55,792 nucleotides of DNA from Clostridia bacterium (GTDB lineage Bacteria > Bacillota > Clostridia > Oscillospirales > CAG-272). How positions within the stretch are numbered: position 1 is the first letter of the stretch; each line of letters starts with the position of its first letter. The notes beneath the pieces are model-generated. The model was not told the origin of the DNA, did not search any database, and saw only the letters and a program-made list of their open reading frames with translations. The DNA is taken from NCBI GenBank assembly GCA_017531765.1, contig JAFXKJ010000156.1, positions 1 to 55,792 of the forward strand, in the 5' to 3' direction. This document shows positions 1-55,792 of the stretch, piece by piece. A program made the position numbers and the translations under genes.

Positions 1-304
1 TAACGGATGTGAAACCGCCGTCGATGCACGCCTTGCAGATCTCGAAGTCTGCGCCGTGGTCGAGGTGAAGTGCGAGATCAACGCCGGAATCCTTAACTGC
101 GGCGTTAGCGAGAGCGAGAAGGTACTCCTGCTTTGCGTACTTTCTTGCGCCTGCGGATACCTGAAGAACTACGGGAGACTTGAGCTCGCCTGCAGCCTCA
201 GTGATAGCCTGGATGATCTCCATGTTGTTGATGTTGAAAGCACCGATAGCGTAACCGCCTTCGTAAGCCTTCTTAAACATTTCCTTTGTATTAACAAGTG
301 CCAT
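1..304 (-). CDS. fba: Class II fructose-1,6-bisphosphate aldolase, 5' part (truncated by window edge)
   Basis: Not in ORF track. Manual translation from ATG at 304: MALVNTKEMFKKAYEGGYAIGAFNINNMEIIQAI...LALHLDHG...CIDGGFTSV, with the class II aldolase AFN and HLDHG motifs; SD AGAAAGGA upstream. Confidence 0.95.
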   Translation of the reverse strand, partial: MALVNTKEMFKKAYEGGYAIGAFNINNMEIIQAITEAAGELKSPVVLQVSAGARKYAKQEYLLALANAAVKDSGVDLALHLDHGADFEICKACIDGGFTSV

Positions 305-505
305 GATAGTGATCCTTTCTTGCCCCCGACCTTAGTCGGAGGAATATATATTTTATCCTCTATATTTTACATTGTTTTGCGAAAAAAATCAACCGTATAT
401 TGTAAATTGGGTGAAAAATTTATTAAATTTCGTTTCGCACGTTATTTATAACGATTTTTCGCGAGAAATTATGTTCAATCTGCACCTAAAAAATATAAAA
501 TTCGA

Positions 506-534
506 TTGATTTATTCATGAATTCGTGTTACAAT
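506..534 (+). promoter_or_regulatory. Sigma-A promoter of fucI
   Basis: TTGATT-17bp-TACAAT with TG extended -10. Confidence 0.55.
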
Positions 535-605
535 AATAAGAGAAGGCTACTATTTATGCCGCATTGATCAAAAATAATTTATACATATAAAGGAGACAAA
601 AACCA

Positions 606-2414
606 ATGGCAGAAAGCAGACTTATCGGCAGCTATCCCGTAATCGGTATCCGTCCTACCATCGACGGCCGCCGCGGTCCCCTCAAGGTAAGAGAATCCCT
701 TGAAGATCAGACAATGGCTATGGCAAATGCTGCCGCAAAGCTTATCACCGAAAATCTTTGCTACTCTAACGGAGAGGCTGTAAAGGTAGTAATCGCAGAC
801 ACCACAATCGGACGTGTTGCTGAAAGCGCGGCTTGCGCTGAGAAGTTCAGACGCGAGGGCGTTGACATTACCCTCACCGTTACACCCTGCTGGTGCTACG
901 GCTCTGAGACTATGGATATGGATCCTAACACCATCAAGGCTGTTTGGGGCTTTAACGGTACAGAGCGTCCCGGCGCTGTTTACCTTGCATCCGTTCTCGC
1001 AACACACGCGCAGAAGGGTCTCCCCGCATTCGGTATCTACGGTCACGAAGTACAGAACATCGACGAGGTTACAGACATTCCCGCGGACGTTCAGGAGAAG
1101 ATCCTCCGCTTCGCACGTGCTGCTGTTGCAGTTGCAACAATGCGCGGTAAGTCCTACCTCCAGATCGGCTCCATTTGTATGGGCATCGGCGGCTCCATCA
1201 TCGACTCTAACTTCCTTGAAGACTACCTCGGTATGAGAGTTGAGTCTGTTGACGAGGTTGAGATCATCCGCCGCATGAGTGAGGGCATCTACGATGCTGC
1301 AGAAGTTGCTAAGCTCAAGGAATGGATGAAGGATCACTGCAAGGAAGGCTGGGACAAGAATCCCGACTTCGTTAAGTCATCCGATGAGAAGAAGGCAGAG
1401 CAGTGGGATTTCCTTGCAAAGATGTACTGCATAATCAAGGACCTTATGAACGGCAACAAGAATCTTCCCGAGGGACGCGAGGAAGAGATGGTTGGTCACA
1501 ACGCTATCGCCGCCGGCTTCCAGGGTCAGAGACAGTGGACAGACTTCTATCCCAACTGTGACTTCCCCGAGGCACTTCTCAACTCCACATTCGATCACAA
1601 CGGCGCACGCGAGCCCTACATTCTCGCAACCGAGAACGACGTTCTCAACGGTATCGGTATGCTCTTTATGAAGTTGCTCACAAACCGCGCGCAGATGTTC
1701 TCCGACGTTCGTACATACTGGTCTCCCGAGGCTTGCAAGAGAGCTTCCGGCTATGACGTAACAGGTAAGGCACTTGAGAACGGCGGCTTTATCCACCTTA
1801 TCAACTCCGGTGCTACAGCACTTGACGCTTGCGGTGAGTGCCGCGACGAAAACGGCGAGGCTGTAATGAAGAAGTGGTGGGAGGTTACCGCTGAGGACAT
1901 CGAGACAATGTCTACGGCTACCACATGGCCCGCAGCTGACAACGGCTACTTCAGAGGCGGCGGATTCTCCTCCTCCTTCACAACACGTGCCGAGATGCCC
2001 GCTACCATGATCCGTCTTAACCTCGTGAAGGGTCTCGGTCCGGTTCTTCAGATCGCTGAGGGTTGGACAGTTCAGCTTCCCGACGACGTTACAAAGACTC
2101 TCATGATGAGAACTGACCCCACATGGCCCTGCACATGGTTCACTCCCCGCTGTGACGGCAAGGAGGGCTCACCCTTCAAGACCGCATACGACGTAATGAA
2201 CAACTGGGGCGCAAACCACGGCGCTATCTCCTACGGTCACATCGGTGCGGACCTTATCACTCTTTGCTCCATGCTCCGTATTCCCGTTTGTATGCACAAC
2301 GTAGACTCTGAAAAGATCTTCAGACCTGCGGCATGGAACGCATTCGGTATGGACAAGGAAGGCGCAGACTACAGAGCTTGCGCCGCGTACGGTCCTCTTT
2401 TCAAGAAGAACTGA
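606..2414 (+). CDS. fucI: L-fucose isomerase
   Basis: 602 aa; [39 protein letters not shown] motifs; AAAGGAG SD. Confidence 0.97.
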
Positions 2415-2429
2415 GTTAAGTTAATATAG

Positions 2430-2463
2430 AAAACGGAGTCTCCGCACGGAGGCTCTGTTTTTT
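2430..2463 (+). terminator. Intrinsic terminator of fucI
   Basis: AAACGGAGTCTCCG-CA-CGGAGGCTCTGTTT followed by a T run. Confidence 0.8.
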
Positions 2464-2495
2464 GTGTGGGTGGGGGAAAGGTACCTTCCTTTATT

Positions 2496-2662
2496 GTAGG
2501 GACCGGCGTCGCTGTTTGCAAAGCAAACGATACGGTCCGTCTTGTAAAGATTAGGTTTACGCTTTATCTTAACAAGAAACCAACCTCCTTTTGGTAGGGG
2601 ACGGCGCCTTCGACGTCCCGTTTGCTACGATCAGGTTTACGCTTTATCTTAACAAGAAACCA
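2496..2662 (+). repeat. Two tandem GTAG-type REP-like units, each followed by an identical 30-bp tail
   Basis: GTAGGGACCGGCGTC...ACGGTCCG (2496) and GTAGGGGACGGCGCCTTCGACGTCCCG (2594); AGGTTTACGCTTTATCTTAACAAGAAACCA at 2553-2582 and 2633-2662. Confidence 0.75.
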
Positions 2663-2733
2663 TCTCAAACGGCGAAGTTTCCTCGCTTCGCTCACCTCCT
2701 TGCCTTACCTCCTTAGAGATAACGCCTCACATT

Positions 2734-2757
2734 TCTCGCGTGAGTACTCACGCGAGA
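2734..2757. repeat. Perfect 24-bp palindrome
   Basis: TCTCGCGTGAGT|ACTCACGCGAGA. Confidence 0.9.
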
Positions 2758-2857
2758 GGGGATGATACAAAACAAGAGGTGTACATTCGCTATATGAATC
2801 ACCTATCGGCATACAATATGTTTTTCACGCCAAATATGTGCTTTTTACGCCAAAACA

Positions 2858-2886
2858 TTGACTTTGTCGCATAAAGGTGGTATACT
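2858..2886 (+). promoter_or_regulatory. Sigma-A promoter of the HIT operon
   Basis: TTGACT-17bp-TATACT with TG extended -10. Confidence 0.7.
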
Positions 2887-2919
2887 GTAATCTCAAAAAA
2901 CATAACGGAGGAACAAATT

Positions 2920-3393
2920 ATGTGTCTTATCTGTAACGTGATCGATATGATCAAACGAGGCGAGAATCCTTACTTTGTAAGAGAGCTTGAAACGGGATAT
3001 GTTGTAATCGGAAATCATCAGTATTTCCCCGGTTATTCACTGTTCTTGTGTAAGGAACATACGACGGAGCTTTTCTACCTTGAAGACGATTTCAGAGACA
3101 AATTTATGCGCGAAATGTCAATGGTTGCTGAGGCTGTGATGATTGCTTTCGGTGCGGATAAGATGAATTATGAGCTTCTTGGGAACGAGGATTCCCACGT
3201 TCACTGGCACCTTTATCCGAGAAGAAAAGGTGACCTTGAAGATTACAGTTATAACGGAAAGGGTGGTCCTGTTTGGTATGTGCCGTGGAGTATTATGGGA
3301 CATGAGAAGTATGTTGTCACCGGAGACAAGCTTGAAGAAATGAAGACAGCTTTGTCCGCGGCACTTGATACAGTAATGGAAAAGAGGGGTTAA
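2920..3393 (+). CDS. HIT (histidine triad) family hydrolase
   Basis: N-terminal CxxC, KMNYELLGN, HVHWH triad; GGAGG SD. Confidence 0.9.
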   Translation: MCLICNVIDMIKRGENPYFVRELETGYVVIGNHQYFPGYSLFLCKEHTTELFYLEDDFRDKFMREMSMVAEAVMIAFGADKMNYELLGNEDSHVHWHLYPRRKGDLEDYSYNGKGGPVWYVPWSIMGHEKYVVTGDKLEEMKTALSAALDTVMEKRG

Positions 3394-3397
3394 CGAT

Positions 3398-4030
3398 ATG
3401 CCGCTTCCTATGGTACATTTAGGTGTTGCAAAGCATCTTGCAGACAAGTTTTCTATTGAAGACCTCAGTAGTTTTTACCTCGGATCAATCGCTCCCGACG
3501 GTATTTATACAAGAGAAGGGTTTACAAGAGAACAAAAACTAAAAAATCATCTTATTCCTGCTGACAGACCGAGAACAGTTGAAGATATTCTTGATTTTCT
3601 CCGTGAACACAGTGATTTCTCTGATAAATCATTTGTTCTCGGATATACGGTACACATTTTGACAGATCAGCTATATAACGAATCTGTTTATAAAGTCTAT
3701 CTTGAAAGGTATAATGCTGACACTTCACCGATTCAGGATAAAACTTGGGCTTATTATAATGATACGGATATTCTCGATTTTGAGCTGTTCAAAAGAGCCG
3801 ATTGGCGAGAAGAAGTGTGGAGTTATCTTGGGAAAAGCCACGGCAGTACGGTTGACGGTTATATAACTTCCGAAGAAGCGGAAAAATGGCGCGACAGAAC
3901 CCTCCGATGGTATGACAGCGGTGAAAGTGAACACAAAAATCCCGTAAAGTATATCACATACGATGATCAGTGGAAATTTACTGTAGATGCCGCGGAGAAA
4001 ATATTTGATTTGATATCGGATGTTTTTTAA
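3398..4030 (+). CDS. Zinc-dependent phospholipase C-like / metal-dependent hydrolase
   Basis: MPLPMVH, FYLGSIAPD, GYTVHILTD, YYND metal-ligand pattern; 4 bp after the HIT gene. Confidence 0.7.
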   Translation: MPLPMVHLGVAKHLADKFSIEDLSSFYLGSIAPDGIYTREGFTREQKLKNHLIPADRPRTVEDILDFLREHSDFSDKSFVLGYTVHILTDQLYNESVYKVYLERYNADTSPIQDKTWAYYNDTDILDFELFKRADWREEVWSYLGKSHGSTVDGYITSEEAEKWRDRTLRWYDSGESEHKNPVKYITYDDQWKFTVDAAEKIFDLISDVF

Positions 4031-4075
4031 TTATGAGGTGAGTTAATAGGAGACACTACCTTGCCGCTTCATTTT

Positions 4076-4092
4076 TTTAACCATCGGTTAAA
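4076..4092. promoter_or_regulatory. Palindromic operator, XRE box copy 1
   Basis: TTTAACC-ATC-GGTTAAA, 20 bp upstream of TTGTAA-17-TATAAT (4113-4141). Confidence 0.65.
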
Positions 4093-4193
4093 TTATGTTG
4101 CGTGTGTGTACCTTGTAAACTGAATTTCAACGGTATATAATATAATCACAAACACCGGTGAATGAATTAATATTGTAAAACGAGGTATACAAA

Positions 4194-5318
4194 ATGAATC
4201 TTTATATAGGCGAAAATATAAAACGTCTCCGTAAGCTAAAAAACATAACGCAGGAGACATTGGCTGACCGTATGCACGTGTCGTGTGCCGCGGTGTCAAA
4301 ATGGGAGAGAGGTGAGACACTTCCCGATATCAGCATGGTAATTCCTCTTGCCTCTTATTTCGGCGTATCAACAGACGAGCTTCTCGGACTTGACCACGCA
4401 AAAAACGAGGAAGCTATCCTGAAATATATCAGCGAAGCGGAACGCCTTGCATCTGTCGGAAAAGCTTTTGAACGTTTTGACCTGATAAAGAAAGCTTATG
4501 CGGAATTTCCCAACGATTGGCGCATAGTTGACCTATATCTGTGGCAGCTTCAATACGATCCCAACTGCGAATGTCCTTACGGCAACGAGGTACACAAGAA
4601 TGAGCTTTATGCGCTATGTGAGCGCGTGCTTGAGGAATGTACCGTGGATAAGGTACGTTATTCGGCACTCTCTATCCTCGGCGGACTATATAATCTTGAC
4701 GGTGAACGTGATAAGGCTGTCGAAACCGCAAAACGTTTTCCTCAGTACTGGATGACCGAAGGCGAGGAGCTTGAGGGATGCTATATGGACGATAATGCAC
4801 AGTGGCTGAAGCAGGTACGCCGTAACATTTGGGATCTGACGATGCAGCTGCACGTTAAGCTTCGCAACACTGCACATCATGATAACACCATTGACTCGCA
4901 TGAGACGATCAAGTATCTAAAAAAGGATGTGGATCTGATAAAAATGATATTTGACGACGGTGATTTGGGATTTTATAATATTGAACTGAGCGAGGTATAT
5001 ATGTGGATCGCCAACAGATACGTTATGGTGGGTGATCTTGATCATGCGTTTGAATATTACGAACTCAGCTTCACTCATGCTAAAGAATACGACACATTAC
5101 CCAAGCTCATCACACACACTTCTTTCTTCGTTAAAGACGTACCGCTGGATATGTCTAAGACTAACTCAGATATTGAAGAAAATAGCGTTACGTGTCAAAT
5201 AAACAAGCTTCGTTCATGGGGTGTTTGGGAAACGGTCAAGGATACGCCTCAGATGAAGGCGATCATCGAAAAGTACGAGCCGTTTATGGGTAAGAAGAAG
5301 GATTATTCACGATCATAA
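4194..5318 (+). CDS. XRE-family HTH regulator with helical/TPR-like C-terminal domain
   Basis: IGENIKRLRK..TQETLA..VSCAAVSKWERGETLPDI; about 300 aa alpha-helical tail. Confidence 0.85.
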   Translation: MNLYIGENIKRLRKLKNITQETLADRMHVSCAAVSKWERGETLPDISMVIPLASYFGVSTDELLGLDHAKNEEAILKYISEAERLASVGKAFERFDLIKKAYAEFPNDWRIVDLYLWQLQYDPNCECPYGNEVHKNELYALCERVLEECTVDKVRYSALSILGGLYNLDGERDKAVETAKRFPQYWMTEGEELEGCYMDDNAQWLKQVRRNIWDLTMQLHVKLRNTAHHDNTIDSHETIKYLKKDVDLIKMIFDDGDLGFYNIELSEVYMWIANRYVMVGDLDHAFEYYELSFTHAKEYDTLPKLITHTSFFVKDVPLDMSKTNSDIEENSVTCQINKLRSWGVWETVKDTPQMKAIIEKYEPFMGKKKDYSRS

Positions 5319-5417
5319 GCTTTATATCAACAAAAGCGGCACGTCTCTCATTAGTATAATATTTATTTTTGGTTGGATTTTTCAACTAAAAAATAAGCAA
5401 TAGCCGTAATTTGAGCC

Positions 5418-5450
5418 AAAAAAAACGGACGAGGTCAAACTCGTCCGTTT
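5418..5450 (-). terminator. Intrinsic terminator of ftsZ (possibly bidirectional)
   Basis: AAACGGACGAG-GTCAAA-CTCGTCCGTTT preceded by an A run. Confidence 0.8.
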
Positions 5451-5464
5451 AATATTGTCTATAA

Positions 5465-6568
5465 TCAGTTCTTGCCTCTCTTGAGCATACTGATGATCTC
5501 GGAGATATCATCGTCGGAAACGTTGGACTCTGCAATCTCGGGCATCTCTTCCTTGGGAGCAGGAGCTGCCTTGGGCGCGGGAGCATTTTCCTTCTGAATA
5601 CTGCAGTTATTTGCACTGTTGTCAAATCCTGTAGCAATGATAGTGATCTTCATTCTATCCTCAAGCTCAGGATCGAATGCAACACCCCAGATAACGGTTG
5701 CCTCATCACTTGCCTGATCGGCAATGAGAGAAGAAGCGGTATCGATATCGGAAAGCTCAATATCGGGAGATGCGGTAATGGATACAAGAATACCCATAGC
5801 ACCGTGGATAGTTGTCTCGAGAAGGGGACTGGAGATAGCGTTCATAGCTGCTGTCTCTGCCTTATCCTTACCGGAGCCTTCTCCGATACCCATGTGAGCG
5901 TAACCTGCATCCTTCATGATGGTGGTAACGTCAGCAAAGTCAAGGTTGAGGTACTGAGGAACACTGATAAGCTCGGAGATGCTCTGTACACCGTGGCTGA
6001 GAACATCGTCAGCTACCTTGAATGCGTTCATGAGAGTGATCTTCTCACCGATATCCTTCAACTTTTCGTTGGGGATGATGATGAGAGAGTCAACAAACTG
6101 GCTGAGGCACGCAATACCCTTTTCAGCCTGAGCCATTCTCTTGGGTCCCTCAAACTTGAAAGGCTTTGTTACGATACCTACGGTAAGGATACCCATCTCC
6201 TGAGCGAGACGAGCTACTACGGGAGCCGCACCGGTGCCTGTACCGCCGCCCATACCTGCGGTTACAAACACCATATCAGCGCCGCTGATGGCATTCTTGA
6301 TCTCTTCAATATTTTCTTCTGCCGCACGTGCACCAACCTCAGGGTTAGCACCTGCGCCGTGACCCTTAGTGATCTTCTCACCGATCGGAACCTTTACGGT
6401 TGCGCTGGAGTGAAGAAGGGACTGACTGTCTGTGTTGATGGAAATAAAATCAACACCGCGTACGTTTGTTGTGATCATTCTGTTGATAGCGTTGTTTCCG
6501 CCGCCGCCAACACCTATGACCTTTATGTTTACTTTGCTCTGGGTGTTATCGTTGAACTCAAATGGCAT
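5465..6568 (-). CDS. ftsZ: Cell division GTPase FtsZ
   Basis: [29 protein letters not shown]. Confidence 0.98.
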
Positions 6569-6786
6569 TGTTTTGCCTCCTTATCAAATTTTTACTTCTG
6601 ATAAAATAATTCTACACCTAATATTTTATACCAAAACTTGATTTTTTGCAAGTGTTTTTTGAAAATATTTTAGGCAAATACTCAAAAATCGGCATATTTT
6701 TTTGTTTTTTTTGACCTTTTTGAGTGGCAAAAACAGTCGTATTTGTATTTTAGTCGATTGTCTAACGGTTTTTGGCGTATATCTAA

Positions 6787-7770
6787 CTATTCAAGTTCCA
6801 TCAAATTGTCAATTATGACTCCCGTTTTTCCGTCAGTGGTAAGGTCAATTTTAACCTTGTTATCGGTCTTGAACATATCATCTTCAAGCACCTTTGACGC
6901 GGTCTTTAATTTGTACAGAACGTTCTCATCGTCACCGAATACGAGCTTGAATTTGCCGTCAACTACCATTGTAATGTCAAACTGATCTCTAACATCCACA
7001 AGGGTAACTCTTTCAGCAAGGGGAGAGTTCATCATATTCTGAAGAATGTCTCTTATATCGCGATCCCGTTTTTCACCCGCAAAAGTTATGACTCTTCCCG
7101 TCACCGCATATTTGATCTGCGGCAGCTTCAGCTTGATCAGCCCCTTTGGTACTTCTTCCGTGTCATTTAATGTTTCAAGCACTCGCAAATTATCAGAAAG
7201 AATTTTGTATTCACCGAAAACATCCACGTAGAACACCGCCTTATCTTCAACGACGGTAATCTTCACGTCCCCGGGCATCGTCCTGTCCACCTCTACGCTC
7301 TTGATGTAGGGACAATTAAGGGTTATATTATTTTCAACAGAGCTTGCTCTGAAGGAGTACAGATTTACCCCCTCACCTATTCCCGAGGCTTCAAGAAGCT
7401 CTTCAACACTGTATTTACCGTTCCCCGTAATTTCAATGTTCTTGACTACGAATACCAGCTTGTACACCGCAAGCATCATCATTACGAAAAGAACAAGGAT
7501 AATTAGGAAAAGGACAAGTCCTCTTTTGCGTTTGATGAACTTTCGTCTCTCTCCCGCCTCACGTCTTGCCTCACTCAGTTTTTCTTTACCTCGCGCGGAA
7601 ATCCGCGAAGGCTTTTCTTCCTCGGGCGAAGCATCGTTTCCGTTATCTTTTTCCTCATCGAAATTATAGACCTTACCGCGGTACATCTGCGTTCTGTCCT
7701 CTTTGTTCCCGTGAAAGCTGCGTCCTACAGCACCGCTGTAGAAGTCACCGTCAACACGTTTCCCGATCAC
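6787..7770 (-). CDS. ftsQ: Cell division protein FtsQ/DivIB
   Basis: Single TM then POTRA-like VKNIEITGN...PYIKSVEVDRTMPGDVKITVVE; position between murG and ftsZ. Confidence 0.85.
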   Translation of the reverse strand: MIGKRVDGDFYSGAVGRSFHGNKEDRTQMYRGKVYNFDEEKDNGNDASPEEEKPSRISARGKEKLSEARREAGERRKFIKRKRGLVLFLIILVLFVMMMLAVYKLVFVVKNIEITGNGKYSVEELLEASGIGEGVNLYSFRASSVENNITLNCPYIKSVEVDRTMPGDVKITVVEDKAVFYVDVFGEYKILSDNLRVLETLNDTEEVPKGLIKLKLPQIKYAVTGRVITFAGEKRDRDIRDILQNMMNSPLAERVTLVDVRDQFDITMVVDGKFKLVFGDDENVLYKLKTASKVLEDDMFKTDNKVKIDLTTDGKTGVIIDNLMELE

Positions 7771-7807
7771 GACACTCCCCCCCTTACGAATTTGATTTTT
7801 CTGAGTT

Positions 7808-8938
7808 TTACTTCTTTTCCTCGATCAGCTTTTTTATATCTTTGTAGATCAGATCGTTTGATCCTTCCACGGCGAATTCTCTTATTCTCTCTGACATTAT
7901 CCGTCTTTCATTCTCGCCTTCATCGGAAAGGAGACCTGCCACGGCATCAATAAGCACACCTGTGGAGTTTGCAAGCTCGCTCTCCTCGAACACAAATGCC
8001 GCACCCGCATCGGCAAGAACCTTTGCGTTCTTGTACTGATGATTCTCGGTTACGTTGGGAGACGGAATGAATATGGGACACTTCCCTGCGGAAGCAAGCT
8101 CCGATATTGTAAGCGCACCCGCACGGCAGATTATAATATCAGCCGCCGCCATTTTAACGGGCATATCGTAGATATACTCAACAAGCTGAAGGTTTTCGTA
8201 TTTCGTAAGCCCCAGCTTTTTGAACTCTGCCTTGGCAATATCTCTTTCAATGGTACCCGTTGCATGGATGTGAAGCACCTCGGGATGCTTTGAAGAGTAG
8301 CTCTTCATCAGTTTAAGGACAGCTTCGTTGACCTTTTCGGCACCAAGACTTCCACCATAGGAAAGGATTATCTTCTGATATTTAGGATCGATCTTAAGCT
8401 TTTCTCTTGCCTCTTCTCTTGTGAGACGGGCAAAATCACCCGAAAGCGGATTTCCCACTCTGAGGAGCTTATCACGGCACTTCAACGTTTTTCCCGTTGC
8501 CTCAAAGTTAAGGTATATTCTATCAACCTTATCCTGAAGCATCTTTACAGCCACGCCTGCTATTGCATTGGATTCATGGAGCACGCAGGGCACGCCCATC
8601 ATTGATGCCGCTTTAACTACGGGCCAGCATACGTATCCACCCGTTCCGATCACAATGTCTGGTTTGAATTCACGGATGAGCTTTTTAGCCTTATATGGGG
8701 ACGTTGCGGCAAGCCAAAACGCTCTGATATTTGCAGGAGAGAGAGAACGTCTGATACCGCGGATGTCCACGTGGCGAAGCTCGTAGCCCTTTGCGGGAAC
8801 CAGCTTATTTTCGATGCCCCGTGAGGTTCCGACGAAAATGATCTCGGAATCCGGCTCGTATTTTCTGATTGTTTCAGCGATGGACAGCGCGGGATTAACG
8901 TGGCCTCCCGTACCTCCGCCCGTCAAAATAACTCGCAT
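7808..8938 (-). CDS. murG: MurG GlcNAc transferase (start moved to MRVIL)
   Basis: GGGTGGHVNPA, GTGGYV, HESN, GGSLGA, CRAGA, HQYKNA. Confidence 0.97.
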   Translation of the reverse strand: MRVILTGGGTGGHVNPALSIAETIRKYEPDSEIIFVGTSRGIENKLVPAKGYELRHVDIRGIRRSLSPANIRAFWLAATSPYKAKKLIREFKPDIVIGTGGYVCWPVVKAASMMGVPCVLHESNAIAGVAVKMLQDKVDRIYLNFEATGKTLKCRDKLLRVGNPLSGDFARLTREEAREKLKIDPKYQKIILSYGGSLGAEKVNEAVLKLMKSYSSKHPEVLHIHATGTIERDIAKAEFKKLGLTKYENLQLVEYIYDMPVKMAAADIIICRAGALTISELASAGKCPIFIPSPNVTENHQYKNAKVLADAGAAFVFEESELANSTGVLIDAVAGLLSDEGENERRIMSERIREFAVEGSNDLIYKDIKKLIEEKK

Positions 8939-9040
8939 AATAACCTCCACACAGCCTGAGGCTGCAAAATATACGTTAAGCGGACCGTCATCGGTTTGAT
9001 GTCCGTCAAGCTTTCACGCCAATTTAAGAATATTTTATAT

Positions 9041-10456
9041 TTATATAGATTTTTTTCTGTAATACTGCTTTGATATGGATAGGATTATTCCCATCTCCAG
9101 CATCAGCATGAGCAGCGACGACCCTCCGTATGAGAAGAACGGGAGGGAAATTCCCGTGTTGGGAATAATGTCGCAGACGACCATCATATTGAGAAATGCC
9201 TGCAACGCCACCTGAGTTGTGATACCGAAAACCGTAAGCATTGAAAAGGTATCAGGTGCGCGCATTGCTATTACGTAGCCTCTCCAAATGAATAGAAGGA
9301 ACAGTCCGATAAGAAGAACAGCTCCCACAAAGCCAAGCTCTTCACACCAAATTGTATAAATAAAGTCGTTGTGTGCCTCCGACACATAACCGAATTTCTG
9401 ACGGCTTTCCGAGAACCCCACACCGAAGAGACCGCCCGAGCCGATGGCAAGTACACCTTGAGTTGTCTGCCAGTCTTCAGCCAGGGCATTGGCATTTTCC
9501 GAGGTAAAGGTGGTAATGCGTTTAAGGGCGTAAGGGTTATTCATAAGATATACTACCGCCGCACTCAAACCCGCTACAAGAGCAGTTACGGAAGTATAAA
9601 TAAAGTGACAGCCGCCCACAAGCATTACCGCCACACCAATGGCGCAAACGATAAAGGTTCCCGACAAATGCTTTCCCAAAAGAACGAACCCGCCTGCAAT
9701 TCCGATAAAGCACAGCGGCAAGAGAGTATTTCTTACATATGTGCCGAGGATGCCGTTTCGCTCCTTCATTTTTTCGCGGTATTTGTCGATGTACCATGCA
9801 AGGATCAGCACAATGGCGAACTTCATGATCTCGGATGGCTGTACGTTGATTCCCGCAACATTGATCCATCTCTTGGCTCCCTTTACGGTAACACCTATGA
9901 ACGGAACAGCAATCAACAAAAGCAGGGCAAATAGGTAAGCCGCAATAGCACCCCACTTTTTATACCATGTATAGGGGACCATTGATGCGACGAACATTAA
10001 GATACCGCCTGCCAAAGCAAATCCAAGATGCTTTTTCAGATAATAAAAGCTGTCGCCGTACTCATCCATCGCAGAAGGGTAGCTTGCGCTGTATACCATA
10101 AGTGCGCCAAATGCCACAAGCAGAACGACCAAAGCAAGCATAAGCTTGTCGACGCCTCCGCGGACTCTTTCCACCTCCTGCTGCCACTCTTCTTCACGTT
10201 TTACGGCAGCCAAGGCTCTGTTTTCGCGGCGCGGTACCACAGCTCTGCCTTTTTCGGAATTTCTTCCCACGGCAAGCCTTCTGCCACCGGCTCCCATAGT
10301 AACGCGAGGACGGTTGGAAGCATTCTCCGATGTACCTTGTCTCGTATTTTTCGGAGCATTTGCGCCCCTCTTTGAATCGTAACCTGCCGCGCCTCTGTTC
10401 AAGTTCTGAGGGCGACGTACGGCACGGGGGGGTCTCTTTTTATCATTGTTATTCAT
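9041..10456 (-). CDS. ftsW: SEDS peptidoglycan polymerase FtsW/SpoVE with basic N-terminal extension
   Basis: GAKRWI, QPSE, HNDFIY..EELG, TGISLPFFSYGGSS. Confidence 0.93.
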   Translation of the reverse strand: MNNNDKKRPPRAVRRPQNLNRGAAGYDSKRGANAPKNTRQGTSENASNRPRVTMGAGGRRLAVGRNSEKGRAVVPRRENRALAAVKREEEWQQEVERVRGGVDKLMLALVVLLVAFGALMVYSASYPSAMDEYGDSFYYLKKHLGFALAGGILMFVASMVPYTWYKKWGAIAAYLFALLLLIAVPFIGVTVKGAKRWINVAGINVQPSEIMKFAIVLILAWYIDKYREKMKERNGILGTYVRNTLLPLCFIGIAGGFVLLGKHLSGTFIVCAIGVAVMLVGGCHFIYTSVTALVAGLSAAVVYLMNNPYALKRITTFTSENANALAEDWQTTQGVLAIGSGGLFGVGFSESRQKFGYVSEAHNDFIYTIWCEELGFVGAVLLIGLFLLFIWRGYVIAMRAPDTFSMLTVFGITTQVALQAFLNMMVVCDIIPNTGISLPFFSYGGSSLLMLMLEMGIILSISKQYYRKKSI

Positions 10457-10482
10457 GCCTTTGCCCTCCTTTTAATCTGAAA

Positions 10483-11490
10483 TTATTTTATGATACTTAA
10501 AAAAGCAACTGCACTGAGTATAATTGTAACTACTGTAAATACGGCAACTATCTTGTTTTCACTCCAACCGCATTTCTCGAAATGATGGTGGATTGGCGCC
10601 ATCTTGAAAAGACGCTTTCCGTGAGTTAGCTTAAAATATGTAACCTGAAGCATGACCGATGCGGTTTCGATAATGTATACAAGGCCGCAAATAACAATAA
10701 TTAGGGGATTGTTCATCATGAACGCACCGCCGACCACAAGTCCCCCAAGGAATATGGAGCCAGTGTCACCCATAAACACTCTTGCCGGGTTGAGATTATA
10801 AACAAGGAATCCCGCACATCCGCCCACAGTAAGAACACCGAGACCGAGAAGAGGTCCGTCAGGCTCGGCAAGTCCGCCCGCAAATCCTGCGGCAATAAAG
10901 AAGAGACCTACAACAAGGGTAACAGATGAAGCAAGACCGTCAATACCGTCGGTAAGGTTCACACTGTTGAGCATTCCGCAAATGAGTATGAGAGACACTA
11001 TGTAGTAAAAAACGCCGAGCTCAATGGGTGTGTCTGCAAAGGGTATATAAAGCTTTGTGTTTACTCCGAACACCATGCTCATACCGAAAAGGTAAAGAGC
11101 TGCCGCCAATAACTGAAGGAGGAATTTCTGTGACGCCGTAAGTCCTTCGTTTCTCTTATTTCTCAGCTTTGCCGCGTCGTCGACGCAACCGATAAGACCG
11201 CCCGCAAGTCCCAGACCCAGGGTGAATATCAGGGAAAGCGCCATTTCAGCTCCGTCAAGTACCCAGATAACAGCAGAAACGACCCCTCCGACGATGAGCA
11301 TTGCCGCGATAAATGCAATACCGCCCATTGTGGGAGTTCCTTCCTTACTCTTGTGCCATCTCGGTCCGATGTCAAGGATCTTCTGCCCCATCTTCTTGCT
11401 TTTCAAAATCGGGATCAGTTTTTTAGAAAACAAAACCGTGAGAACGAAAGTCACAATTAAGGCTGATGCCGCCATAATTTTATATGTCAT
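10483..11490 (-). CDS. mraY: Phospho-MurNAc-pentapeptide translocase
   Basis: KEGTPTMGG, NLTDGIDGLA, VFMGDTGS, MAPIHHHFE. Confidence 0.97.
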   Translation of the reverse strand: MTYKIMAASALIVTFVLTVLFSKKLIPILKSKKMGQKILDIGPRWHKSKEGTPTMGGIAFIAAMLIVGGVVSAVIWVLDGAEMALSLIFTLGLGLAGGLIGCVDDAAKLRNKRNEGLTASQKFLLQLLAAALYLFGMSMVFGVNTKLYIPFADTPIELGVFYYIVSLILICGMLNSVNLTDGIDGLASSVTLVVGLFFIAAGFAGGLAEPDGPLLGLGVLTVGGCAGFLVYNLNPARVFMGDTGSIFLGGLVVGGAFMMNNPLIIVICGLVYIIETASVMLQVTYFKLTHGKRLFKMAPIHHHFEKCGWSENKIVAVFTVVTIILSAVAFLSIIK

Positions 11491-11492
11491 AG

Positions 11493-12947
11493 TTATATCC
11501 TTGCCTTTGCTTTATTTATTCTTTTTTTGAGGCATTCGATTACCTTTTCAGCGTGGATGGCACGGCTCGCCTTAACAAGAAGCACATCACCCGCTTCAAG
11601 GGACTGGAATATCATATCCGCCATAGTCTGTGGATCTCTCGTGTCAAGGCAGACGAAAACGTTTTCTGCTCTGATTCCCTTCTTTATAGCCGCTTCAGCA
11701 ACAATATCGCTCATCATACCGTAGCAAAACAGCTTCGATACCTTTGATTGAGCTGCATACTGACCCAGTTGATCGTGCATAAGACGGGAGTAATCACCAA
11801 GCTCAAGCATATCACCAAGAAGTGCGAGTGGACGCTTACCCTGTCTTGAAGAGAAGGATGCGAGCACATCCAGTGCGGCGCGCATGGATTCGGGACTTGC
11901 ATTGTAGCAGTCGTCGATAACCGTCAGATCCCCGATCTCATAAATTCTCTGTCTCATTTCAGCACCGACAAAATTAAGGAGTCCCCGTCTGATCTCTTCG
12001 TCACTCATGCCGAGAAGGGTTCCCACCGCGTATGCCGTAAGGGCATTATAAACGTTATGCTTACCCAAAATCGGGATCTCGATATTGGTGATGGCCTTGT
12101 TGTCATAGATCATATCAAAGGTGATACCGTCAACACCCACTCTGATATTAAGTGCTCTGTAATCTCCGTTTCTGTTGTAGATGCTCATCATTCCGACATT
12201 CTTCGGAATCTCGTCACGCTTTTCAAAAAGAAGCGGTTCGTCTGCATTTATCAGGAGAATTCCGTCATCCTTCAGACCCGAAGCGATCTCAAGCTTCGCC
12301 TTGCAGATGTTTTCTCTCGTTCCGAGAGTTGCAAGGTGTGATGTTCCGATATTTGTAACGATGGCAATATCAGGTTTTACTATTTTTGACATATATTCGA
12401 TCTCGCCGAGATCACTCATGCCAAGCTCGATTACCGAAACCTCATCCTCCTCACTGAGCCCAAGAAGGGTAAGGGGAAGTCCAAGCTCGTTGTTGTAGTT
12501 TCCCTGAGTTTTGTGAGTCTTAAACTTTACACCCGCAACAGAGGCAACAAATTCTTTAGTTGTGGTCTTACCCACGCTTCCGGTGATAGCCACAAAGGTT
12601 GCCCTTGAGAGGTCTCTGTACCATTCGGCAAATCTTCCGAGAGCCGCAATTACGTCATCAACCACAATCACAGCAAAGTCGCCGCAACTTTTTATCGTTT
12701 CGGGAACACTAACTGACATAGCACATACTGCTCCGCGGGAGACAGCATCGGGAATGAAGTCAGCGCCGTCAACTCTCGTACCCCTGATAGCACAGAACAG
12801 TGCACCGTCAACGGCTTCACCCGAAGATGTTGTAACGGATGTTATTTTACTGTCGGTATCAATATTTCCAAAGCACTCAGTCTTGCCTCCGACGATCCCA
12901 GCAAGCTCTTTTATGCTCGGTGTTCTAAGTTTCAGTTCTACACTCAT
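11493..12947 (-). CDS. murF: UDP-MurNAc-tripeptide:D-Ala-D-Ala ligase
   Basis: ITGSVGKTTTKE, NNELGLP, DCYNASPESM, LGDMLELG, VKASR. Confidence 0.95.
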   Translation of the reverse strand: MSVELKLRTPSIKELAGIVGGKTECFGNIDTDSKITSVTTSSGEAVDGALFCAIRGTRVDGADFIPDAVSRGAVCAMSVSVPETIKSCGDFAVIVVDDVIAALGRFAEWYRDLSRATFVAITGSVGKTTTKEFVASVAGVKFKTHKTQGNYNNELGLPLTLLGLSEEDEVSVIELGMSDLGEIEYMSKIVKPDIAIVTNIGTSHLATLGTRENICKAKLEIASGLKDDGILLINADEPLLFEKRDEIPKNVGMMSIYNRNGDYRALNIRVGVDGITFDMIYDNKAITNIEIPILGKHNVYNALTAYAVGTLLGMSDEEIRRGLLNFVGAEMRQRIYEIGDLTVIDDCYNASPESMRAALDVLASFSSRQGKRPLALLGDMLELGDYSRLMHDQLGQYAAQSKVSKLFCYGMMSDIVAEAAIKKGIRAENVFVCLDTRDPQTMADMIFQSLEAGDVLLVKASRAIHAEKVIECLKKRINKAKARI

Positions 12948-12988
12948 TGTGATCCTTCCTTTCTGAAGTCCTGTTAAATTATTGCCGC

Positions 12989-14503
12989 TTAAAACTTATC
13001 TGCGGCGCGTCTTGCAATTTCAATCTCATCAAACGGAAGCATTCCGTTATTGGTAATTTCGTATTTTTCATGTCCCTTACCCGCAAGGACTATTATATCT
13101 CCGTCGGATGCCGTTCTCACTGCATATTCAATGGCACACCGTCTGTCAGATATGACCGCATGGGGCTTTTCTTTGTCTATGCCGAGAAGAATTTCACAGA
13201 TTATCTCATCAGCATCCTCTCCGCGGCTGTTATCCGATGTTACAATCACAAAATCGGCAAGTCTCGATGCCACCGAGCCCATTTCACGGCGTTTTCCTCT
13301 GTCCCTTTCTCCTCCGCAACCGAAAAGAAGTGTGATCTTACGGTTTTTGTTTCTGCATTCCCGTACTGTTCTCAGTAGTCCTTCAAGGGCGGCGGGAGTA
13401 TGTGCATAGTCAACTATCAGTTCAAACTGTTTACCGTCTCTGCCGATGCTTACCCGTTCAAGTCTGCCGTCAACGCCCCTAAGATTCCCGATACCGTCGC
13501 GCACCGCCTCAGCCTCAACTCCCAGCCTCATCGCCGCCGCGGCGGCAAGAAGAGAGTTATATACCGTAAAGTCCCCGATCATTGGACTTTTTATCTTAAA
13601 CACAGCGTTTTTTGAGAAATATACGTATTCAACTCCGTCAAGGCCCAATTTATTTCTGCAAAGCGCGGTAACGTCGGCATTTCCGAAGCCCTGAGATGCA
13701 GGATCCGCACTGACAGCAGTTACGTTCCCAAATTCCTCACTGTTCGCAAGGCGCCTCATGTAACTGTCATCAACATTAACTGTCAGCTTTTCCGCCAGAT
13801 CCGCAAGGTGCTTTTTTGCACCGAAGTAGCTTTCCATGTCCCCGTGATAATCAAGATGCTCTCGGCTGAGATTGGTAAACACAGCCATGTCAAGCCTTAT
13901 GGGATCAAGCTTATTTTGCGCCAGGGCATGGGACGACGCCTCGAAGATCAGAGTGTCGATCCCCTTTTGCTTCATCAGATACACACATCCGTAGAAATAC
14001 TCGGGATCAGGCGTTGTCATGGAGCATACTTTATCCGAGACAGACGACAGCTTATGGTTTCCGATCTCCTCATCATCAGCCATCGCCTTAAGTGTTGTTA
14101 TAATTCCCACGCGTTTTCCTGCGGCACGGAATATCTCGCGAAGAAAAAGCACGGTGGTTGTTTTTCCGTTGGTACCCGTGACCGCCACGGTCTTCATACC
14201 GTCACAGGGGCGCGAGTACCAGTTGTTCCATATATGAGCTTCTGCGAGTCTGGTGTTCGCCGTGATGATCGACGACGTGCCCATCGGAAGCGCCGTCTCA
14301 TCCGAAGCTACAATGACAGCGGCGCCGCGCTTAAGCGCTTCACCTACAAATCTGTGACCGTCAGTCTTGCTTCCTTTGATGCAAATAAACATTCCGCCCC
14401 GCAGAACGCATCTTGAATCCGATGTTATATGTGAAACGTCAATATCATCCCCGACATTCCACTTTACCACATCAACACCGCGAAAAAGCTCTGATAACCT
14501 CAT
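12989..14503 (-). CDS. murE: UDP-MurNAc-dipeptide:meso-DAP ligase
   Basis: VTGTNGKTTT, TTPD, EASSH, DYAHTP, GCGGERD, DNSR (DNPR-like), AGKGHE. Confidence 0.93.
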   Translation of the reverse strand: MRLSELFRGVDVVKWNVGDDIDVSHITSDSRCVLRGGMFICIKGSKTDGHRFVGEALKRGAAVIVASDETALPMGTSSIITANTRLAEAHIWNNWYSRPCDGMKTVAVTGTNGKTTTVLFLREIFRAAGKRVGIITTLKAMADDEEIGNHKLSSVSDKVCSMTTPDPEYFYGCVYLMKQKGIDTLIFEASSHALAQNKLDPIRLDMAVFTNLSREHLDYHGDMESYFGAKKHLADLAEKLTVNVDDSYMRRLANSEEFGNVTAVSADPASQGFGNADVTALCRNKLGLDGVEYVYFSKNAVFKIKSPMIGDFTVYNSLLAAAAAMRLGVEAEAVRDGIGNLRGVDGRLERVSIGRDGKQFELIVDYAHTPAALEGLLRTVRECRNKNRKITLLFGCGGERDRGKRREMGSVASRLADFVIVTSDNSRGEDADEIICEILLGIDKEKPHAVISDRRCAIEYAVRTASDGDIIVLAGKGHEKYEITNNGMLPFDEIEIARRAADKF

Positions 14504-14558
14504 ATACCCTCCAAAAGTTAAATTTTTACTTTTTTAACTTCCGGGATATTTTGCGTCT

Positions 14559-16901
14559 TTAGTCTGTTACGTCCATATGTCTAAGCTCAAACTGAACGAT
14601 GGTTCCCACTTCAACCTCAGTACCCGCCTCGGGATACTGGCTGATTACAGTCGCCGACGAGCCGTTTGTAGCTCCCGTGATCTTCATATTCAGTTCCGCA
14701 CCGATAAGCACCTTATTTGCGGCATCAGCCGTCAAATTAAGAATATCGGGGACTACGGTTGTCTCTCTGGGTGAAGTTTCGCCGCAGTAAATGATAACCT
14801 TTCCGTTCTCTGCTCTCATTGTGCTTCCCGCAACGGGGAACTGAGATGTGATAATGTCGCCGTCACCGATGATCTCGCACTCAAGTCCCCTGAGGGCAAG
14901 GTCATCCTTTGCGGCACTTGGCGAGCCGCCGACGTAATCCGAAATAAGGACGTCGAGAGTGGCAAGATCCTCTTCGGTGTACTGCTGTTCAACACCGAGA
15001 TAAGGAAGAATAGTAGCAAGAAGGTTGGAAATATAAGGAGCAGCAACCACGCTTCCGTAAACTGCACCCTTCATAGGCTCATCTACGATTATGATAGCTG
15101 CGATCTGCGGGTCATCCATAGGTGCATACGCCGCGCAGGAGCCGACTCTGAAGGATTTAACACCGTTCTCGTCGTATTTATCTCGCTTCTCAGACGTTCC
15201 TGTCTTTGCCGCAACCTTGTAACCCTTAACGTAGGCATTTTTCGCACCGCCGTCGCCTGATACACCGTCTTCAAGGACGATAGTTATTTCTTCACAAACA
15301 TCACTGCTTATGACCTGACGCTTAACGTTTGTTTCATATGTTTTGACAACATTACCGTCGTCATCGACGATCTCCTTCAGAACGTGAGGAGTGAGGGCAT
15401 ATCCCCCGTTGGCGATGGTAGCTATAGCGGTAAGCTGCTGAATGGGCGTTGTCTTAAATGTCTGGCCGAAGGAATATACCGCAAGGCTTACGTTACCGAA
15501 ATTTGAACGGGATGCGGTGATACCCTTGGCTTCACCGGGAAGGTCAATTCCCGTAGTTGAAGTATATCCGAGAGCTTCAAAGTAATTGAAAAAACGTTCG
15601 GTACCGATCTTCTCCGCAACCTGCATCAAAGCGGGGTTACAGGACTGCTGAAGTCCGTATCTGTATTTCAGCCATCCGTGACCGGCTGTGTAGTGACAGT
15701 TAATAGGGTCGCTCCAGCCTTCAACGAAGTATTCTCCGCCGCAGTAAAACTCGTCGTCAAAGGTTATGAGCTTTTCTTCAAGAGCCATAGCCGTCGTCAT
15801 GATCTTGAAGGTAGAGCCGGGCTCGTAAAGCTCGGTTATGGCTTTATTCTTCCACATCGTAAAGAGAAGCTCGCCGAAGGCATCGTCATACTCGTCAGTT
15901 CCCTCTTCATACTGTGAAAGCTTAGTCTGCGAATCCTCATCAAGGGTATAGGGAGAGTTCAAATCAAAGGCGGGGTACGTTGCCATTCCGAGAATACCGC
16001 CGGTCTTAACGTCCATTACAATTCCCGTAACGCGGTTTCCCGCACCCGAATCGTAATAGGTCATCTCAAGCTGATTTTCAAGGGCACTCTGAATGTACTT
16101 ATCGATGGTAGTTACGATGTTGTAACCGTTCTCCTCGGAAATGTAGGTCTCATACTCAAAGGGCATATCGTTATTCTTTGCATCATGAGCCTGAACGTAC
16201 TTTCCGCTTTTGCCTTCCAGAATGTTATTGTAGAATGCCTCGATGCCGTCGCGTCCCACACCCTCGGAGTTTGTAAATCCTATAACGTGGGAAGCAAGAC
16301 TTCCGTAAGGGTAATATCTTTTGGAGGATTCTCTGTCGTACACCTGATCTTCAAAATTATTTTTAGAGATAAACTCGCGCACCTTCACGTCAACTGTTTC
16401 GTCAACATTGTTTTTGATCACCTCATACTGTCTGTCGGTCTTAGTCATCTTCTCACGGATCAGAGAATAGTCAACGTCCAAAGTATACGAAAGGAACTTG
16501 GCAATAAACTCATCCGCCTCGGTGCCGTAATACGAAGCCTTGCCGTCCTCGGAGGTCCACTCATATTTTATGTCGTTGTCCTTATCGCCGTCTGAGTTAT
16601 TTTTCTCTATCTCTTTATTTTTTTCAGATATATGCTTGGGAGAGATTATCACATTATAAACCGATTTATTTGTGGCAAGCACAACTCCGTTTCTGTCGGT
16701 TATATCTCCTCGCTCGGGATTGACGTTGACCTCGGTCGTTAGCTGATTAAGAACCTGAGACTGGTAGTAGGCATAATCCTTAAGCTGATACTTGGCAAGA
16801 CGTCCAATGATCAGAAGAGCCATGCCAATGAAAAAGCAGAAAGCTATCGCAAGTCTCAGATAGGTTTTTCTGTCTGTTCTGTTTCTGACTGTTTTATTCA
16901 C
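14559..16901 (-). CDS. Class B penicillin-binding protein (SpoVD/FtsI-like) with two PASTA domains; probable GTG start at 16901
   Basis: ERGDITDRNG, EPGSTFK (SxxK), SCN, KTGT motifs; C-terminal PASTA repeats. Confidence 0.92.
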   Translation of the reverse strand: MNKTVRNRTDRKTYLRLAIAFCFFIGMALLIIGRLAKYQLKDYAYYQSQVLNQLTTEVNVNPERGDITDRNGVVLATNKSVYNVIISPKHISEKNKEIEKNNSDGDKDNDIKYEWTSEDGKASYYGTEADEFIAKFLSYTLDVDYSLIREKMTKTDRQYEVIKNNVDETVDVKVREFISKNNFEDQVYDRESSKRYYPYGSLASHVIGFTNSEGVGRDGIEAFYNNILEGKSGKYVQAHDAKNNDMPFEYETYISEENGYNIVTTIDKYIQSALENQLEMTYYDSGAGNRVTGIVMDVKTGGILGMATYPAFDLNSPYTLDEDSQTKLSQYEEGTDEYDDAFGELLFTMWKNKAITELYEPGSTFKIMTTAMALEEKLITFDDEFYCGGEYFVEGWSDPINCHYTAGHGWLKYRYGLQQSCNPALMQVAEKIGTERFFNYFEALGYTSTTGIDLPGEAKGITASRSNFGNVSLAVYSFGQTFKTTPIQQLTAIATIANGGYALTPHVLKEIVDDDGNVVKTYETNVKRQVISSDVCEEITIVLEDGVSGDGGAKNAYVKGYKVAAKTGTSEKRDKYDENGVKSFRVGSCAAYAPMDDPQIAAIIIVDEPMKGAVYGSVVAAPYISNLLATILPYLGVEQQYTEEDLATLDVLISDYVGGSPSAAKDDLALRGLECEIIGDGDIITSQFPVAGSTMRAENGKVIIYCGETSPRETTVVPDILNLTADAANKVLIGAELNMKITGATNGSSATVISQYPEAGTEVEVGTIVQFELRHMDVTD

Positions 16902-17018
16902 AATTATCTCCCACAATCATCAAAACCGTATATCAATTATTACTACGGCAAATCGTAATATATTCCATAAAATCAAAGCGCACCCACACAGTGCGCCGAT
17001 TTTTACGAGTGCCATGGC

Positions 17019-17094
17019 ACTGTAAGTCTTATTTAATACTGTAAGTCTTATTTAATACTGTAAGTCTTATTTAATACTGTAAGTCTTATTTAAT
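17019..17094. repeat. Perfect tandem repeat, 4 x 19 bp
   Basis: (ACTGTAAGTCTTATTTAAT)x4; the last unit contains the ftsL-like stop codon. Confidence 0.95.
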
Positions 17095-17877
17095 ATAGTC
17101 AAGCAGATCGTCAAACATTGAAGCCGCTGAGGACATCATGCCGTTCATAAAGCCAACGTTTTCTTCTTCCGTTTCCGCATTGTTGTCAAGGACTACTCTG
17201 TCACCCTCGGAAAGAGAAATATACTTCTTCTGAACCGAGCCTTCCTTTACCATATTGTATTCCTCGGTTGCGATCTTCTCTATCATAGTGAGGTCGTTCT
17301 TTTCCTCAAGCTGAAGCTTAAGCTTGTCCGCCTTTTCCTCAGCTTCGCTGATCTGCGACTTGATCTCCGAAAGCTCTCTGTTGGACTCGGATACTTGCGC
17401 AAAGCTGTATACCATTGCCATAAGGAGAGTGAAAACGATCGCTACGCAAATGATGAACTGCCAAGGCATCTTCTGACGGGGAACCTTGATCTCGCGTCTC
17501 AGTGCCGCCTCAGACTCAAGACGAGCCTTTTCACGAAGCTTAGCCTTCTCGGATCTTACTGACTGCTGTTCCTTGCGCTTCATTTCCGACTCGTACGCCT
17601 TGGTACGGGAAATGTCTCGCTCAGCTTGTCTGATGCGCGCATCTCTGAGGCGTGCCGATTCAGCTTCCTCTCTTCTTCTGCGGCGCATTTCAGCCTCACG
17701 GACCCACAGCATCTCTTCTCTGCTGAGTCCCTTTGCCTTCTTTCTTTCGGGAGCCTGCGCACTTCTTGCAGGACGGTAACTGTTTCTTGATATTTCTCTG
17801 TTTATATGAGTTCTGCCGTTTGCGTAAATGTTTCTTCCGTAAGCCGACGCATTGGGTCTTGCCGCCTGGTAAGTCAT
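17086..17877 (-). CDS. ftsL: FtsL-like septum initiator with long charged N-terminus
   Basis: Single TM, then coiled coil and IEKIATEEYNMV; position between rsmH and the PBP; GAAAGGGGG SD before ATG 17877. Confidence 0.7.
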   Translation of the reverse strand: MTYQAARPNASAYGRNIYANGRTHINREISRNSYRPARSAQAPERKKAKGLSREEMLWVREAEMRRRRREEAESARLRDARIRQAERDISRTKAYESEMKRKEQQSVRSEKAKLREKARLESEAALRREIKVPRQKMPWQFIICVAIVFTLLMAMVYSFAQVSESNRELSEIKSQISEAEEKADKLKLQLEEKNDLTMIEKIATEEYNMVKEGSVQKKYISLSEGDRVVLDNNAETEEENVGFMNGMMSSAASMFDDLLDYIK

Positions 17878-17911
17878 GCTAACTCCCCCTTTCATGGATT
17901 TTTCTGACTGA

Positions 17912-18850
17912 TTACAGCTTTTCGCAAATTCTGAGCTTTGCGCTTCTTGCTCTGGGATTACTTTCTATTTCCTCATGGGAGGGAATGATGGGTTTCTTTG
18001 TTAAAAGCTTCACCTTCGGTTTGTTCCCGCACACGCATATGGGAAACTCGGGCGGACACGTACAACCTTCAGCGAGGCTTGTCATCGTCTGCTTTACGAG
18101 CCTGTCTTCCAAGGAGTGGAAGGTGATGAGTGCAGCTCTGCCTCCCGCGTTCAGACGTCTTACCGCCTCCTCAACGGAAGGGCGGATCACATCCAGCTCT
18201 GAGTTAATGAACACGCGCAGAGCCTGAAAGCTGCGTTTGGCAGGATGTTGGGATTCTTTGCATCTCGCCGCCGCGGGCATTGCATCCTTGATGATATCCG
18301 CAAGCTGAAGCGTTGTTTCTATGGGCGCTGTTTCTCTTTTCTTTACGATCGCCGCGGCGATCTTTGCGGCAAACTTTTCTTCCCCGTAGGTTGAAATGAT
18401 CCTTCTCAGCTCACTCTCCGAGTAGTTATTAACTACGAACGCCGCATCAAGGGAGGACGTTCTGTCCATTCTCATGTCCAACGGCGCGTCGTTCATATAG
18501 GAAAATCCTCTTTCAGGCGTATCAAGCTGGTAGGAGGAAACTCCCAGGTCCCACATAACGCCGTCGATCTTCTCAATACCGAGGCTGTCAAGGGCAGCGC
18601 CTATGGAGGAAAATTCACATTTCACAAGGGTGACTTTATCCATGAAGTCCGCAAGCCTAATTCTGCAAGCGGCAAGAGCATCGTCATCGCGGTCAAGGCA
18701 AATAAGTCTTGAGCCCTCGGGAAGTCGGGATGCGATACCGAAGGAGTGTCCGCCGCCGCCTGCTGTACAGTCGACGTAAACTCCACCTCTCTCGGGAGCG
18801 AGAGCAGTCATACATTCGTCAAAGAGGATGGATACGTGCTTAAATTCCAT
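17912..18850 (-). CDS. rsmH: 16S rRNA m4C1402 methyltransferase
   Basis: VDCTAGGGGHS, DLGVSSYQLD, PLDMRMD, FHSLEDR, NPRARSAKLR. Confidence 0.97.
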   Translation of the reverse strand: MEFKHVSILFDECMTALAPERGGVYVDCTAGGGGHSFGIASRLPEGSRLICLDRDDDALAACRIRLADFMDKVTLVKCEFSSIGAALDSLGIEKIDGVMWDLGVSSYQLDTPERGFSYMNDAPLDMRMDRTSSLDAAFVVNNYSESELRRIISTYGEEKFAAKIAAAIVKKRETAPIETTLQLADIIKDAMPAAARCKESQHPAKRSFQALRVFINSELDVIRPSVEEAVRRLNAGGRAALITFHSLEDRLVKQTMTSLAEGCTCPPEFPICVCGNKPKVKLLTKKPIIPSHEEIESNPRARSAKLRICEKL

Positions 18851-18864
18851 TGTCGCACCTCGCA

Positions 18865-19284
18865 TCAGAGACCCAGACGGGCAAGAGTCTCTGCGTAATT
18901 CTCAGGCTCTTCTCCCATTTTCTGCTCGATCCATCTTTCCTCAGCCCAGATCTCAGCGTACTTACCGCATCCGACGGTAATAACATTCTTTGTGATACCT
19001 GCAAAATCGATCATTGCCTGAGGAAGAAGAACTCTTCCCTGAGAGTCGGGTTGTACTTCGATGGCGTTGGAATATATATATCTTGCAACAGCTTTTGCCT
19101 CACTCTTTGTGAGCTCGTTAAACTTTGCTGTGTAGTTCTTCCATTCCTCTTCGGAATAAACACACAGACATTTCTCCGAATCCTTGATGATGGTAATGTT
19201 GCCTCCAAGCTGTTCCTTGAGCTTAGCAGGAATGATCAGCCTGTTTTTGGCGTCTATTGAATGCTGATGTTTGCCTGTCAACAC
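18865..19284 (-). CDS. mraZ: MraZ transcriptional regulator
   Basis: HSIDAKNRLIIP and DSQGRVLLP (two DxxxR motifs), EIW; first gene of the dcw cluster. Confidence 0.95.
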   Translation of the reverse strand: MLTGKHQHSIDAKNRLIIPAKLKEQLGGNITIIKDSEKCLCVYSEEEWKNYTAKFNELTKSEAKAVARYIYSNAIEVQPDSQGRVLLPQAMIDFAGITKNVITVGCGKYAEIWAEERWIEQKMGEEPENYAETLARLGL

Positions 19285-19316
19285 GGCTGTTTCCCTCCCT
19301 TTCGCTCATTTTCGTG

Positions 19317-19368
19317 ACACTTTCCACCACTTCTCTATAATTATATACCACAACGGCGTAAATTTCAA
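19317..19368 (-). promoter_or_regulatory. dcw promoter with probable MraZ boxes
   Basis: TTGAAA(19368-63)-17bp-TATAAT(19345-40), followed by GTGGTGGAAAGTG. Confidence 0.6.
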
Positions 19369-19666
19369 TAGTCTCATGCAAATATTTTTAGGTTTTTTTC
19401 GCATTTTTTATCATATTTTTCCTTATTCCGCCACCGTCTACAAAATTCTCCCCCACCATCCCTTAAAATTTCCTGTTTTTTCCTTTATTTCCACAAACCG
19501 AGCCGATTACAAATTGCCTGACGGCGTACTCAATACCTCCTTATTTTCCACCTCGCGGGTGTATTTTTCTCCATTAGTTTTTCCACAACAAAGCTTTATT
19601 TTGCTTTATTTTATCTATGTCAACCGATACTGACACGTGACATCATTAACCAATGCGCAGAGAAGA

Positions 19667-19717
19667 AAAAAAGTACCTCGGGAAAAGCCGTCATCAGACT
19701 TTTCCCGAGGTACTTTT
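19667..19717 (-). terminator. Long-stem intrinsic terminator
   Basis: AAAAGTACCTCGGGAAAAG-loop-CTTTTCCCGAGGTACTTTT. Confidence 0.85.
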
Positions 19718-19724
19718 CGGTTTA

Positions 19725-20510
19725 TCACAATATTTTTTTAATTCGCTCCGTCTCTTTGCGGAAAAATTCCGCGTAGCTGTCAAAATTTTCGTTTTCCATC
19801 ACTTCGATAAGAGACATTGCACGATCTATCTCACGTATTGCGCGGGAGTTTTCCCCAACGAATTCGTAATACTCCGCAGTTTTGAAGATCATCTGAACAA
19901 GATTCTCAAAGGAGATCCACTTTTGCTTCTCTGCGGCATCAAACATAGGCTTTCCCTCGAGCAGATACGCCACTTCAGTTAGTTTTGTGAAGTAAATTTC
20001 GGGAATCTGCTCCACCGCGGCTTGGGCGCTCACCAAATCACCCTTGGCTTTATAAGCGTAAGCGAGGAATCTGAGGGCATCGTATTTCACGTCGGGCATT
20101 ACGGTTTTTGTGGCAAGCTTCGACGCCAATGCTATGGTCTCGTCGGGATTTTCGCTGTAGTTTATGACGTAGAGAAGATTGTTTAAGAGAATATCGCTTG
20201 AGGGGTATTTTGCAAGTCCCTCTTCAAGAATACGCCTCCCACGGGCAGGGTCGCTTTCCCTGTATTTATACGCTTCACTGCAGATCTTCTCGATCTCCGA
20301 ATCCGCCTCTCGCAAATTGAAGTCAAACAGCTCGTCAAGGGTTACTCCGAAATACGCCGCAAGTGACGGTGCTATGGTAATGTCGGGCAGACTTATCCCA
20401 CATTCCCATTTACTCACTGCCTGGAAGGTCACACCTATGCTGTCGGCAAGCTGTTCCTGGGTTACGCCCCGTCCATGTCTGAGTTCTTTAATTTTATTTC
20501 CGATATTCAT
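19725..20510 (-). CDS. XRE-family HTH regulator with TPR-like C-terminus (start moved to MNIGNK)
   Basis: IGNKIKELR..TQEQLA..VTFQAVSKWECGISLPDI. Confidence 0.85.
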   Translation of the reverse strand: MNIGNKIKELRHGRGVTQEQLADSIGVTFQAVSKWECGISLPDITIAPSLAAYFGVTLDELFDFNLREADSEIEKICSEAYKYRESDPARGRRILEEGLAKYPSSDILLNNLLYVINYSENPDETIALASKLATKTVMPDVKYDALRFLAYAYKAKGDLVSAQAAVEQIPEIYFTKLTEVAYLLEGKPMFDAAEKQKWISFENLVQMIFKTAEYYEFVGENSRAIREIDRAMSLIEVMENENFDSYAEFFRKETERIKKIL

Positions 20511-20620
20511 ATTTTTGATCATGCCTTTCACCATCATGTTATCGTAAGGCGGCGCCTGCCTTCCGATTTGATTATAGCACAGGAGGCATAGTGGGTCAAT
20601 AAACGGCTGAGTTACGTTTT

Positions 20621-20637
20621 TTCAACCGCGGGTTGAA
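20621..20637. promoter_or_regulatory. Palindromic operator, XRE box copy 2
   Basis: TTCAACC-GCG-GGTTGAA, 21 bp upstream of minus-strand TTGACC(20599-94)-17-TATAAT(20576-71). Confidence 0.65.
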
Positions 20638-20645
20638 TGGCGGGA

Positions 20646-22058
20646 TCACTGAAAATACCTGTCAACAGCTTCGTTCACTGCTCTAGGCTCTGCCCTTCCG
20701 CGGGAGAGCTTCATCACCTGACCCACGATCACTTTTTTCGCGGTCAGCTTACCTTTTTTGATTTCCCGCACGGCACTTTCGCATTCCTCCGCCGCCTCTT
20801 CAACAAGTCGCATGATCTCCCACTCATCGCGAAGCATGAACATACCGTGCTTTCCCGCCAGGTCACGGGGAGATTCGCCCGTTTTCCCGCAAAGCTTCAG
20901 AAGCTCCCTTGCCGAAACGATATTCACTTCCCCATCAAGGTACATATGAAGGCACTGAAGAAATGCCTCAACAGAGGGATAAACATCCCCTGACGTCATT
21001 TTAGGGATCACATCCGACACAAACAAATTGGCACCTGCGGGTATATCGGAGGCGGAAAGCTTCACCTTTTCAAAACAGTCCGCAAACATAGGCTCACTGC
21101 ATATCAGCTCAGCCTGCTCTTTTTTCACTCCCGATGCTATCAGCTCCGCTTCAATTTCACATGGCAGTGCGCGCATCTCACCTCTCACCCTCTCCACGTA
21201 TTCTCTGTCAGTCTTAAGGGGCAGGATGTCGGGTTCTCTGATGTATTTATAGTCAGCGGTGGTCTCTTTGTCGCGCATTCTTTCGGACACGCCCTTCGTC
21301 TCACTGAAACGCCGGGTCTCGGTGACTATCTTACCTCCCGAGAGGATAATGTCGGTCTGTCTTTTCAGCTCACTGTCTATAGCTTTGCCGATAAAGCTTA
21401 CCGAGTTGATATTCTTGATCTCGCACCGTCTGCCGAGAGACGTCCCGCCCACGGGACGAACGGACACGTTCACGTCGCATCTCAGCGAGCCTTCGTTCAT
21501 TTTGCAGTCGGAAACCTCGGCAAAAAGGAGAGTTCTGCGAAGCTCATTTACAAAAGCCATTGCCTCCTCCGAGCCTATCATGTCTGGGTAAGTCACGATC
21601 TCCACAAGAGGCACGCCGCATCTGTTGTGATCGATTATCAAGAGGTCTCCGTCGCGCTTCAGCTTACCCGCATCCTCTTCAATGTGAAGACGTTCGATCC
21701 TCACGGTCTTTTCGCCCATTGAGGTCTTTATCTTCACTTCACCGTTTTTGCATATGGGATCGTAAAACTGTGTGATCTGATACCCTTTTGGAAGATCGGG
21801 ATAAAAATAGTGCTTTCTGTCAAAGCGGGAAATCTCGGAGGTCTCACATCCAAGTGCAAGTCCTGCCTTCACCGCCAGCTTTACCGCCTCGGGGTTCACC
21901 ACGGGAAGAGCCCCCGGCATACCGAGACAAACGGGACAGCATTTTGAGTTCATCTCACCGCCGTACTCCGCAGAGCAGGTACAAAAGGCTTTTTCCTTAG
22001 TCTTCAGTTCCACGTGAACTTCAATTCCAACAACGGCTTCGTAGCCTTTGTATATCAT
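20646..22058 (-). CDS. gatB: Asp/Glu-tRNA amidotransferase subunit B
   Basis: GIEVHVEL, CPVCLGMPG, YFYPDLPKGYQITQ, HIEEDAG, EGSLRCDVNVS. Confidence 0.93.
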   Translation of the reverse strand: MIYKGYEAVVGIEVHVELKTKEKAFCTCSAEYGGEMNSKCCPVCLGMPGALPVVNPEAVKLAVKAGLALGCETSEISRFDRKHYFYPDLPKGYQITQFYDPICKNGEVKIKTSMGEKTVRIERLHIEEDAGKLKRDGDLLIIDHNRCGVPLVEIVTYPDMIGSEEAMAFVNELRRTLLFAEVSDCKMNEGSLRCDVNVSVRPVGGTSLGRRCEIKNINSVSFIGKAIDSELKRQTDIILSGGKIVTETRRFSETKGVSERMRDKETTADYKYIREPDILPLKTDREYVERVRGEMRALPCEIEAELIASGVKKEQAELICSEPMFADCFEKVKLSASDIPAGANLFVSDVIPKMTSGDVYPSVEAFLQCLHMYLDGEVNIVSARELLKLCGKTGESPRDLAGKHGMFMLRDEWEIMRLVEEAAEECESAVREIKKGKLTAKKVIVGQVMKLSRGRAEPRAVNEAVDRYFQ

Positions 22059-23431
22059 GTCACGTCCCTCCCTTCCATGATCCGTCCGACTTCGTAGAGC
22101 AGCTTTTCTCCACCGCAGTTTGCCATAAGCTGAACTCCCACGGGAAGTCCGTCTCCGTCACGTCCCAAGGGAATTACAAGCGCAGGGCATCCGCACAGAT
22201 TGGCGTATACCATAAACAGGTCTCCGCTGTAGCCGAGGCTTCCCCTGTCGGGAAGGGCGGTATGGCACACCGGAGTCAGGATCACGTCGTACTCTTCGTA
22301 AAGCGATTCCATCCCAACTCTGATCTTCCGTCTCAGCTCAAGGGCGCGGCGGTAGACTTCACCTCCGTTATGCTCTAAAACGTAGACTCCCTCGGCGATC
22401 CTCTCCCTGAGAGTTTTACCAAATCCCTCCGAACGTGAGTCGATAACCGTACCTCGCTCCGACATACGCCCGTATCTCAGAGCATCAAATCTTGCAAGGT
22501 TCGAATACGTCTCCGCCGAGGAAAGAGTGTAGTATACTCTGACTGCTTCGGCACTTTCGGGAAGCGACACGTTTTCAACATTCCACATCCTGTCTGACAG
22601 CTTTTGGGCGGCACATTTCACTGCACTCCGAACGTCAAGGTCACACTCATCGGGTAAGAAAACGCCTACTCTTAAAGGCTTGTCACCATCAAACTGTTCA
22701 TAACTAATATCCTTCGAGGTCATGTCCCGCAGATCTTTTCCCGTTATCACCCGAAGAAGAAGCTCATTGTCATCAAGGCTTGCGGACATCGGACATATCT
22801 GTTCAAAGGACGGAGCCATACCAACAAGTCCGAATCTTGACACACTACCGTAGGTCGGCTTCATGCCGTACACACCGCAAAACGCCGCGGGAAGGCGCGC
22901 TGAGCCGCCGGTATCACTTCCAAGGGACAGCAAGACACTTCCCGATGCAAGTGACACGGCAGAGCCGGAGGATGAGCCTCCCGTAGCTTTTGTCCTGTCC
23001 AAAGGATTCAGAGAAGTACCGAAGTAAGAGGTATCCCCCTCTCCGCCTACCGCAAACTCGTCCATGTTCGTTTTCCCAACGGGAATCGCCCCTGAGGCGA
23101 GAAGTCTCAGATAAGCCGTCGCGCTGTACGAGGGAATGAAATTCTCGAGAAAGTGGGATGCGCAGGTGGTTTTCACCCCTTCTGTACAAATGTTATCCTT
23201 CACCGAAAAAGGTACGCCTGCCAAGGGTAGATATTCTCCACTTGCTATGCGCTTGTCCACAGCTTCAGCCGCCGAAAGTGCCTCTTTTTCCATCAGGGTT
23301 ATGTATGCCCCCCACGGGTCTTCAGATGCACGCCGAATATAATAGGTCACCGCTTCCGTGGCGGAAATCTCTCCGCTTCGCACCATCTCGGCAAGGCGTT
23401 GTGCCGATATGTTTTTCATATTATTGCTCAT
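22055..23431 (-). CDS. gatA: Amidotransferase subunit A (amidase signature)
   Basis: VKDNI, GKTNMDEFA, GGSSSGSA, GSDTGGSARLPA, NLARFD; overlaps gatB by 4 bp. Confidence 0.9.
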   Translation of the reverse strand: MSNNMKNISAQRLAEMVRSGEISATEAVTYYIRRASEDPWGAYITLMEKEALSAAEAVDKRIASGEYLPLAGVPFSVKDNICTEGVKTTCASHFLENFIPSYSATAYLRLLASGAIPVGKTNMDEFAVGGEGDTSYFGTSLNPLDRTKATGGSSSGSAVSLASGSVLLSLGSDTGGSARLPAAFCGVYGMKPTYGSVSRFGLVGMAPSFEQICPMSASLDDNELLLRVITGKDLRDMTSKDISYEQFDGDKPLRVGVFLPDECDLDVRSAVKCAAQKLSDRMWNVENVSLPESAEAVRVYYTLSSAETYSNLARFDALRYGRMSERGTVIDSRSEGFGKTLRERIAEGVYVLEHNGGEVYRRALELRRKIRVGMESLYEEYDVILTPVCHTALPDRGSLGYSGDLFMVYANLCGCPALVIPLGRDGDGLPVGVQLMANCGGEKLLYEVGRIMEGRDVT

Positions 23432-23744
23432 CGCTTTCCTCCGTACACTCAACAGCTCTGTTCTGCACTATCACAACTCCGCCGTCACCTCTGCGCTTCA
23501 GGCACTCACTTGAAGCAGAAGTGCTTCTCGTAATATCATCGGGTGAGATGGCACAATACCCGAAAGGCTTACCGTCGGCATCTCCCGTCAGATGGAGTCC
23601 CGTCTCAGAGTTTTCCGCACCCTCAAGCACACCCCCAAGTCCAATATCCGAAAAGCCGTTATATTCATCTGCCGAAAGTGTCACGCCACCCCGACGCGCA
23701 CTCAAGGCAGCCGCAGAATATTCAATATACTCTTTAACCATCAA
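23421..23744 (-). CDS. Highly divergent GatC-like protein
   Basis: 107 aa, directly upstream of and overlapping gatA; only the C-terminal GGVVIVQNRAVE resembles the GatC tail; call is mainly positional. Confidence 0.5.
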   Translation of the reverse strand: MMVKEYIEYSAAALSARRGGVTLSADEYNGFSDIGLGGVLEGAENSETGLHLTGDADGKPFGYCAISPDDITRSTSASSECLKRRGDGGVVIVQNRAVECTEESDEQ

Positions 23745-24580
23745 AGCTTCAGCTCCTTTAGCAATTTTATTTCCTCGGCATATCCGTCAAGGTCGCAGGG
23801 AGTTTCAAGATAAAAAGGTATTTCCTTCAACCACGGATGATTTATAAGATATGCCATAACTTCAAGGGGTACCTTCCCCTCTCCAAGTCTCTCGTGACGG
23901 TCCTTCGAAGAGCCCATTTCGTTTTTGCTGTCGTTCATGTGAACTGCCTTCAGATATTTCCTGCCCACAACCTTGTCGAACTCCATGAGAACAGCTTCAG
24001 GGTCACTTGCCAAAGGGTAACCTCCGTCGTGAACATGGCACGTATCAAGGCAAACTCCCACGTGCTCTCTCAGCGTGGGGGTCAGCTTATCTATCACAGC
24101 GGCAAGCTCCTCGAAGTTCCTGCCAAGCTCAGTCCCCTTACCTGACATGGTCTCAAGAAGCACCGTGGTCCCCATCCCTTCCCACATTATTTCGCAAAGC
24201 ATATCGGAGATGTGATCAATTCCCACAGCGACACCTTGTCCCACGTGACATCCGGGGTGGAAATTGTACATCGCCCCCGGAATCGACTCAAGAAAACGCA
24301 GCTCTTCGCCCATAGCTCTCTTTGTGTACTCCCTGATCTCGACATCCTTGGAGCATGGATTATAGGTGTACGGCGCATGGGCAAGGGGAGCCTTCATACC
24401 GTTTTCCTTAAGTATCATACAAAAAGAGTTAACGTCATCGGGACTTGGGAGATTTCCGCTTGAACGCCCTCTCGGATTTTTCGTGAAAAACTGAAAAGTA
24501 TTGGCACCGATAGCCAGTGCCCTGCTGCCCATTGCCGCATATCCTTCCGCAACCGACAGATGACAACCTATATAAAACAT
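23741..24580 (-). CDS. nfo: Endonuclease IV (AP endonuclease)
   Basis: IGCHLS, FFTKNPR, HAPY, FHPG, LETMSGKG, DTCH, HMNDS, DRH, ETP. Confidence 0.95.
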   Translation of the reverse strand: MFYIGCHLSVAEGYAAMGSRALAIGANTFQFFTKNPRGRSSGNLPSPDDVNSFCMILKENGMKAPLAHAPYTYNPCSKDVEIREYTKRAMGEELRFLESIPGAMYNFHPGCHVGQGVAVGIDHISDMLCEIMWEGMGTTVLLETMSGKGTELGRNFEELAAVIDKLTPTLREHVGVCLDTCHVHDGGYPLASDPEAVLMEFDKVVGRKYLKAVHMNDSKNEMGSSKDRHERLGEGKVPLEVMAYLINHPWLKEIPFYLETPCDLDGYAEEIKLLKELKL

Positions 24581-24695
24581 CTCATGAACCTCCATAGATA
24601 ATGTCTTCTTTACCCTTTTCCGAAGAAATAATAGCAAAATCTGCGATTTTTCATATCATATCGGGAATCTTTACCGTGTAGTCATACTTTTATAT

Positions 24696-24724
24696 TTGAC
24701 AAAACGAGTTATTAGTGGTAGAAT
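24696..24724 (+). promoter_or_regulatory. Sigma-A promoter
   Basis: TTGACA-17bp-TAGAAT with TG extension. Confidence 0.7.
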
Positions 24725-24844
24725 GTATGTATATACTTATTATATCAAATCTCAAACGATAAAGCAACCCATTCGGCGCGGAAGTTGCCGCAAGGTAAAT
24801 TCAGTCTTCCGTGTCAGGAAGCTACGTCTTCAAATATCAGAGAA

Positions 24845-25765
24845 ATGAAAAATAAAAAATCTCATATATTTTCTCTTAAATGGATCGTAAACAGAATCAA
24901 AGCAGGGTTTGCCGTCATAGATGAGGATCGTGTTACCGTATACGCAGCACAGGCTTCGTTCTTTATAGTTATTGCCGCAATTCCGTTCATCATGCTGCTT
25001 TTCAGTGTTTCGAGATACATTATTCCCGAAAGATTTTACGATATAATGATCGCTTTCGGAAATAATATTCCCGGCGGAATCCGAGAGCTTTATATGTCGA
25101 TTATAGACGAAATGATGGCGCGTCCCGAAATGCAGCTTATCTCGATAACTGCGGTGATCACGTTCTGGACGGTCTCAAGAGGCATGGCATCCGTAAAAGA
25201 CGGAGTTGCCACCGTTTATAAATCCCCCGCCCCGAAATCCTTTATCCGCGGCGTTCTCAGCTCCTTCGCGTACACGGCAGTGTTTATCGTTCTCATTATT
25301 GCCGCAATTGCCATACTGCTTTTCGGAGAACAGCTGAATTCAACTTTACTCGAGCACTTTGAAATTTTCAAAAGCTTCAGAAGCGTGTTCGAATACAGAA
25401 ACGTAATTTTCTACGTGATCTTAGCTCTCTTTTTCACTCTCCTCTATTACTCGGTGGGCAGACGCAGCACCCTACCCGGTAAGCATTTTTTCAGCCATGT
25501 TCCCGGAGCGCTTGTAGCATCTGCAGGTTGGCTTCTCTTCTCGTATTTCTACTCCCTCTATACAATATATTTCACTGACGTATCATATATCTACGGAAGC
25601 CTTACGGCGATCGTACTTCTTCTCTTCTGGCTGTACTGCTGTATGATAATCATGCTTTGCGGCGCGGAATTCAATAAGCTTTGGGCAATGTTCGGCAGAC
25701 ATATCACAAGAAAGATCAAAATACGCCGAGAGATCAAGAAATCAAACGCTCAAGTTAAATATTAA
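24845..25765 (+). CDS. YihY/virulence factor BrkB family membrane protein
   Basis: AAQASFFIVIAAIPF, PGALVAS, YIYGSL..LLFWLY, GAEFN; multiple TMs. Confidence 0.88.
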   Translation: MKNKKSHIFSLKWIVNRIKAGFAVIDEDRVTVYAAQASFFIVIAAIPFIMLLFSVSRYIIPERFYDIMIAFGNNIPGGIRELYMSIIDEMMARPEMQLISITAVITFWTVSRGMASVKDGVATVYKSPAPKSFIRGVLSSFAYTAVFIVLIIAAIAILLFGEQLNSTLLEHFEIFKSFRSVFEYRNVIFYVILALFFTLLYYSVGRRSTLPGKHFFSHVPGALVASAGWLLFSYFYSLYTIYFTDVSYIYGSLTAIVLLLFWLYCCMIIMLCGAEFNKLWAMFGRHITRKIKIRREIKKSNAQVKY

Positions 25766-25769
25766 ACTT

Positions 25770-25810
25770 AAAAAGCAGGTTTTTCCACAGTGTGGTTTAG
25801 CCTGCTTTTT
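25770..25810 (+). terminator. Intrinsic terminator
   Basis: AAAAAGCAGG...CCTGCTTTTT. Confidence 0.7.
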
Positions 25811-25998
25811 GTGTTTGGCCGGCACATTTTACGGATATTTTCGCCTTTTATGTTGTAAAAATCGAAAAATCTCGTTTTTTTTCAATTTTTTTTAGAAAAA
25901 AGCGGGACAAGCCTGATTTTTATGATATAATAGTGTGAGAGAGTATGGGAATTCCTCAATTATAACCTTGCCGTATCTCGGCAGAACGGAGAATCATT

Positions 25999-27381
25999 AT
26001 GACTTTTATAAATGAAGCACCGAAGCAGGTGCCCGTAATTCACGAAGCTGACATTTGTGTTATCGGCGGTTCGGCAACAGGAGTTTTTGCCGCTGTAAGA
26101 GCTGCAAGACTTGGTGCTAAGGTAGTGATCGTAGAATGTCAGAACAGTTTCGGAGGCGTTGCATCCAACGGTCTTGTAGGTTTATGGCATACATTTTTAT
26201 CAACAGACTTTAAGACACAGGTTATCTCAGGTCTTACAGAAGAAACCTTAAGCCGCTTTGACGAGGTCGACCATACAATACACGGTGCGGATGATGCAAA
26301 GTCTCACGTATTCAATCCCGTTGAACTGAAGTGCGAGCTTGACTGTATGCTTCAGGAGTGCGGCGTTAAGATCTACCTTCATACTTACTATGCGGGTATT
26401 GCTACAGACGGCAGGGATATTAAGGCAATTTTCGTTGAAAACAAGGACGGAAGAGGCGCTATCAAGGCTAAGTTCTTCATTGACGCTACAGGTGACGGCG
26501 ACCTTTGTCGTGACCTTAAGATCGCAAGATTTGAAAACGATCACATACAGCCTCCCACATACGTATTCCTCCACCAGGGAGACGACCAGATCATCGTTGA
26601 CAGATGTCAGATCGTAGGAAGCGATCCCATCACTCACCTTCTCAACGAGCACTGCGAGGAGTTCGACATTGAGCGCGACTGGGGTTGGGCTGTAAAGATT
26701 CCCGGTCTCAATAAAATGAAGATGAGAGCAAATACTCACGTGTTCAACGTAAACTGCGCCAAGGCTGACGACCTTACGTACGCTGAGCTGAAGGGACGCG
26801 AGAAGATGCGCAAGATAAACAAGCTTCTCAGAAAGTACGGCGACCCGAACGAGACTTACTCCATCGTGTCCGATTGCTCTTACATCGGCATCAGAGACAC
26901 TTATCACTACAAGACAAAGTATCAAGCTAACTCCCTTGATCTTCTCATGGGTAAAAACTACGACGACTGTATCCTCCGCGGTACATACAACGTAGACGCT
27001 CACCATGACAAGGAGGGTATCAAGTTCCTCAGACTTGACGGTACATATTCCGTTGAGGATTCCTACGGCAACATCCGTGAGGGTAACTGGAGAGCCGAGC
27101 AGGGACTTCCCACAGACGGACCCATGCCCACGTTCTATCAGCTTCCCTTCAAGGCTATCGTTCAGGAGGATTACAACAATCTTATCGCCGCAGGCCGTAT
27201 GATCAATGCAGACGCATCTGCATTCGGCGCGCTCAGAGTCATGGTAAACCTCAACCAGATCGGTGAGGCTGCAGGAGTTGCGGCATACCTTGCTATTCAT
27301 CAGAACAAGGCAATTCAGGACGTATGCGGTGTTGAGGTTGCAAAGACCATGTCCGCAGGCGGTAGCGCAAACCTTGGTTGA
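25999..27381 (+). CDS. FAD-dependent oxidoreductase (FAD_oxidored family)
   Basis: DICVIGG..GVFAAVRAARLG..VE, FIDATGDGD, NLIAAGR, GEAAG. Confidence 0.88.
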   Translation: MTFINEAPKQVPVIHEADICVIGGSATGVFAAVRAARLGAKVVIVECQNSFGGVASNGLVGLWHTFLSTDFKTQVISGLTEETLSRFDEVDHTIHGADDAKSHVFNPVELKCELDCMLQECGVKIYLHTYYAGIATDGRDIKAIFVENKDGRGAIKAKFFIDATGDGDLCRDLKIARFENDHIQPPTYVFLHQGDDQIIVDRCQIVGSDPITHLLNEHCEEFDIERDWGWAVKIPGLNKMKMRANTHVFNVNCAKADDLTYAELKGREKMRKINKLLRKYGDPNETYSIVSDCSYIGIRDTYHYKTKYQANSLDLLMGKNYDDCILRGTYNVDAHHDKEGIKFLRLDGTYSVEDSYGNIREGNWRAEQGLPTDGPMPTFYQLPFKAIVQEDYNNLIAAGRMINADASAFGALRVMVNLNQIGEAAGVAAYLAIHQNKAIQDVCGVEVAKTMSAGGSANLG

Positions 27382-27414
27382 TCTTTCCCAAAAAGCAAAA
27401 AATATAAGTATAGC

Positions 27415-27451
27415 TTCCGCAAACCGATAAAGTCGGTTTGCGGAATTTTTT
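27415..27451 (+). terminator. Intrinsic terminator
   Basis: TTCCGCAAACCGA-TAAAG-TCGGTTTGCGGAA-TTTTTT. Confidence 0.85.
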
Positions 27452-27511
27452 ATAAAACAACAAATTATGACGGAAATATTTATAAAACTGTTTTTTTTTT
27501 TGGGAATTCCA

Positions 27512-27540
27512 TTGACAACACTATAATATTTTGTTAAAAT
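27512..27540 (+). promoter_or_regulatory. Sigma-A promoter of the small membrane protein/lgt pair
   Basis: TTGACA-17bp-TAAAAT with TG extension. Confidence 0.7.
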
Positions 27541-27590
27541 ACAGAAGGAACATAATTCCAAAAAAGCAATATTACGAAAGGAGTTTTATC

Positions 27591-27896
27591 ATGGGTAAGA
27601 ACCAAGCAATCGCCGGTTTTGTCATGAGCATCGTTGGTATTGTATTTGCTATCCTCTCCGGTTGGCTCTCAATTATCGCGCTTCCCATTTCAATCGTAGG
27701 TCTTGTTCTCGCTGTTATCGGTGGCAAGAAGCTTCGTGCAGCAGGTCAGCCTTCCGGTCTCGCTACAGCAGGTCTCGTACTCGGCATCATCGCCGTAGTA
27801 TTCTCTGCTATCGCATTCTTCACTTGCGGTATCTGCATTATCTGTGCAGCAAGCAGTACAGCAGCAGCTGAATCTGCTATAAGCTCTCTGTTTTAA
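27591..27896 (+). CDS. Small 3-TM membrane protein, DUF4190-like, with C-terminal CxxCxxC
   Basis: AIAGFVMSIVG...GLATAGLVLGII...FFTCGICIICAA; GAAAGGAG SD before ATG 27591. Confidence 0.75.
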   Translation: MGKNQAIAGFVMSIVGIVFAILSGWLSIIALPISIVGLVLAVIGGKKLRAAGQPSGLATAGLVLGIIAVVFSAIAFFTCGICIICAASSTAAAESAISSLF

Positions 27897-27967
27897 TTAA
27901 CAGAACAACCTGGGGCTGTTACACAATATAAGTGTGACAGCCCAACATGATTTATTAAGAGATATTT

Positions 27968-28723
27968 ATGCCATTTATAAACATTTTTTCAAAACAGATC
28001 CCTCTATACGGAGTGATGTTCTATATTGGAATTGCCATGGCAGCCATCGTCGCTGTTAGTATATGTAAAAAGCGCGGTTTACCCGCATTTGAAATTGTAT
28101 ATTCAGCAGTTTACGTTATGATCGGTGCTCTGTTTGGTTCAAAGCTTTTGTTTATCATCGTATCTTGGGATGAAATAATAAAGTATGATCTTTCGTTGAT
28201 ACAAGTTATCAAAGGAGGGTTTGTCTTTTACGGTGGGCTTATCGGCGGAGCATTGGGTCTGATAATTTATACACGTCAGTTCGCAATGAAGCTGATTGAT
28301 TTTGTTGACGTATACGCGACCGTTTTACCTCTCGGACACGCTTGCGGAAGAGTAGGTTGTTTCTTTGCTGGGTGCTGTTACGGAATGGAGTACGATGGAT
28401 TTCTGTCGCACACATATACCGCCTCTGCAGGTCTAACCCCTCTCGGTATTCCGCTTTTTCCCATACAACTTATAGAAGCTGTCTGCTTACTTGTACTGTT
28501 CGCCATACTATTGGCTGTATATTTCAAGTCAAAAAAGTTTGGATTCGTAAGCAAGGTCTATCTTGTATCATATTCGATATTACGTTTTGTCCTTGAATTT
28601 TTCAGGGGCGACGCCGAACGAGGTAAGCTATTTCTTCTGTCAACATCACAGTGGGTAAGTATATTACTTGTCATTTTAGTTATCACTTTAACTGCCGCAA
28701 AAAAGCTCAAAGAAAAGGAATAA
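27968..28723 (+). CDS. lgt: Prolipoprotein diacylglyceryl transferase (Lgt) family protein, Cys-rich variant
   Basis: LYG, GGFVFYGGLIGG, GRVGCFFAGCCYG, FPIQLIE, RFVLEFFRGD, STSQW. Confidence 0.8.
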   Translation: MPFINIFSKQIPLYGVMFYIGIAMAAIVAVSICKKRGLPAFEIVYSAVYVMIGALFGSKLLFIIVSWDEIIKYDLSLIQVIKGGFVFYGGLIGGALGLIIYTRQFAMKLIDFVDVYATVLPLGHACGRVGCFFAGCCYGMEYDGFLSHTYTASAGLTPLGIPLFPIQLIEAVCLLVLFAILLAVYFKSKKFGFVSKVYLVSYSILRFVLEFFRGDAERGKLFLLSTSQWVSILLVILVITLTAAKKLKEKE

Positions 28724-28742
28724 GAAAGCTTTTTCACAAGCC

Positions 28743-28826
28743 TTGGTTAAGTTGATAAAAGAGGCAGACTCCCCAACGGAGGCTCAAACCGAAATTCAGC
28801 CATCACTTTTCAGTGGTGGCTTTTTT
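28743..28826 (+). ncRNA. Candidate structured small RNA unit followed by an intrinsic terminator
   Basis: Possible pairings TTGGTT/AACCGA, CTCC/GGAG and GTTG/CAAC (pseudoknot); then AGCCATCACT-TTTC-AGTGGTGGCT-T run. Confidence 0.35.
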
Positions 28827-28879
28827 CATACGTATAAAGCAAATCCCCCCACATGGGGGGGGGAGGAGGCAGAAAAAGT

Positions 28880-29698
28880 TCATCCTATGAGAAACTGAGA
28901 AACGGTGTAATTCTTTTTATTGAGTATATACATTGCCGACAGTACCATGTAAGGGACAATACCGCAATGACCGCAGATCAAGTATCCTCTGTCTTCAGTT
29001 CGATTGTCTGCAACAAATTCAATGATACGGTTTTCGGTAAATAAAAGTAAAAGCTCATTCAAACGGGATAATTCAATATCAGCTTTTTCGATCAGTGTTT
29101 GTTTCGGTGTGGGACTGTCACTCCCTAGAGCAAGAATCAGCTTTTGTCCGTCTTCACTGCAAAGTTCCTGCATTACTTCCGTCGTATTTGAGTCGAAGGC
29201 ATAGAGTTGCTTGATAAGTGATGATTTAATAACACAAGCCACACCCACATCATCCCAAATTTTCGTTCCATATGAACCTATAATTCTGAGATTCCCTTGA
29301 TTCTTGCTTTCCTCTTGCAATTTTCTGTTACCGACCTCAGCAAAAAATATCCCCTTCCACATTTGCCAAAGATCTTCTCCGAGCTCTTTCCTGAGATTAC
29401 TGCTATAACGGTCGCAGTTTGCCATTGACCAAACAAATTCTGTCGCAAGCTGTTCTATTTTACTTGCCACAGCATCAAGATCACCGCTTGATTCGGTTTC
29501 GAGAAGAACATCTGCGGAAATTTTGTAAACGTCGCTAATCGCCTTCAGATTAAAGCAATCGGGCAAACAATCTCCGCTTTCCCATTTTGAGATAGCCTGT
29601 GCAGAAACACCTACTTTTTCTGCAACCTCTTCCTGCGTCATACCAAGCTTCTTTCTATGATTTCGAAGCTTTTCACCAAATATCTTTTGATCTAACAT
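28880..29698 (-). CDS. XRE-family HTH regulator with unknown C-terminal domain
   Basis: FGEKLRNHRK..TQEEVA..VSAQAISKWESGDCLPD; GGAGG SD. Confidence 0.85.
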   Translation of the reverse strand: MLDQKIFGEKLRNHRKKLGMTQEEVAEKVGVSAQAISKWESGDCLPDCFNLKAISDVYKISADVLLETESSGDLDAVASKIEQLATEFVWSMANCDRYSSNLRKELGEDLWQMWKGIFFAEVGNRKLQEESKNQGNLRIIGSYGTKIWDDVGVACVIKSSLIKQLYAFDSNTTEVMQELCSEDGQKLILALGSDSPTPKQTLIEKADIELSRLNELLLLFTENRIIEFVADNRTEDRGYLICGHCGIVPYMVLSAMYILNKKNYTVSQFLIG

Positions 29699-29801
29699 AT
29701 ATATCCTCCAAGATTTTTTCGAGATAGCTATCTTGTGAGTATATTATATCACGCGAGAAATCAACTTACAATAGTAAGAATGTTGAGTTTTATTATATGA
29801 A

Positions 29802-29818
29802 TTCAACTTCAGGTTGAA
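29802..29818. promoter_or_regulatory. Palindromic operator, XRE box copy 3
   Basis: TTCAACT-TCA-GGTTGAA, 30 bp upstream of minus-strand TTGTAA(29771-66)-17-TATAAT(29748-43). Confidence 0.6.
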
Positions 29819-29892
29819 CATTTGATGCTTTGGTTTCTTTGTTACAGTACGAAGGATTTGTGCTCTGCCATTGTACGCTTCAAACCTACGCA

Positions 29893-29945
29893 CGGACCGT
29901 CGCATTTCGCGTGGTGGGGAACGAATATGATACGCCATGTCCTAC
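29893..29945 (-). repeat. Third GTAG REP-like element with loop insert
   Basis: Minus strand reads GTAGGACATGGCGT-insert-ACGGTCCG, with ends similar to the 2496 unit. Confidence 0.6.
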
Positions 29946-29971
29946 AGATCAGACTTCCCATATAAAACCAC

Positions 29972-30007
29972 AAAAAGGTATCTTCCCTTTCGGGAGGATA
30001 CCTTTTT
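29972..30007 (-). terminator. Intrinsic terminator
   Basis: AAAAGGTATCTTCCC-TTTC-GGGAGGATACCTTTT. Confidence 0.85.
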
Positions 30008-30009
30008 CA

Positions 30010-31167
30010 TCATTTCACAAAATTCTCGTCGTATTTGTTGTTGTTGAACATACCACGCATTGAGAAATATCTCTCGTGTGTTCTCCAGCCGCTGGAAACC
30101 GAATCCTTATCCTCAAACACGATCTGGGCATTTGGGAACGCGGCAGTTATGCTTTCCCTCGCACTGTAGGGAACGTTATTCGTGGGAAGCCACAGACGTT
30201 CGATATTCGGCAGAGAGTAGATTGACGAAATATCATACACTCTGTTCCAGCCGAAATTCAGGTCAACGAGATTCGTACACTGCGCCAATGGAGTGAGATC
30301 CGTGATCCTGTTTACAAACAGCTCAAGATACTGAAGTTCCTTCAGATTTCCGAGAGGCGTTACGTCTGTGATCTCATTATCCGCAAGAATAAGCACTCTC
30401 AGCGTGGTTATCTCTCCGATAGGCGTAAGATCGGTTATATCCTGATGCCCAAGGTCAAGGGCATAGAGATTCGTACAATATTTCAGGACCTCGATATCCT
30501 CGCTTGTAAGAGGCACATAGGTATCAGCCGCGTAGATCATAACGGAAAAGGCTTCATCGTCGGTTCTGAGATTCCACTTGCTGAGATAAAGGCGCCATAC
30601 AAAATCCGTACCCGTGTACTTTTCCCTCAGCGCGCCCATTTCTTCATTGGTGTATCCGCAGTCGCACATAACCATCTTCATGCCCCCGGGGATCACTGAA
30701 AGGACGTCTTCAAACAAAGCTTTGTCCGCTACCGTCTTTCCGCTTATATCAACTTCAGAGGCGGAAAGGTCGAGAACTGTTCCCTCAAAGTCAAGCTTTG
30801 ATATTACGTCAACCTTTTCATTCATCTTGCAAAGCTGAACGTAATCCTCGGCACTAATGACAGTCTCCCCTGTACTCAGCACCTCAAGGTTGGGGTACGT
30901 CTCCATAATTTCGCAAAGATAATTCACATCAACGTTTTCCATACCGCTAAGGTCGAGGGTCGTGTCGGGTTTGCAATTTGGACTTGGCTCAGTTGTCTCG
31001 CTCTCCGTGGGCTTTTCCGTCTCGGTCTCTGCTTTTGTGTCCGTAACGGTCACGGTCTCGGTCTCAGCAGCTTCTCTGAGAAGACCGCAGGCAGTCAAAG
31101 ACGCCGCAATGATTCCCGAAAGAATCATTGCGGTGACTATTTTAGGCATCTTATTCACGTCAATCAC
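30010..31167 (-). CDS. Leucine-rich-repeat lipoprotein (internalin-like LRRs)
   Basis: Lipobox LTAC, T/E-rich linker, repeats such as LYALDLGHQDITDLTPI and LRVLILADNEITDVTPL. Confidence 0.85.
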   Translation of the reverse strand: MIDVNKMPKIVTAMILSGIIAASLTACGLLREAAETETVTVTDTKAETETEKPTESETTEPSPNCKPDTTLDLSGMENVDVNYLCEIMETYPNLEVLSTGETVISAEDYVQLCKMNEKVDVISKLDFEGTVLDLSASEVDISGKTVADKALFEDVLSVIPGGMKMVMCDCGYTNEEMGALREKYTGTDFVWRLYLSKWNLRTDDEAFSVMIYAADTYVPLTSEDIEVLKYCTNLYALDLGHQDITDLTPIGEITTLRVLILADNEITDVTPLGNLKELQYLELFVNRITDLTPLAQCTNLVDLNFGWNRVYDISSIYSLPNIERLWLPTNNVPYSARESITAAFPNAQIVFEDKDSVSSGWRTHERYFSMRGMFNNNKYDENFVK

Positions 31168-31640
31168 TCTTCGATCACTTCGATGCTCTCGATTACTACG
31201 TCGCGAAGAGGCTTATCCATAAAGTTGGTCTTAACGTTTGCGATCTCGTCTACCACCTCGATACCTTCAACGACCTTGCCGAATGCCGCATACTGACCGT
31301 CAAGGAATGTGGAATCCTTGTGGCAGATGAAGAATTGGGAGGAAGCTGAATTGGGGTCCTGAGCGCGTGCCATGGAAATTACGCCGCGCACGTGAGAGAT
31401 GGGGTTGGGATGACCGTTCATTGCAAACTCGCCGACAATGTTCTTATTACTGCCGCCCATACCGCTGCCGGTGGGGTCACCGCCCTGGATCATAAATCCC
31501 GCAATTACTCTGTGGAAAATGAGTCCGTTGTAGAAGCCTGCCTTTGCAAGGCTGATGAAATTTTCAACTGTTTTGGGAGCCGCAGTACTGTCAAGCTCAA
31601 GCTTGATTACGCCGCCGTCCTGCATTGTGATCTGTACCAT
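31164..31640 (-). CDS. ppiB: Cyclophilin-type peptidyl-prolyl isomerase
   Basis: APKTVENF, FHRVIAGFMIQGGD, SMAR, SQFFI, LDGQYAAFG. Confidence 0.93.
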   Translation of the reverse strand: MVQITMQDGGVIKLELDSTAAPKTVENFISLAKAGFYNGLIFHRVIAGFMIQGGDPTGSGMGGSNKNIVGEFAMNGHPNPISHVRGVISMARAQDPNSASSQFFICHKDSTFLDGQYAAFGKVVEGIEVVDEIANVKTNFMDKPLRDVVIESIEVIEE

Positions 31641-31718
31641 TTTTTATTCCTGACCTTTCATAATTTGGTTCGGGAACATTTTAACAGATTTTCGTGAGTT
31701 TGTCAAGATATTTTAGAT

Positions 31719-32504
31719 TTACTTGATCTTATATTTCAGTCTAAGATTGTCCGCTATCATGGCAATAAATTCACTGTTGGTGGGCTTACCGCGGTTATTC
31801 TGGATGGTGTAACCGAAATATGAGTTGAGAGTGTCTATGTCCCCTCTGTCCCATGCTACTTCAATTGCGTGACGGATAGCTCGCTCAACCCTTGAAGTTG
31901 TGGTCTGGTACTGCTTTGCGACCGACGGGTACAGTACCTTTGTCACAGCGTTGATTATGTTACTGTCGTCAATAGTCATAAGTATTGCGCTTCTGAGGTA
32001 CTGATATCCCTTGATATGTGCGGGTACGCCGATCTGATGAATGATCTTAGTCACCTGAGATTCGATGTCCTGTGGCACGTTCAGCTTTACGTTACCCTTC
32101 TGTCCCGCAGAAAGTGATTTAACAAGTCCCCGATTGCGGCAGATCGTGTCAAGCTGTCCGGAAAACATGGAATAGTCAATGGGCTTGGTAAGACACAGCT
32201 CCGCGCCTGCTCTGTTAGCTTCCACAAGCACGTTCTGACTTGCTATCTGCATAACTATCACAAAGGCAGGGGGATTTTCCTTGATCGCCGCCGTACGTCT
32301 GATAAGTGTAAGTCCGTCTATGCCTCCAAGCCATGCATCTGCGATAGCCACATCATAGTTACCGCTTCTCAGCCTTTCGTAAGCTGTCTCTCCGTTGTCA
32401 GCCTCGGTTATTACACATCCGCCCCTTTTGGTAAGAAGCTCTCTGATGCTCCTTCTCGTTTCCGCATTCTCATCCGCTATAAGTACGTGAATTTCCTGAT
32501 TCAT
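31719..32504 (-). CDS. spo0A: Sporulation master regulator Spo0A (start moved to MNQEIH)
   Basis: [48 protein letters not shown]. Confidence 0.95.
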
Positions 32505-32709
32505 TATTTGCCCTCTCAGTTCTTTTTTTGTAATAATTTTATTTCCTGAAATTTCCATTTCAATTCTATTGTTATTTTACCATAATTTGGCTTAATTTGC
32601 AATAACTGACCGAAATAAATAATAACCAAAATTTTCCATGAAATCTTGGTTATTATTGACAGAGTTGTTATTAATGCGCAAACTTCAGGGCTGAGAGGCG
32701 GCATTCACT

Positions 32710-33192
32710 TCAGAATGTACGGTGTGATGTCAGGATATTCCCACGTTTGTCAATCTCTATTATTCCGTATGAAGACGGGTATCCCCTACCCACCGATCCG
32801 GGATTAAACACCCTGATGCTCTTCCCGCTTTCAAGATTTATCACAGTATCCTTTGCCACGTGGGTATGACCGTACAGAAGAATATCCGCGCCGTTTTCCT
32901 CTGCGGCGTACACCGCCCTGTCGAGGGAGGATTTGACACCGTAGCTGTGACCGTGGATACACATAAATCTCACACCGCCCTCGTCAAATACTCGTTCGTC
33001 ACGGAAAAAGCTTTCGCCGTTTCCCTTCAGAGAGACTACGGGAAGCTCGGGATAAAAGGATGAAACGTATTCAATATCACGAACACCGTCACCGAGATGG
33101 ATTATCATTGCACATGAAGGAAGGTGGTCGGATATAGCCTCCTTCATACGTGACGTATTGCCGTGAGAATCGGAAAAGACAAGTATTTTCAT
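32710..33192 (-). CDS. YfcE/YsnB-type metallophosphoesterase (start MKILVFSD)
   Basis: DSHG, HLGD, GN, HGH, GHTH, NPGS motifs. Confidence 0.9.
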   Translation of the reverse strand: MKILVFSDSHGNTSRMKEAISDHLPSCAMIIHLGDGVRDIEYVSSFYPELPVVSLKGNGESFFRDERVFDEGGVRFMCIHGHSYGVKSSLDRAVYAAEENGADILLYGHTHVAKDTVINLESGKSIRVFNPGSVGRGYPSSYGIIEIDKRGNILTSHRTF

Positions 33193-33304
33193 AACTGAAT
33201 TCACTCCAAATTTCAGAATATTTGTACCGTTTTTCAGTACCGGTACATATACTGTTCTCAGAATACCGTTTGCCGAGTGCAAACCGCGATGAGAGGTAAC
33301 CCCA

Positions 33305-33523
33305 TTGAAGATAGACAAAAAAACTTTGGACAGTCTGCTTTCTCTACCCGATGATAAGCTGATAATGATGCTTCGGGTGATCTCAGGGGGAGAATTCCCG
33401 AAGAAAGCTCCCGACGACGCAACCATTTCGGGACTGAGACAAATGCTTGGCGCGGTGACAGACGCAGACCTGCTGCGCGCCTCAGAGCTGATCGGCATTT
33501 ACAAAAAAGGCAAAAAGCGTTAA
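33305..33523 (+). CDS. Small hypothetical protein
   Basis: GAGGT SD, TTG start, 72 aa, first of three co-directional ORFs. Confidence 0.6.
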   Translation: MKIDKKTLDSLLSLPDDKLIMMLRVISGGEFPKKAPDDATISGLRQMLGAVTDADLLRASELIGIYKKGKKR

Positions 33524-33556
33524 AGTCTGAAATCAAAGAAAGGTTGGATCACAGAC

Positions 33557-33931
33557 ATGGACAACAACGAACTCAGCGCAACCATCGCATCTCTCATGAA
33601 TGACAGCAGAGTAGCTGACACCATAAAACAGCTCAAAGCGTCGCTTTCGGACTCTCAGTCATCGGAAACGCCCAAAGCAGAGACACCTGCTTCAAACACG
33701 GCAAATAACGAAAAAGTTGAAATCTTCCCTGACATCGGTGCGCTGACCAAGCTGCTCAGCGTATCGGAGAAAAATCCCAAAGGCTCCGACAGTGAAACAG
33801 AAAAGAGAAACCGACTTCTATCGGCACTGAAGCCGTATTTAAGTGAAAACAGACAAGACGTCATAGACAAGATCATGTCCCTCTCAAATCTGACAGGACT
33901 TATAGATCTGTTTCCAAAAAGCAATTCGTAA
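33557..33931 (+). CDS. Hypothetical protein of a type seen in spore-forming Clostridia
   Basis: GAAAGG SD; LLSALKPYLSENRQDVID motif. Confidence 0.7.
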   Translation: MDNNELSATIASLMNDSRVADTIKQLKASLSDSQSSETPKAETPASNTANNEKVEIFPDIGALTKLLSVSEKNPKGSDSETEKRNRLLSALKPYLSENRQDVIDKIMSLSNLTGLIDLFPKSNS

Positions 33932-33993
33932 AGGGTAAGCGTAGCGTGAAAATTCAAACAGTCTTAATTAAAGAAAACTGAATGGAGATTATT

Positions 33994-34392
33994 ATGTACA
34001 GCAGAAATCAAAGTCACACATTTGCCGATGACGAATACGAAAACGAAGAATATGACGACGAGTATGAGCTCTACGGATATAATTTACCGCCGAATTATGA
34101 CGGAAGCAGATTCCAAACGAAAAAACGGCGAAACAGCTTCACCAAACCAAGATCAATGAGAGACTCTCGCGGTACAGACCCGCAGCGCAGAGAATCCGAA
34201 GAAGTCAGAGAAGACACTGGCCACGTACATACAAACGAAAACGGCACAGCCATAGGGAAACTGCTTGATGCTCTGGGAGGACGTTTCGGATATGAGGAAA
34301 TGCTGATAATATCTATAATTCTGATACTGTCATATGACACGAACTGCGGGGACACTGTCCTCTTCCTCGCTCTACTCCTGATTACCGACTGA
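33994..34392 (+). CDS. Hypothetical protein with acidic N-terminus and hydrophobic C-terminal hairpin
   Basis: GGAG SD; LPPNYDG; EEMLIISIILIL...VLFLALLL. Confidence 0.7.
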   Translation: MYSRNQSHTFADDEYENEEYDDEYELYGYNLPPNYDGSRFQTKKRRNSFTKPRSMRDSRGTDPQRRESEEVREDTGHVHTNENGTAIGKLLDALGGRFGYEEMLIISIILILSYDTNCGDTVLFLALLLITD

Positions 34393-35433
34393 CAATATCT
34401 GCGGCGTGAATACCGAGCAAAGCAAGTACGCAACACTCTCCGCAAGCTCCTGAGTATCTCTGTAATTGAAACGAAGGGAGCTGTCTGATACGAGAGGAAG
34501 CTCTGCAATGAACACGATATGGGATTCCGTGCATCTTAACAAAATTTTCATATCGGTCTCAACAGCCGCAAGCTCGGCAAGAAGCAGACAGGAAAAGCTC
34601 ACCGGTACGTGACGGGCAAGATCTGTCAGGTTTTCCGTTTCACCCCGAAGCTTGATGTCATATGGGAGCTCAGTTGATACTTTTATTCTGAGTATACCGT
34701 TATCTGCGCCGACTTTGAATATCACATCACCGTTTTTTGACAACGGTCCCAGCACACCCATCAGAGAAGCAATCACGGTTGACAATCCTCCCACATGAAC
34801 TCTGACGTCGTTTGCGGGCCACTCCCCGATTTGGCAAAAGCTCAGGCGGTACGGAAACAAATCACATCTCCGCGTAAGCTTAGCGGAAAGATCGTAAAGG
34901 TATGCCATACTTTCACGTACAAATATATGACTGTAAGGACTCATAAGCATTCTGAATGCCCCGAAAAAGTCACAGTCGTTCTTGTAATTTTTCCTGCAAT
35001 AAGACGCAAAAGCTTCAGCAGACATCAAACCCGCAAGATAAGCCTTAAGTACCATCGCATCTTTAACGGTTTCCAATATAAACAATATCGTGAAATCTTT
35101 GTTTGTACCTGCGACCCTTAGCAGAAGAGCGTATCTGTATTTCAGATAATGCATTTTGCAAATAAGCGTATCACTCCGGCTTTCCATGCAAAACACCTTC
35201 AGTTTCCTATAATCGACCTCTCTGAACACTTCCGCCAAAAAGGTCCTGCTTGCGTTATCAGCGCAACAGGACCTGAAGCTTTCAGATACATTAATTATCT
35301 CGCAGGTCTCCGACAGGAACAACGACGGATACTCCGCAACAGCGGTTCGATAAAGCTCCGTTTTCAATATCACATCCGAAAACATTTGTGATCCTTCGTC
35401 TCTCAAAGAATCATGGCTGAGTTTCGTTTCCAT
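34372..35433 (-). CDS. Hypothetical protein, possible degenerate GHKL/HATPase-like C-terminal domain
   Basis: 353 aa ORF overlapping the upstream gene; C-terminal pattern ..GDVIFKV..LRIKVS..LLAELAA..IVFIAELP without intact N/G boxes. Confidence 0.5.
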   Translation of the reverse strand: METKLSHDSLRDEGSQMFSDVILKTELYRTAVAEYPSLFLSETCEIINVSESFRSCCADNASRTFLAEVFREVDYRKLKVFCMESRSDTLICKMHYLKYRYALLLRVAGTNKDFTILFILETVKDAMVLKAYLAGLMSAEAFASYCRKNYKNDCDFFGAFRMLMSPYSHIFVRESMAYLYDLSAKLTRRCDLFPYRLSFCQIGEWPANDVRVHVGGLSTVIASLMGVLGPLSKNGDVIFKVGADNGILRIKVSTELPYDIKLRGETENLTDLARHVPVSFSCLLLAELAAVETDMKILLRCTESHIVFIAELPLVSDSSLRFNYRDTQELAESVAYLLCSVFTPQILSVGNQE

Positions 35434-36598
35434 TGTTCAAATAATCTTCCTTGTTTACTGCATTTTCGTTTTCTTTCCCTAAGTCTTCGGTATCATCGGG
35501 AGTGGTCACGGGAATTTGCGGGGCATAGGAAGGTTCGGCAACGTAAGTCGAAAACTGTACGCTGCTGACCGACAGATCCTTCAGTGCCGCATATACAGCC
35601 TGTGCAATCTCAACGTCCTCGGTTTCGATCATACCCCTTATATTATAAACACTGAAATTACCTTTCAAAGAGTGGCAGTTGTCGTAAGCCGAAGAATATG
35701 CCTCATCGGCAGTTTCGGCATCGGTACCGACGGAGATCGCCAGAAAATCCGCATATTCGGACAGTGTCTTAATAAATCCACCGCTTTGAGGAACCAGATA
35801 CACCGATGCGGGAAGCAGCACTCCTATATCGATCTTCGCTGATCGTTTTCTCAGAGAGGCAAGGTATGACACGAGCTTCTTCAGAAGCTCGGTGGAGATC
35901 TCTTCTTCCTCTCCGACAAGAGAGGTAAGGATTACCTCGTCAAAGCCCATATTATACATTTCACCAATGACGATACCGTCCGCAACTCTTTCATGATCTG
36001 CGGCAGTGCTGTCTTCAAGGACGTGAGGCGACACGGAATACACCGCACTTTTCCTCATTCCGAGCTCGCCCGCAACCGAAAGTGCGGTCTTTATCTCCTC
36101 AAGGGCATCTCCCAGAGACTCGGCGTCTTCTTCAGCCTCCTCCGCGGGTCTTATGACCAAACCTCCGTCAAGCCTTACGTAATCCATAAGTGCTTCAGAC
36201 AGATAGATAAGGCTTCCCGAGGGTGACACAACGTTTACGGATATGGCATTATATACATCTCCGAGAGCCCTGATGCTCTCTTCCACCGCGTCTTCCCTAA
36301 CACCAACCACGTCAATATGTGCCGCACAAACATTTTTTTTCTTTATGTCAGACTCAGAATAGACCCCGTCGGGGAACAATTCCCCTTTCTCGGTCACAGC
36401 TTCATTTTTTTGATCGGTTTCCAAAAGCGACTCGGCAACACTCGCCTTACTGTCAAGATATGACCCAAGCAGCAGTGCCACTCCCGCGGTAACAGCCGCC
36501 AAAACAAGGACGAACGCCACTCTAATGAGAATAGGCTTTATTGATTTTTTCTTTGCTCCCGAGCGATATGCACTGCGAATAAGTCTGCGTCTTCTCAT
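35411..36598 (-). CDS. Membrane-anchored acidic protein, possible TIM-barrel glycoside-hydrolase-like fold
   Basis: Basic N-terminus, single TM, MGFDEVIL motif, alternating alpha/beta pattern. Confidence 0.5.
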   Translation of the reverse strand: MRRRRLIRSAYRSGAKKKSIKPILIRVAFVLVLAAVTAGVALLLGSYLDSKASVAESLLETDQKNEAVTEKGELFPDGVYSESDIKKKNVCAAHIDVVGVREDAVEESIRALGDVYNAISVNVVSPSGSLIYLSEALMDYVRLDGGLVIRPAEEAEEDAESLGDALEEIKTALSVAGELGMRKSAVYSVSPHVLEDSTAADHERVADGIVIGEMYNMGFDEVILTSLVGEEEEISTELLKKLVSYLASLRKRSAKIDIGVLLPASVYLVPQSGGFIKTLSEYADFLAISVGTDAETADEAYSSAYDNCHSLKGNFSVYNIRGMIETEDVEIAQAVYAALKDLSVSSVQFSTYVAEPSYAPQIPVTTPDDTEDLGKENENAVNKEDYLNNGNETQP

Positions 36599-36663
36599 CT
36601 TAGCTCAAGCCTTTCCCCTTGGATTCTCGGTGTTGAAAACCGTCTTTTTGTCGCTACCCGACT

Positions 36664-37638
36664 TTACTGAAGTGTTAAAATATTGTACTTCTTCGGCAAC
36701 TCACCGATCTTACCGTATATTTCTTCAAACTTGGTTTCATACTTCACAGTATAAAGGGATTCAAGATATTCTTCCACAAGATCAGCGAAGTGTTCCTCAA
36801 TATAGGAATCTTCCTTCTCGTATCTCTTTATGATAGAGTAGCCTGCGGAGGTTTTTACTACATCACTTACTTCTCCGACCTTAAGTGAGAATGCCGCAGT
36901 CTCAAATTCAAAGTCCCGTGTTCCCTTCATAATGTAGTATCCGTCATCATTATTGAACATTAAGAGGTCGTTGTTATATTCCTTGGATACGGCATCAAAA
37001 TCCGCACCTGCCTCAAGCTTCGCTTTGAGCTCATTTGCCTTTTTGAGATTCTGCTCATCCGTGCCCGCATTTTCTCCGCCAACAAGGATCTGCTTTACTC
37101 TGATGAAATCGTCGGATTTGAATTTATTCATCATATAATCTTCATTTGAGAAGTTCTTGTCGGAATCAACCATAGCGGAATAAGCTTCGTTGTTAAGAAT
37201 GTCATTGGAAATAAGGAACATGAAAGTAGTTTCGGTCATTGCGTTTTCCTTGAGAGAGGCCAAAAATTCCTTTTCGTCCTCATACTCAAGCATTATCTCA
37301 TCACGTGTCATTTTCGCTTCGGCGCTGACCGCACCGCTGTCCCACGTGAGGTCGTACTCCGCACCGATTGCAATTACGGTGTAGAGATTGGCAATAGCGT
37401 TCTTGATGTTTTCCTTAAGCTCTTTTTCAGCCTTATCTGCATTTTTAGAGTCCCATACATCTTCACCGTACTGTTTTTCAATCTCACGGCGAGAGTTGAT
37501 GACAACGTATCTGTATACATGATAGGGTACTTCAAAGTCCCCTATAGTCATTACTGTTTTATTCTCTCCGCATGAGACAAGCAGGGGTAAAAACACCGCG
37601 AGTACCAGAAGAATCGCCGCAATTCTCTTTATTTTCAT
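36664..37638 (-). CDS. PrsA-like parvulin PPIase lipoprotein
   Basis: Lipobox LVSC; IRVKQILV, GADFDAV, EFETAAFSLKVGEVSDVVKTSAGYSII. Confidence 0.85.
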   Translation of the reverse strand: MKIKRIAAILLVLAVFLPLLVSCGENKTVMTIGDFEVPYHVYRYVVINSRREIEKQYGEDVWDSKNADKAEKELKENIKNAIANLYTVIAIGAEYDLTWDSGAVSAEAKMTRDEIMLEYEDEKEFLASLKENAMTETTFMFLISNDILNNEAYSAMVDSDKNFSNEDYMMNKFKSDDFIRVKQILVGGENAGTDEQNLKKANELKAKLEAGADFDAVSKEYNNDLLMFNNDDGYYIMKGTRDFEFETAAFSLKVGEVSDVVKTSAGYSIIKRYEKEDSYIEEHFADLVEEYLESLYTVKYETKFEEIYGKIGELPKKYNILTLQ

Positions 37639-37802
37639 TTCGATTCACCTACCGTTGAATATATTATAAATAGTATAAACAATATAGCATGAAAAGTCAA
37701 TACGGAAACTGTGAATTTTCCATCTGCATAAACCTTACATTCATTTTTGCGGCAAATTTTTACTTTTGACACGGACTCAAAGCACAAATAAGGCAATATC
37801 TA

Positions 37803-37831
37803 TTGATAATTCTTGTCTGACGTGTTATAAT
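37803..37831 (+). promoter_or_regulatory. Sigma-A promoter
   Basis: TTGATA-17bp-TATAAT with TG extension. Confidence 0.7.
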
Positions 37832-37881
37832 TGTCATGAATATAAATTTTCCGCCGTCATTCGGCAAAAAGGAGTTTAATT

Positions 37882-39120
37882 ATGGCAAATCAGGTTCAGA
37901 TGACATTCTGGAACTATAACAGTTTCAAAGATTACAAGCCTCATATGCTCAGAGACTGGATCGAGCTTGGAATCACACTTCCCATCCTTCCCATGTTCGT
38001 TATGGGACGTGACTCCAACGAAGATCTTATTGCTATCCTCGACGACGCTCAAAGTCTCGGTGTACAGGTACTTCTTCAGATCAACACCATGTTCGTTGAC
38101 TGTATAAAGGATTTTGATGCTTACAGAGTTGAAGTCGAAAAAGTACATTCCACATTCGGTAAGCATCCCGCAGTTTACGGATACTACGTAGGCGAGGAAC
38201 CCAATATCAATTCACAGACAGCTTATTTTGAGTGTACCAAGATCATCAAGGAGATCGCGCCGAGTGCCGCAATCTACACAAACTTCGGCTCTATTGAGCG
38301 TACCGAAAGAATGATGCTTCAGGGAAAGCAGTCTCTCGACGAGTGGGTTGGCAAGTTCAAGGATTACTCAGGAAACGATATTATAGGCTACGGTTGCTAC
38401 TCGGGACTGTTCCGTGACAACACCGGTTCATTCGAGCATTTTTATAACCTCAACACATTTGTAGAGGCAGCAAAAAAGCATGGCGTTGACGTTTGGGCAA
38501 CGATGCTCTCAAGCGCACACGACTACTACCGCGTTCCCACAGAGGATGACTACCGTTGGCAGATCAACACCTGTGTAGCCTGCGGATGCAAGGGCATTGT
38601 TTGGTTCAGACTTTACGATAAGCTTGTTGCGGGAGACTACCGTGCAAGCCCCATTGACGAGTTTGGTGTAAAGACTCAGCATTTCTACGACATGGCGCGT
38701 GCACAGAAGAAGTTCAACATCCATTACGGCAAGCTTTTCGGAAGACTTACTCACATAAGCACACACGGTGTTGGAGTGAGCTACGGCGGATATCCCTATT
38801 TTGTACCTGCGGGACCTGATGAAGCAGGCGCTGTGACCGAGCTTATCAGCCATGCTGACTGCCGCGCAGGTCTCATCAGCTTCTTCAAGGATGAGGACGG
38901 AACAGATTACATTGCTGTCTTGAACACAGATACAGTCAACTCCTACCACATGACTCTTACATACAGTGCAAAGGTAGAGAGAGCCGACATGGTCTACTAC
39001 GACGAAAAGCAGCTTAACTGCCATGTTGACAGAAAGGGGCAGGTGGGAGATCTCAGAGGTCAGTCATTCTGTCTCGCTCCCGGTCAGATGGAAGTTATAA
39101 AGGTCACACGTACCAAGTAA
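37882..39120 (+). CDS. Putative clan GH-A-like glycoside hydrolase
   Basis: KHPAVYGYYVGEEP acid/base-like motif, GCKGIVWF; no signal peptide. Confidence 0.55.
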   Translation: MANQVQMTFWNYNSFKDYKPHMLRDWIELGITLPILPMFVMGRDSNEDLIAILDDAQSLGVQVLLQINTMFVDCIKDFDAYRVEVEKVHSTFGKHPAVYGYYVGEEPNINSQTAYFECTKIIKEIAPSAAIYTNFGSIERTERMMLQGKQSLDEWVGKFKDYSGNDIIGYGCYSGLFRDNTGSFEHFYNLNTFVEAAKKHGVDVWATMLSSAHDYYRVPTEDDYRWQINTCVACGCKGIVWFRLYDKLVAGDYRASPIDEFGVKTQHFYDMARAQKKFNIHYGKLFGRLTHISTHGVGVSYGGYPYFVPAGPDEAGAVTELISHADCRAGLISFFKDEDGTDYIAVLNTDTVNSYHMTLTYSAKVERADMVYYDEKQLNCHVDRKGQVGDLRGQSFCLAPGQMEVIKVTRTK

Positions 39121-39143
39121 ATATCAGCTAAAGAGGTGCCTAT

Positions 39144-40523
39144 ATGGATAATAGTCTGCTAAGTAAGCTCGCGGCATATGCCAAGGAAGATCACCTTCCA
39201 ATGCATATGCCGGGGCATAAAAGGTGCGGCGAATTTCCGTATTCGGCACCTTTACCCTTTCAGCTTGACATTACCGAAATCTACGGCTTTGACGATCTAA
39301 ATCATCCGTCTGAATTATTTTCGGAAAGTCAGAGTCTTGCCGCCTCCCTTTGGGGCAGTGATGAGTGCATCTACTCAGTAAACGGAAGCTCAGGTGCTGT
39401 GCTTGCGGCAATTCGGGGTACGCTGGTGGGCAAAAAAGGCGGGAAGGTGCTCATGTCGCGGGGATGCCACAAATCCGTGTACAACGGAGTGGAGCTGTGC
39501 GGCGCTGTACCCGTTTATCTGTCGCATAGGGTCAATTCATACGGCTTTTTCGGTGAAGTCTCCCCTGACGAAGTTGGGGAAAAGATTCGAGAAAATCCCG
39601 ACACTTCCCTTGTTATCATAACAAGCCCCACATATGAGGGCGTAATGTCGGACGTGAGGAAAATAGCGCAGATCTGCCACAGTGCGGGGGTTCCGCTTAT
39701 GGTTGACGAGGCTCACGGGGCACATCTCTCCCTTCACGGAGTTTTCCCCGAAGGTGCCGTCGCCTCAGGGGCAGACATTGCAGTTCAAAGTATTCACAAG
39801 ACCCTTCCCAGTCTCACCCAAACAGCGCTCCTTCATCTCAGCGGAAGCATTGTGCGTAAATCAGAAGTAAGACGTCAGATGGGTGTCTTCCAGACCACAA
39901 GCCCGTCGTATATTCTCTCTGCATCCATAGATGCCGCGGTGAGGTATTTAGCATCGGACAAGGGCAAGCTCAGGCTTCGGAAATGGTATGAAGCCGTAAG
40001 ATGCGCGAGGGAGCGACTCTCTCATATGACAAATTTGACTCTCTTCCAAAGCGAATGCTGCGACGTGTCAAAGCTTGTTATTTGCGGCGCGGGAGTTGAG
40101 CTTTCGGACCATTTAAGGCGAAAATACAAAATAGAGCTTGAAATGGCATCTCTGTCCTACGTTATCGCCATGACGGGAATGGGCGACAATAGTGAAACGC
40201 TTGACAGGTTTACCCGAAGTCTCCTTGCGGTCGACGGAATTTTGAATGAAAAGGCAAGCTGTCCTCAATTGACACTGAAAGTCCCACGTCAGGTAATGAT
40301 ACCCACATCGGCAATGGAGCTTGATAGTGAGTACATTCCGCTTTGCGATGCTTCGGGCAGGATCGCGGCTGACTATGTTTATGCTTATCCTCCGGGGGTC
40401 CCCATGATAATTCCGGGGGAGCTGTGCGATAGCGACTTAATATCAAGCATTGAAGCGCTGAAAAGCGGAAACGTCTCAATAAAAGGAATAAAAAGCGGAA
40501 AAATAAAAGTAATAAAAGAATAA
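39144..40523 (+). CDS. Orn/Lys/Arg decarboxylase family PLP enzyme
   Basis: HMPGHK, NGSS, SPTYEG, VDEAHGAH, QSIHKTLP, YPPGVP. Confidence 0.92.
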   Translation: MDNSLLSKLAAYAKEDHLPMHMPGHKRCGEFPYSAPLPFQLDITEIYGFDDLNHPSELFSESQSLAASLWGSDECIYSVNGSSGAVLAAIRGTLVGKKGGKVLMSRGCHKSVYNGVELCGAVPVYLSHRVNSYGFFGEVSPDEVGEKIRENPDTSLVIITSPTYEGVMSDVRKIAQICHSAGVPLMVDEAHGAHLSLHGVFPEGAVASGADIAVQSIHKTLPSLTQTALLHLSGSIVRKSEVRRQMGVFQTTSPSYILSASIDAAVRYLASDKGKLRLRKWYEAVRCARERLSHMTNLTLFQSECCDVSKLVICGAGVELSDHLRRKYKIELEMASLSYVIAMTGMGDNSETLDRFTRSLLAVDGILNEKASCPQLTLKVPRQVMIPTSAMELDSEYIPLCDASGRIAADYVYAYPPGVPMIIPGELCDSDLISSIEALKSGNVSIKGIKSGKIKVIKE

Positions 40524-40545
40524 TTTTGTCATTGGTGTAATATAT

Positions 40546-40752
40546 ATGAACAGTAAAAACAAATATCACGGAATTTGCGAGGAATGTGAATATTACGACA
40601 TATCGGACGATCCCGACGACCTTGGCGAGAAGTACTGTCACGCAGACCTGGACGAAGACGATTACAGAATGTACCTCTCGGGGGATTTCAGCAGAGGCTG
40701 TCCCTACTTCAAGCCCTACGACGAATACAAGGTAGTAGCAAAACAAAATTAG
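40546..40752 (+). CDS. Small Cys-rich hypothetical protein (DUF6472-like)
   Basis: CEECEYY...C..DLDEDD...CPYF...DEYKVVAKQN. Confidence 0.75.
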   Translation: MNSKNKYHGICEECEYYDISDDPDDLGEKYCHADLDEDDYRMYLSGDFSRGCPYFKPYDEYKVVAKQN

Positions 40753-40861
40753 CGAAATTCACCCTACTATATAAAACCATCTTGACAAAAACGGGATTTT
40801 GGTATAAAATATAGTCAGTATAGGAATGCTAAATTTGAAAGAAAGGCATGGACCACTAAAA

Positions 40862-41158
40862 ATGGATAACAACGAAATCTACGATCCTGAAATTTATACA
40901 CTGACAGACGAGGACGGAAACGAGCTTAATTTTGCTCTTCTCGCATCTCTTGAGCACGAGGGCGCTGAGTACAAGGCTCTCATTCCCGTTGACGAAAACG
41001 GCGAGGAGACCAGCGACGAGTACGTAATTCTCAAGGTTGGTACAGATGAGGACGGCGAGGCTGTTCTTGAGACCATCGAAGATGACGACGAGTTCGACAG
41101 AATCGCTGACATTTTCGACGATGAGTTCGCTGACGTTTTCTACGACGATCAGGACTGA
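40862..41158 (+). CDS. DUF1292-like acidic protein
   Basis: TLTDEDGNE.F, Y.AL.P, LETIEDDDEFDRI; promoter TTGACA-17-TAAAAT at 40782-40810. Confidence 0.8.
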   Translation: MDNNEIYDPEIYTLTDEDGNELNFALLASLEHEGAEYKALIPVDENGEETSDEYVILKVGTDEDGEAVLETIEDDDEFDRIADIFDDEFADVFYDDQD

Positions 41159-41169
41159 TTTTCAAAAAA

Positions 41170-41386
41170 GAACCCTGCGGTGTTCGACCGAAAGCGATAA
41201 AAACCCACAAAGAGTAAAAAGGAGCCCGGGCTTCGCACGTGAGGATGCAGACCTCCCTTTATCTCCATCGCGCATTCTGCGCCTCTGAGGTAAAAGGAAG
41301 CTGGGAGCACGAACCGTACGAGAGGGCACCGCCCTTGCAGAAGAGCAGGGTTTCTTCTTCGCTTTCATCGGCACACGCGGGGATTT
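41170..41386 (+). ncRNA. ssrS: Probable 6S RNA
   Basis: About 215-nt rod: 5' CCCTGCGGTGTTCGACCGAAAGCGA pairs with 3' TCGCTTTCATCGGCACACGCGGGG; A-rich internal bubble; GGAGC and GGGCACC elements typical of Firmicutes 6S. Confidence 0.7.
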
Positions 41387-41390
41387 TATT

Positions 41391-41514
41391 TTTCAACATG
41401 ATTAGCAAAATCATGTTGAAAGTGAAATATCATGATTCGTTGAATCATGATATGAAATTTTCGGCTTCGCCGAAAGTGAAATTGATATTCGCAAAATGCA
41501 AATATCAGTGAAAT
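41391..41514. repeat. Array of four hairpins each followed by RTGAAAT
   Basis: Hairpins 41391-421, 41429-451, 41459-475, 41483-507; linkers GTGAAAT/ATGAAAT at 41422, 41452, 41476, 41508. Confidence 0.85.
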
Positions 41515-41559
41515 ATTTTCTTTTGTCGATATGACAAAAGAAAATGTGAGGTAATTATT

Positions 41560-41988
41560 ATGGAGAATTTTAATGAGTATTTTTTGAAAGATCGTAGGGT
41601 CTTTCTCGAAAACATAAACTACGAAACAGTCAAGGCTGAGACCATGGAGCCTCAGCGGCGTCTCGGGTGTCGCGATACTGTGGTAGCTCAGCTCATCGGG
41701 GATCGCGGTGTTAAGATAATCTTCAACAGAAGGCTTAATTTTGAACCTGAGGCTCTCTTCACCCTCTCAGTTTCATTCGGAGTGTTCCTCCGTTTTGATC
41801 CTACACGTTACGGTGAAGTGAATTGGAAAGAGGTAAACATAGTCAAGCAGTTTACAAGTGACTGCCCTGCTCTCATGAGTGAGCTTAACGCGAGAACGAC
41901 CATGATGGTGGCTCAGATTACAGCGGCATCAGGCGGTGTGCCTATCGTTACGGGTAATCCTCACGATGCCAAAGGAAATACACAGTAA
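41560..41988 (+). CDS. Hypothetical protein, possibly SecB-like fold
   Basis: 142 aa; beta-rich N-terminus, FTLSVSFGVF, C-terminal AQITAASGGVPIV. Confidence 0.6.
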   Translation: MENFNEYFLKDRRVFLENINYETVKAETMEPQRRLGCRDTVVAQLIGDRGVKIIFNRRLNFEPEALFTLSVSFGVFLRFDPTRYGEVNWKEVNIVKQFTSDCPALMSELNARTTMMVAQITAASGGVPIVTGNPHDAKGNTQ

Positions 41989-42021
41989 AAAATCGTACTT
42001 CGCATTGAAGTACGATTTTTT
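41987..42021. terminator. Bidirectional terminator
   Basis: AAAAAATCGTACTTC-GCATT-GAAGTACGATTTTTT between convergent genes. Confidence 0.9.
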
Positions 42022-42088
42022 ACTGCAATGATGGGATTGTCACATTTAGATTGAGAAGACGTATACCTCGTCAGAGATATATCTTTTA

Positions 42089-43072
42089 TCAAAGCATACT
42101 TGCTCTCAGCTCATCTGCGCTCTTCATGCTGAGATATGCGGGAGCGATGTCGAACACTGTCTTACAACCGCTGACGCCCTCTGTGTGAAGTCTGAACGCC
42201 GCACGTGCATATGCTACGATGACGGAAGCTGTAAACTCGGGATTGGAGTCAAGCTTTAAGCTATATTCGATGATGTGATTATGCTCAAGATCAAAGCCTG
42301 TTTTACCGGAACGGATAACGAAGCCTCCGTGGGGGATACCGCTATGCTCACGGAGAAGCTCTTCCTCCGTAATAAAATGGACTGTTGTGTCGTAATCCGC
42401 GAAGTAGTTTGGCATTGTCTTGATCTCGCGCTCAATACGTTCAAGGTCAGCGCCCTCCTCGGCTACCACAAAACACTCGCGTATGTGCTTCTCACGTGTG
42501 GTAAGTTCGGGAGCAGTACCGCTTCTTACTGCATCCAGTGCACTTTCCACAGGAATGGTATACTGTTTTCCGTTTTTAACTCCGTCAATTCTGCGGATAG
42601 CATCGGAGTGACCCTGGCTTACGCCCTTACCCCAGAAGGTATAATCCTTACCGTCGGGAAGGATAGCGGATGCGTAAAGTCTGTTGAGCGAGAACATTCC
42701 CGGGTCCCAGCCGACAGATATAATGCCAACCTTACCCGATGCCCCTGCTGCCTTGTCAACAGCGGCAAAATGCTGTGGGATCTTCGCGTGAGTGTCAAAG
42801 CTGTCAACTACGCAAAAATGTTCAGCAAGAGCCGGGGTCTGCACAGGCAGATCGGTAGCACTACCTCCGCAGAGGATCATAACATCGATCTTATCTTTCA
42901 TACTGAGAACGTCATCCGCGGAGATCACGGGAACGCCTTCTGTCATAATTTTCAAAGTATTCGGAGCACGGCGAGTAAATACTGCCACAAGTGTCATATC
43001 AGGGTTCTGCCTGATGGCAGCTTCCACACCTCTGCCGAGATTTCCGTAACCGAATATACCAATACGAATCAT
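42089..43072 (-). CDS. ddh: meso-Diaminopimelate D-dehydrogenase
   Basis: GYGNLGRG, CGGSATDL, DSFDTH, GWDPG, FWGKGVSQGHS, PHGG, SNPEFTA. Confidence 0.96.
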   Translation of the reverse strand: MIRIGIFGYGNLGRGVEAAIRQNPDMTLVAVFTRRAPNTLKIMTEGVPVISADDVLSMKDKIDVMILCGGSATDLPVQTPALAEHFCVVDSFDTHAKIPQHFAAVDKAAGASGKVGIISVGWDPGMFSLNRLYASAILPDGKDYTFWGKGVSQGHSDAIRRIDGVKNGKQYTIPVESALDAVRSGTAPELTTREKHIRECFVVAEEGADLERIEREIKTMPNYFADYDTTVHFITEEELLREHSGIPHGGFVIRSGKTGFDLEHNHIIEYSLKLDSNPEFTASVIVAYARAAFRLHTEGVSGCKTVFDIAPAYLSMKSADELRASML

Positions 43073-43228
43073 TTGAATCAATACCTTTCTTTAGGGTGTC
43101 AAAAGACACGAAAAAACTATGCTATATTCTATCACAAATTTTATGAAAATTCAATCGTTACGGTAAAATATTATAAAAATTATGTCTTCGAGTCAAGCCT
43201 GACACTTCACCCGTATATTCTTGAGCCC

Positions 43229-43262
43229 AAAAAAATCGGAACCCGATCAAACGGGTTCCGAT
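43229..43262 (-). terminator. Intrinsic terminator
   Basis: AAAAAATCGGAACCCG-ATCAAA-CGGGTTCCGAT. Confidence 0.8.
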
Positions 43263-43272
43263 CATTTTCAGC

Positions 43273-44817
43273 TTACTTATCGTTTTCAATATTCTTTAGA
43301 ATATCAGCGATATTATTATTTACGGTTCTCGCCTGCATCTTGTACCTGGATGAGATACCCTGGTTTGTTTCCTGGATAGCACACTTGATCGTTCTTACGT
43401 ATGCACCGTCGCCGTTGTTACTTCCGTCTTTAACGAGGAAGTCGATGATATCGTATACCTTTGTTTCAAAGATAATATCGATCATATCTTTGGAAGCCTT
43501 GTCATATGTGGAACGACCCTGGAGAAGGTTATCGTAATATGCAGGCTTGATATAACGGAGACCGAGAGCTGCCATAGCCTCAAGGATTACACCTGTTACA
43601 GTGGGATCCTTTGTTGTCTTGGGAACGAATACGTTGAACGCAGACCAAGGCTCAGCGAAGGAAATATAATTTTCCTGAGCTGTGCTTCCCTTGGGAAGCG
43701 GAAGGATACCGAACTCTACGTCTTCTTCACGGAGATCCGCAGCAGCACCGGTTGTGGCGAAGTAGAAGAGAATATTGTTCTTTACGAACATTTCCTGAGT
43801 ACCCTCAAATCCGTCGTACTTTTCCTCAAAGCTTTCGGCTGTTGAATGATCAAGAACGCCCTTGGTGTGAACTGTCTGAGCATCGTCACCGAAAACCGCA
43901 GAGAACTTGTCAGAAAGGTCAGAAAGCTCCTTGGGATATGCCTCGGGAACATAAGGAGTGGAGTCCGTATTGAATCTGGTAATAGAGTAGTCATTTGCAT
44001 AAAGAATTGCAAGACCGTTAGGAGCTGAATATCTGTATGCACCTGCGCCGCTTTCGTTTTTGGGGATTTCGGAGGCAACCTCGAACATCTTATCAAACGT
44101 CCATGAGCCGTCCTTTACGTAGCTGTACAGATCTCCCACGTTATAGTCTGTAGCAACCTGCTTATTAAAGAGAACTGCGTGGGTATCGGTGTAGTTTGAA
44201 GATACAATAGCACCGTTAAGGAAGTATGTAGCACCGTTGATGTGGTATGTGTCAAGAAGGGATGCAGTCCACCACTTGTTGGAGAAGTCTATTCCGTCAA
44301 GTGTGCCGGCATCGGTAAGTGTATTGTTTGAAAAGAGAGGCTGACATACGGCAACGGGCGTTCCGTAACCCGCATCATATGCATTTGAGCCTGCCATAAC
44401 ATCTTTTTTTACAACTTCAACTACGGGGTGAGTTCCGGAGTCTCCGCCTTCAATAGCTTCAGGCTGATAGTTTTCCCATGAGATCTTGAATTTTTCTTCG
44501 ATGTCTCTCTGACGGTAATAAAGCGCGTCCTGAGCAACGTCACCCGTTTCCTCAGAATCAGTAGGAGCCTGAGAACCGCCGCCGATCCATACGAATGACT
44601 TACCGCTGAAATCGTTGTCTTCCGCAAGCTCATCCACGTAAGCCATGATCTCAGCACGCTCTTTTTTCTCTTCTTCAGTGAGCTTGTCATCTCCGGAAGA
44701 TGCGTTTCCTAAAATAGGAGCCGTAGTGGATACAGCTTCTCCTTCGCTACCGCAAGAAACCACCATCGGAAGAATCATCAGAATCACAAGAGTGAGCGCT
44801 ATGATTTTCTTTAACAT
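43273..44817 (-). CDS. Extracellular solute-binding lipoprotein (paralog 3)
   Basis: Lipobox VVSC; ETGD..DALYYRQ, WTFDKMFE, EFGILPLPK, PAYYD. Confidence 0.8.
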   Translation of the reverse strand: MLKKIIALTLVILMILPMVVSCGSEGEAVSTTAPILGNASSGDDKLTEEEKKERAEIMAYVDELAEDNDFSGKSFVWIGGGSQAPTDSEETGDVAQDALYYRQRDIEEKFKISWENYQPEAIEGGDSGTHPVVEVVKKDVMAGSNAYDAGYGTPVAVCQPLFSNNTLTDAGTLDGIDFSNKWWTASLLDTYHINGATYFLNGAIVSSNYTDTHAVLFNKQVATDYNVGDLYSYVKDGSWTFDKMFEVASEIPKNESGAGAYRYSAPNGLAILYANDYSITRFNTDSTPYVPEAYPKELSDLSDKFSAVFGDDAQTVHTKGVLDHSTAESFEEKYDGFEGTQEMFVKNNILFYFATTGAAADLREEDVEFGILPLPKGSTAQENYISFAEPWSAFNVFVPKTTKDPTVTGVILEAMAALGLRYIKPAYYDNLLQGRSTYDKASKDMIDIIFETKVYDIIDFLVKDGSNNGDGAYVRTIKCAIQETNQGISSRYKMQARTVNNNIADILKNIENDK

Positions 44818-45013
44818 GATTTATCTCCTTATAAATTTATTTCGAAGTCATTTCTGACAACTTCGCAAAATAATTATATCACAAACTGCGTTCCATTTCA
44901 ACCAAAAAAAACTGTCAACTTGTTTTTTCCCGTTTTGCACATATTCTTCAGATGTTTTTCGTTGAAATTCACAATGAAAGCACTTAACATCCAAGTCGCG
45001 GGGTCACTGTACT

Positions 45014-46543
45014 TTACGATGTCCCCAACTGATCTTTTTCAATATTTTCAAGCAGGCTTTTGATACTTCGGTTTACATTTTTGGCTTGAAGCATATACCG
45101 CGACGTAAAGCTGTCATTGTTTTCCTGGAGCCCCGCGATCACAACCTTTACGAAATCGGTTTCCTGGTTAATACCGCCCTCTACCGCAAGGAAATCCACA
45201 AGATCATATATTTTCGATTCAAAAATGATATCTATCATATCTCTTGAATCGTGGTCGTACATGGAACGGTATTTCAGCAGCTTATCATAATACGCGGGTT
45301 TTATGTATTTTCTGCCCAGCGCCGCAAGCACTTCTATCATGAGGTCGGTAAATTCGTGATCCTTATTGGACTTCGGAACAAACACATTTACCGTTCCCCA
45401 GTTATCTGTTGAAGAAATATAGTTCTCTTGATTTTTGTCCCCCTTTGGCATGGGAAGAATTCCGAACTCGACTTTATATTTTCTCAGCTCGGCAGCATCC
45501 CCCGTGGTAAGATTATAAAACAGGAAATCTCCTCTTTCAAACATTTCGTTGAAATTTTCAAATCCGTACTTCTTCTCCACGCTCTCGCGTTTTGTTCCCC
45601 AACGGTACTTGATATTGGCAGAAACAGAGTCATCCGCATAAATACTGCAGAGCTTCTCCGACAGATCGTACAACTCCTTCGGTATCGCGGTTTCAATGTA
45701 CGGAGAGCCCGTTTCATCATATGACGTCAAAGTAATCCCATGGGCATACATTGCCGCAAGTCCGCTGGGATTTCCGAAACGGTATGCACCGGCTCCGTTT
45801 TCGTTTTGGGGAATTACCGAGGCAACCTCAAACATCTTATCAAAAGTCCACTCATCGTTATAGACGAGATCGTATAGGTTTTCGATACCGTAGTCAAGAA
45901 CGATCTGCTTGTTGAAGGCAAAGCAATACGTATCCTCGTAGTACGTCGTGACGATCGGACCGTTGAGAAAGTACATCGAACCGTTTATTGAATAGTTGTC
46001 CTCAATATGCTTCGGCCACCATTCGCGATCAAAATCAATGATGTCGTAATTGGATACGTCGTACAGTGTATTTTTTACAAGCAACGGCTGTACAACCTGG
46101 ATCGTGGTTCCGTAACAGGCATTATACGCACCGTTACCCGACATTACATCCGCCATAACATAATCGTACACTGAATAATTCTCGGTTATTCCGTCATGGA
46201 CTGTAACCACATTATTCCAGGTAATGCCGAACTTTTCTTCGATCTCACGCTGTCTGAAGTAAAGTGCATCGTTGCGGATATCTCCCGTTTCCTCTTCTTT
46301 TTCGGGATATTGCCATTGGTTTCCGCACCAGGTAAAGGTCTTTCCCGCGCAGTCGTCAAACCAATCCTCAGAAAGCTTATTTATGTATTTATCAACGTCC
46401 GTTATGAGTTCGGAATCTATCTCATATGTGACCGCCTCCTGAGACAGTGTTGCACCCTCGTTTCCGTTTCCGCCTCCGCAAGACGTAAGATACGGAACGG
46501 TACACAGCACTGCAAGGAGTAAAGCCGTAATTTTTTTAATCAT
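45014..46543 (-). CDS. Extracellular solute-binding lipoprotein (paralog 2; start moved to MIKKITA)
   Basis: Lipobox LTSC; same motifs as its neighbours. Confidence 0.8.
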   Translation of the reverse strand: MIKKITALLLAVLCTVPYLTSCGGGNGNEGATLSQEAVTYEIDSELITDVDKYINKLSEDWFDDCAGKTFTWCGNQWQYPEKEEETGDIRNDALYFRQREIEEKFGITWNNVVTVHDGITENYSVYDYVMADVMSGNGAYNACYGTTIQVVQPLLVKNTLYDVSNYDIIDFDREWWPKHIEDNYSINGSMYFLNGPIVTTYYEDTYCFAFNKQIVLDYGIENLYDLVYNDEWTFDKMFEVASVIPQNENGAGAYRFGNPSGLAAMYAHGITLTSYDETGSPYIETAIPKELYDLSEKLCSIYADDSVSANIKYRWGTKRESVEKKYGFENFNEMFERGDFLFYNLTTGDAAELRKYKVEFGILPMPKGDKNQENYISSTDNWGTVNVFVPKSNKDHEFTDLMIEVLAALGRKYIKPAYYDKLLKYRSMYDHDSRDMIDIIFESKIYDLVDFLAVEGGINQETDFVKVVIAGLQENNDSFTSRYMLQAKNVNRSIKSLLENIEKDQLGTS

Positions 46544-46565
46544 CTTAGGTATCCTCCGTGAAAGC

Positions 46566-48101
46566 TCAGTACGACTGATCCCTTTCAACCATTTTCCTTA
46601 TCCTATTTATATTTTTGTTCACTGTTTTTGCCTGCATTTTGTAACGCGAAACAAAGCTTGACGCATTTTCGTCAATCGCCCCGCGTACGATGCGGACAAA
46701 GTCGCTGTCCATATTGATACTTCCGCCGATTGCGACAAAATCAATTATATCGTAACGCTTGGTTTCGAAAATTATGTCAATCATTCCCTTGGAGTCGTAA
46801 TCGTAGGTGGATCTGCTTTTCAGAATCATATCGTAATATGCGGGTTTTATGTATTTGTACCCGAGGGATGCAAGAGCTTCAAGCATCACGTCAGTCATTT
46901 CAATGTCCTTCGCGGATTTGGGAACAAATACATTGGAGGCTCCCCACGTACCCGTACCTGATATGTAGTTTGGCTGTGAGGCGTCACCCTTGGGAATTGG
47001 GAGAATACCGAATTCCACGTCGTACACTCGGAGCCATGCAGCCTCACCGGTAGTCAGGAAATAGAAAAGGAAATTTCCTTTGGCGAACATCTCGCTGTAA
47101 TCCTCATACCCGTACTTGTTGATGCACCACTCTCTCTCCGTAAAGCCGCCATAGTCACCTTTACTTGATGCGCATATGGCCTCATCTCCGTATATCTGTG
47201 AGAATTTCTCAGCTAAATCATAGACACCTCTCGAAACGCTTTCATCAACGTAAGGATATCCGTACTCATCATACTCTGTCAACGAATATCCGTGTGCATA
47301 AAGCGTTGCGATTCCGTCGGGGTTCCCGAAGCGATATACACCCGATCCGTTTTCGTTGGTGGGAATTACAGAGGCAATCTCAAGCATCTTGTCAAAGGTC
47401 CACAGGTTATCGTACACCAGAGCATAGAGATCCTCCAGATCATACTCATGGGCAATCTCTTTATTAAAGGCGATACAGCACGTGTCCTCGTAATTCGACG
47501 TTACAATAGCTCCGTTGAGGAAATAAAGGGATCCGCCTATGGAGTAAAAATCCATCAGTCCGGGTGTCCACCACTCACGATTCAGGTCAAGATACTGAAA
47601 ATCGCTGACATCCATGAGCACGTTCTGAATAAAAAGCGGCTGTGCGATGGCTATTGTAGTACCGTAGCACAGGTCGTAAGCGCCGACACCCGAAAGAACG
47701 TCCTGAAGCACGTGATCGTACACGCCCTGATTACCCGTGCCGAGATCCGGTGGCCAGAAATTGACCCAGTCAACGCCAAAATGCTCTTCTATCTCTCGCT
47801 GTCTGTAGTAAAGGGAATCGTTGCGTATATCCCCCGTTTCCTCTTCCCTTTCGGGAGCCTGACCTTCGTTGCCGCACCAGGTAAAGGTTCTTCCGTTAAA
47901 GTCACATTCGCTTGACAGATCGTCAATATAACTGTCAACCTCGGGATTATCGAAGGACACAAACTGTTTTTCGTCACTGTCACTCTGAATCTTCACGGTC
48001 TGTACCGGTTCAGGACTGTCATTGCCGCCATCGGAGCAGGATGCCAAAAGCATCAGGAGTGCAATGACAATAGCTGTAATGGATAAAAATCTGCTTTTCA
48101 C
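46566..48101 (-). CDS. Extracellular solute-binding lipoprotein (paralog 1)
   Basis: Lipobox LASC; same motifs as its neighbours. Confidence 0.8.
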   Translation of the reverse strand: MKSRFLSITAIVIALLMLLASCSDGGNDSPEPVQTVKIQSDSDEKQFVSFDNPEVDSYIDDLSSECDFNGRTFTWCGNEGQAPEREEETGDIRNDSLYYRQREIEEHFGVDWVNFWPPDLGTGNQGVYDHVLQDVLSGVGAYDLCYGTTIAIAQPLFIQNVLMDVSDFQYLDLNREWWTPGLMDFYSIGGSLYFLNGAIVTSNYEDTCCIAFNKEIAHEYDLEDLYALVYDNLWTFDKMLEIASVIPTNENGSGVYRFGNPDGIATLYAHGYSLTEYDEYGYPYVDESVSRGVYDLAEKFSQIYGDEAICASSKGDYGGFTEREWCINKYGYEDYSEMFAKGNFLFYFLTTGEAAWLRVYDVEFGILPIPKGDASQPNYISGTGTWGASNVFVPKSAKDIEMTDVMLEALASLGYKYIKPAYYDMILKSRSTYDYDSKGMIDIIFETKRYDIIDFVAIGGSINMDSDFVRIVRGAIDENASSFVSRYKMQAKTVNKNINRIRKMVERDQSY

Positions 48102-48232
48102 AACATACCCCCGAATTAATGTTTACTCATTATATTTTATCATATTATTATCATTTTTTCATCAGTTTTAATGAAATTTTAATATTTTATTTCTTCATCG
48201 CATTTCATTTATACCGGCGTCCGTCGTTTCTC

Positions 48233-48261
48233 TTGACATATACGTCTTTTTTTGGTATCAT
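48233..48261 (+). promoter_or_regulatory. Sigma-A promoter
   Basis: TTGACA-17bp-TATCAT with TG extension. Confidence 0.7.
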
Positions 48262-48313
48262 ATAAGTAAGGAAATATAATTGCCGACACCACGTCGGCAG
48301 AACGGAGTAATTT

Positions 48314-49234
48314 ATGACAATGGAACAGATCCTCGAGGATATCAAATCCCCGAGAATTAAAAAAGTTATTCACGATGCAGACATGGGCATGGAGATGGAC
48401 GATCAGTATGCGCTGGCTTTCTGTATCGGAGCCAAGGACAGGATAGAGCTTATTTCCGCACAGGCAGCCACATTCGGCAAGGGACCTGAGTGTGATTATT
48501 TCCGAGGAATGGAAGCAAGCTACAATGAGATCATAAAGGTGTTGAACGTTTGCGGCGTATCCGACAAGTATCCCGCCTACAAGGGTCCCACCCGTCCTAT
48601 GAGTTTCGGCGAGCCGGTTGACTGCGACGCGGCGAGAAACATCATCAATATGTCAAAGAAGTACAAGGGCGAGATCATATACGTGCTGGCAACGGGATGC
48701 TGTACAAACGTTTCCTCCGCATTTCTCATGGATCCCTCAATTAAAGAAAACGTAGTTGTGGTTTGGCTTGGCGGAACCTGCCTTGAAAACGACAGCGAGC
48801 TTGCGGGTGAATGTAACCTTTCCTGGGACAGAGTTGCGGGACAGTACCTCATGTCACTTGACATTCCCCTCATTTACCTCCCCGCATACGACCACGGTAC
48901 CTGCGTTCTTGAGATCACCCGCGCAACTCTGAACGAGGCGTTTAAGGGTGACACATCTGTTGACCGTTTCTTCCGTGATGAGCTTCCCGACAGATATTCC
49001 AAGGAAGCGTATTACGTAAACGGATTCTGGAAGAGGGTACTCTTTGACGTTGCGGCTCCTGCGGTGCTTACAAATCCGGAAGCATACGATTTCAGAATCG
49101 TTCCCGCACCCTCTATCACAGACGAGGGAAGGTACGCATTTGACTGCACCCGTCACAAGATCATCTATATGGAAAAGATGGAAGCCGAGCCTGTGCTTGA
49201 AGCTACATGGAAGTACATGAACAATATCCTGTAA
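48314..49234 (+). CDS. Nucleoside hydrolase family protein
   Basis: DADMGMEMDDQYAL (DxDxxxDD-like), TNV, VWLGG, ECNL..D. Confidence 0.85.
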   Translation: MTMEQILEDIKSPRIKKVIHDADMGMEMDDQYALAFCIGAKDRIELISAQAATFGKGPECDYFRGMEASYNEIIKVLNVCGVSDKYPAYKGPTRPMSFGEPVDCDAARNIINMSKKYKGEIIYVLATGCCTNVSSAFLMDPSIKENVVVVWLGGTCLENDSELAGECNLSWDRVAGQYLMSLDIPLIYLPAYDHGTCVLEITRATLNEAFKGDTSVDRFFRDELPDRYSKEAYYVNGFWKRVLFDVAAPAVLTNPEAYDFRIVPAPSITDEGRYAFDCTRHKIIYMEKMEAEPVLEATWKYMNNIL

Positions 49235-49255
49235 GTCAGCGAACCGATATACCGT

Positions 49256-49291
49256 AAAAAACTTCTCTCCTACACGGAGGGAAGTTTTTTT
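49256..49291 (+). terminator. Intrinsic terminator
   Basis: AAAAAACTTCTCTCC-TACAC-GGAGGGAAGTTTTTT. Confidence 0.85.
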
Positions 49292-49387
49292 GTAAAATCG
49301 AAGTAAAATATGAAATATTCAGTTGTATTTCGTCAAATAATATGTTAGAATTGCTAAGATAGCTATACTTCAGAACGGAGAAATCAC

Positions 49388-50494
49388 ATGGAAATATTAT
49401 ATCAAAATATTCTTGAGATCGAATGGAGACAGGTCGTAATGTGGGTGATCGGCGCTGTCCTCATTTTCCTTGCCATCAAAAAGGATATGGAGCCCACACT
49501 CCTTCTCCCCATGGGATTCGGAGCAATCCTCGTAAACCTTCCCTTCTCGGGAGCCGCACACGTGGTTGACCGACTTTTCGATGTTGGTATCGACAACGGC
49601 GAGCTGATGCCGCTGCTCCTATTTATCGGCATCGGTGCCATGATCGACTTCTCGCCCCTTCTGACAAACCCCAAGCTGATGCTGTTCGGAGCTGCCGCCC
49701 AGTTCGGGATATTCTTTACTCTGTGTCTGGCTTCCTTCTTGGGATACGACCTCAACGATGCGGCATCCATCGCCATCATCGGCGCGGCAGACGGTCCTAC
49801 GTCCATCTTCGTGGCGCAGATGCTGAAATCAAATTATCTCCCCGCTATTATGGTTGCGGCATATTCATACATGGCACTTGTTCCCGTGGTACAGCCGCCC
49901 ATCATCAAGCTTTGCACCACAAAGAAAGAGCGTCTCATCCGTATGGATCAAAAGACGTATAACGTATCGAAAACCACGAAGATAATCTTCCCCATCGCGG
50001 TAACCATCATCGTCGGTCTCGTTGCCCCCGATGCGGTAGCTCTTATAGGGTTCCTCATGTTCGGTAATCTTATCCGCGAGTGCGGAGTGCTTAATTCACT
50101 TTCCGAGACAGCGCAGAAGGTACTTGCCAACCTTATAACCATACTGCTCGGTCTTACCATCGCCTCAAGAATGGTTGCAGATCAGTTTATACAGCTTGAC
50201 ACTCTCATTATCATCGGTCTCGGACTTTTTGCCTTCATCTTCGACACATTCGGCGGCATCATGCTTGCCAAGTTCATGAATCTGTTTATGAAAAACAAGA
50301 TCAACCCCATGATCGGCGCTGCGGGAATATCCGCTTTCCCCATGTCCTCCCGAGTAGTACACAAAATGGGACTTGCCGAGGACAATCAGAACTTTCTTCT
50401 CATGCACGCAGTTGGCGTGAACGTATCGGGACAGATCGCATCCGTTATCGCAGGCGGTCTGCTTCTCACCATAGTCAAAGGCTTGATTGCCTGA
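49388..50494 (+). CDS. oadB: Na+-translocating decarboxylase beta subunit (OadB/GcdB)
   Basis: EPTLLLPMGFG, GAAAQFGIF, IGAADGPTSI, AAYSYMALVP, GISAFPMSSRV. Confidence 0.92.
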   Translation: MEILYQNILEIEWRQVVMWVIGAVLIFLAIKKDMEPTLLLPMGFGAILVNLPFSGAAHVVDRLFDVGIDNGELMPLLLFIGIGAMIDFSPLLTNPKLMLFGAAAQFGIFFTLCLASFLGYDLNDAASIAIIGAADGPTSIFVAQMLKSNYLPAIMVAAYSYMALVPVVQPPIIKLCTTKKERLIRMDQKTYNVSKTTKIIFPIAVTIIVGLVAPDAVALIGFLMFGNLIRECGVLNSLSETAQKVLANLITILLGLTIASRMVADQFIQLDTLIIIGLGLFAFIFDTFGGIMLAKFMNLFMKNKINPMIGAAGISAFPMSSRVVHKMGLAEDNQNFLLMHAVGVNVSGQIASVIAGGLLLTIVKGLIA

Positions 50495-50507
50495 AAGGAT
50501 ATATGTT

Positions 50508-50651
50508 ATGAATATCAGTGTTGAAAAGCTTATGGAAGCGCTTCCCATTATGGGAAAGGGAATGCTTGGAATCTTCGTGGTTACCTGCGTTATCATCGCC
50601 ATGGTTATGGTTCTTAACACGGTGACAAACACAAAGAAAAACGATCAGTAA
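50508..50651 (+). CDS. 47-aa OadG-related single-TM subunit (not in ORF track)
   Basis: GAAAGGA SD; MNISVEKLMEALPIMGKGMLGIFVVTCVIIAMVMVLNTVTNTKKNDQ; directly after oadB. Confidence 0.8.
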   Translation: MNISVEKLMEALPIMGKGMLGIFVVTCVIIAMVMVLNTVTNTKKNDQ

Positions 50652-50739
50652 ATTATCTTGGTAAAAGGTGTTCTCTCCTTTTACCATTGTGGATTTATCG
50701 GTGTGATGCGGTAGTCTAACCGAGTGGTGGCACTTTTTC

Positions 50740-50789
50740 GGGGGTACAGGGTTTAGCGTCTATCAAAAGACACTAACCCCTGTACCCCC
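50740..50789. terminator. Long hairpin between convergent genes
   Basis: GGGGGTACAGGG...CCCTGTACCCCC. Confidence 0.7.
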
Positions 50790-50799
50790 TTTATCATTA

Positions 50800-52473
50800 C
50801 TATTTTCTTTTGTTTTTCTTATTTTTCGGCTTGTTCTTATTATTCTTCTTTTTCCCCTTGCCCGATTCGATTTTAGACATCAAGGAATTTATCAGCCCCG
50901 TAAGATTTGAAATATCGCTGACCGATGCTTGGCGGTAACGGGTAACAACATCGGCGAGGCGTGCAAATGCTTCAAGCAGCTTATTATATGCTCCGCTGTT
51001 TTTGGTCTGAGCCTTTTCCTGTTTCTTCTTTGATACTCTGACTATCTCTCCGCGCTCTATACATTCTCCCGTTTCAAGGTCAAACACGTCTCCGCTGTAT
51101 GGCGCTTCCGCAAAGATACCTCGGCTTTCCGTGATTAGAGTGGCAAAGCTCTCACACACCTTATCATCCCCGTGATTTACGAAAACCTTCCTTGCGGGAG
51201 TCTTCATACTACTGAGCCATGAAAGAAGCATATCGCGGTCAGCGTGTCCACTGATCCCCGCAAGCGTCTCAACATGACACTTCACGGCGATCTCCTCGTT
51301 AAACAGCCGAACACACTTCTCACGGTTTATAATGCGTCTGCCCACCGTACCCTCGGACTGATAACCGACAAACAGAACCGTGGATTCCTCTCTCCACAGA
51401 TTGTGCTTCAGGTGATGTCTGATTCGTCCCGCCTCGCACATTCCCGACGCGGATATTATTACCTTCGGGGTTATGTCTGTGTTTATTAGCTTTGATTCGT
51501 CCGATGTAACGGATAGTCTGAGTCCGGGGAAAAGTATTGGATTCTTACCTGCTGAAAGAAGCTCCGTCGTTTCCTTATCGTAATACGGCGCAAGCAGGCT
51601 TGAAGCTGAATACACATTCGTAGCCTCAACGGCAAGAGGACTGTCAACATAAACAGGGAAACCGTCGTGGCCCTTGATTCTGCCCTCCTCCTTGATCCGA
51701 CGTATGAGATAAAGAAGCTCCTGAGTCCTACCAACTGCGAAGGATGGGATCACCACGTTTCCCCCGCGGTCAAGGGTACTTTGAATTATCCTTGTCATTT
51801 GGGACTCGTAATCGGGACGCTCGCCGTGGAGTCTGTCACCGTAGGTAGACTCGATCACGACGAAATCCGCGTCCATCGGTCCTTCGGGGTCCCTGATGAG
51901 AGGACGGGTCACGTTTCCAAGGTCGCCCGAAAAGAGAACACTTCGCTCCGTGCCACCTTCTCTCAGCTTCAGAAGTATACTTGATGAGCCGAGCAAATGT
52001 CCCGCATCGCTGAATGTGGCAGATACCCCGTCAAAAACTTCAAAGCTTTCTCCGTAGTGGTAAGTTTTGAAAAGCTTTAAGGTTGCTTCAACATCTGCCA
52101 GATTGTAAAGGGGCTCTACCTGCTCGCCGTCACGCCGCGCCGCCTTTCTGTTTTGCCACTCTGCTTCCGACTCCTGAATGTGAGCACTGTCACGGAGCAT
52201 GATCTCGCAAAGACGGTACGTTGCAAAAGTAGCATAGATATTTCCTCTGAATCCGTTCTTCACGAGGGCTGGAATCTTTCCCGAGTGGTCGATATGTGCG
52301 TGTGTCAAGAAAACCGCATCAATGTTCCCGGGAATCACGGGAATGTCATAATTCTCGTAGGTGTCAATTCCCTGCTCCATTCCGAAATCAACCAAAATGT
52401 TTTTACCCGCCGCTTCGATCAGCGTACATGAGCCTGTCACTTCATGTGCCGCACCAAGAAAAGTAATCTTCAT
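50800..52473 (-). CDS. Metallo-beta-lactamase/beta-CASP ribonuclease
   Basis: LGAAHEVTGS, THAHIDHSG, AGHLLGS, SGDLG, ESTYG, SASGM, SGHAD, NHG. Confidence 0.92.
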   Translation of the reverse strand: MKITFLGAAHEVTGSCTLIEAAGKNILVDFGMEQGIDTYENYDIPVIPGNIDAVFLTHAHIDHSGKIPALVKNGFRGNIYATFATYRLCEIMLRDSAHIQESEAEWQNRKAARRDGEQVEPLYNLADVEATLKLFKTYHYGESFEVFDGVSATFSDAGHLLGSSSILLKLREGGTERSVLFSGDLGNVTRPLIRDPEGPMDADFVVIESTYGDRLHGERPDYESQMTRIIQSTLDRGGNVVIPSFAVGRTQELLYLIRRIKEEGRIKGHDGFPVYVDSPLAVEATNVYSASSLLAPYYDKETTELLSAGKNPILFPGLRLSVTSDESKLINTDITPKVIISASGMCEAGRIRHHLKHNLWREESTVLFVGYQSEGTVGRRIINREKCVRLFNEEIAVKCHVETLAGISGHADRDMLLSWLSSMKTPARKVFVNHGDDKVCESFATLITESRGIFAEAPYSGDVFDLETGECIERGEIVRVSKKKQEKAQTKNSGAYNKLLEAFARLADVVTRYRQASVSDISNLTGLINSLMSKIESGKGKKKNNKNKPKNKKNKRK

Positions 52474-52646
52474 GTTTTACGCCACCCTTTCGTTAAGTTT
52501 CATCTATACAATTCAATTATAATATTATGTGCCGCTTTTTTCAAGTATATTTGATGAACGCATGATATATTTTTGTACCGTTCGTCTTGAATATCGTACT
52601 AAAATATGGTATACTACTTTCATCAATCATCGTTTGGGAGAAAAAT

Positions 52647-53714
52647 ATGCTTAATAATACCGTATACAAACTGAAAAATGACAAAGCTCTACGCGTGGCG
52701 TACTTCGGCGGTTCGATCACCGAGGGTGCGGGCTCCTCTAACCCCGAAAAGACCTGCTACAGAGCGAAGATGACAAAATACCTGAAGGACAAATTCCCCG
52801 ATTCCGATGTAACGGAGATCAATGCTGCCATCGGCGGCACAGGTACTTCTCTCGGTATGTTCAGAGTCAATCACGACGTACTTGACTACAAGCCCGACCT
52901 CATTTTCGTTGAATTTGCAACCAATGATTTCGGTGACTCCGAGGGGAACGTAATTCCTCAGACAGAGTCCATTATCCGCCGTATCAGAAGCACACTCCCC
53001 TGCTGTGATATAGTTTTTCTTTTCTCCACTGCGCTTATGGTAAAGGAGGAGCTTGACGCAGGCGGTAAGTTTGAGTCAAAGCTCGCGCAAAAGAAAGTTT
53101 GCGACCATTACGGCATTCTTACCGTGGATTTCGGGGAATATCTCCTTGATTACGTGTACAACAAGATGGGGAAGGTATACGAGGATTACGCTCCCGATAC
53201 TCTCCATCCCGGTGATAACGGATACGCGGTTATTACCGACTACATAATCAGCATCATTGGGCCTCTTCTTGACTCTGAGGCCGACACGTCTCTCACCCCT
53301 CACAGTCTCCAAGAAAAGCTTGATCCCATCTCCTCGGACAAGGGCGACATTATATATCCCGCAGAGCTTAACATTCTTTCCCTTGACGGTTTTGATGTGA
53401 AAAACGAAAAATACGACCGTTTCCCCTCATACCTTGCCTCGGAGAAGGGTGGCTCGGAATTTACCTTCTCGTTCTCTGGTTCAGGATTTGGCTTCTACAG
53501 AGCTCCCGGAGACGCGGGCGCGGATTTTATCCTTAACATCGACGGCGGAAACGACATTCTGAATCTCAGTTGGGACCGTGAGGTAAGATCCTTCCGCAGA
53601 ATGGCAAATGCTGTTGTAACAAAGACTCTTGAAGACACAGTCCACACGGTAAAGCTCAGAGTTTTGGGCGACGGCGAATTCCCCACAAGGATCGGCGGAA
53701 TCTTTGTCTGCTGA
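52647..53714 (+). CDS. SGNH/GDSL hydrolase family protein
   Basis: GGSITEG, NAAIGG, EFATND, DTLHP. Confidence 0.88.
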   Translation: MLNNTVYKLKNDKALRVAYFGGSITEGAGSSNPEKTCYRAKMTKYLKDKFPDSDVTEINAAIGGTGTSLGMFRVNHDVLDYKPDLIFVEFATNDFGDSEGNVIPQTESIIRRIRSTLPCCDIVFLFSTALMVKEELDAGGKFESKLAQKKVCDHYGILTVDFGEYLLDYVYNKMGKVYEDYAPDTLHPGDNGYAVITDYIISIIGPLLDSEADTSLTPHSLQEKLDPISSDKGDIIYPAELNILSLDGFDVKNEKYDRFPSYLASEKGGSEFTFSFSGSGFGFYRAPGDAGADFILNIDGGNDILNLSWDREVRSFRRMANAVVTKTLEDTVHTVKLRVLGDGEFPTRIGGIFVC

Positions 53715-53734
53715 ATCAGCATAACCCCGAAAAA

Positions 53735-53774
53735 AATGCTCTCGAATCTGCTTATAACTGATTCGGGAGCATTT
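53735..53774. terminator. Hairpin between convergent genes
   Basis: AAATGCTCTCGAATC-loop-GATTCGGGAGCATTT. Confidence 0.75.
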
Positions 53775-53791
53775 ATGTTATGCTTTATTTT

Positions 53792-55582
53792 TTACTTTGT
53801 GCCGACACTGCTGTCTTTTCGCTTTTCCTCTTCGGTAAGTTCATTAAAGGGCACGAGATCATGGTGCATCTTGCCAAGGTCGTTTCTGGATGCCTTGTCT
53901 CTTGAGCCGCTGTGAACGTAACCCTCGGCACGCATATAAGCGTTCCATCTGCGGTGTTCAAGTATCTCGATATTCCGTCTTTCCCCGTCAGTCAACTCAG
54001 ACTCGCACTTGTCAGCACCAAGAATTCCGCATTTGATTCTCGCTTTCATATGTATCGCCGATGCCATTGACGAACGGTAGCAATATTCGTAGGTCCAGAA
54101 TTCGTCCTCCTTGCCCCACTTGAGATGTCGCCTCAGTGCATCCTCCTCAAGCTCGGAATCGATTATAACTTCTTCCGTGTAGGAAGATTCTATATCGCCG
54201 ATAAAGTCAATTCGGTAATCCTGACCTCTGAAATTCTTTAGTCCTGTAAGAGCTCTCTTTTGCTGTGAATTATACACGATCGCCTGAATTACAGGGGCGA
54301 TGCCCATTCTCTCGAAATTCATGCGGAGATTGATAGCTGTTTTTATGTTTACGTCATCGTTACCAAGGGCAACAAGAACGTAGCTTGCATCCTTTATTTC
54401 ACGTATCTTCCCAACAAAGGTTGCGGTATCAACGTCAATATCGGAATGGATATCTATTCTGTAACGGGCATCTCCACTCAGATCCGCACCGTTATGCTCA
54501 TCCGACATCAGCTCGGGAGCCAACGCTGTGAATTTTTCCTCAGCAAGGGGATCCTTTTCAAAGACATTGATCTTAAGAGAATACCCGTCCATCTGACCGA
54601 ACCACGAAAGAGCTTTCAGCATTTCTGTTCCGTGGTGTCCGAGCCCTATGATAATTGCCGAAATCACCTTGTTTTCTTCACCGCACTCCACTGCGCTGTC
54701 GAAAATGATCTCACCATTGTCGTAAAGCACCCGGTTGATCAGTGATTTTGCCTCATTGATCCTCCGAACCTTAATATTTCCTCTGTCTATACTTGCAAGC
54801 AGACCCTCGCTTTCTATCTTTTTTGAAAACACAAAGAGGTCCACATTTTCTCTGTCTCTGTAGTTTTCAATAAGCTTAAGTGCGTGGTTGAGGTTTTCGG
54901 TCTCGTCTTCACCTATAGCAAAGAAGGATACCGACTTTTTAGGCGAATGTCTATCAAATTTCACTACAAGAATATCCTTCTTGAAGCAAATCGCCCCCAT
55001 ATCCTTTGCCATCTCCAAAAGCTCATAACTGTTTTCTTCGTTTTCTTCAAACACGTCCGTAAAAACGATGACGGCATTAGCGTGTTTCTTCTTTATGTCG
55101 CTTGCAAGTGTAAGGGATTTTTCGTTAAGCTCGGAAAAAATGTATGCGTCTCTGAAATACGATGTAATATATTTTGTATACGCGGAAATATTTTTGAACA
55201 GCGACAGCACAAATCCGAATGTAAACACAGGTGCAATAACAAGGAGGATTGACACCCACATCTGGTATATTCTATCAAGGAAATCGGGGCAAAAGCCCAT
55301 GCTGTCCGAGACGACACCGAACTCGCATCCCATGGCAAACACCTGCATCGAATTAAACAGGGAAAGCAGAACGGTCCTCACAGCTCCAAAAGCATCCGCA
55401 ACCGACGTTACACGATGCACGGGAAGAAAAATTATAAATACAGACAAAAACACACCCGCAAAAAGTGAGTTGAACAGATTCAACTTCCCCTTTGAAGTAA
55501 ATTTTCCTTTATTTACGACAAATGAAACCAATCCTGCAAGAAATATAATTCCGATTGACAGCAAAAAGCATAAAAGCCACAC
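53792..55582 (-). CDS. Membrane protein with TrkA/RCK-like Rossmann domains and C-terminal RyR-like domain
   Basis: Three TMs with an intervening pore-helix-like segment; IIGLGHHG; EHRRWNAY..EGY..HHDLVPFNELTEEEKRKD. Confidence 0.7.
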   Translation of the reverse strand: MWLLCFLLSIGIIFLAGLVSFVVNKGKFTSKGKLNLFNSLFAGVFLSVFIIFLPVHRVTSVADAFGAVRTVLLSLFNSMQVFAMGCEFGVVSDSMGFCPDFLDRIYQMWVSILLVIAPVFTFGFVLSLFKNISAYTKYITSYFRDAYIFSELNEKSLTLASDIKKKHANAVIVFTDVFEENEENSYELLEMAKDMGAICFKKDILVVKFDRHSPKKSVSFFAIGEDETENLNHALKLIENYRDRENVDLFVFSKKIESEGLLASIDRGNIKVRRINEAKSLINRVLYDNGEIIFDSAVECGEENKVISAIIIGLGHHGTEMLKALSWFGQMDGYSLKINVFEKDPLAEEKFTALAPELMSDEHNGADLSGDARYRIDIHSDIDVDTATFVGKIREIKDASYVLVALGNDDVNIKTAINLRMNFERMGIAPVIQAIVYNSQQKRALTGLKNFRGQDYRIDFIGDIESSYTEEVIIDSELEEDALRRHLKWGKEDEFWTYEYCYRSSMASAIHMKARIKCGILGADKCESELTDGERRNIEILEHRRWNAYMRAEGYVHSGSRDKASRNDLGKMHHDLVPFNELTEEEKRKDSSVGTK

Positions 55583-55616
55583 GGCAAAGACCTCGCAAAA
55601 ATAATATCTTTCCTAC

Positions 55617-55645
55617 ATTATACTTCCAATAGCAAAAATTGTCAA
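55617..55645 (-). promoter_or_regulatory. Consensus sigma-A promoter of the RyR-domain gene
   Basis: TTGACA(55645-40)-17bp-TATAAT(55622-17). Confidence 0.8.
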
Positions 55646-55769
55646 GCAAAAAAAGGTTCTATAATAAAAGTTGGGGTAGCTCCTGACAGATATCAAAAAA
55701 AGATAGGCATATCTGCAAAAATCTGATAAAATAAAGTTGACTAGACAAAACTTTATCGGAGGAGCAGGT

Positions 55770-55792
55770 ATGCCTACAGTCAATTATATCGA
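55770..55792 (+). CDS. Start of a gene running off the window (MPTVNYI...)
   Basis: GGAGGAG SD followed by ATG; only 7 codons visible. Confidence 0.5.

Follow-up and report, generated by a model that had tools for sequence, protein, structure and literature searches.

Repressors of lambdoid phages (P22 C2, 434 cI and lambda cI) act as dimers on dyads of 14–18 bp whose central bases are not contacted, and positive autoregulation takes place from a promoter-adjacent site. Regulators of the RRNPP family (PlcR, ComR, Rgg2/Rgg3, PrgX and RstA) carry an N-terminal Cro/C1-type helix-turn-helix (HTH) and a C-terminal TPR-like helical sensor. As far as the cited accounts go, RRNPP regulators bind palindromic boxes as dimers and are commonly autoregulated (PMC6414698), and the paralogs Rgg2 and Rgg3 have one conserved site in common, for which they compete (PMC3509411). 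In these same accounts the Rgg2/3 site overlaps the −35 element (PMC3509411), while for RstA it is the −10 element that the repeat overlaps (PMC6414698). The stretch of gut-bacterial DNA analysed here (the window, 55,792 nucleotides) contains three genes for XRE regulators, each preceded by a 17-base palindrome that is, judging from sequence, most likely where the regulators bind and thereby govern their own synthesis and that of their paralogs.

Gene 1 (4194–5318, + strand, 374 aa), gene 2 (19725–20510, − strand, 261 aa) and gene 3 (28880–29698, − strand, 272 aa) all have an N-terminal HTH_3 domain, with Pfam scores well over the gathering cut-off of 23 bits (E 2e-15, 56.9 bits; E 5e-13, 49.2 bits; E 5e-14, 52.5 bits). 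Of the 32 HTH_3 matches in the genome, these three are the only ones that this contig carries. Their recognition helices read SCAAVSKWE, TFQAVSKWE and SAQAISKWE, and the alignment agrees with the common region V[ST]x[AQ]A[VI]SKWExG..LPD that an earlier note on this DNA had proposed. The HTHs closest in sequence among solved structures are those of P22 C2, 434, Rgg and ComR, and P22 C2 matches gene 3 with an E of 1.6e-8; the recognition helix of gene 3, ..AISKWE.., resembles what we take to be ..AISQWE.. in P22 C2. The C-terminal parts are dissimilar, as the note had also claimed, with no mutual BLASTP match among the three. For gene 2, whose start at 20510 is backed by orthologs beginning MNIGNK, the model (pLDDT 92.5) predicts an RRNPP-like fold, an HTH followed by a C-terminal TPR-type domain. 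The top 16 Foldseek matches in the PDB are all PlcR, ComR, Rgg2 or PrgX (E 4e-6 to 6e-4), the best being PlcR–DNA 3u3w (E 4e-6), with ComR–DNA 5jub, Rgg2/3 and PrgX also matched, but TM-scores are low (0.26–0.40). The long helical C-terminal part of gene 1 is TPR-like by an Atlas lead (0.96) to clusters with TPR families in 10–53% of members. For the C-terminal part of gene 3, a model of low confidence shows mixed alpha/beta structure and, unlike in the RRNPP family, no TPR-like fold.

The locus differs from both groups in its surroundings. Unlike in RRNPP systems, the site lies here at the promoters of the paralogs themselves, dozens per genome, and not at genes for targets or peptides. In 63–75 gene 2 orthologs nothing was conserved outside the stretch from the box to the stop codon, and no conserved pro-peptide gene was found nearby. 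Small ORFs are present below gene 2 in the source genome. Where the genes of lambdoid repressors serve prophage immunity and come with a tripartite OR, these are sensor paralogs of the chromosome with one operator per unit. They also lack a cro-like divergent partner. The upstream neighbours of genes 1–3 (ORF 3398–4030, gatB at 20646–22058 and an LRR protein gene at 30010–31167, respectively) are all co-directional with the XRE gene, and there is no divergent partner gene at any of them, in line with the note.

Box 1 (4076–4092, TTTAACCATCGGTTAAA on the forward strand) is a perfect 7-3-7 dyad, TTTAACC-ATC-GGTTAAA. Box 2 (20621–20637, forward TTCAACCGCGGGTTGAA) reads TTCAACC-CGC-GGTTGAA on the gene strand, is likewise perfect and starts 9 bp past the gatB stop. 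In box 3 (29802–29818, forward TTCAACTTCAGGTTGAA; gene strand TTCAACC-TGA-AGTTGAA) six of the seven pairs are symmetric. The boxes are assigned to neither strand. The promoter scan predicted a sigma-A-type promoter with 17-bp spacing downstream of each: TTGTAA-17-TATAAT for gene 1 (4113–4141, + strand), followed by a ATAATCAC motif common to several paralog promoters; TTGACC-17-TG-n-TATAAT for gene 2 (20571–20599, − strand); and TTGTAA-17-TG-n-TATAAT for gene 3 (29743–29771, − strand). The sequences, the positions and the gaps of 20, 21 and 30 bp from box to −35 element are as the earlier note had given them, and the start codon follows the end of the box after 101, 110 and 103 bp, within its estimate of about 100–110 bp. 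Relative to the inferred transcription starts (predicted near 4148 for gene 1), the box centres lie at about −64, −64/−65 and −74. These positions set the boxes apart from the RRNPP sites described above, which overlap −35 or −10, and from lambdoid sites near −42.

The spacing is conserved. Among gene 2 orthologs that keep the box, the gap to −35 is exactly 20 bp in 71 of 76; among gene 3 orthologs it is 30 bp in 21 of 22, so the offset of one helical turn that the note had seen in the third copy is a property of the ortholog group. Across 63 units of the genus, gaps of 20–21 bp (34 units) and 30–32 bp (12 units) prevail, with 25–26 bp in five. The 20–21-bp and 30–32-bp gaps place the box centres on one helix face, one turn apart and upstream of an intact −35 element, as in a class I layout. 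Class I promoters also have a weak, activator-dependent core, which promoters 1–3 do not: each has a flawless −10, TATAAT, two have the TG extension, and the −35 matches 4–5 of 6 positions. Such near-consensus cores count against a need for activation. On the other hand, a box centre at −64 is unusual for simple repression.

In the window the pattern TTYAACYNNNRGTTRAA has 3 matches; 100 shuffles average 0.01, and none of them reaches 3. In the whole assembly (2,229,016 bp, 160 contigs, 74.8% complete) boxes 1–3 are the only matches to TTYAACY-N3-RGTTRAA; this raw count is post hoc, the pattern having been built from the boxes themselves. In a set of 300 further genomes from the family, about 61 sites fit the strict pattern and about 43 its reversed control (roughly 1.4-fold by our count). 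The real signal of the strict pattern is where the boxes sit, not their abundance. Scored with a weight matrix built from relatives alone, the source genome has 13 matches of at least 15 bits; 7 of them lie 89–117 bp upstream of an XRE start, against an expectation of about 0.006. In a sample of 117 XRE units of the genus drawn without regard to the box, 29 had a match of at least 12/14 at 85–130 bp from the start (36 of 125 when eight rows duplicating box-selected loci are restored), against 0–1 in three control windows and none for the everted pattern. The link to XRE genes that the note had expected from such a scan was thus found.

The same dyad, with the core YAAC-N5-GTTR, stands before many XRE paralogs in the genus, in the family (given as Acutalibacteraceae) and in a further 14 families of the order. 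In samples drawn without regard to the box, 76 of 80 gene 2 orthologs had it at 12/14 or better (55 perfect) and 22 of 22 parsed gene 3 orthologs at 11/14 or better; it also stood at 14 of 18 parsed loci of the gene 1 type and at 17 of 27 loci from other families of the order. The three boxes of the window are a local sample of an order-wide architecture with many paralogs per genome. The shared circuit of three genes that the note had proposed keeps its core, a dyad that is under selection, linked to promoters and associated with XRE genes, but its confinement to three genes does not stand. Boxes are almost confined to XRE promoters; the one non-XRE box in the source genome belongs to an unlinked 18-codon ORF, which shares both box and promoter with the XRE units and recurs in one congener. 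The near-absence of boxes at non-XRE genes leaves the regulators almost without box-marked downstream targets, which counts against an operator.

The composition of the box points to a protein-binding site. Its half-sites are conserved at about 2 bits per position, the central 3 bp vary (25 different triplets) and the inner pair, positions 7 and 11, is non-complementary in 54 of 76. Conserved half-sites, a free centre and a mismatched inner pair fit a protein site and not a hairpin. Dyad variants follow the subfamily of the adjacent gene: TTCAAC with the xQ helix, TTTAAC with xA and CTCTAC with DK. With Q at helix position 3, base 3 of the half-site is C in 82 of 94, and with A it is T in 13 of 24. 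A perfect YTCTAC-N5-GTAGAR occurs in 11 of 12 DK units versus 0 of 138 other units. The note's common operator thus holds as one dyad but splits into two sub-types in the window, TTTAAC with the xA helix at gene 1 and TTCAAC with the xQ helix at genes 2 and 3. Box presence by helix type is 37/67 for Q..K, 8/9 for A..K, 3/25 for Q..R and 0/11 for DK; helix type does not predict box presence, and the shared SKWE helix is not discriminating. Only a few lineages underlie the association of helix and operator. A phylogenetically independent-pairs test had one pair on supported branches and no power, and shared descent could therefore produce the association.

The unit also behaves as a mobile one. 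Conservation of gene 2 begins at the box, no alignment extends past 20637 except at the one syntenic locus, and synteny is essentially nil (the upstream neighbours of 65 loci form 49 clusters). Gene 3 is patchily distributed; five genomes from other genera have it at 81–89% identity, with FtsZ at 57–67%, and its nucleotide similarity across genera stops at 29790–29818, with box 3 as the outer edge. These data bear out the note's suggestion that box, promoter and gene may move together, and the unit behaves as a self-contained cassette as far as genome comparison can tell. Because variants track the recognition helix and similarity between genera ends at the box, self-binding, with auto- and cross-regulation, is favoured.

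We consider it fairly probable (roughly 60%) that the box is an operator read by the adjacent XRE, RRNPP-like regulators, giving autoregulatory cassettes and a cross-regulated network. Dimers of the protein encoded downstream would read a dyad of half-sites TTYAACY, with half-site centres 10 bp apart and the central 3 bp uncontacted, and each box-promoter-gene unit would be an autoregulatory cassette. Paralogs with a near-identical helix (xQAVSKWE or xAAVSKWE) and a near-identical operator would occupy one another's promoters, so that the paralog family would form a cross-regulated network in which unlike C-terminal sensor domains supply different inputs. The operator would act from a stereospecific position upstream of −35, its centre near −64 or, shifted outward by a helical turn, about −74. 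Such a position implies that the bound protein touches RNA polymerase (alpha-CTD), or else DNA or protein close to the promoter, and does not just occlude the core promoter. The data show that the site exists, is conserved and symmetric, keeps its position and varies by subfamily, and they also show the architecture of the proteins and the limits of the cassette; from these we infer the identity of the binder, its binding as a dimer, the cross-talk among paralogs and the direction of regulation. As to direction, positive, class-I-like control is the leading option at somewhat under even odds, negative control comes next at about one chance in three, and a condition-dependent effect is the least probable at about one in five.

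The box might instead be the operator of one other trans-acting regulator, an order-wide master or a global factor such as Spo0A, which controls all XRE paralogs while the adjacent XRE proteins do not bind. This would explain a near-identical box before many paralogs with unrelated C-termini, the 30 of 67 units (among 140) that have the same Q..K helix without a box at 11/14 or better, and a position upstream of −35 that is typical of accessory activator sites. The spo0A gene lies within the window (31719–32558), and the half-site GTTGAA is one base off what we take to be the 0A-box core, GTCGAA. However, the T that separates the two is near-invariant, and 0A boxes are tandem whereas the XRE box is an inverted repeat. 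The variants that follow the helix of the adjacent gene and the near-restriction to XRE promoters also argue against a single outside regulator. Moreover, the operator moves with the gene between genera as the edge of transferred DNA, which is simplest if the cassette encodes the binder. We regard an outside regulator as unlikely.

Less probable still is a role of the palindrome in recombination or mobility, as a mark of the 5′ end of a single-gene cassette that is att-like or forms a hairpin for a recombinase or HUH transposase, with a secondary link to the promoter. The end of gene 3 similarity at the outer edge of the box, the loss of gene 2 alignment past it and a gene 2 context that differs in almost every species are what such a site would leave, and the source genome is rich in interspersed hairpin-bearing repeats, some with a CAACC-N3-GGTTG stem. 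An integron-like or att-flanked cassette has a recombination site at its ends and a recombinase linked to it, whereas the ends here show no conserved 3′ element or second box within 200 nt past the stop at 75 loci (median best matrix score 0.4 bits), and the 3′ limits of gene 3 similarity vary from 28786 to 28964. Rigid spacing to −35 (20 or 30 bp), the mismatched inner pair and variants that track the HTH are also difficult to reconcile with a mobility site. A nucleic-acid hairpin, as a terminator or insulator against upstream read-through or as an RNA element, is very improbable: it could account for a co-directional gene before all three boxes, with box 2 just past gatB, and for the folding of box 1 with its flanks (−9.6 kcal/mol, z −4.6), but boxes 2 and 3 (−6.7 and −5.2 kcal/mol) fold no better than 15–16 of 200 shuffles, none of the three resembles a Rho-independent terminator (a GC-rich stem-loop and T tract) or has a T tract, the LRR gene upstream of box 3 is followed by a terminator of its own (29992–29971), 22 of 61 gene 2 orthologs have a divergent ORF as the larger one upstream, sequence is kept rather than pairing, and a box upstream of the predicted promoter would lie outside the XRE transcript.

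If operators read by their own regulators are taken to the scale of the Oscillospirales, a more tentative picture, which we hold to be possible but rather doubtful, is that dozens of RRNPP-like XRE sensors per genome would share one operator in a class-I-like position of their own promoters. Auto- and cross-regulation would then tie the whole paralog family into one network, every node linked to every other, in which many different sensory inputs come together. Its nodes would be plug-in cassettes of about 1 kb (operator, promoter and gene) that transfer between genera. If this is true, an arriving cassette would join the resident network because it brings the shared operator and a compatible HTH.

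Three copies of a 17-bp dyad, TTYAACY-N3-RGTTRAA (the box), were read in the window at 4076-4092 (box 1), 20621-20637 (box 2) and 29802-29818 (box 3), and the sequence agrees exactly with the 17-mers of the earlier note. Each box lies upstream of one XRE gene, namely gene 1 (4194-5318, +), gene 2 (19725-20510, -) and gene 3 (28880-29698, -), and Pfam HTH_3 matches no other gene on this contig. A consensus scan placed sigma-A-type promoters at 4113-4141 (+), 20599-20571 (-) and 29771-29743 (-), all with a 17-bp spacer and a perfect TATAAT, and two of the three with a TG extension. The scan reproduced the gaps of 20, 21 and 30 bp that had been claimed between the boxes and the -35 elements of 17-bp-spaced promoters. 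With transcription starts inferred near 4148, 20564 and 29736, the box centres would lie near -64, -65 and -74. That note had also described a common recognition region, dissimilar C-terminal parts and the lack of a divergent partner gene, and all three points held. The region V[ST]x[AQ]A[VI]SKWExG..LPD was seen in the alignment of the three HTHs, pairwise BLASTP among genes 1-3 gave no match for the C-terminal parts, and the upstream neighbours (an unassigned ORF, gatB and an LRR protein) are all co-directional with the XRE gene. The pattern TTYAACYNNNRGTTRAA matched three times in the window versus a mean of 0.01 in 100 shuffles, none of which reached 3, and in the whole assembly G000 (2,229,016 bp, 160 contigs, 74.8% complete) it matched only these three sites.

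The cassettes (box, promoter and XRE gene) of genes 1 and 2 flank a division and cell-wall cluster at 5465-19284. This cluster includes ftsZ (5465-6568), convergent with gene 1, ftsQ (6787-7770), rsmH (17912-18865) and mraZ (18865-19284), which is directly downstream of gene 2 in the same orientation. A spo0A gene with Response_reg and Spo0A_C domains (31719-32558, -) lies 2 kb from gene 3. The sole Rfam match in the window is 6S (SsrS) RNA at 41169-41387 (+), with 47.2 bits where the gathering score is 46.4; it is located away from the boxes, and a known RNA family at the boxes was rejected.

Sequence comparisons indicate that the box is not a matter of three sites but a family-wide architecture. 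G000 contains 32 HTH_3 matches, about 20 of them of the S(K/R)WExG..PD type, and weaker dyads (core YAAC-N5-GTTR) were found 89-117 bp ahead of four further XRE genes of this type, on contigs C118 (two), C124 and C145. A weight matrix trained on 44 sites, all from genomes other than G000, gave 13 matches of at least 15 bits in G000, 7 of them at XRE promoters. Among 40 relatives, the strict pattern gave 14 sites in 11 genomes (3 for the reversed control), and 9 of the 14 were ahead of XRE genes. The enrichment near XRE genes proposed earlier was upheld for location; abundance across 300 further family genomes was only about 1.4 times that of the control (about 61 versus about 43 sites, counted from the table). 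In this set 19 of 29 fetched sites were 134-153 nt before an XRE HTH motif, or 20 with locus L166 assigned by eye, and most of the remainder fell within ORFs. A genus sample covering 20 genomes was picked by HTH similarity with the box ignored. Among its best 150 of 277 matches, 29 of 117 units from the 19 other genomes had at least 12 of the 14 half-site bases at 85-130 bp from the start (36/125 once 8 duplicate rows were restored), and three control windows gave 0-1/117 and an everted pattern 0/117. A chance origin of the boxes was rejected from the shuffles, the genome-wide pattern count and these control windows.

The orthologs of gene 2 (48-84% identity) came from named public genomes, mostly animal-gut Acutalibacteraceae/Oscillospiraceae MAGs, and their box was perfect in 55 of 80, with at least 13/14 bases in 71 and at least 12/14 in 76. 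Gene 3 orthologs had at least 11/14 in all 22 parsed, and gene 1-type relatives at least 12/14 in 14 of 18 parsed; these counts leave out 6 of 28 and 11 of 29 loci, respectively, whose start codon was unparsed. In 14 further families of the order, a box was present at 17 of the 27 best HTH matches, mostly 20-22 bp from the -35.

Of the gene 2 orthologs, 71 of 76 have a gap of 20 bp between box and -35; for gene 3 the gap is 30 bp in 21 of 22 orthologs. Therefore, the offset of roughly one helical turn pointed out for copy 3 is a fixed trait of the gene 3 group. Across 63 genus units the gap was 20-21 bp in 34, 30-32 bp in 12 and 25-26 bp, which is off-phase, in 5. Our best reading, with a probability of about 0.6, is that dimers of the adjacent XRE/RRNPP-like proteins bind the dyad at their own promoter, that paralogs with a matching helix can also occupy each other's sites, and that the bound protein contacts RNA polymerase. 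In the window genes 2 and 3 would be such a pair, and gene 1 would represent a neighbouring specificity class. Contact with RNA polymerase is suggested because the helical phase is fixed upstream of an intact -35. The position of the box resembles a class I activator site, but near-consensus core promoters would need no help, and regulation may be positive, negative or condition-dependent. The closest experimental precedent for one site common to paralogs is Rgg2/Rgg3 of S. pyogenes, in which one paralog activates, the other represses, and both compete for a conserved site beside the -35 (PMC3509411). In C. difficile, RstA is described as repressing itself via a repeat over the -10 (PMC6414698).

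Extra half-sites or a second operator near the promoter showed only a weak positional excess (8 of 59 units at +32/33). In the gene 2 orthologs (L176-L255), the stretch from +6 to +23 after the box has a conserved TCGtTT, plus a GTTA abutting the TTG of the -35. The resulting GTTATTG carries about 2 bits per position, and its GTT and that of the right half-site are 22 bp apart. These TCGTTT and GTTATTG elements are absent from the gene 1 consensus, the comparison covering gene 1 and gene 2 promoters. The -10 and start region TATAAT[AG]T[AG]ATCAC is a second promoter feature common to several paralog cassettes; it has 7 copies in G000, 5 of them before XRE genes, with examples at 4136-4149 of the window and on contigs C118, C71 and C130.

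The HTHs are nearest in sequence to P22 C2, 434 repressor, SinR, ImmR, Rgg and ComR. The model of gene 2 (pLDDT 92.5) is all-helical, and only RRNPP receptors are among its best PDB matches, namely PlcR with DNA, ComR with DNA, Rgg2/3, PrgX, NrpR and ElrR. The probability of these matches is 1.0, yet their TM-scores are low (0.26-0.40). The C-terminal part of gene 1 may be TPR-like, going only by an Atlas lead, and has distant kinship with five other G000 paralogs of about 350-375 aa. For gene 3 this part was modelled with low confidence (pLDDT 67.8) and is predicted as a mixed alpha/beta domain. Comparison of the flanks of gene 2 orthologs found no conserved pro-peptide gene beside the cassettes. 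An unlinked unit on G000 contig C127 (2073-2310) has a box (TTTAACCAACAGTTGAT), a 20-bp gap, TTGACA-17-TATACT, a strong ribosome-binding site for an 18-codon ORF near position 2160 (MTSLYVTDVVLLTSEAAI), and then two terminator hairpins. One congener (L346 in genome G009) retains the unit with an intact ORF and 81% nucleotide identity. The ORF might encode a peptide or serve as a leader, controlled through the same operator.

Recognition helix and operator vary together. Gln at helix position 3 goes with C at half-site base 3 in 82 of 94 units, and Ala at this position (gene 1 type) with T in 13 of 24 (TTTAAC or ATTAAC). Units of the DK subfamily, whose proteins are about 208 aa long and occur about once per genome, have YTCTAC-N5-GTAGAR, which is perfect in 11 of 12 of them versus 0 of 138 other units; the G000 member of this subfamily is at C3:3549-3704, with orthologs at L032-L036, L086, L119, L136, L139 and L142. 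A paralog with the helix STSAVSLWE has TTTGAGC-CGC-GCTCAAA at the same position. By helix type, the box is present in 37/67 (Q..K), 8/9 (A..K), 3/25 (Q..R) and 0/11 (DK). Since operator variants follow the recognition helix, the adjacent proteins are favoured as box binders, and a separate master regulator binding the box seems doubtful to us. On the HTH tree, an independent-pairs test of helix versus box was without power, with supported branches giving 1 pair and all branches 11; the helix-operator pattern comes from few lineages, and shared descent could explain it. The DK-type dyad, CTCTAC-N5-GTAGA(G/A), is always present, at start distances varying from 39 to 224 bp. Most gene 3 orthologs (L257-L283) have a hybrid, asymmetric box, TTCAACC-N3-GGTAGAA, and its right half tends to occur with Pro, not Ala, at helix position 2 (14/16 versus 1/7, read from the table). 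Two gene 3 copies, in genomes G127 and G051, have in-frame stops.

The proposal that the box-promoter-gene unit moves as a cassette was borne out by the varied contexts of gene 2 and by the extent of similarity around gene 3. Gene 2 lies between gatB and mraZ only here and in the closest relative, and the neighbours of 65 orthologs fall into 49 clusters upstream and 44 downstream. Except at the one syntenic locus, alignments of gene 2 do not extend beyond 20637, the edge of the box. In the family, 27 of 301 sampled genomes, from 21 of 97 genera, have gene 3; none of the five congeners in that search has it, and another congener, G009, has a gene 3-type unit. Five genomes with FtsZ only 57-67% identical have gene 3 at 81-89% identity, and the nucleotide similarity of these copies extends from shortly beyond the stop codon up to 29790-29818, ending at the outer edge of the box. 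Because the operator travels with the gene into new hosts, the binder is most simply encoded in the cassette, and a self-contained, mobile unit likewise favours the adjacent proteins over a separate regulator. The box may instead be a mobility site, as it marks the cassette edge, but its set distance to the -35 argues against this explanation, which we consider improbable.

G000 is rich in modular REP/MITE-like interspersed repeats, often at contig ends (C9, C57, C58, C59, C114, C146, C151, C156 and others; about 29880-29960 in the window). Nine copies of the module ggggc-AACAACCGTAGGTTGTT-gtcgcatttcgcg were seen. The hairpin of this module and the operator have the core CAACC-N3-GGTTG in common, and the stretch from the LRR gene to box 3 contains a repeat remnant (gcgaaatgcgac...). 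At C72:3179-6732 an inverted repeat pair with ATCAACC-N3-GGTTGAT, with at least 25 bp of inverted similarity (counted in 40-nt flanks), surrounds about 3.5 kb with ORFs of 444 and 476 aa, and this may be a transposon-like element.

When 63 distinct gene 2 promoters were stacked on the box, there was no conservation 5' of it, and the information content of both half-sites was about 2 bits per position. The central triplet takes 25 forms in the 76 gene 2 promoters with at least 12/14 bases, and 54 of these have a non-complementary innermost pair. The free centre and the non-complementary innermost pair indicate that sequence is kept, not pairing. Judged from these alignments, the box is the signature of a dimeric DNA-binding protein, with half-site centres one helical turn apart, and no hairpin. 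The three boxes fold only to -5 to -10 kcal/mol and have no T tract, and together with the non-complementary innermost pair of the gene 2 orthologs this makes a hairpin or terminator very improbable. For the LRR gene that precedes box 3, a terminator of its own lies 150 bp upstream of that box.

Autoregulation by XRE and RRNPP regulators is textbook knowledge; what stands out here is how strong the comparative signal is, together with the cassette boundary, and not the autoregulated HTH logic itself. Full-text literature searches turned up neither this motif nor an operator common to the XRE paralogs of Oscillospirales. An operator common to a large, expanding paralog family, in fixed phase and at the edge of a transferable one-gene cassette, was also not found in the literature searched. 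The text of a DAP-seq study in C. thermocellum deals with other Xre motifs (PMC8457756). For HTH_XRE genes, a human-microbiome RNA-motif survey lists 15 conserved candidate motifs immediately upstream (PMC8040213), and these may overlap with this promoter region.

The box provides a concrete cis-element for annotating the very numerous genes called "helix-turn-helix transcriptional regulator". It also raises a testable question, namely what the regulatory targets of orphan RRNPP-like receptors without a neighbouring peptide gene are. If cross-binding is true, the family would be a ready source of HTH-operator pairs, both orthogonal and cross-reactive (TTCAAC, TTTAAC and CTCTAC), with candidate specificity residues mapped. 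If the paralogs do bind each other's promoters, they would be a natural case of a sensor network with dense cross-wiring, in gut Clostridia that are abundant and uncultured.

Follow-up and report, generated by a model that had tools for sequence, protein, structure and literature searches.

The REP/BIME repeats of Enterobacteria and Pseudomonas, and the REPINs associated with RAYT transposases, are extragenic palindromes that lie at the 3'-ends of genes or between the genes of an operon, in clusters with constant linkers and as inverted doublets. REP elements stabilise RNA, and gyrase binds BIME-2. The palindrome sequence of REPs is conserved and neighbouring copies alternate in orientation, and in the REPIN-RAYT system a single-copy RAYT gene is flanked by the repeats and co-occurs with them. 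CRISPR arrays, with repeats of 23-50 nt, a leader and nearby cas genes, alternate a constant short word with variable inserts. In cellulolytic Clostridia, internal terminators set the gene ratios within operons, according to one report (PMC9045158). The described family closest to the locus reported here is Gut-1 (RF01706), which Rfam types as 'Gene; sRNA' and which was rated as a certain RNA, not cis-regulatory (Weinberg et al. 2010, Genome Biol 11:R31, PMC2864571). No function was given in the literature we found naming the motif (Gut-1 RNA, Gut-1 motif or RF01706), and no description of such arrays was found in the literature on GTGAAAT hairpins, Clostridia tandem hairpins or Firmicutes REP/RAYT.

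In the window (the whole stretch of 55,792 nucleotides analysed, from a Clostridia bacterium), an array of hairpins occupies 41391-41545. It starts 3 nt beyond the match to a 6S RNA gene (41169..41387, plus strand; Rfam RF00013, 47.2 bits for a gathering score of 46.4, E 2.1e-6), whose 3'-end consists of a closing stem and a T-run, and it runs up to the ribosome-binding site of the gene that follows, a 142-aa ORF (ORF142, 41560..41988, plus strand, ATG at 41560) that had no Pfam or NCBIfam match. The neighbouring genes of the array were DUF1292, ORF142 and a DAP dehydrogenase, and synteny was kept in all nine congeners compared, where ORF142 lay directly behind the 6S RNA. RNA-library contigs from four runs of three studies, labelled bovine or gut metagenomes and without the source strain, mapped to 40889-41329 and corresponded to the DUF1292 gene and 6S core (41197-41329) of relatives, with 90-99% likeness; none of them reached the array.

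The initial annotation had reported four unlike hairpins with RTGAAAT linkers directly behind a 6S-like RNA; all four were recovered as perfect or near-perfect stems at 41391-41514, and the RF00013 match bore out the nature of the RNA. On the plus strand, hairpin 1 (41391..41421) has a 13-bp stem (41391-41403 / 41409-41421, 100% complementary) with an AGCAA loop, and is followed by linker 1, GTGAAAT (41422..41428), which, like linkers 3 and 4, was found both in the sequence and by repeat search. Hairpin 2 (41429..41451), with a 10-bp stem and a GTT loop, is nested in a longer 21-nt inverted repeat (41418-41462, inverted-repeat search), and its core CATGATT...AATCATG is a diverged hairpin 1 core (19 nt, 79% identity, direct-repeat search). 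After linker 2, ATGAAAT (41452..41458, read from the sequence), hairpin 3 (41459..41475; 7-bp stem, 41459-41465 / 41469-41475, 100%) closes with a C-TTC-G triloop and is the sole unit of this array with the typical form of the family. Linker 3, GTGAAAT (41476..41482), leads to hairpin 4 (41483..41507), of 10-11 bp (stem 41483-41493 / 41497-41507, 11 nt, 91%), whose single C.A mismatch on the plus strand becomes a G.U wobble when the minus strand is folded. Linker 4, GTGAAAT (41508..41514), precedes hairpin 5 (41515..41545; 13-bp stem, 41515-41527 / 41533-41545, 100%, loop GATAT), which lay outside the span first annotated. Folding of 41385-41565 gave -65.7 kcal/mol on the plus strand compared with -32.6 +/- 3.5 for 200 shuffles, none of which matched or beat it (z -9.4), and a z of -11.1 on the minus strand.

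Plus-strand positions 41420-41519 matched the full-length Gut-1 model (1-77) with 44.0 bits and an E value of 1.3e-7, and the minus strand gave 13 bits only. The match falls below the Gut-1 gathering score of 50 bits because the stems of this array are long and AT-rich and its loops are odd; the host genome contained 16 Gut-1 matches, and seven other arrays were above the cut-off (51.5-73.2 bits). The published seed alignment has the same hairpin-GUGAAAU-hairpin build, that is, at least three unlike hairpins with single-stranded GUGAAAU between them, which is present here with four RTGAAAT linkers and five hairpins. Judged by its build and its sister arrays, not by the Rfam cut-off, the 6S-site array is a divergent Gut-1 member, and the novelty first attributed to it is lost to a described family. 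At least three short unlike hairpins, GUGAAAU joints, a longer first hairpin and an origin in gut bacteria are common to both; the difference is that Rfam lists a small-RNA gene, whereas here the family behaves like an intergenic repeat that is dispersed and polar, occurs often in pairs, has 4-6 units per array and uses more than one variant of the linker.

The expectation that the array would have other copies was confirmed. About 19 arrays were counted in the host genome, which is 75% complete, and the pattern TGAAAT-N11-32-TGAAAT-N11-32-TGAAAT had 286 matches in 29 of 41 related genomes, compared with 4 for a backwards-pattern control. Of 151 genomes taken from across the class, 30 had Gut-1 matches, above the cut-off in 21, and a single genome could hold as many as 44 pattern matches. 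A linker-blind census (at least three hairpins, 5-9 nt apart), too noisy for counts with 95 matches compared with 50 in a shuffled genome, was used only for spotting linker types and added GCTAAAT and TGAAT.

Across 251 distinct units, the linker and the loop type were common and the stem sequence was not. Watson-Crick pairs made up 95.7% of the stem pairs, with 17 G.T and 26 A.C and hence no wobble excess on the sense strand (the same tally for terminator-like hairpins of the same genome was 134 and 65), and in this the Gut-1 stems look like DNA palindromes more than RNA helices. Triloops represented 64% of the loops, C-TTC-G being the commonest (49 of 251 units); on the opposite strand, loops of the type C-TNC-G become C-GNA-G, which is the form of very stable DNA mini-hairpins, and this bias favours the other strand or DNA. 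Linkers were uniform within an array and varied between arrays, with at least six types in one genome and a consensus of approximately RYGAWDT around a G-A core. A coding reading, in which RTG-AAA would stand for a start codon and Lys, with three linkers in frame at the 6S site, was rejected because the spacings in another array (C59; 25, 20 and 18 nt) are not multiples of three.

The initial annotation had held that a simple terminator does not explain the array, and this stands: the element is modular, its plus-strand hairpins are followed by RTGAAAT, and on the minus strand they are followed by ATTTCAY, with only three U, in place of the U-run of an intrinsic terminator. As in CRISPR, variable inserts are separated by a short word that stays the same throughout an array, but here the word is an unstructured heptamer, far below the CRISPR repeat length, the inserts are variable palindromes of 11-31 nt and each genome has dozens of tiny arrays, which stand behind genes; no CRISPR leader or nearby cas genes were found at the 6S-site array. 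The report on cellulolytic Clostridia (PMC9045158) describes inter-gene hairpins, involved in selective RNA processing and stabilisation, that set unequal message levels at junctions of the kind that Gut-1 arrays occupy (pfkB-fba, purH-purD and 6S-ORF); those stem-loops or terminators are single and locus-specific, and Gut-1 is a repeat family with a constant linker. With the REP/BIME repeats, the arrays share their extragenic position (18 of 18 behind a verified gene), clustering with a constant linker motif, inverted doublets, presence and absence between close relatives and a RAYT-like gene in the host genome. In contrast to REPs, none of the conservation lies in the palindromic unit across the 251 units; the palindromes differ, only the 7-nt linker is constant and the units of one array are direct.

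The polarity of the arrays was evaluated with Pfam-, Rfam- or tRNA-verified neighbours only, in the host genome and at nine paired loci; an orientation based on raw ORFs (96 arrays) was dropped because long spurious antisense ORFs were common. All 18 arrays of the host genome that had a verified upstream gene (11 Pfam-verified genes and 7 stable RNAs) were sense to it, the upstream genes being 6S, tRNAs, the end of the rRNA operon and ordinary genes, and no verified coding region contained one of these arrays. Eight of the 18, including the 6S-site one, were situated a short way before a gene of the same strand (purH-purD, pfkB-fba, addB-addA-like and 6S-ORF142 among them) and are therefore most likely inside transcripts, and one array (C89) followed the stop codon and preceded a canonical terminator.

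The reading that we tentatively prefer from this analysis, at slightly less than an even chance, is that Gut-1 may be a REP/BIME-like repeat, co-transcribed with the upstream gene, that serves as an RNA-end barrier or as processing punctuation. The array would be transcribed in sense along with the upstream gene, its stable hairpins would block exonucleases from both sides, and the single-stranded linker is predicted to be a sequence-specific site, most likely for endoribonuclease cutting or binding; RNase Y cuts after G. In this way the upstream RNA, 6S in the present case, would have a fate uncoupled from that of the downstream message, and the 6S-site copy would act from the small gap that separates the 6S terminator from the ribosome-binding site of the following gene, which has the same orientation. 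Against a role in RNA, many arrays are behind a canonical terminator, so that little sense RNA should reach them, and several linker words are used in one genome. Adjacent array pairs were convergent in 19 of 19 cases in the 151-genome sample and in 9 of 10 in another set, with one linker type common to both halves, and the distal half lay antisense relative to the upstream gene, also where the two flanking genes run in the same direction (G021 purH-purD; L021, L057 and L019), which also counts against a sense RNA. A further count against this reading is that arrays are dispensable, four of those in the host genome being absent in its closest relative.

This insertion polymorphism includes the locus under study. 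As the initial annotation had envisaged, relatives carry empty sites: the array was absent between 6S and ORF142 in all nine congeners compared (the clearest nine of 18 with a match), for which a gain in the host lineage is the simplest reading, although the array may have been lost in other lineages. In the closest relative (G009, 91% identity), the 6S site had only a leader hairpin, TTTTTGC-ctcaa-GCAAAAA, T-rich and in the same place, before a GTGAGGT. The same GTGAGGT follows hairpin 5 in the host genome (41546..41552, plus strand), where it is a linker-like heptamer (5/7) and the Shine-Dalgarno-like sequence of the next gene; hairpin 5 is probably the older leader hairpin of ORF142 and ancestral. 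We propose that the 6S-site array arose at the DNA level, by block insertion or by local duplication of units. The heptamer ATTTTAT (41383..41389, plus strand) could be the left copy of a 7-nt duplication around the array (ATTTTAT ... ATTTTCT; a single ATTTTGT in the closest relative), but the T-rich surroundings make this weak evidence. The likeness between the cores of hairpins 1 and 2, together with an extra copy of the last unit in the purH-purD array of one relative (G008), argues for growth by unit duplication. Local BLAST of the array flanks of relatives against the host genome returned nothing beyond the orthologous arrays that had been identified before, and it revealed no further empty sites. 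Locally, the 6S-site array carries little weight: it is one lineage's copy of a repeat that is already catalogued, and nine related species do without it at this position.

A different picture was obtained at pfkB-fba, where the array was kept in five congeners (flanks 81-90% identical). The units were compared after splitting at the linkers, the MAFFT alignment not being structure-aware: 18 of 20 linkers were exactly GTGAAAT, the changes in stems H1, H3, H4 and H5 were compensatory, and the sequence immediately past the array could not be aligned. Exact linkers amid unalignable neighbouring DNA point to host selection, and this comparison shows, at the level of sequence, that both the linker and the pairing of the stems are under selection, in agreement with the original remark that stems vary while pairing and linker are kept.

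The possible, but less probable, alternative is a selfish or neutral DNA repeat, made of miniature mobile or self-expanding palindromes of REPIN/MITE type with no role in RNA, that would spread through an enzyme acting in trans or through template switching and would accumulate behind terminators because insertions are harmless there. It is consistent with the presence and absence at four loci between close relatives, with most other genera lacking the purH-purD array, with the near-perfect Watson-Crick stems that have no wobble bias, with convergent pairs sharing a linker type like the two arms of a REPIN, with the possible 7-nt duplication at the 6S site and with the many arrays found at contig ends of draft assemblies. 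It also agrees with the recurrence of the right arm of the first hairpin behind the last one, exact in 8 of 95 arrays and with one mismatch in 22 of 95 (for the second and third hairpins, none was exact and 7 and 5 had one mismatch). However, the exact linkers at the orthologous pfkB-fba locus of five species, where the neighbouring intergenic DNA is unalignable, point to host selection, harmless random insertion would not predict the sense orientation of single arrays in 18 of 18 cases, and only 3 of the 117 pattern matches listed from viral contigs were true hairpin arrays.

An enzyme for such movement is suggested by a RAYT-like ORF in the host genome (NF047646, 60.9 bits), which is below the cut-off of 80 and had no arrays within 3 kb. 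Since the hairpin sequences are unconserved, a transposase would have only seven constant bases to bind. The linked nuclease or transposase that the initial annotation had considered did not materialise: none was found adjoining the 6S-site array, and RAYT-like genes were neither flanked by arrays nor related to their numbers. Of 16 RAYT-like loci in relatives, one had arrays nearby (G003:C52, within ~300 nt), as chance would permit when a repeat stands behind so many genes. RAYT-like or Y1 genes and array numbers did not co-occur across 41 genomes, a test limited by their draft state; three genomes (G014, G018 and G036) had 14-34 array matches and no Y1 match, and another (G034) had several Y1 matches, no RTGAAAT-type array and one match to an RTGATAT pattern.

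It is conceivable, and in our estimation doubtful, that Gut-1 arrays are a distinct class of bacterial intergenic element, not a small RNA, maintained by a linker-specific factor. The arrays may be seeded at terminator hairpins, grow by unit duplication and move as blocks, by means of the 7-nt duplication or of the closing helix, with convergent pairs using a family-specific 7-nt linker; the factor, an RNA nuclease or a single-stranded-DNA enzyme, may read only the linker beside any hairpin. If true, this would be a 'structure-plus-heptamer' recognition with concerted evolution of linkers, shaped by host selection and self-propagation together.

That the arrays are protein-binding DNA elements at gene ends is unlikely. 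The linkers would be duplex sites for gyrase, a polar roadblock or a nucleoid protein that handles supercoiling or stops polymerases where transcription units meet, a role that would suit arrays that follow strongly transcribed genes for stable RNAs or separate convergent units, opposed pairs reminiscent of polar barrier sites, a sequence-specific conservation of the linker and stems with Watson-Crick pairs only, as in duplex DNA. However, no protein stands out as a candidate, one genome uses several linker words, such a model gives no role to the variable palindromes that separate the sites, and roadblocks inside operons (purH-purD and pfkB-fba) would stop needed transcription.

Even a little less probable are mini-terminators facing backwards, in which the minus strand would work as GC-rich hairpins with GNA/GNRA-type loops followed by AUUUCAC, so that an array would halt antisense or convergent transcription into the upstream gene and each half of a pair would stop the transcripts that have passed the other half. 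Three minus-strand hairpins of the 6S-site array were terminator-like in a simple scan, the loops are of a stable kind on that strand, the mismatch of hairpin 4 becomes G.U, the feet of the stems have nine A.C pairs and no G.T, and sense single arrays within operons would be transparent to the transcription of the operon itself. Nevertheless, the U-run is not conserved among the linker variants, which read ATTTCAC, ATATCAC, ATATCGC, ATTTAGC, ACTTCAC and AATTCAT on the minus strand with T-C as the constant part, none of the 18 single arrays is positioned to terminate its own upstream gene, and a convergent pair would be an uneconomical arrangement, with each gene relying on the more distant array.

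Sponge RNAs with repeated identical single-stranded sites between hairpins are known, and the array resembles them. A stand-alone small RNA of this type, an array being its own gene whose GUGAAAU sites titrate an RNA-binding protein, would fit the Rfam typing 'Gene; sRNA' and the rating of 2010 (PMC2864571), but is very improbable: the arrays, some 19 in a genome, are located within operons or after terminators, they are gained and lost between close relatives, several linker words occur side by side in one genome and, at the 6S site, a promoter of its own would have no room, with only 3 nt between the 6S match and the array and a ribosome-binding site at the other border. Of the interpretations offered in the initial annotation, RNA processing sites and a mobile hairpin repeat are still the two leading readings, and the stand-alone sponge is not supported.

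As a family, Gut-1 is common in uncultured gut Clostridia, where it is found at the ends of genes for tRNA, rRNA and 6S as well as of ordinary genes, and a choice between RNA punctuation and DNA propagation would explain both a recurrent feature of gut-microbiome genomes and many contig breaks. The motif was entered as 'human gut only' (Weinberg 2010, PMC2864571), whereas true arrays were present in named MAG records from ruminants, horse and chicken as well as people.

The sequence at 41391-41514 (+) agreed with the initial annotation, which had described four hairpins joined by RTGAAAT linkers directly behind a 6S RNA, and the pairing claimed there was recovered with a repeat finder, the stems being 91-100% complementary. 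Hairpin 1 (41391-41403/41409-41421; 13 nt, 100%), hairpin 3 (41459-41465/41469-41475; 7 nt, 100%) and hairpin 4 (41483-41493/41497-41507; 11 nt, 91%) were found as such, and hairpin 2 was nested in a longer inverted repeat; the linkers start at 41422, 41452, 41476 and 41508. A perfect fifth hairpin of 13 bp (41515-41545) directly follows the fourth linker, and behind it lies GTGAGGT, which resembles a linker and is the ribosome-binding site of an ORF (41560-41988 (+)). When the fold of 41385-41565 was compared with 200 shuffles, z-scores of -9.4 (+ strand) and -11.1 (- strand) were obtained, and none of the 200 was as good. The preceding 6S RNA was confirmed by an Rfam match at 41169-41387 (47.2 bits; gathering score 46.4).

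At the gathering threshold, the Rfam scan of the window gave 6S only. With E-value reporting, the Gut-1 family (RF01706) matched 41420-41519 (+) end-to-end with 44.0 bits (cut-off 50; E 1.3e-7), and the - strand of the array gave 13 bits. The part of Weinberg et al. 2010 (PMC2864571) that deals with Gut-1 lists it among the certain RNAs that are not cis-regulatory, with the remark 'human gut only', and the seed alignment in its supplement has the build hairpin-GUGAAAU-hairpin. Besides that paper, a literature search by the Gut-1 names found use as a folding benchmark only. This match to a described family removes the novelty of the array, and the initial interpretation was supported in part, the array being modular and more than a simple terminator. 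On sequence grounds, the array is a divergent new member of the known Gut-1 family. It is atypical in its long, AT-rich stems and in its loops (AGCAA, GTT, AAAAT and GATAT), only hairpin 3 having the usual family form, and hairpins 1 and 2 have a common 19-nt core (79% identity).

The further copies looked for in this genome (2.23 Mb, 160 contigs, 74.8% complete) were found as nine clusters of at least three RTGAAAT with intervening hairpins, two of them being one locus on overlapping contig ends. Arrays with other linkers were GTGATAT (contigs C155 and C89), GCGATAT (C127), GTGAAGY (C120), GAGATAT/CGATAT (C145), RTGAATT (C109, twice, and C4) and GCTAAAT (C130), giving about 19 arrays in total; 16 Gut-1 matches had E <= 0.01 and seven were above the cut-off. 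Gut-1 is a repeat family rather than a lone gene. A triple TGAAAT pattern had 286 matches in 29 of 41 related genomes (reversed control, 4), and the TGATAT equivalent was also present in 29 of the 41 (reversed control, 3 matches), in proportions that varied by genome (44 TGAAAT vs 11 TGATAT in G016; 5 vs 48 in G027). Among 151 genomes sampled across the class, Gut-1 was detected at E <= 1e-5 in 30 and above the cut-off in 21, with a patchy distribution (5/5 in two families, 0/5 in others). A scan of named records gave at least 123 loci, many others among them being chance tandem repeats; true arrays among the matches listed came mostly from MAGs of animal and human guts labelled Clostridia, Eubacteriales, Oscillospiraceae, Ruminococcaceae, Acutalibacteraceae and Christensenellaceae. 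True RTGAAAT arrays were also seen, among the matches listed, in MAGs labelled Akkermansia or Akkermansiaceae (loci L015, L020 and L082) and Bacteroidaceae (L012), which could have arisen independently, have spread horizontally or belong to mis-binned contigs. Carriage by viral contigs was rare (true arrays in 3 of 117 pattern matches listed).

The search for empty sites in relatives, suggested by the initial annotation, was successful, the array being missing between 6S and the same ORF in all nine congeners compared, the clearest-matching nine of 18 with a match. There, the gap was about 20-70 nt, with an extra gene in G016. In G009, the closest (91% identity), the region reads GGGGGT-ATTTTGT-[TTTTTGC ctcaa GCAAAAA]-TAAAC-GTGAGGT, and in the window GGGG-ATTTTAT-T-[four units]-ATTTTCT-TTTGTC...GTGAGGT; it follows that this lineage carries the four units as additional DNA. 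Judging from this alignment, hairpin 5 and GTGAGGT are older than the four units, and a target duplication could account for the ATTTTNT heptamers on either side, although the context is T-rich. The arrays of C145, C89 and C120 are also absent from G009, where the 3' flank differs throughout, terminator included. The gap of tens of bases in nine congeners suggests that 6S and the ORF form a conserved transcription unit, a pairing that we take to be comparable to ssrS-ygfA in E. coli. The RNA-library contigs that aligned covered only the 6S core of relatives. The ORF product (142 aa) had no Pfam or NCBIfam match, and a strong two-way terminator-like hairpin of 20 pairs (41981-42027) separates the ORF from a convergent diaminopimelate dehydrogenase gene (42089-43081 (-)).

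Two arrays were compared between genomes. The one between pfkB and fba is kept in G009, G003, G019 and G016, with flanks 81-90% identical and five hairpins each. Across the five genomes, 18 of the 20 linkers were exactly GTGAAAT, hairpin 2 was identical in all, and hairpins 1, 3, 4 and 5 had paired changes (for example TTGCCC/GGGCAA vs TTCTCC/GGAGAA); one hairpin was broken (G019), one had a sense-strand U.G pair (G003), and DNA past the last hairpin was unalignable. The pattern is evidence that both the linker sequence and the pairing are under selection. The purH-purD array was present in this genome, G003, G008 and G016, and absent from the congeneric G011, where the spacer is 25 nt, and from most other genera (spacers of 7-83 nt). 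In G008 all five linkers were GTGATAT, yet hairpins 3 and 4 were the same as in G003, a concerted change; mixed arrays occurred in C80 of this genome and C129 of G019. G008 had an additional diverged copy of the last unit, and in this copy, as in window hairpins 1 and 2, unit gain through local duplication is visible. Behind the pfkB-fba array of this genome (C154:11732-11912) lay another dispersed repeat, about 50-85 nt long and not related to Gut-1, with further copies at C80:5744-5827, C124:15759-15840, C142:118-191, C58:3632-3678, C98:44160-44205, C8:21165-21217 and C9:6463-6512; it has many copies in this genome and G009 and is absent at the pfkB-fba site in G009, G003 and G019.

All 18 arrays of this genome with a verified adjacent upstream gene were in sense to that gene; one further array (C15 (+)) was without a clear upstream gene. 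Eleven of the 18 followed Pfam-verified genes (purH, pfkB kinase, tRNA U5-methyltransferase, PLP enzyme, YlbF, AddB-like nuclease, GFO/IDH/MocA oxidoreductase, MatE, BrxC/D, AAA_14/DUF4143 ATPase and an Exo_endo_phos protein) and seven followed stable RNAs (6S, tRNA-Asn at the 5S end of an rRNA operon (twice), tRNA-Thr, tRNA-Leu, tRNA-Ser and another tRNA). Eight arrays, that of the window included, have a same-strand gene shortly downstream (for example purD after 59 nt and a class-II aldolase after 216 nt) and very probably lie inside transcripts.

The favoured reading, made by analogy, is that Gut-1 arrays act as a REP/BIME-like barrier and processing module, because of the 18/18 polarity, the operon-internal arrays, the selection on linkers and a precedent in Clostridia, where, according to the relevant part of PMC9045158, intercistronic hairpins set message ratios. 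A cut would fall within a linker and exonucleases would be halted by the hairpins on either side; at the window locus, this would separate 6S from the mRNA of the next ORF.

The main rival is that the arrays are a repeat acting at the DNA level. In 251 distinct units flanked by RTGAAAT, stems were of 4-8 bp in 240, and 1478 of 1544 pairs (95.7%) were Watson-Crick, with 17 G.T and 26 A.C (nine A.C and no G.T at the stem foot), compared with 134 G.T vs 65 A.C in terminator-like hairpins of the same genome by a crude screen; such Watson-Crick-only stems, without wobble bias, favour DNA. So do the excess of triloops (160, vs 91 tetraloops) and the loop form on the other strand. The majority of loops had the form C-TNC-G (TTC 49, TGC 30, TAC 9, TCC 7; also TTT 15) or C-TNNC-G (TTGC 11, TTAC 9, TAAC 7). 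Read from the opposite strand, they become C-GNA-G and C-GNNA-G, as in DNA mini-hairpins of very high stability and in GNRA-like loops. Position also speaks for DNA, since arrays behind stable RNAs are usually preceded by a canonical terminator, often two-way; at C89 the array lies upstream of the terminator. Adjacent arrays were convergent (+ then -) in 19 of 19 pairs of the 151-genome sample and in nine of ten opposite-strand pairs of true arrays among the matches listed (the exception being 250 nt apart); two convergent pairs occur in this genome, and both halves had a common linker type in every pair inspected. Pairs between co-directional genes, with an antisense far half that again favours DNA, were found at purH-purD of G021 (ATGAATT/AATTCAT) and at L021, L057 and L019. 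In L019 (792-1154 (-)) and L057 (1016-1390 (+)), two unrelated MAGs, the pair lies directly before a small 23S_rRNA_IVP gene (PF05635, four-helix bundle). The coexistence of several linker types and the rapid gain and loss likewise point to DNA. One argument for an RNA role is the selected single-stranded heptamer; compared between linker types, its constant part is G-A (RYGAWDT).

It is tempting to invoke a REPIN-like system, as C94 has a RAYT-like tyrosine transposase ORF (170 aa, about 20000-20540 (-); NCBIfam NF047646 60.9 bits, cut-off 80; Pfam Y1_Tnp 20.7 bits), but no Gut-1 array lies within 3 kb of it, and RAYT-like genes were neither flanked by arrays nor co-varying with them, so that the linked transposase considered initially was not found among them. 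Since no U-run is conserved among the linker variants, a role as reverse-facing terminators is unlikely.

Some arrays carry, behind their last hairpin, a repeat of the 7-nt right arm of the first small hairpin (exactly in 8 of 95 arrays, in 22 with one mismatch allowed; second arm 0 and 7, third arm 0 and 5). Together with a complement of the first linker that comes next, the repeated arm forms an outer helix of 13-14 bp; this is either a closing stem or a scar left where a block was inserted into a hairpin. At the family level, the uniformity and concerted change of linkers, the obligate convergent pairing, the asymmetry of loops and the gain of arrays in blocks are puzzles worth pursuing.

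Other repeats were also seen. A three-hairpin module (caacaaccgtaggttgttg / ttcgcgaagcgaa / ggatatccatatcc) has five near-identical copies in this genome (C9:8891-8950, C58:18-77, C58:8495-8554, C151:170-228 and C156:274-333), several at contig ends, and is probably the terminal part of a different multi-copy element. In L388 (G003, C87), L389 (G008, C103) and L391 (G016, C10), the 3'-most ~18-20 nt of tRNA-Ser are repeated about 200-250 nt downstream, which looks like the scar of a tRNA-integrated element.
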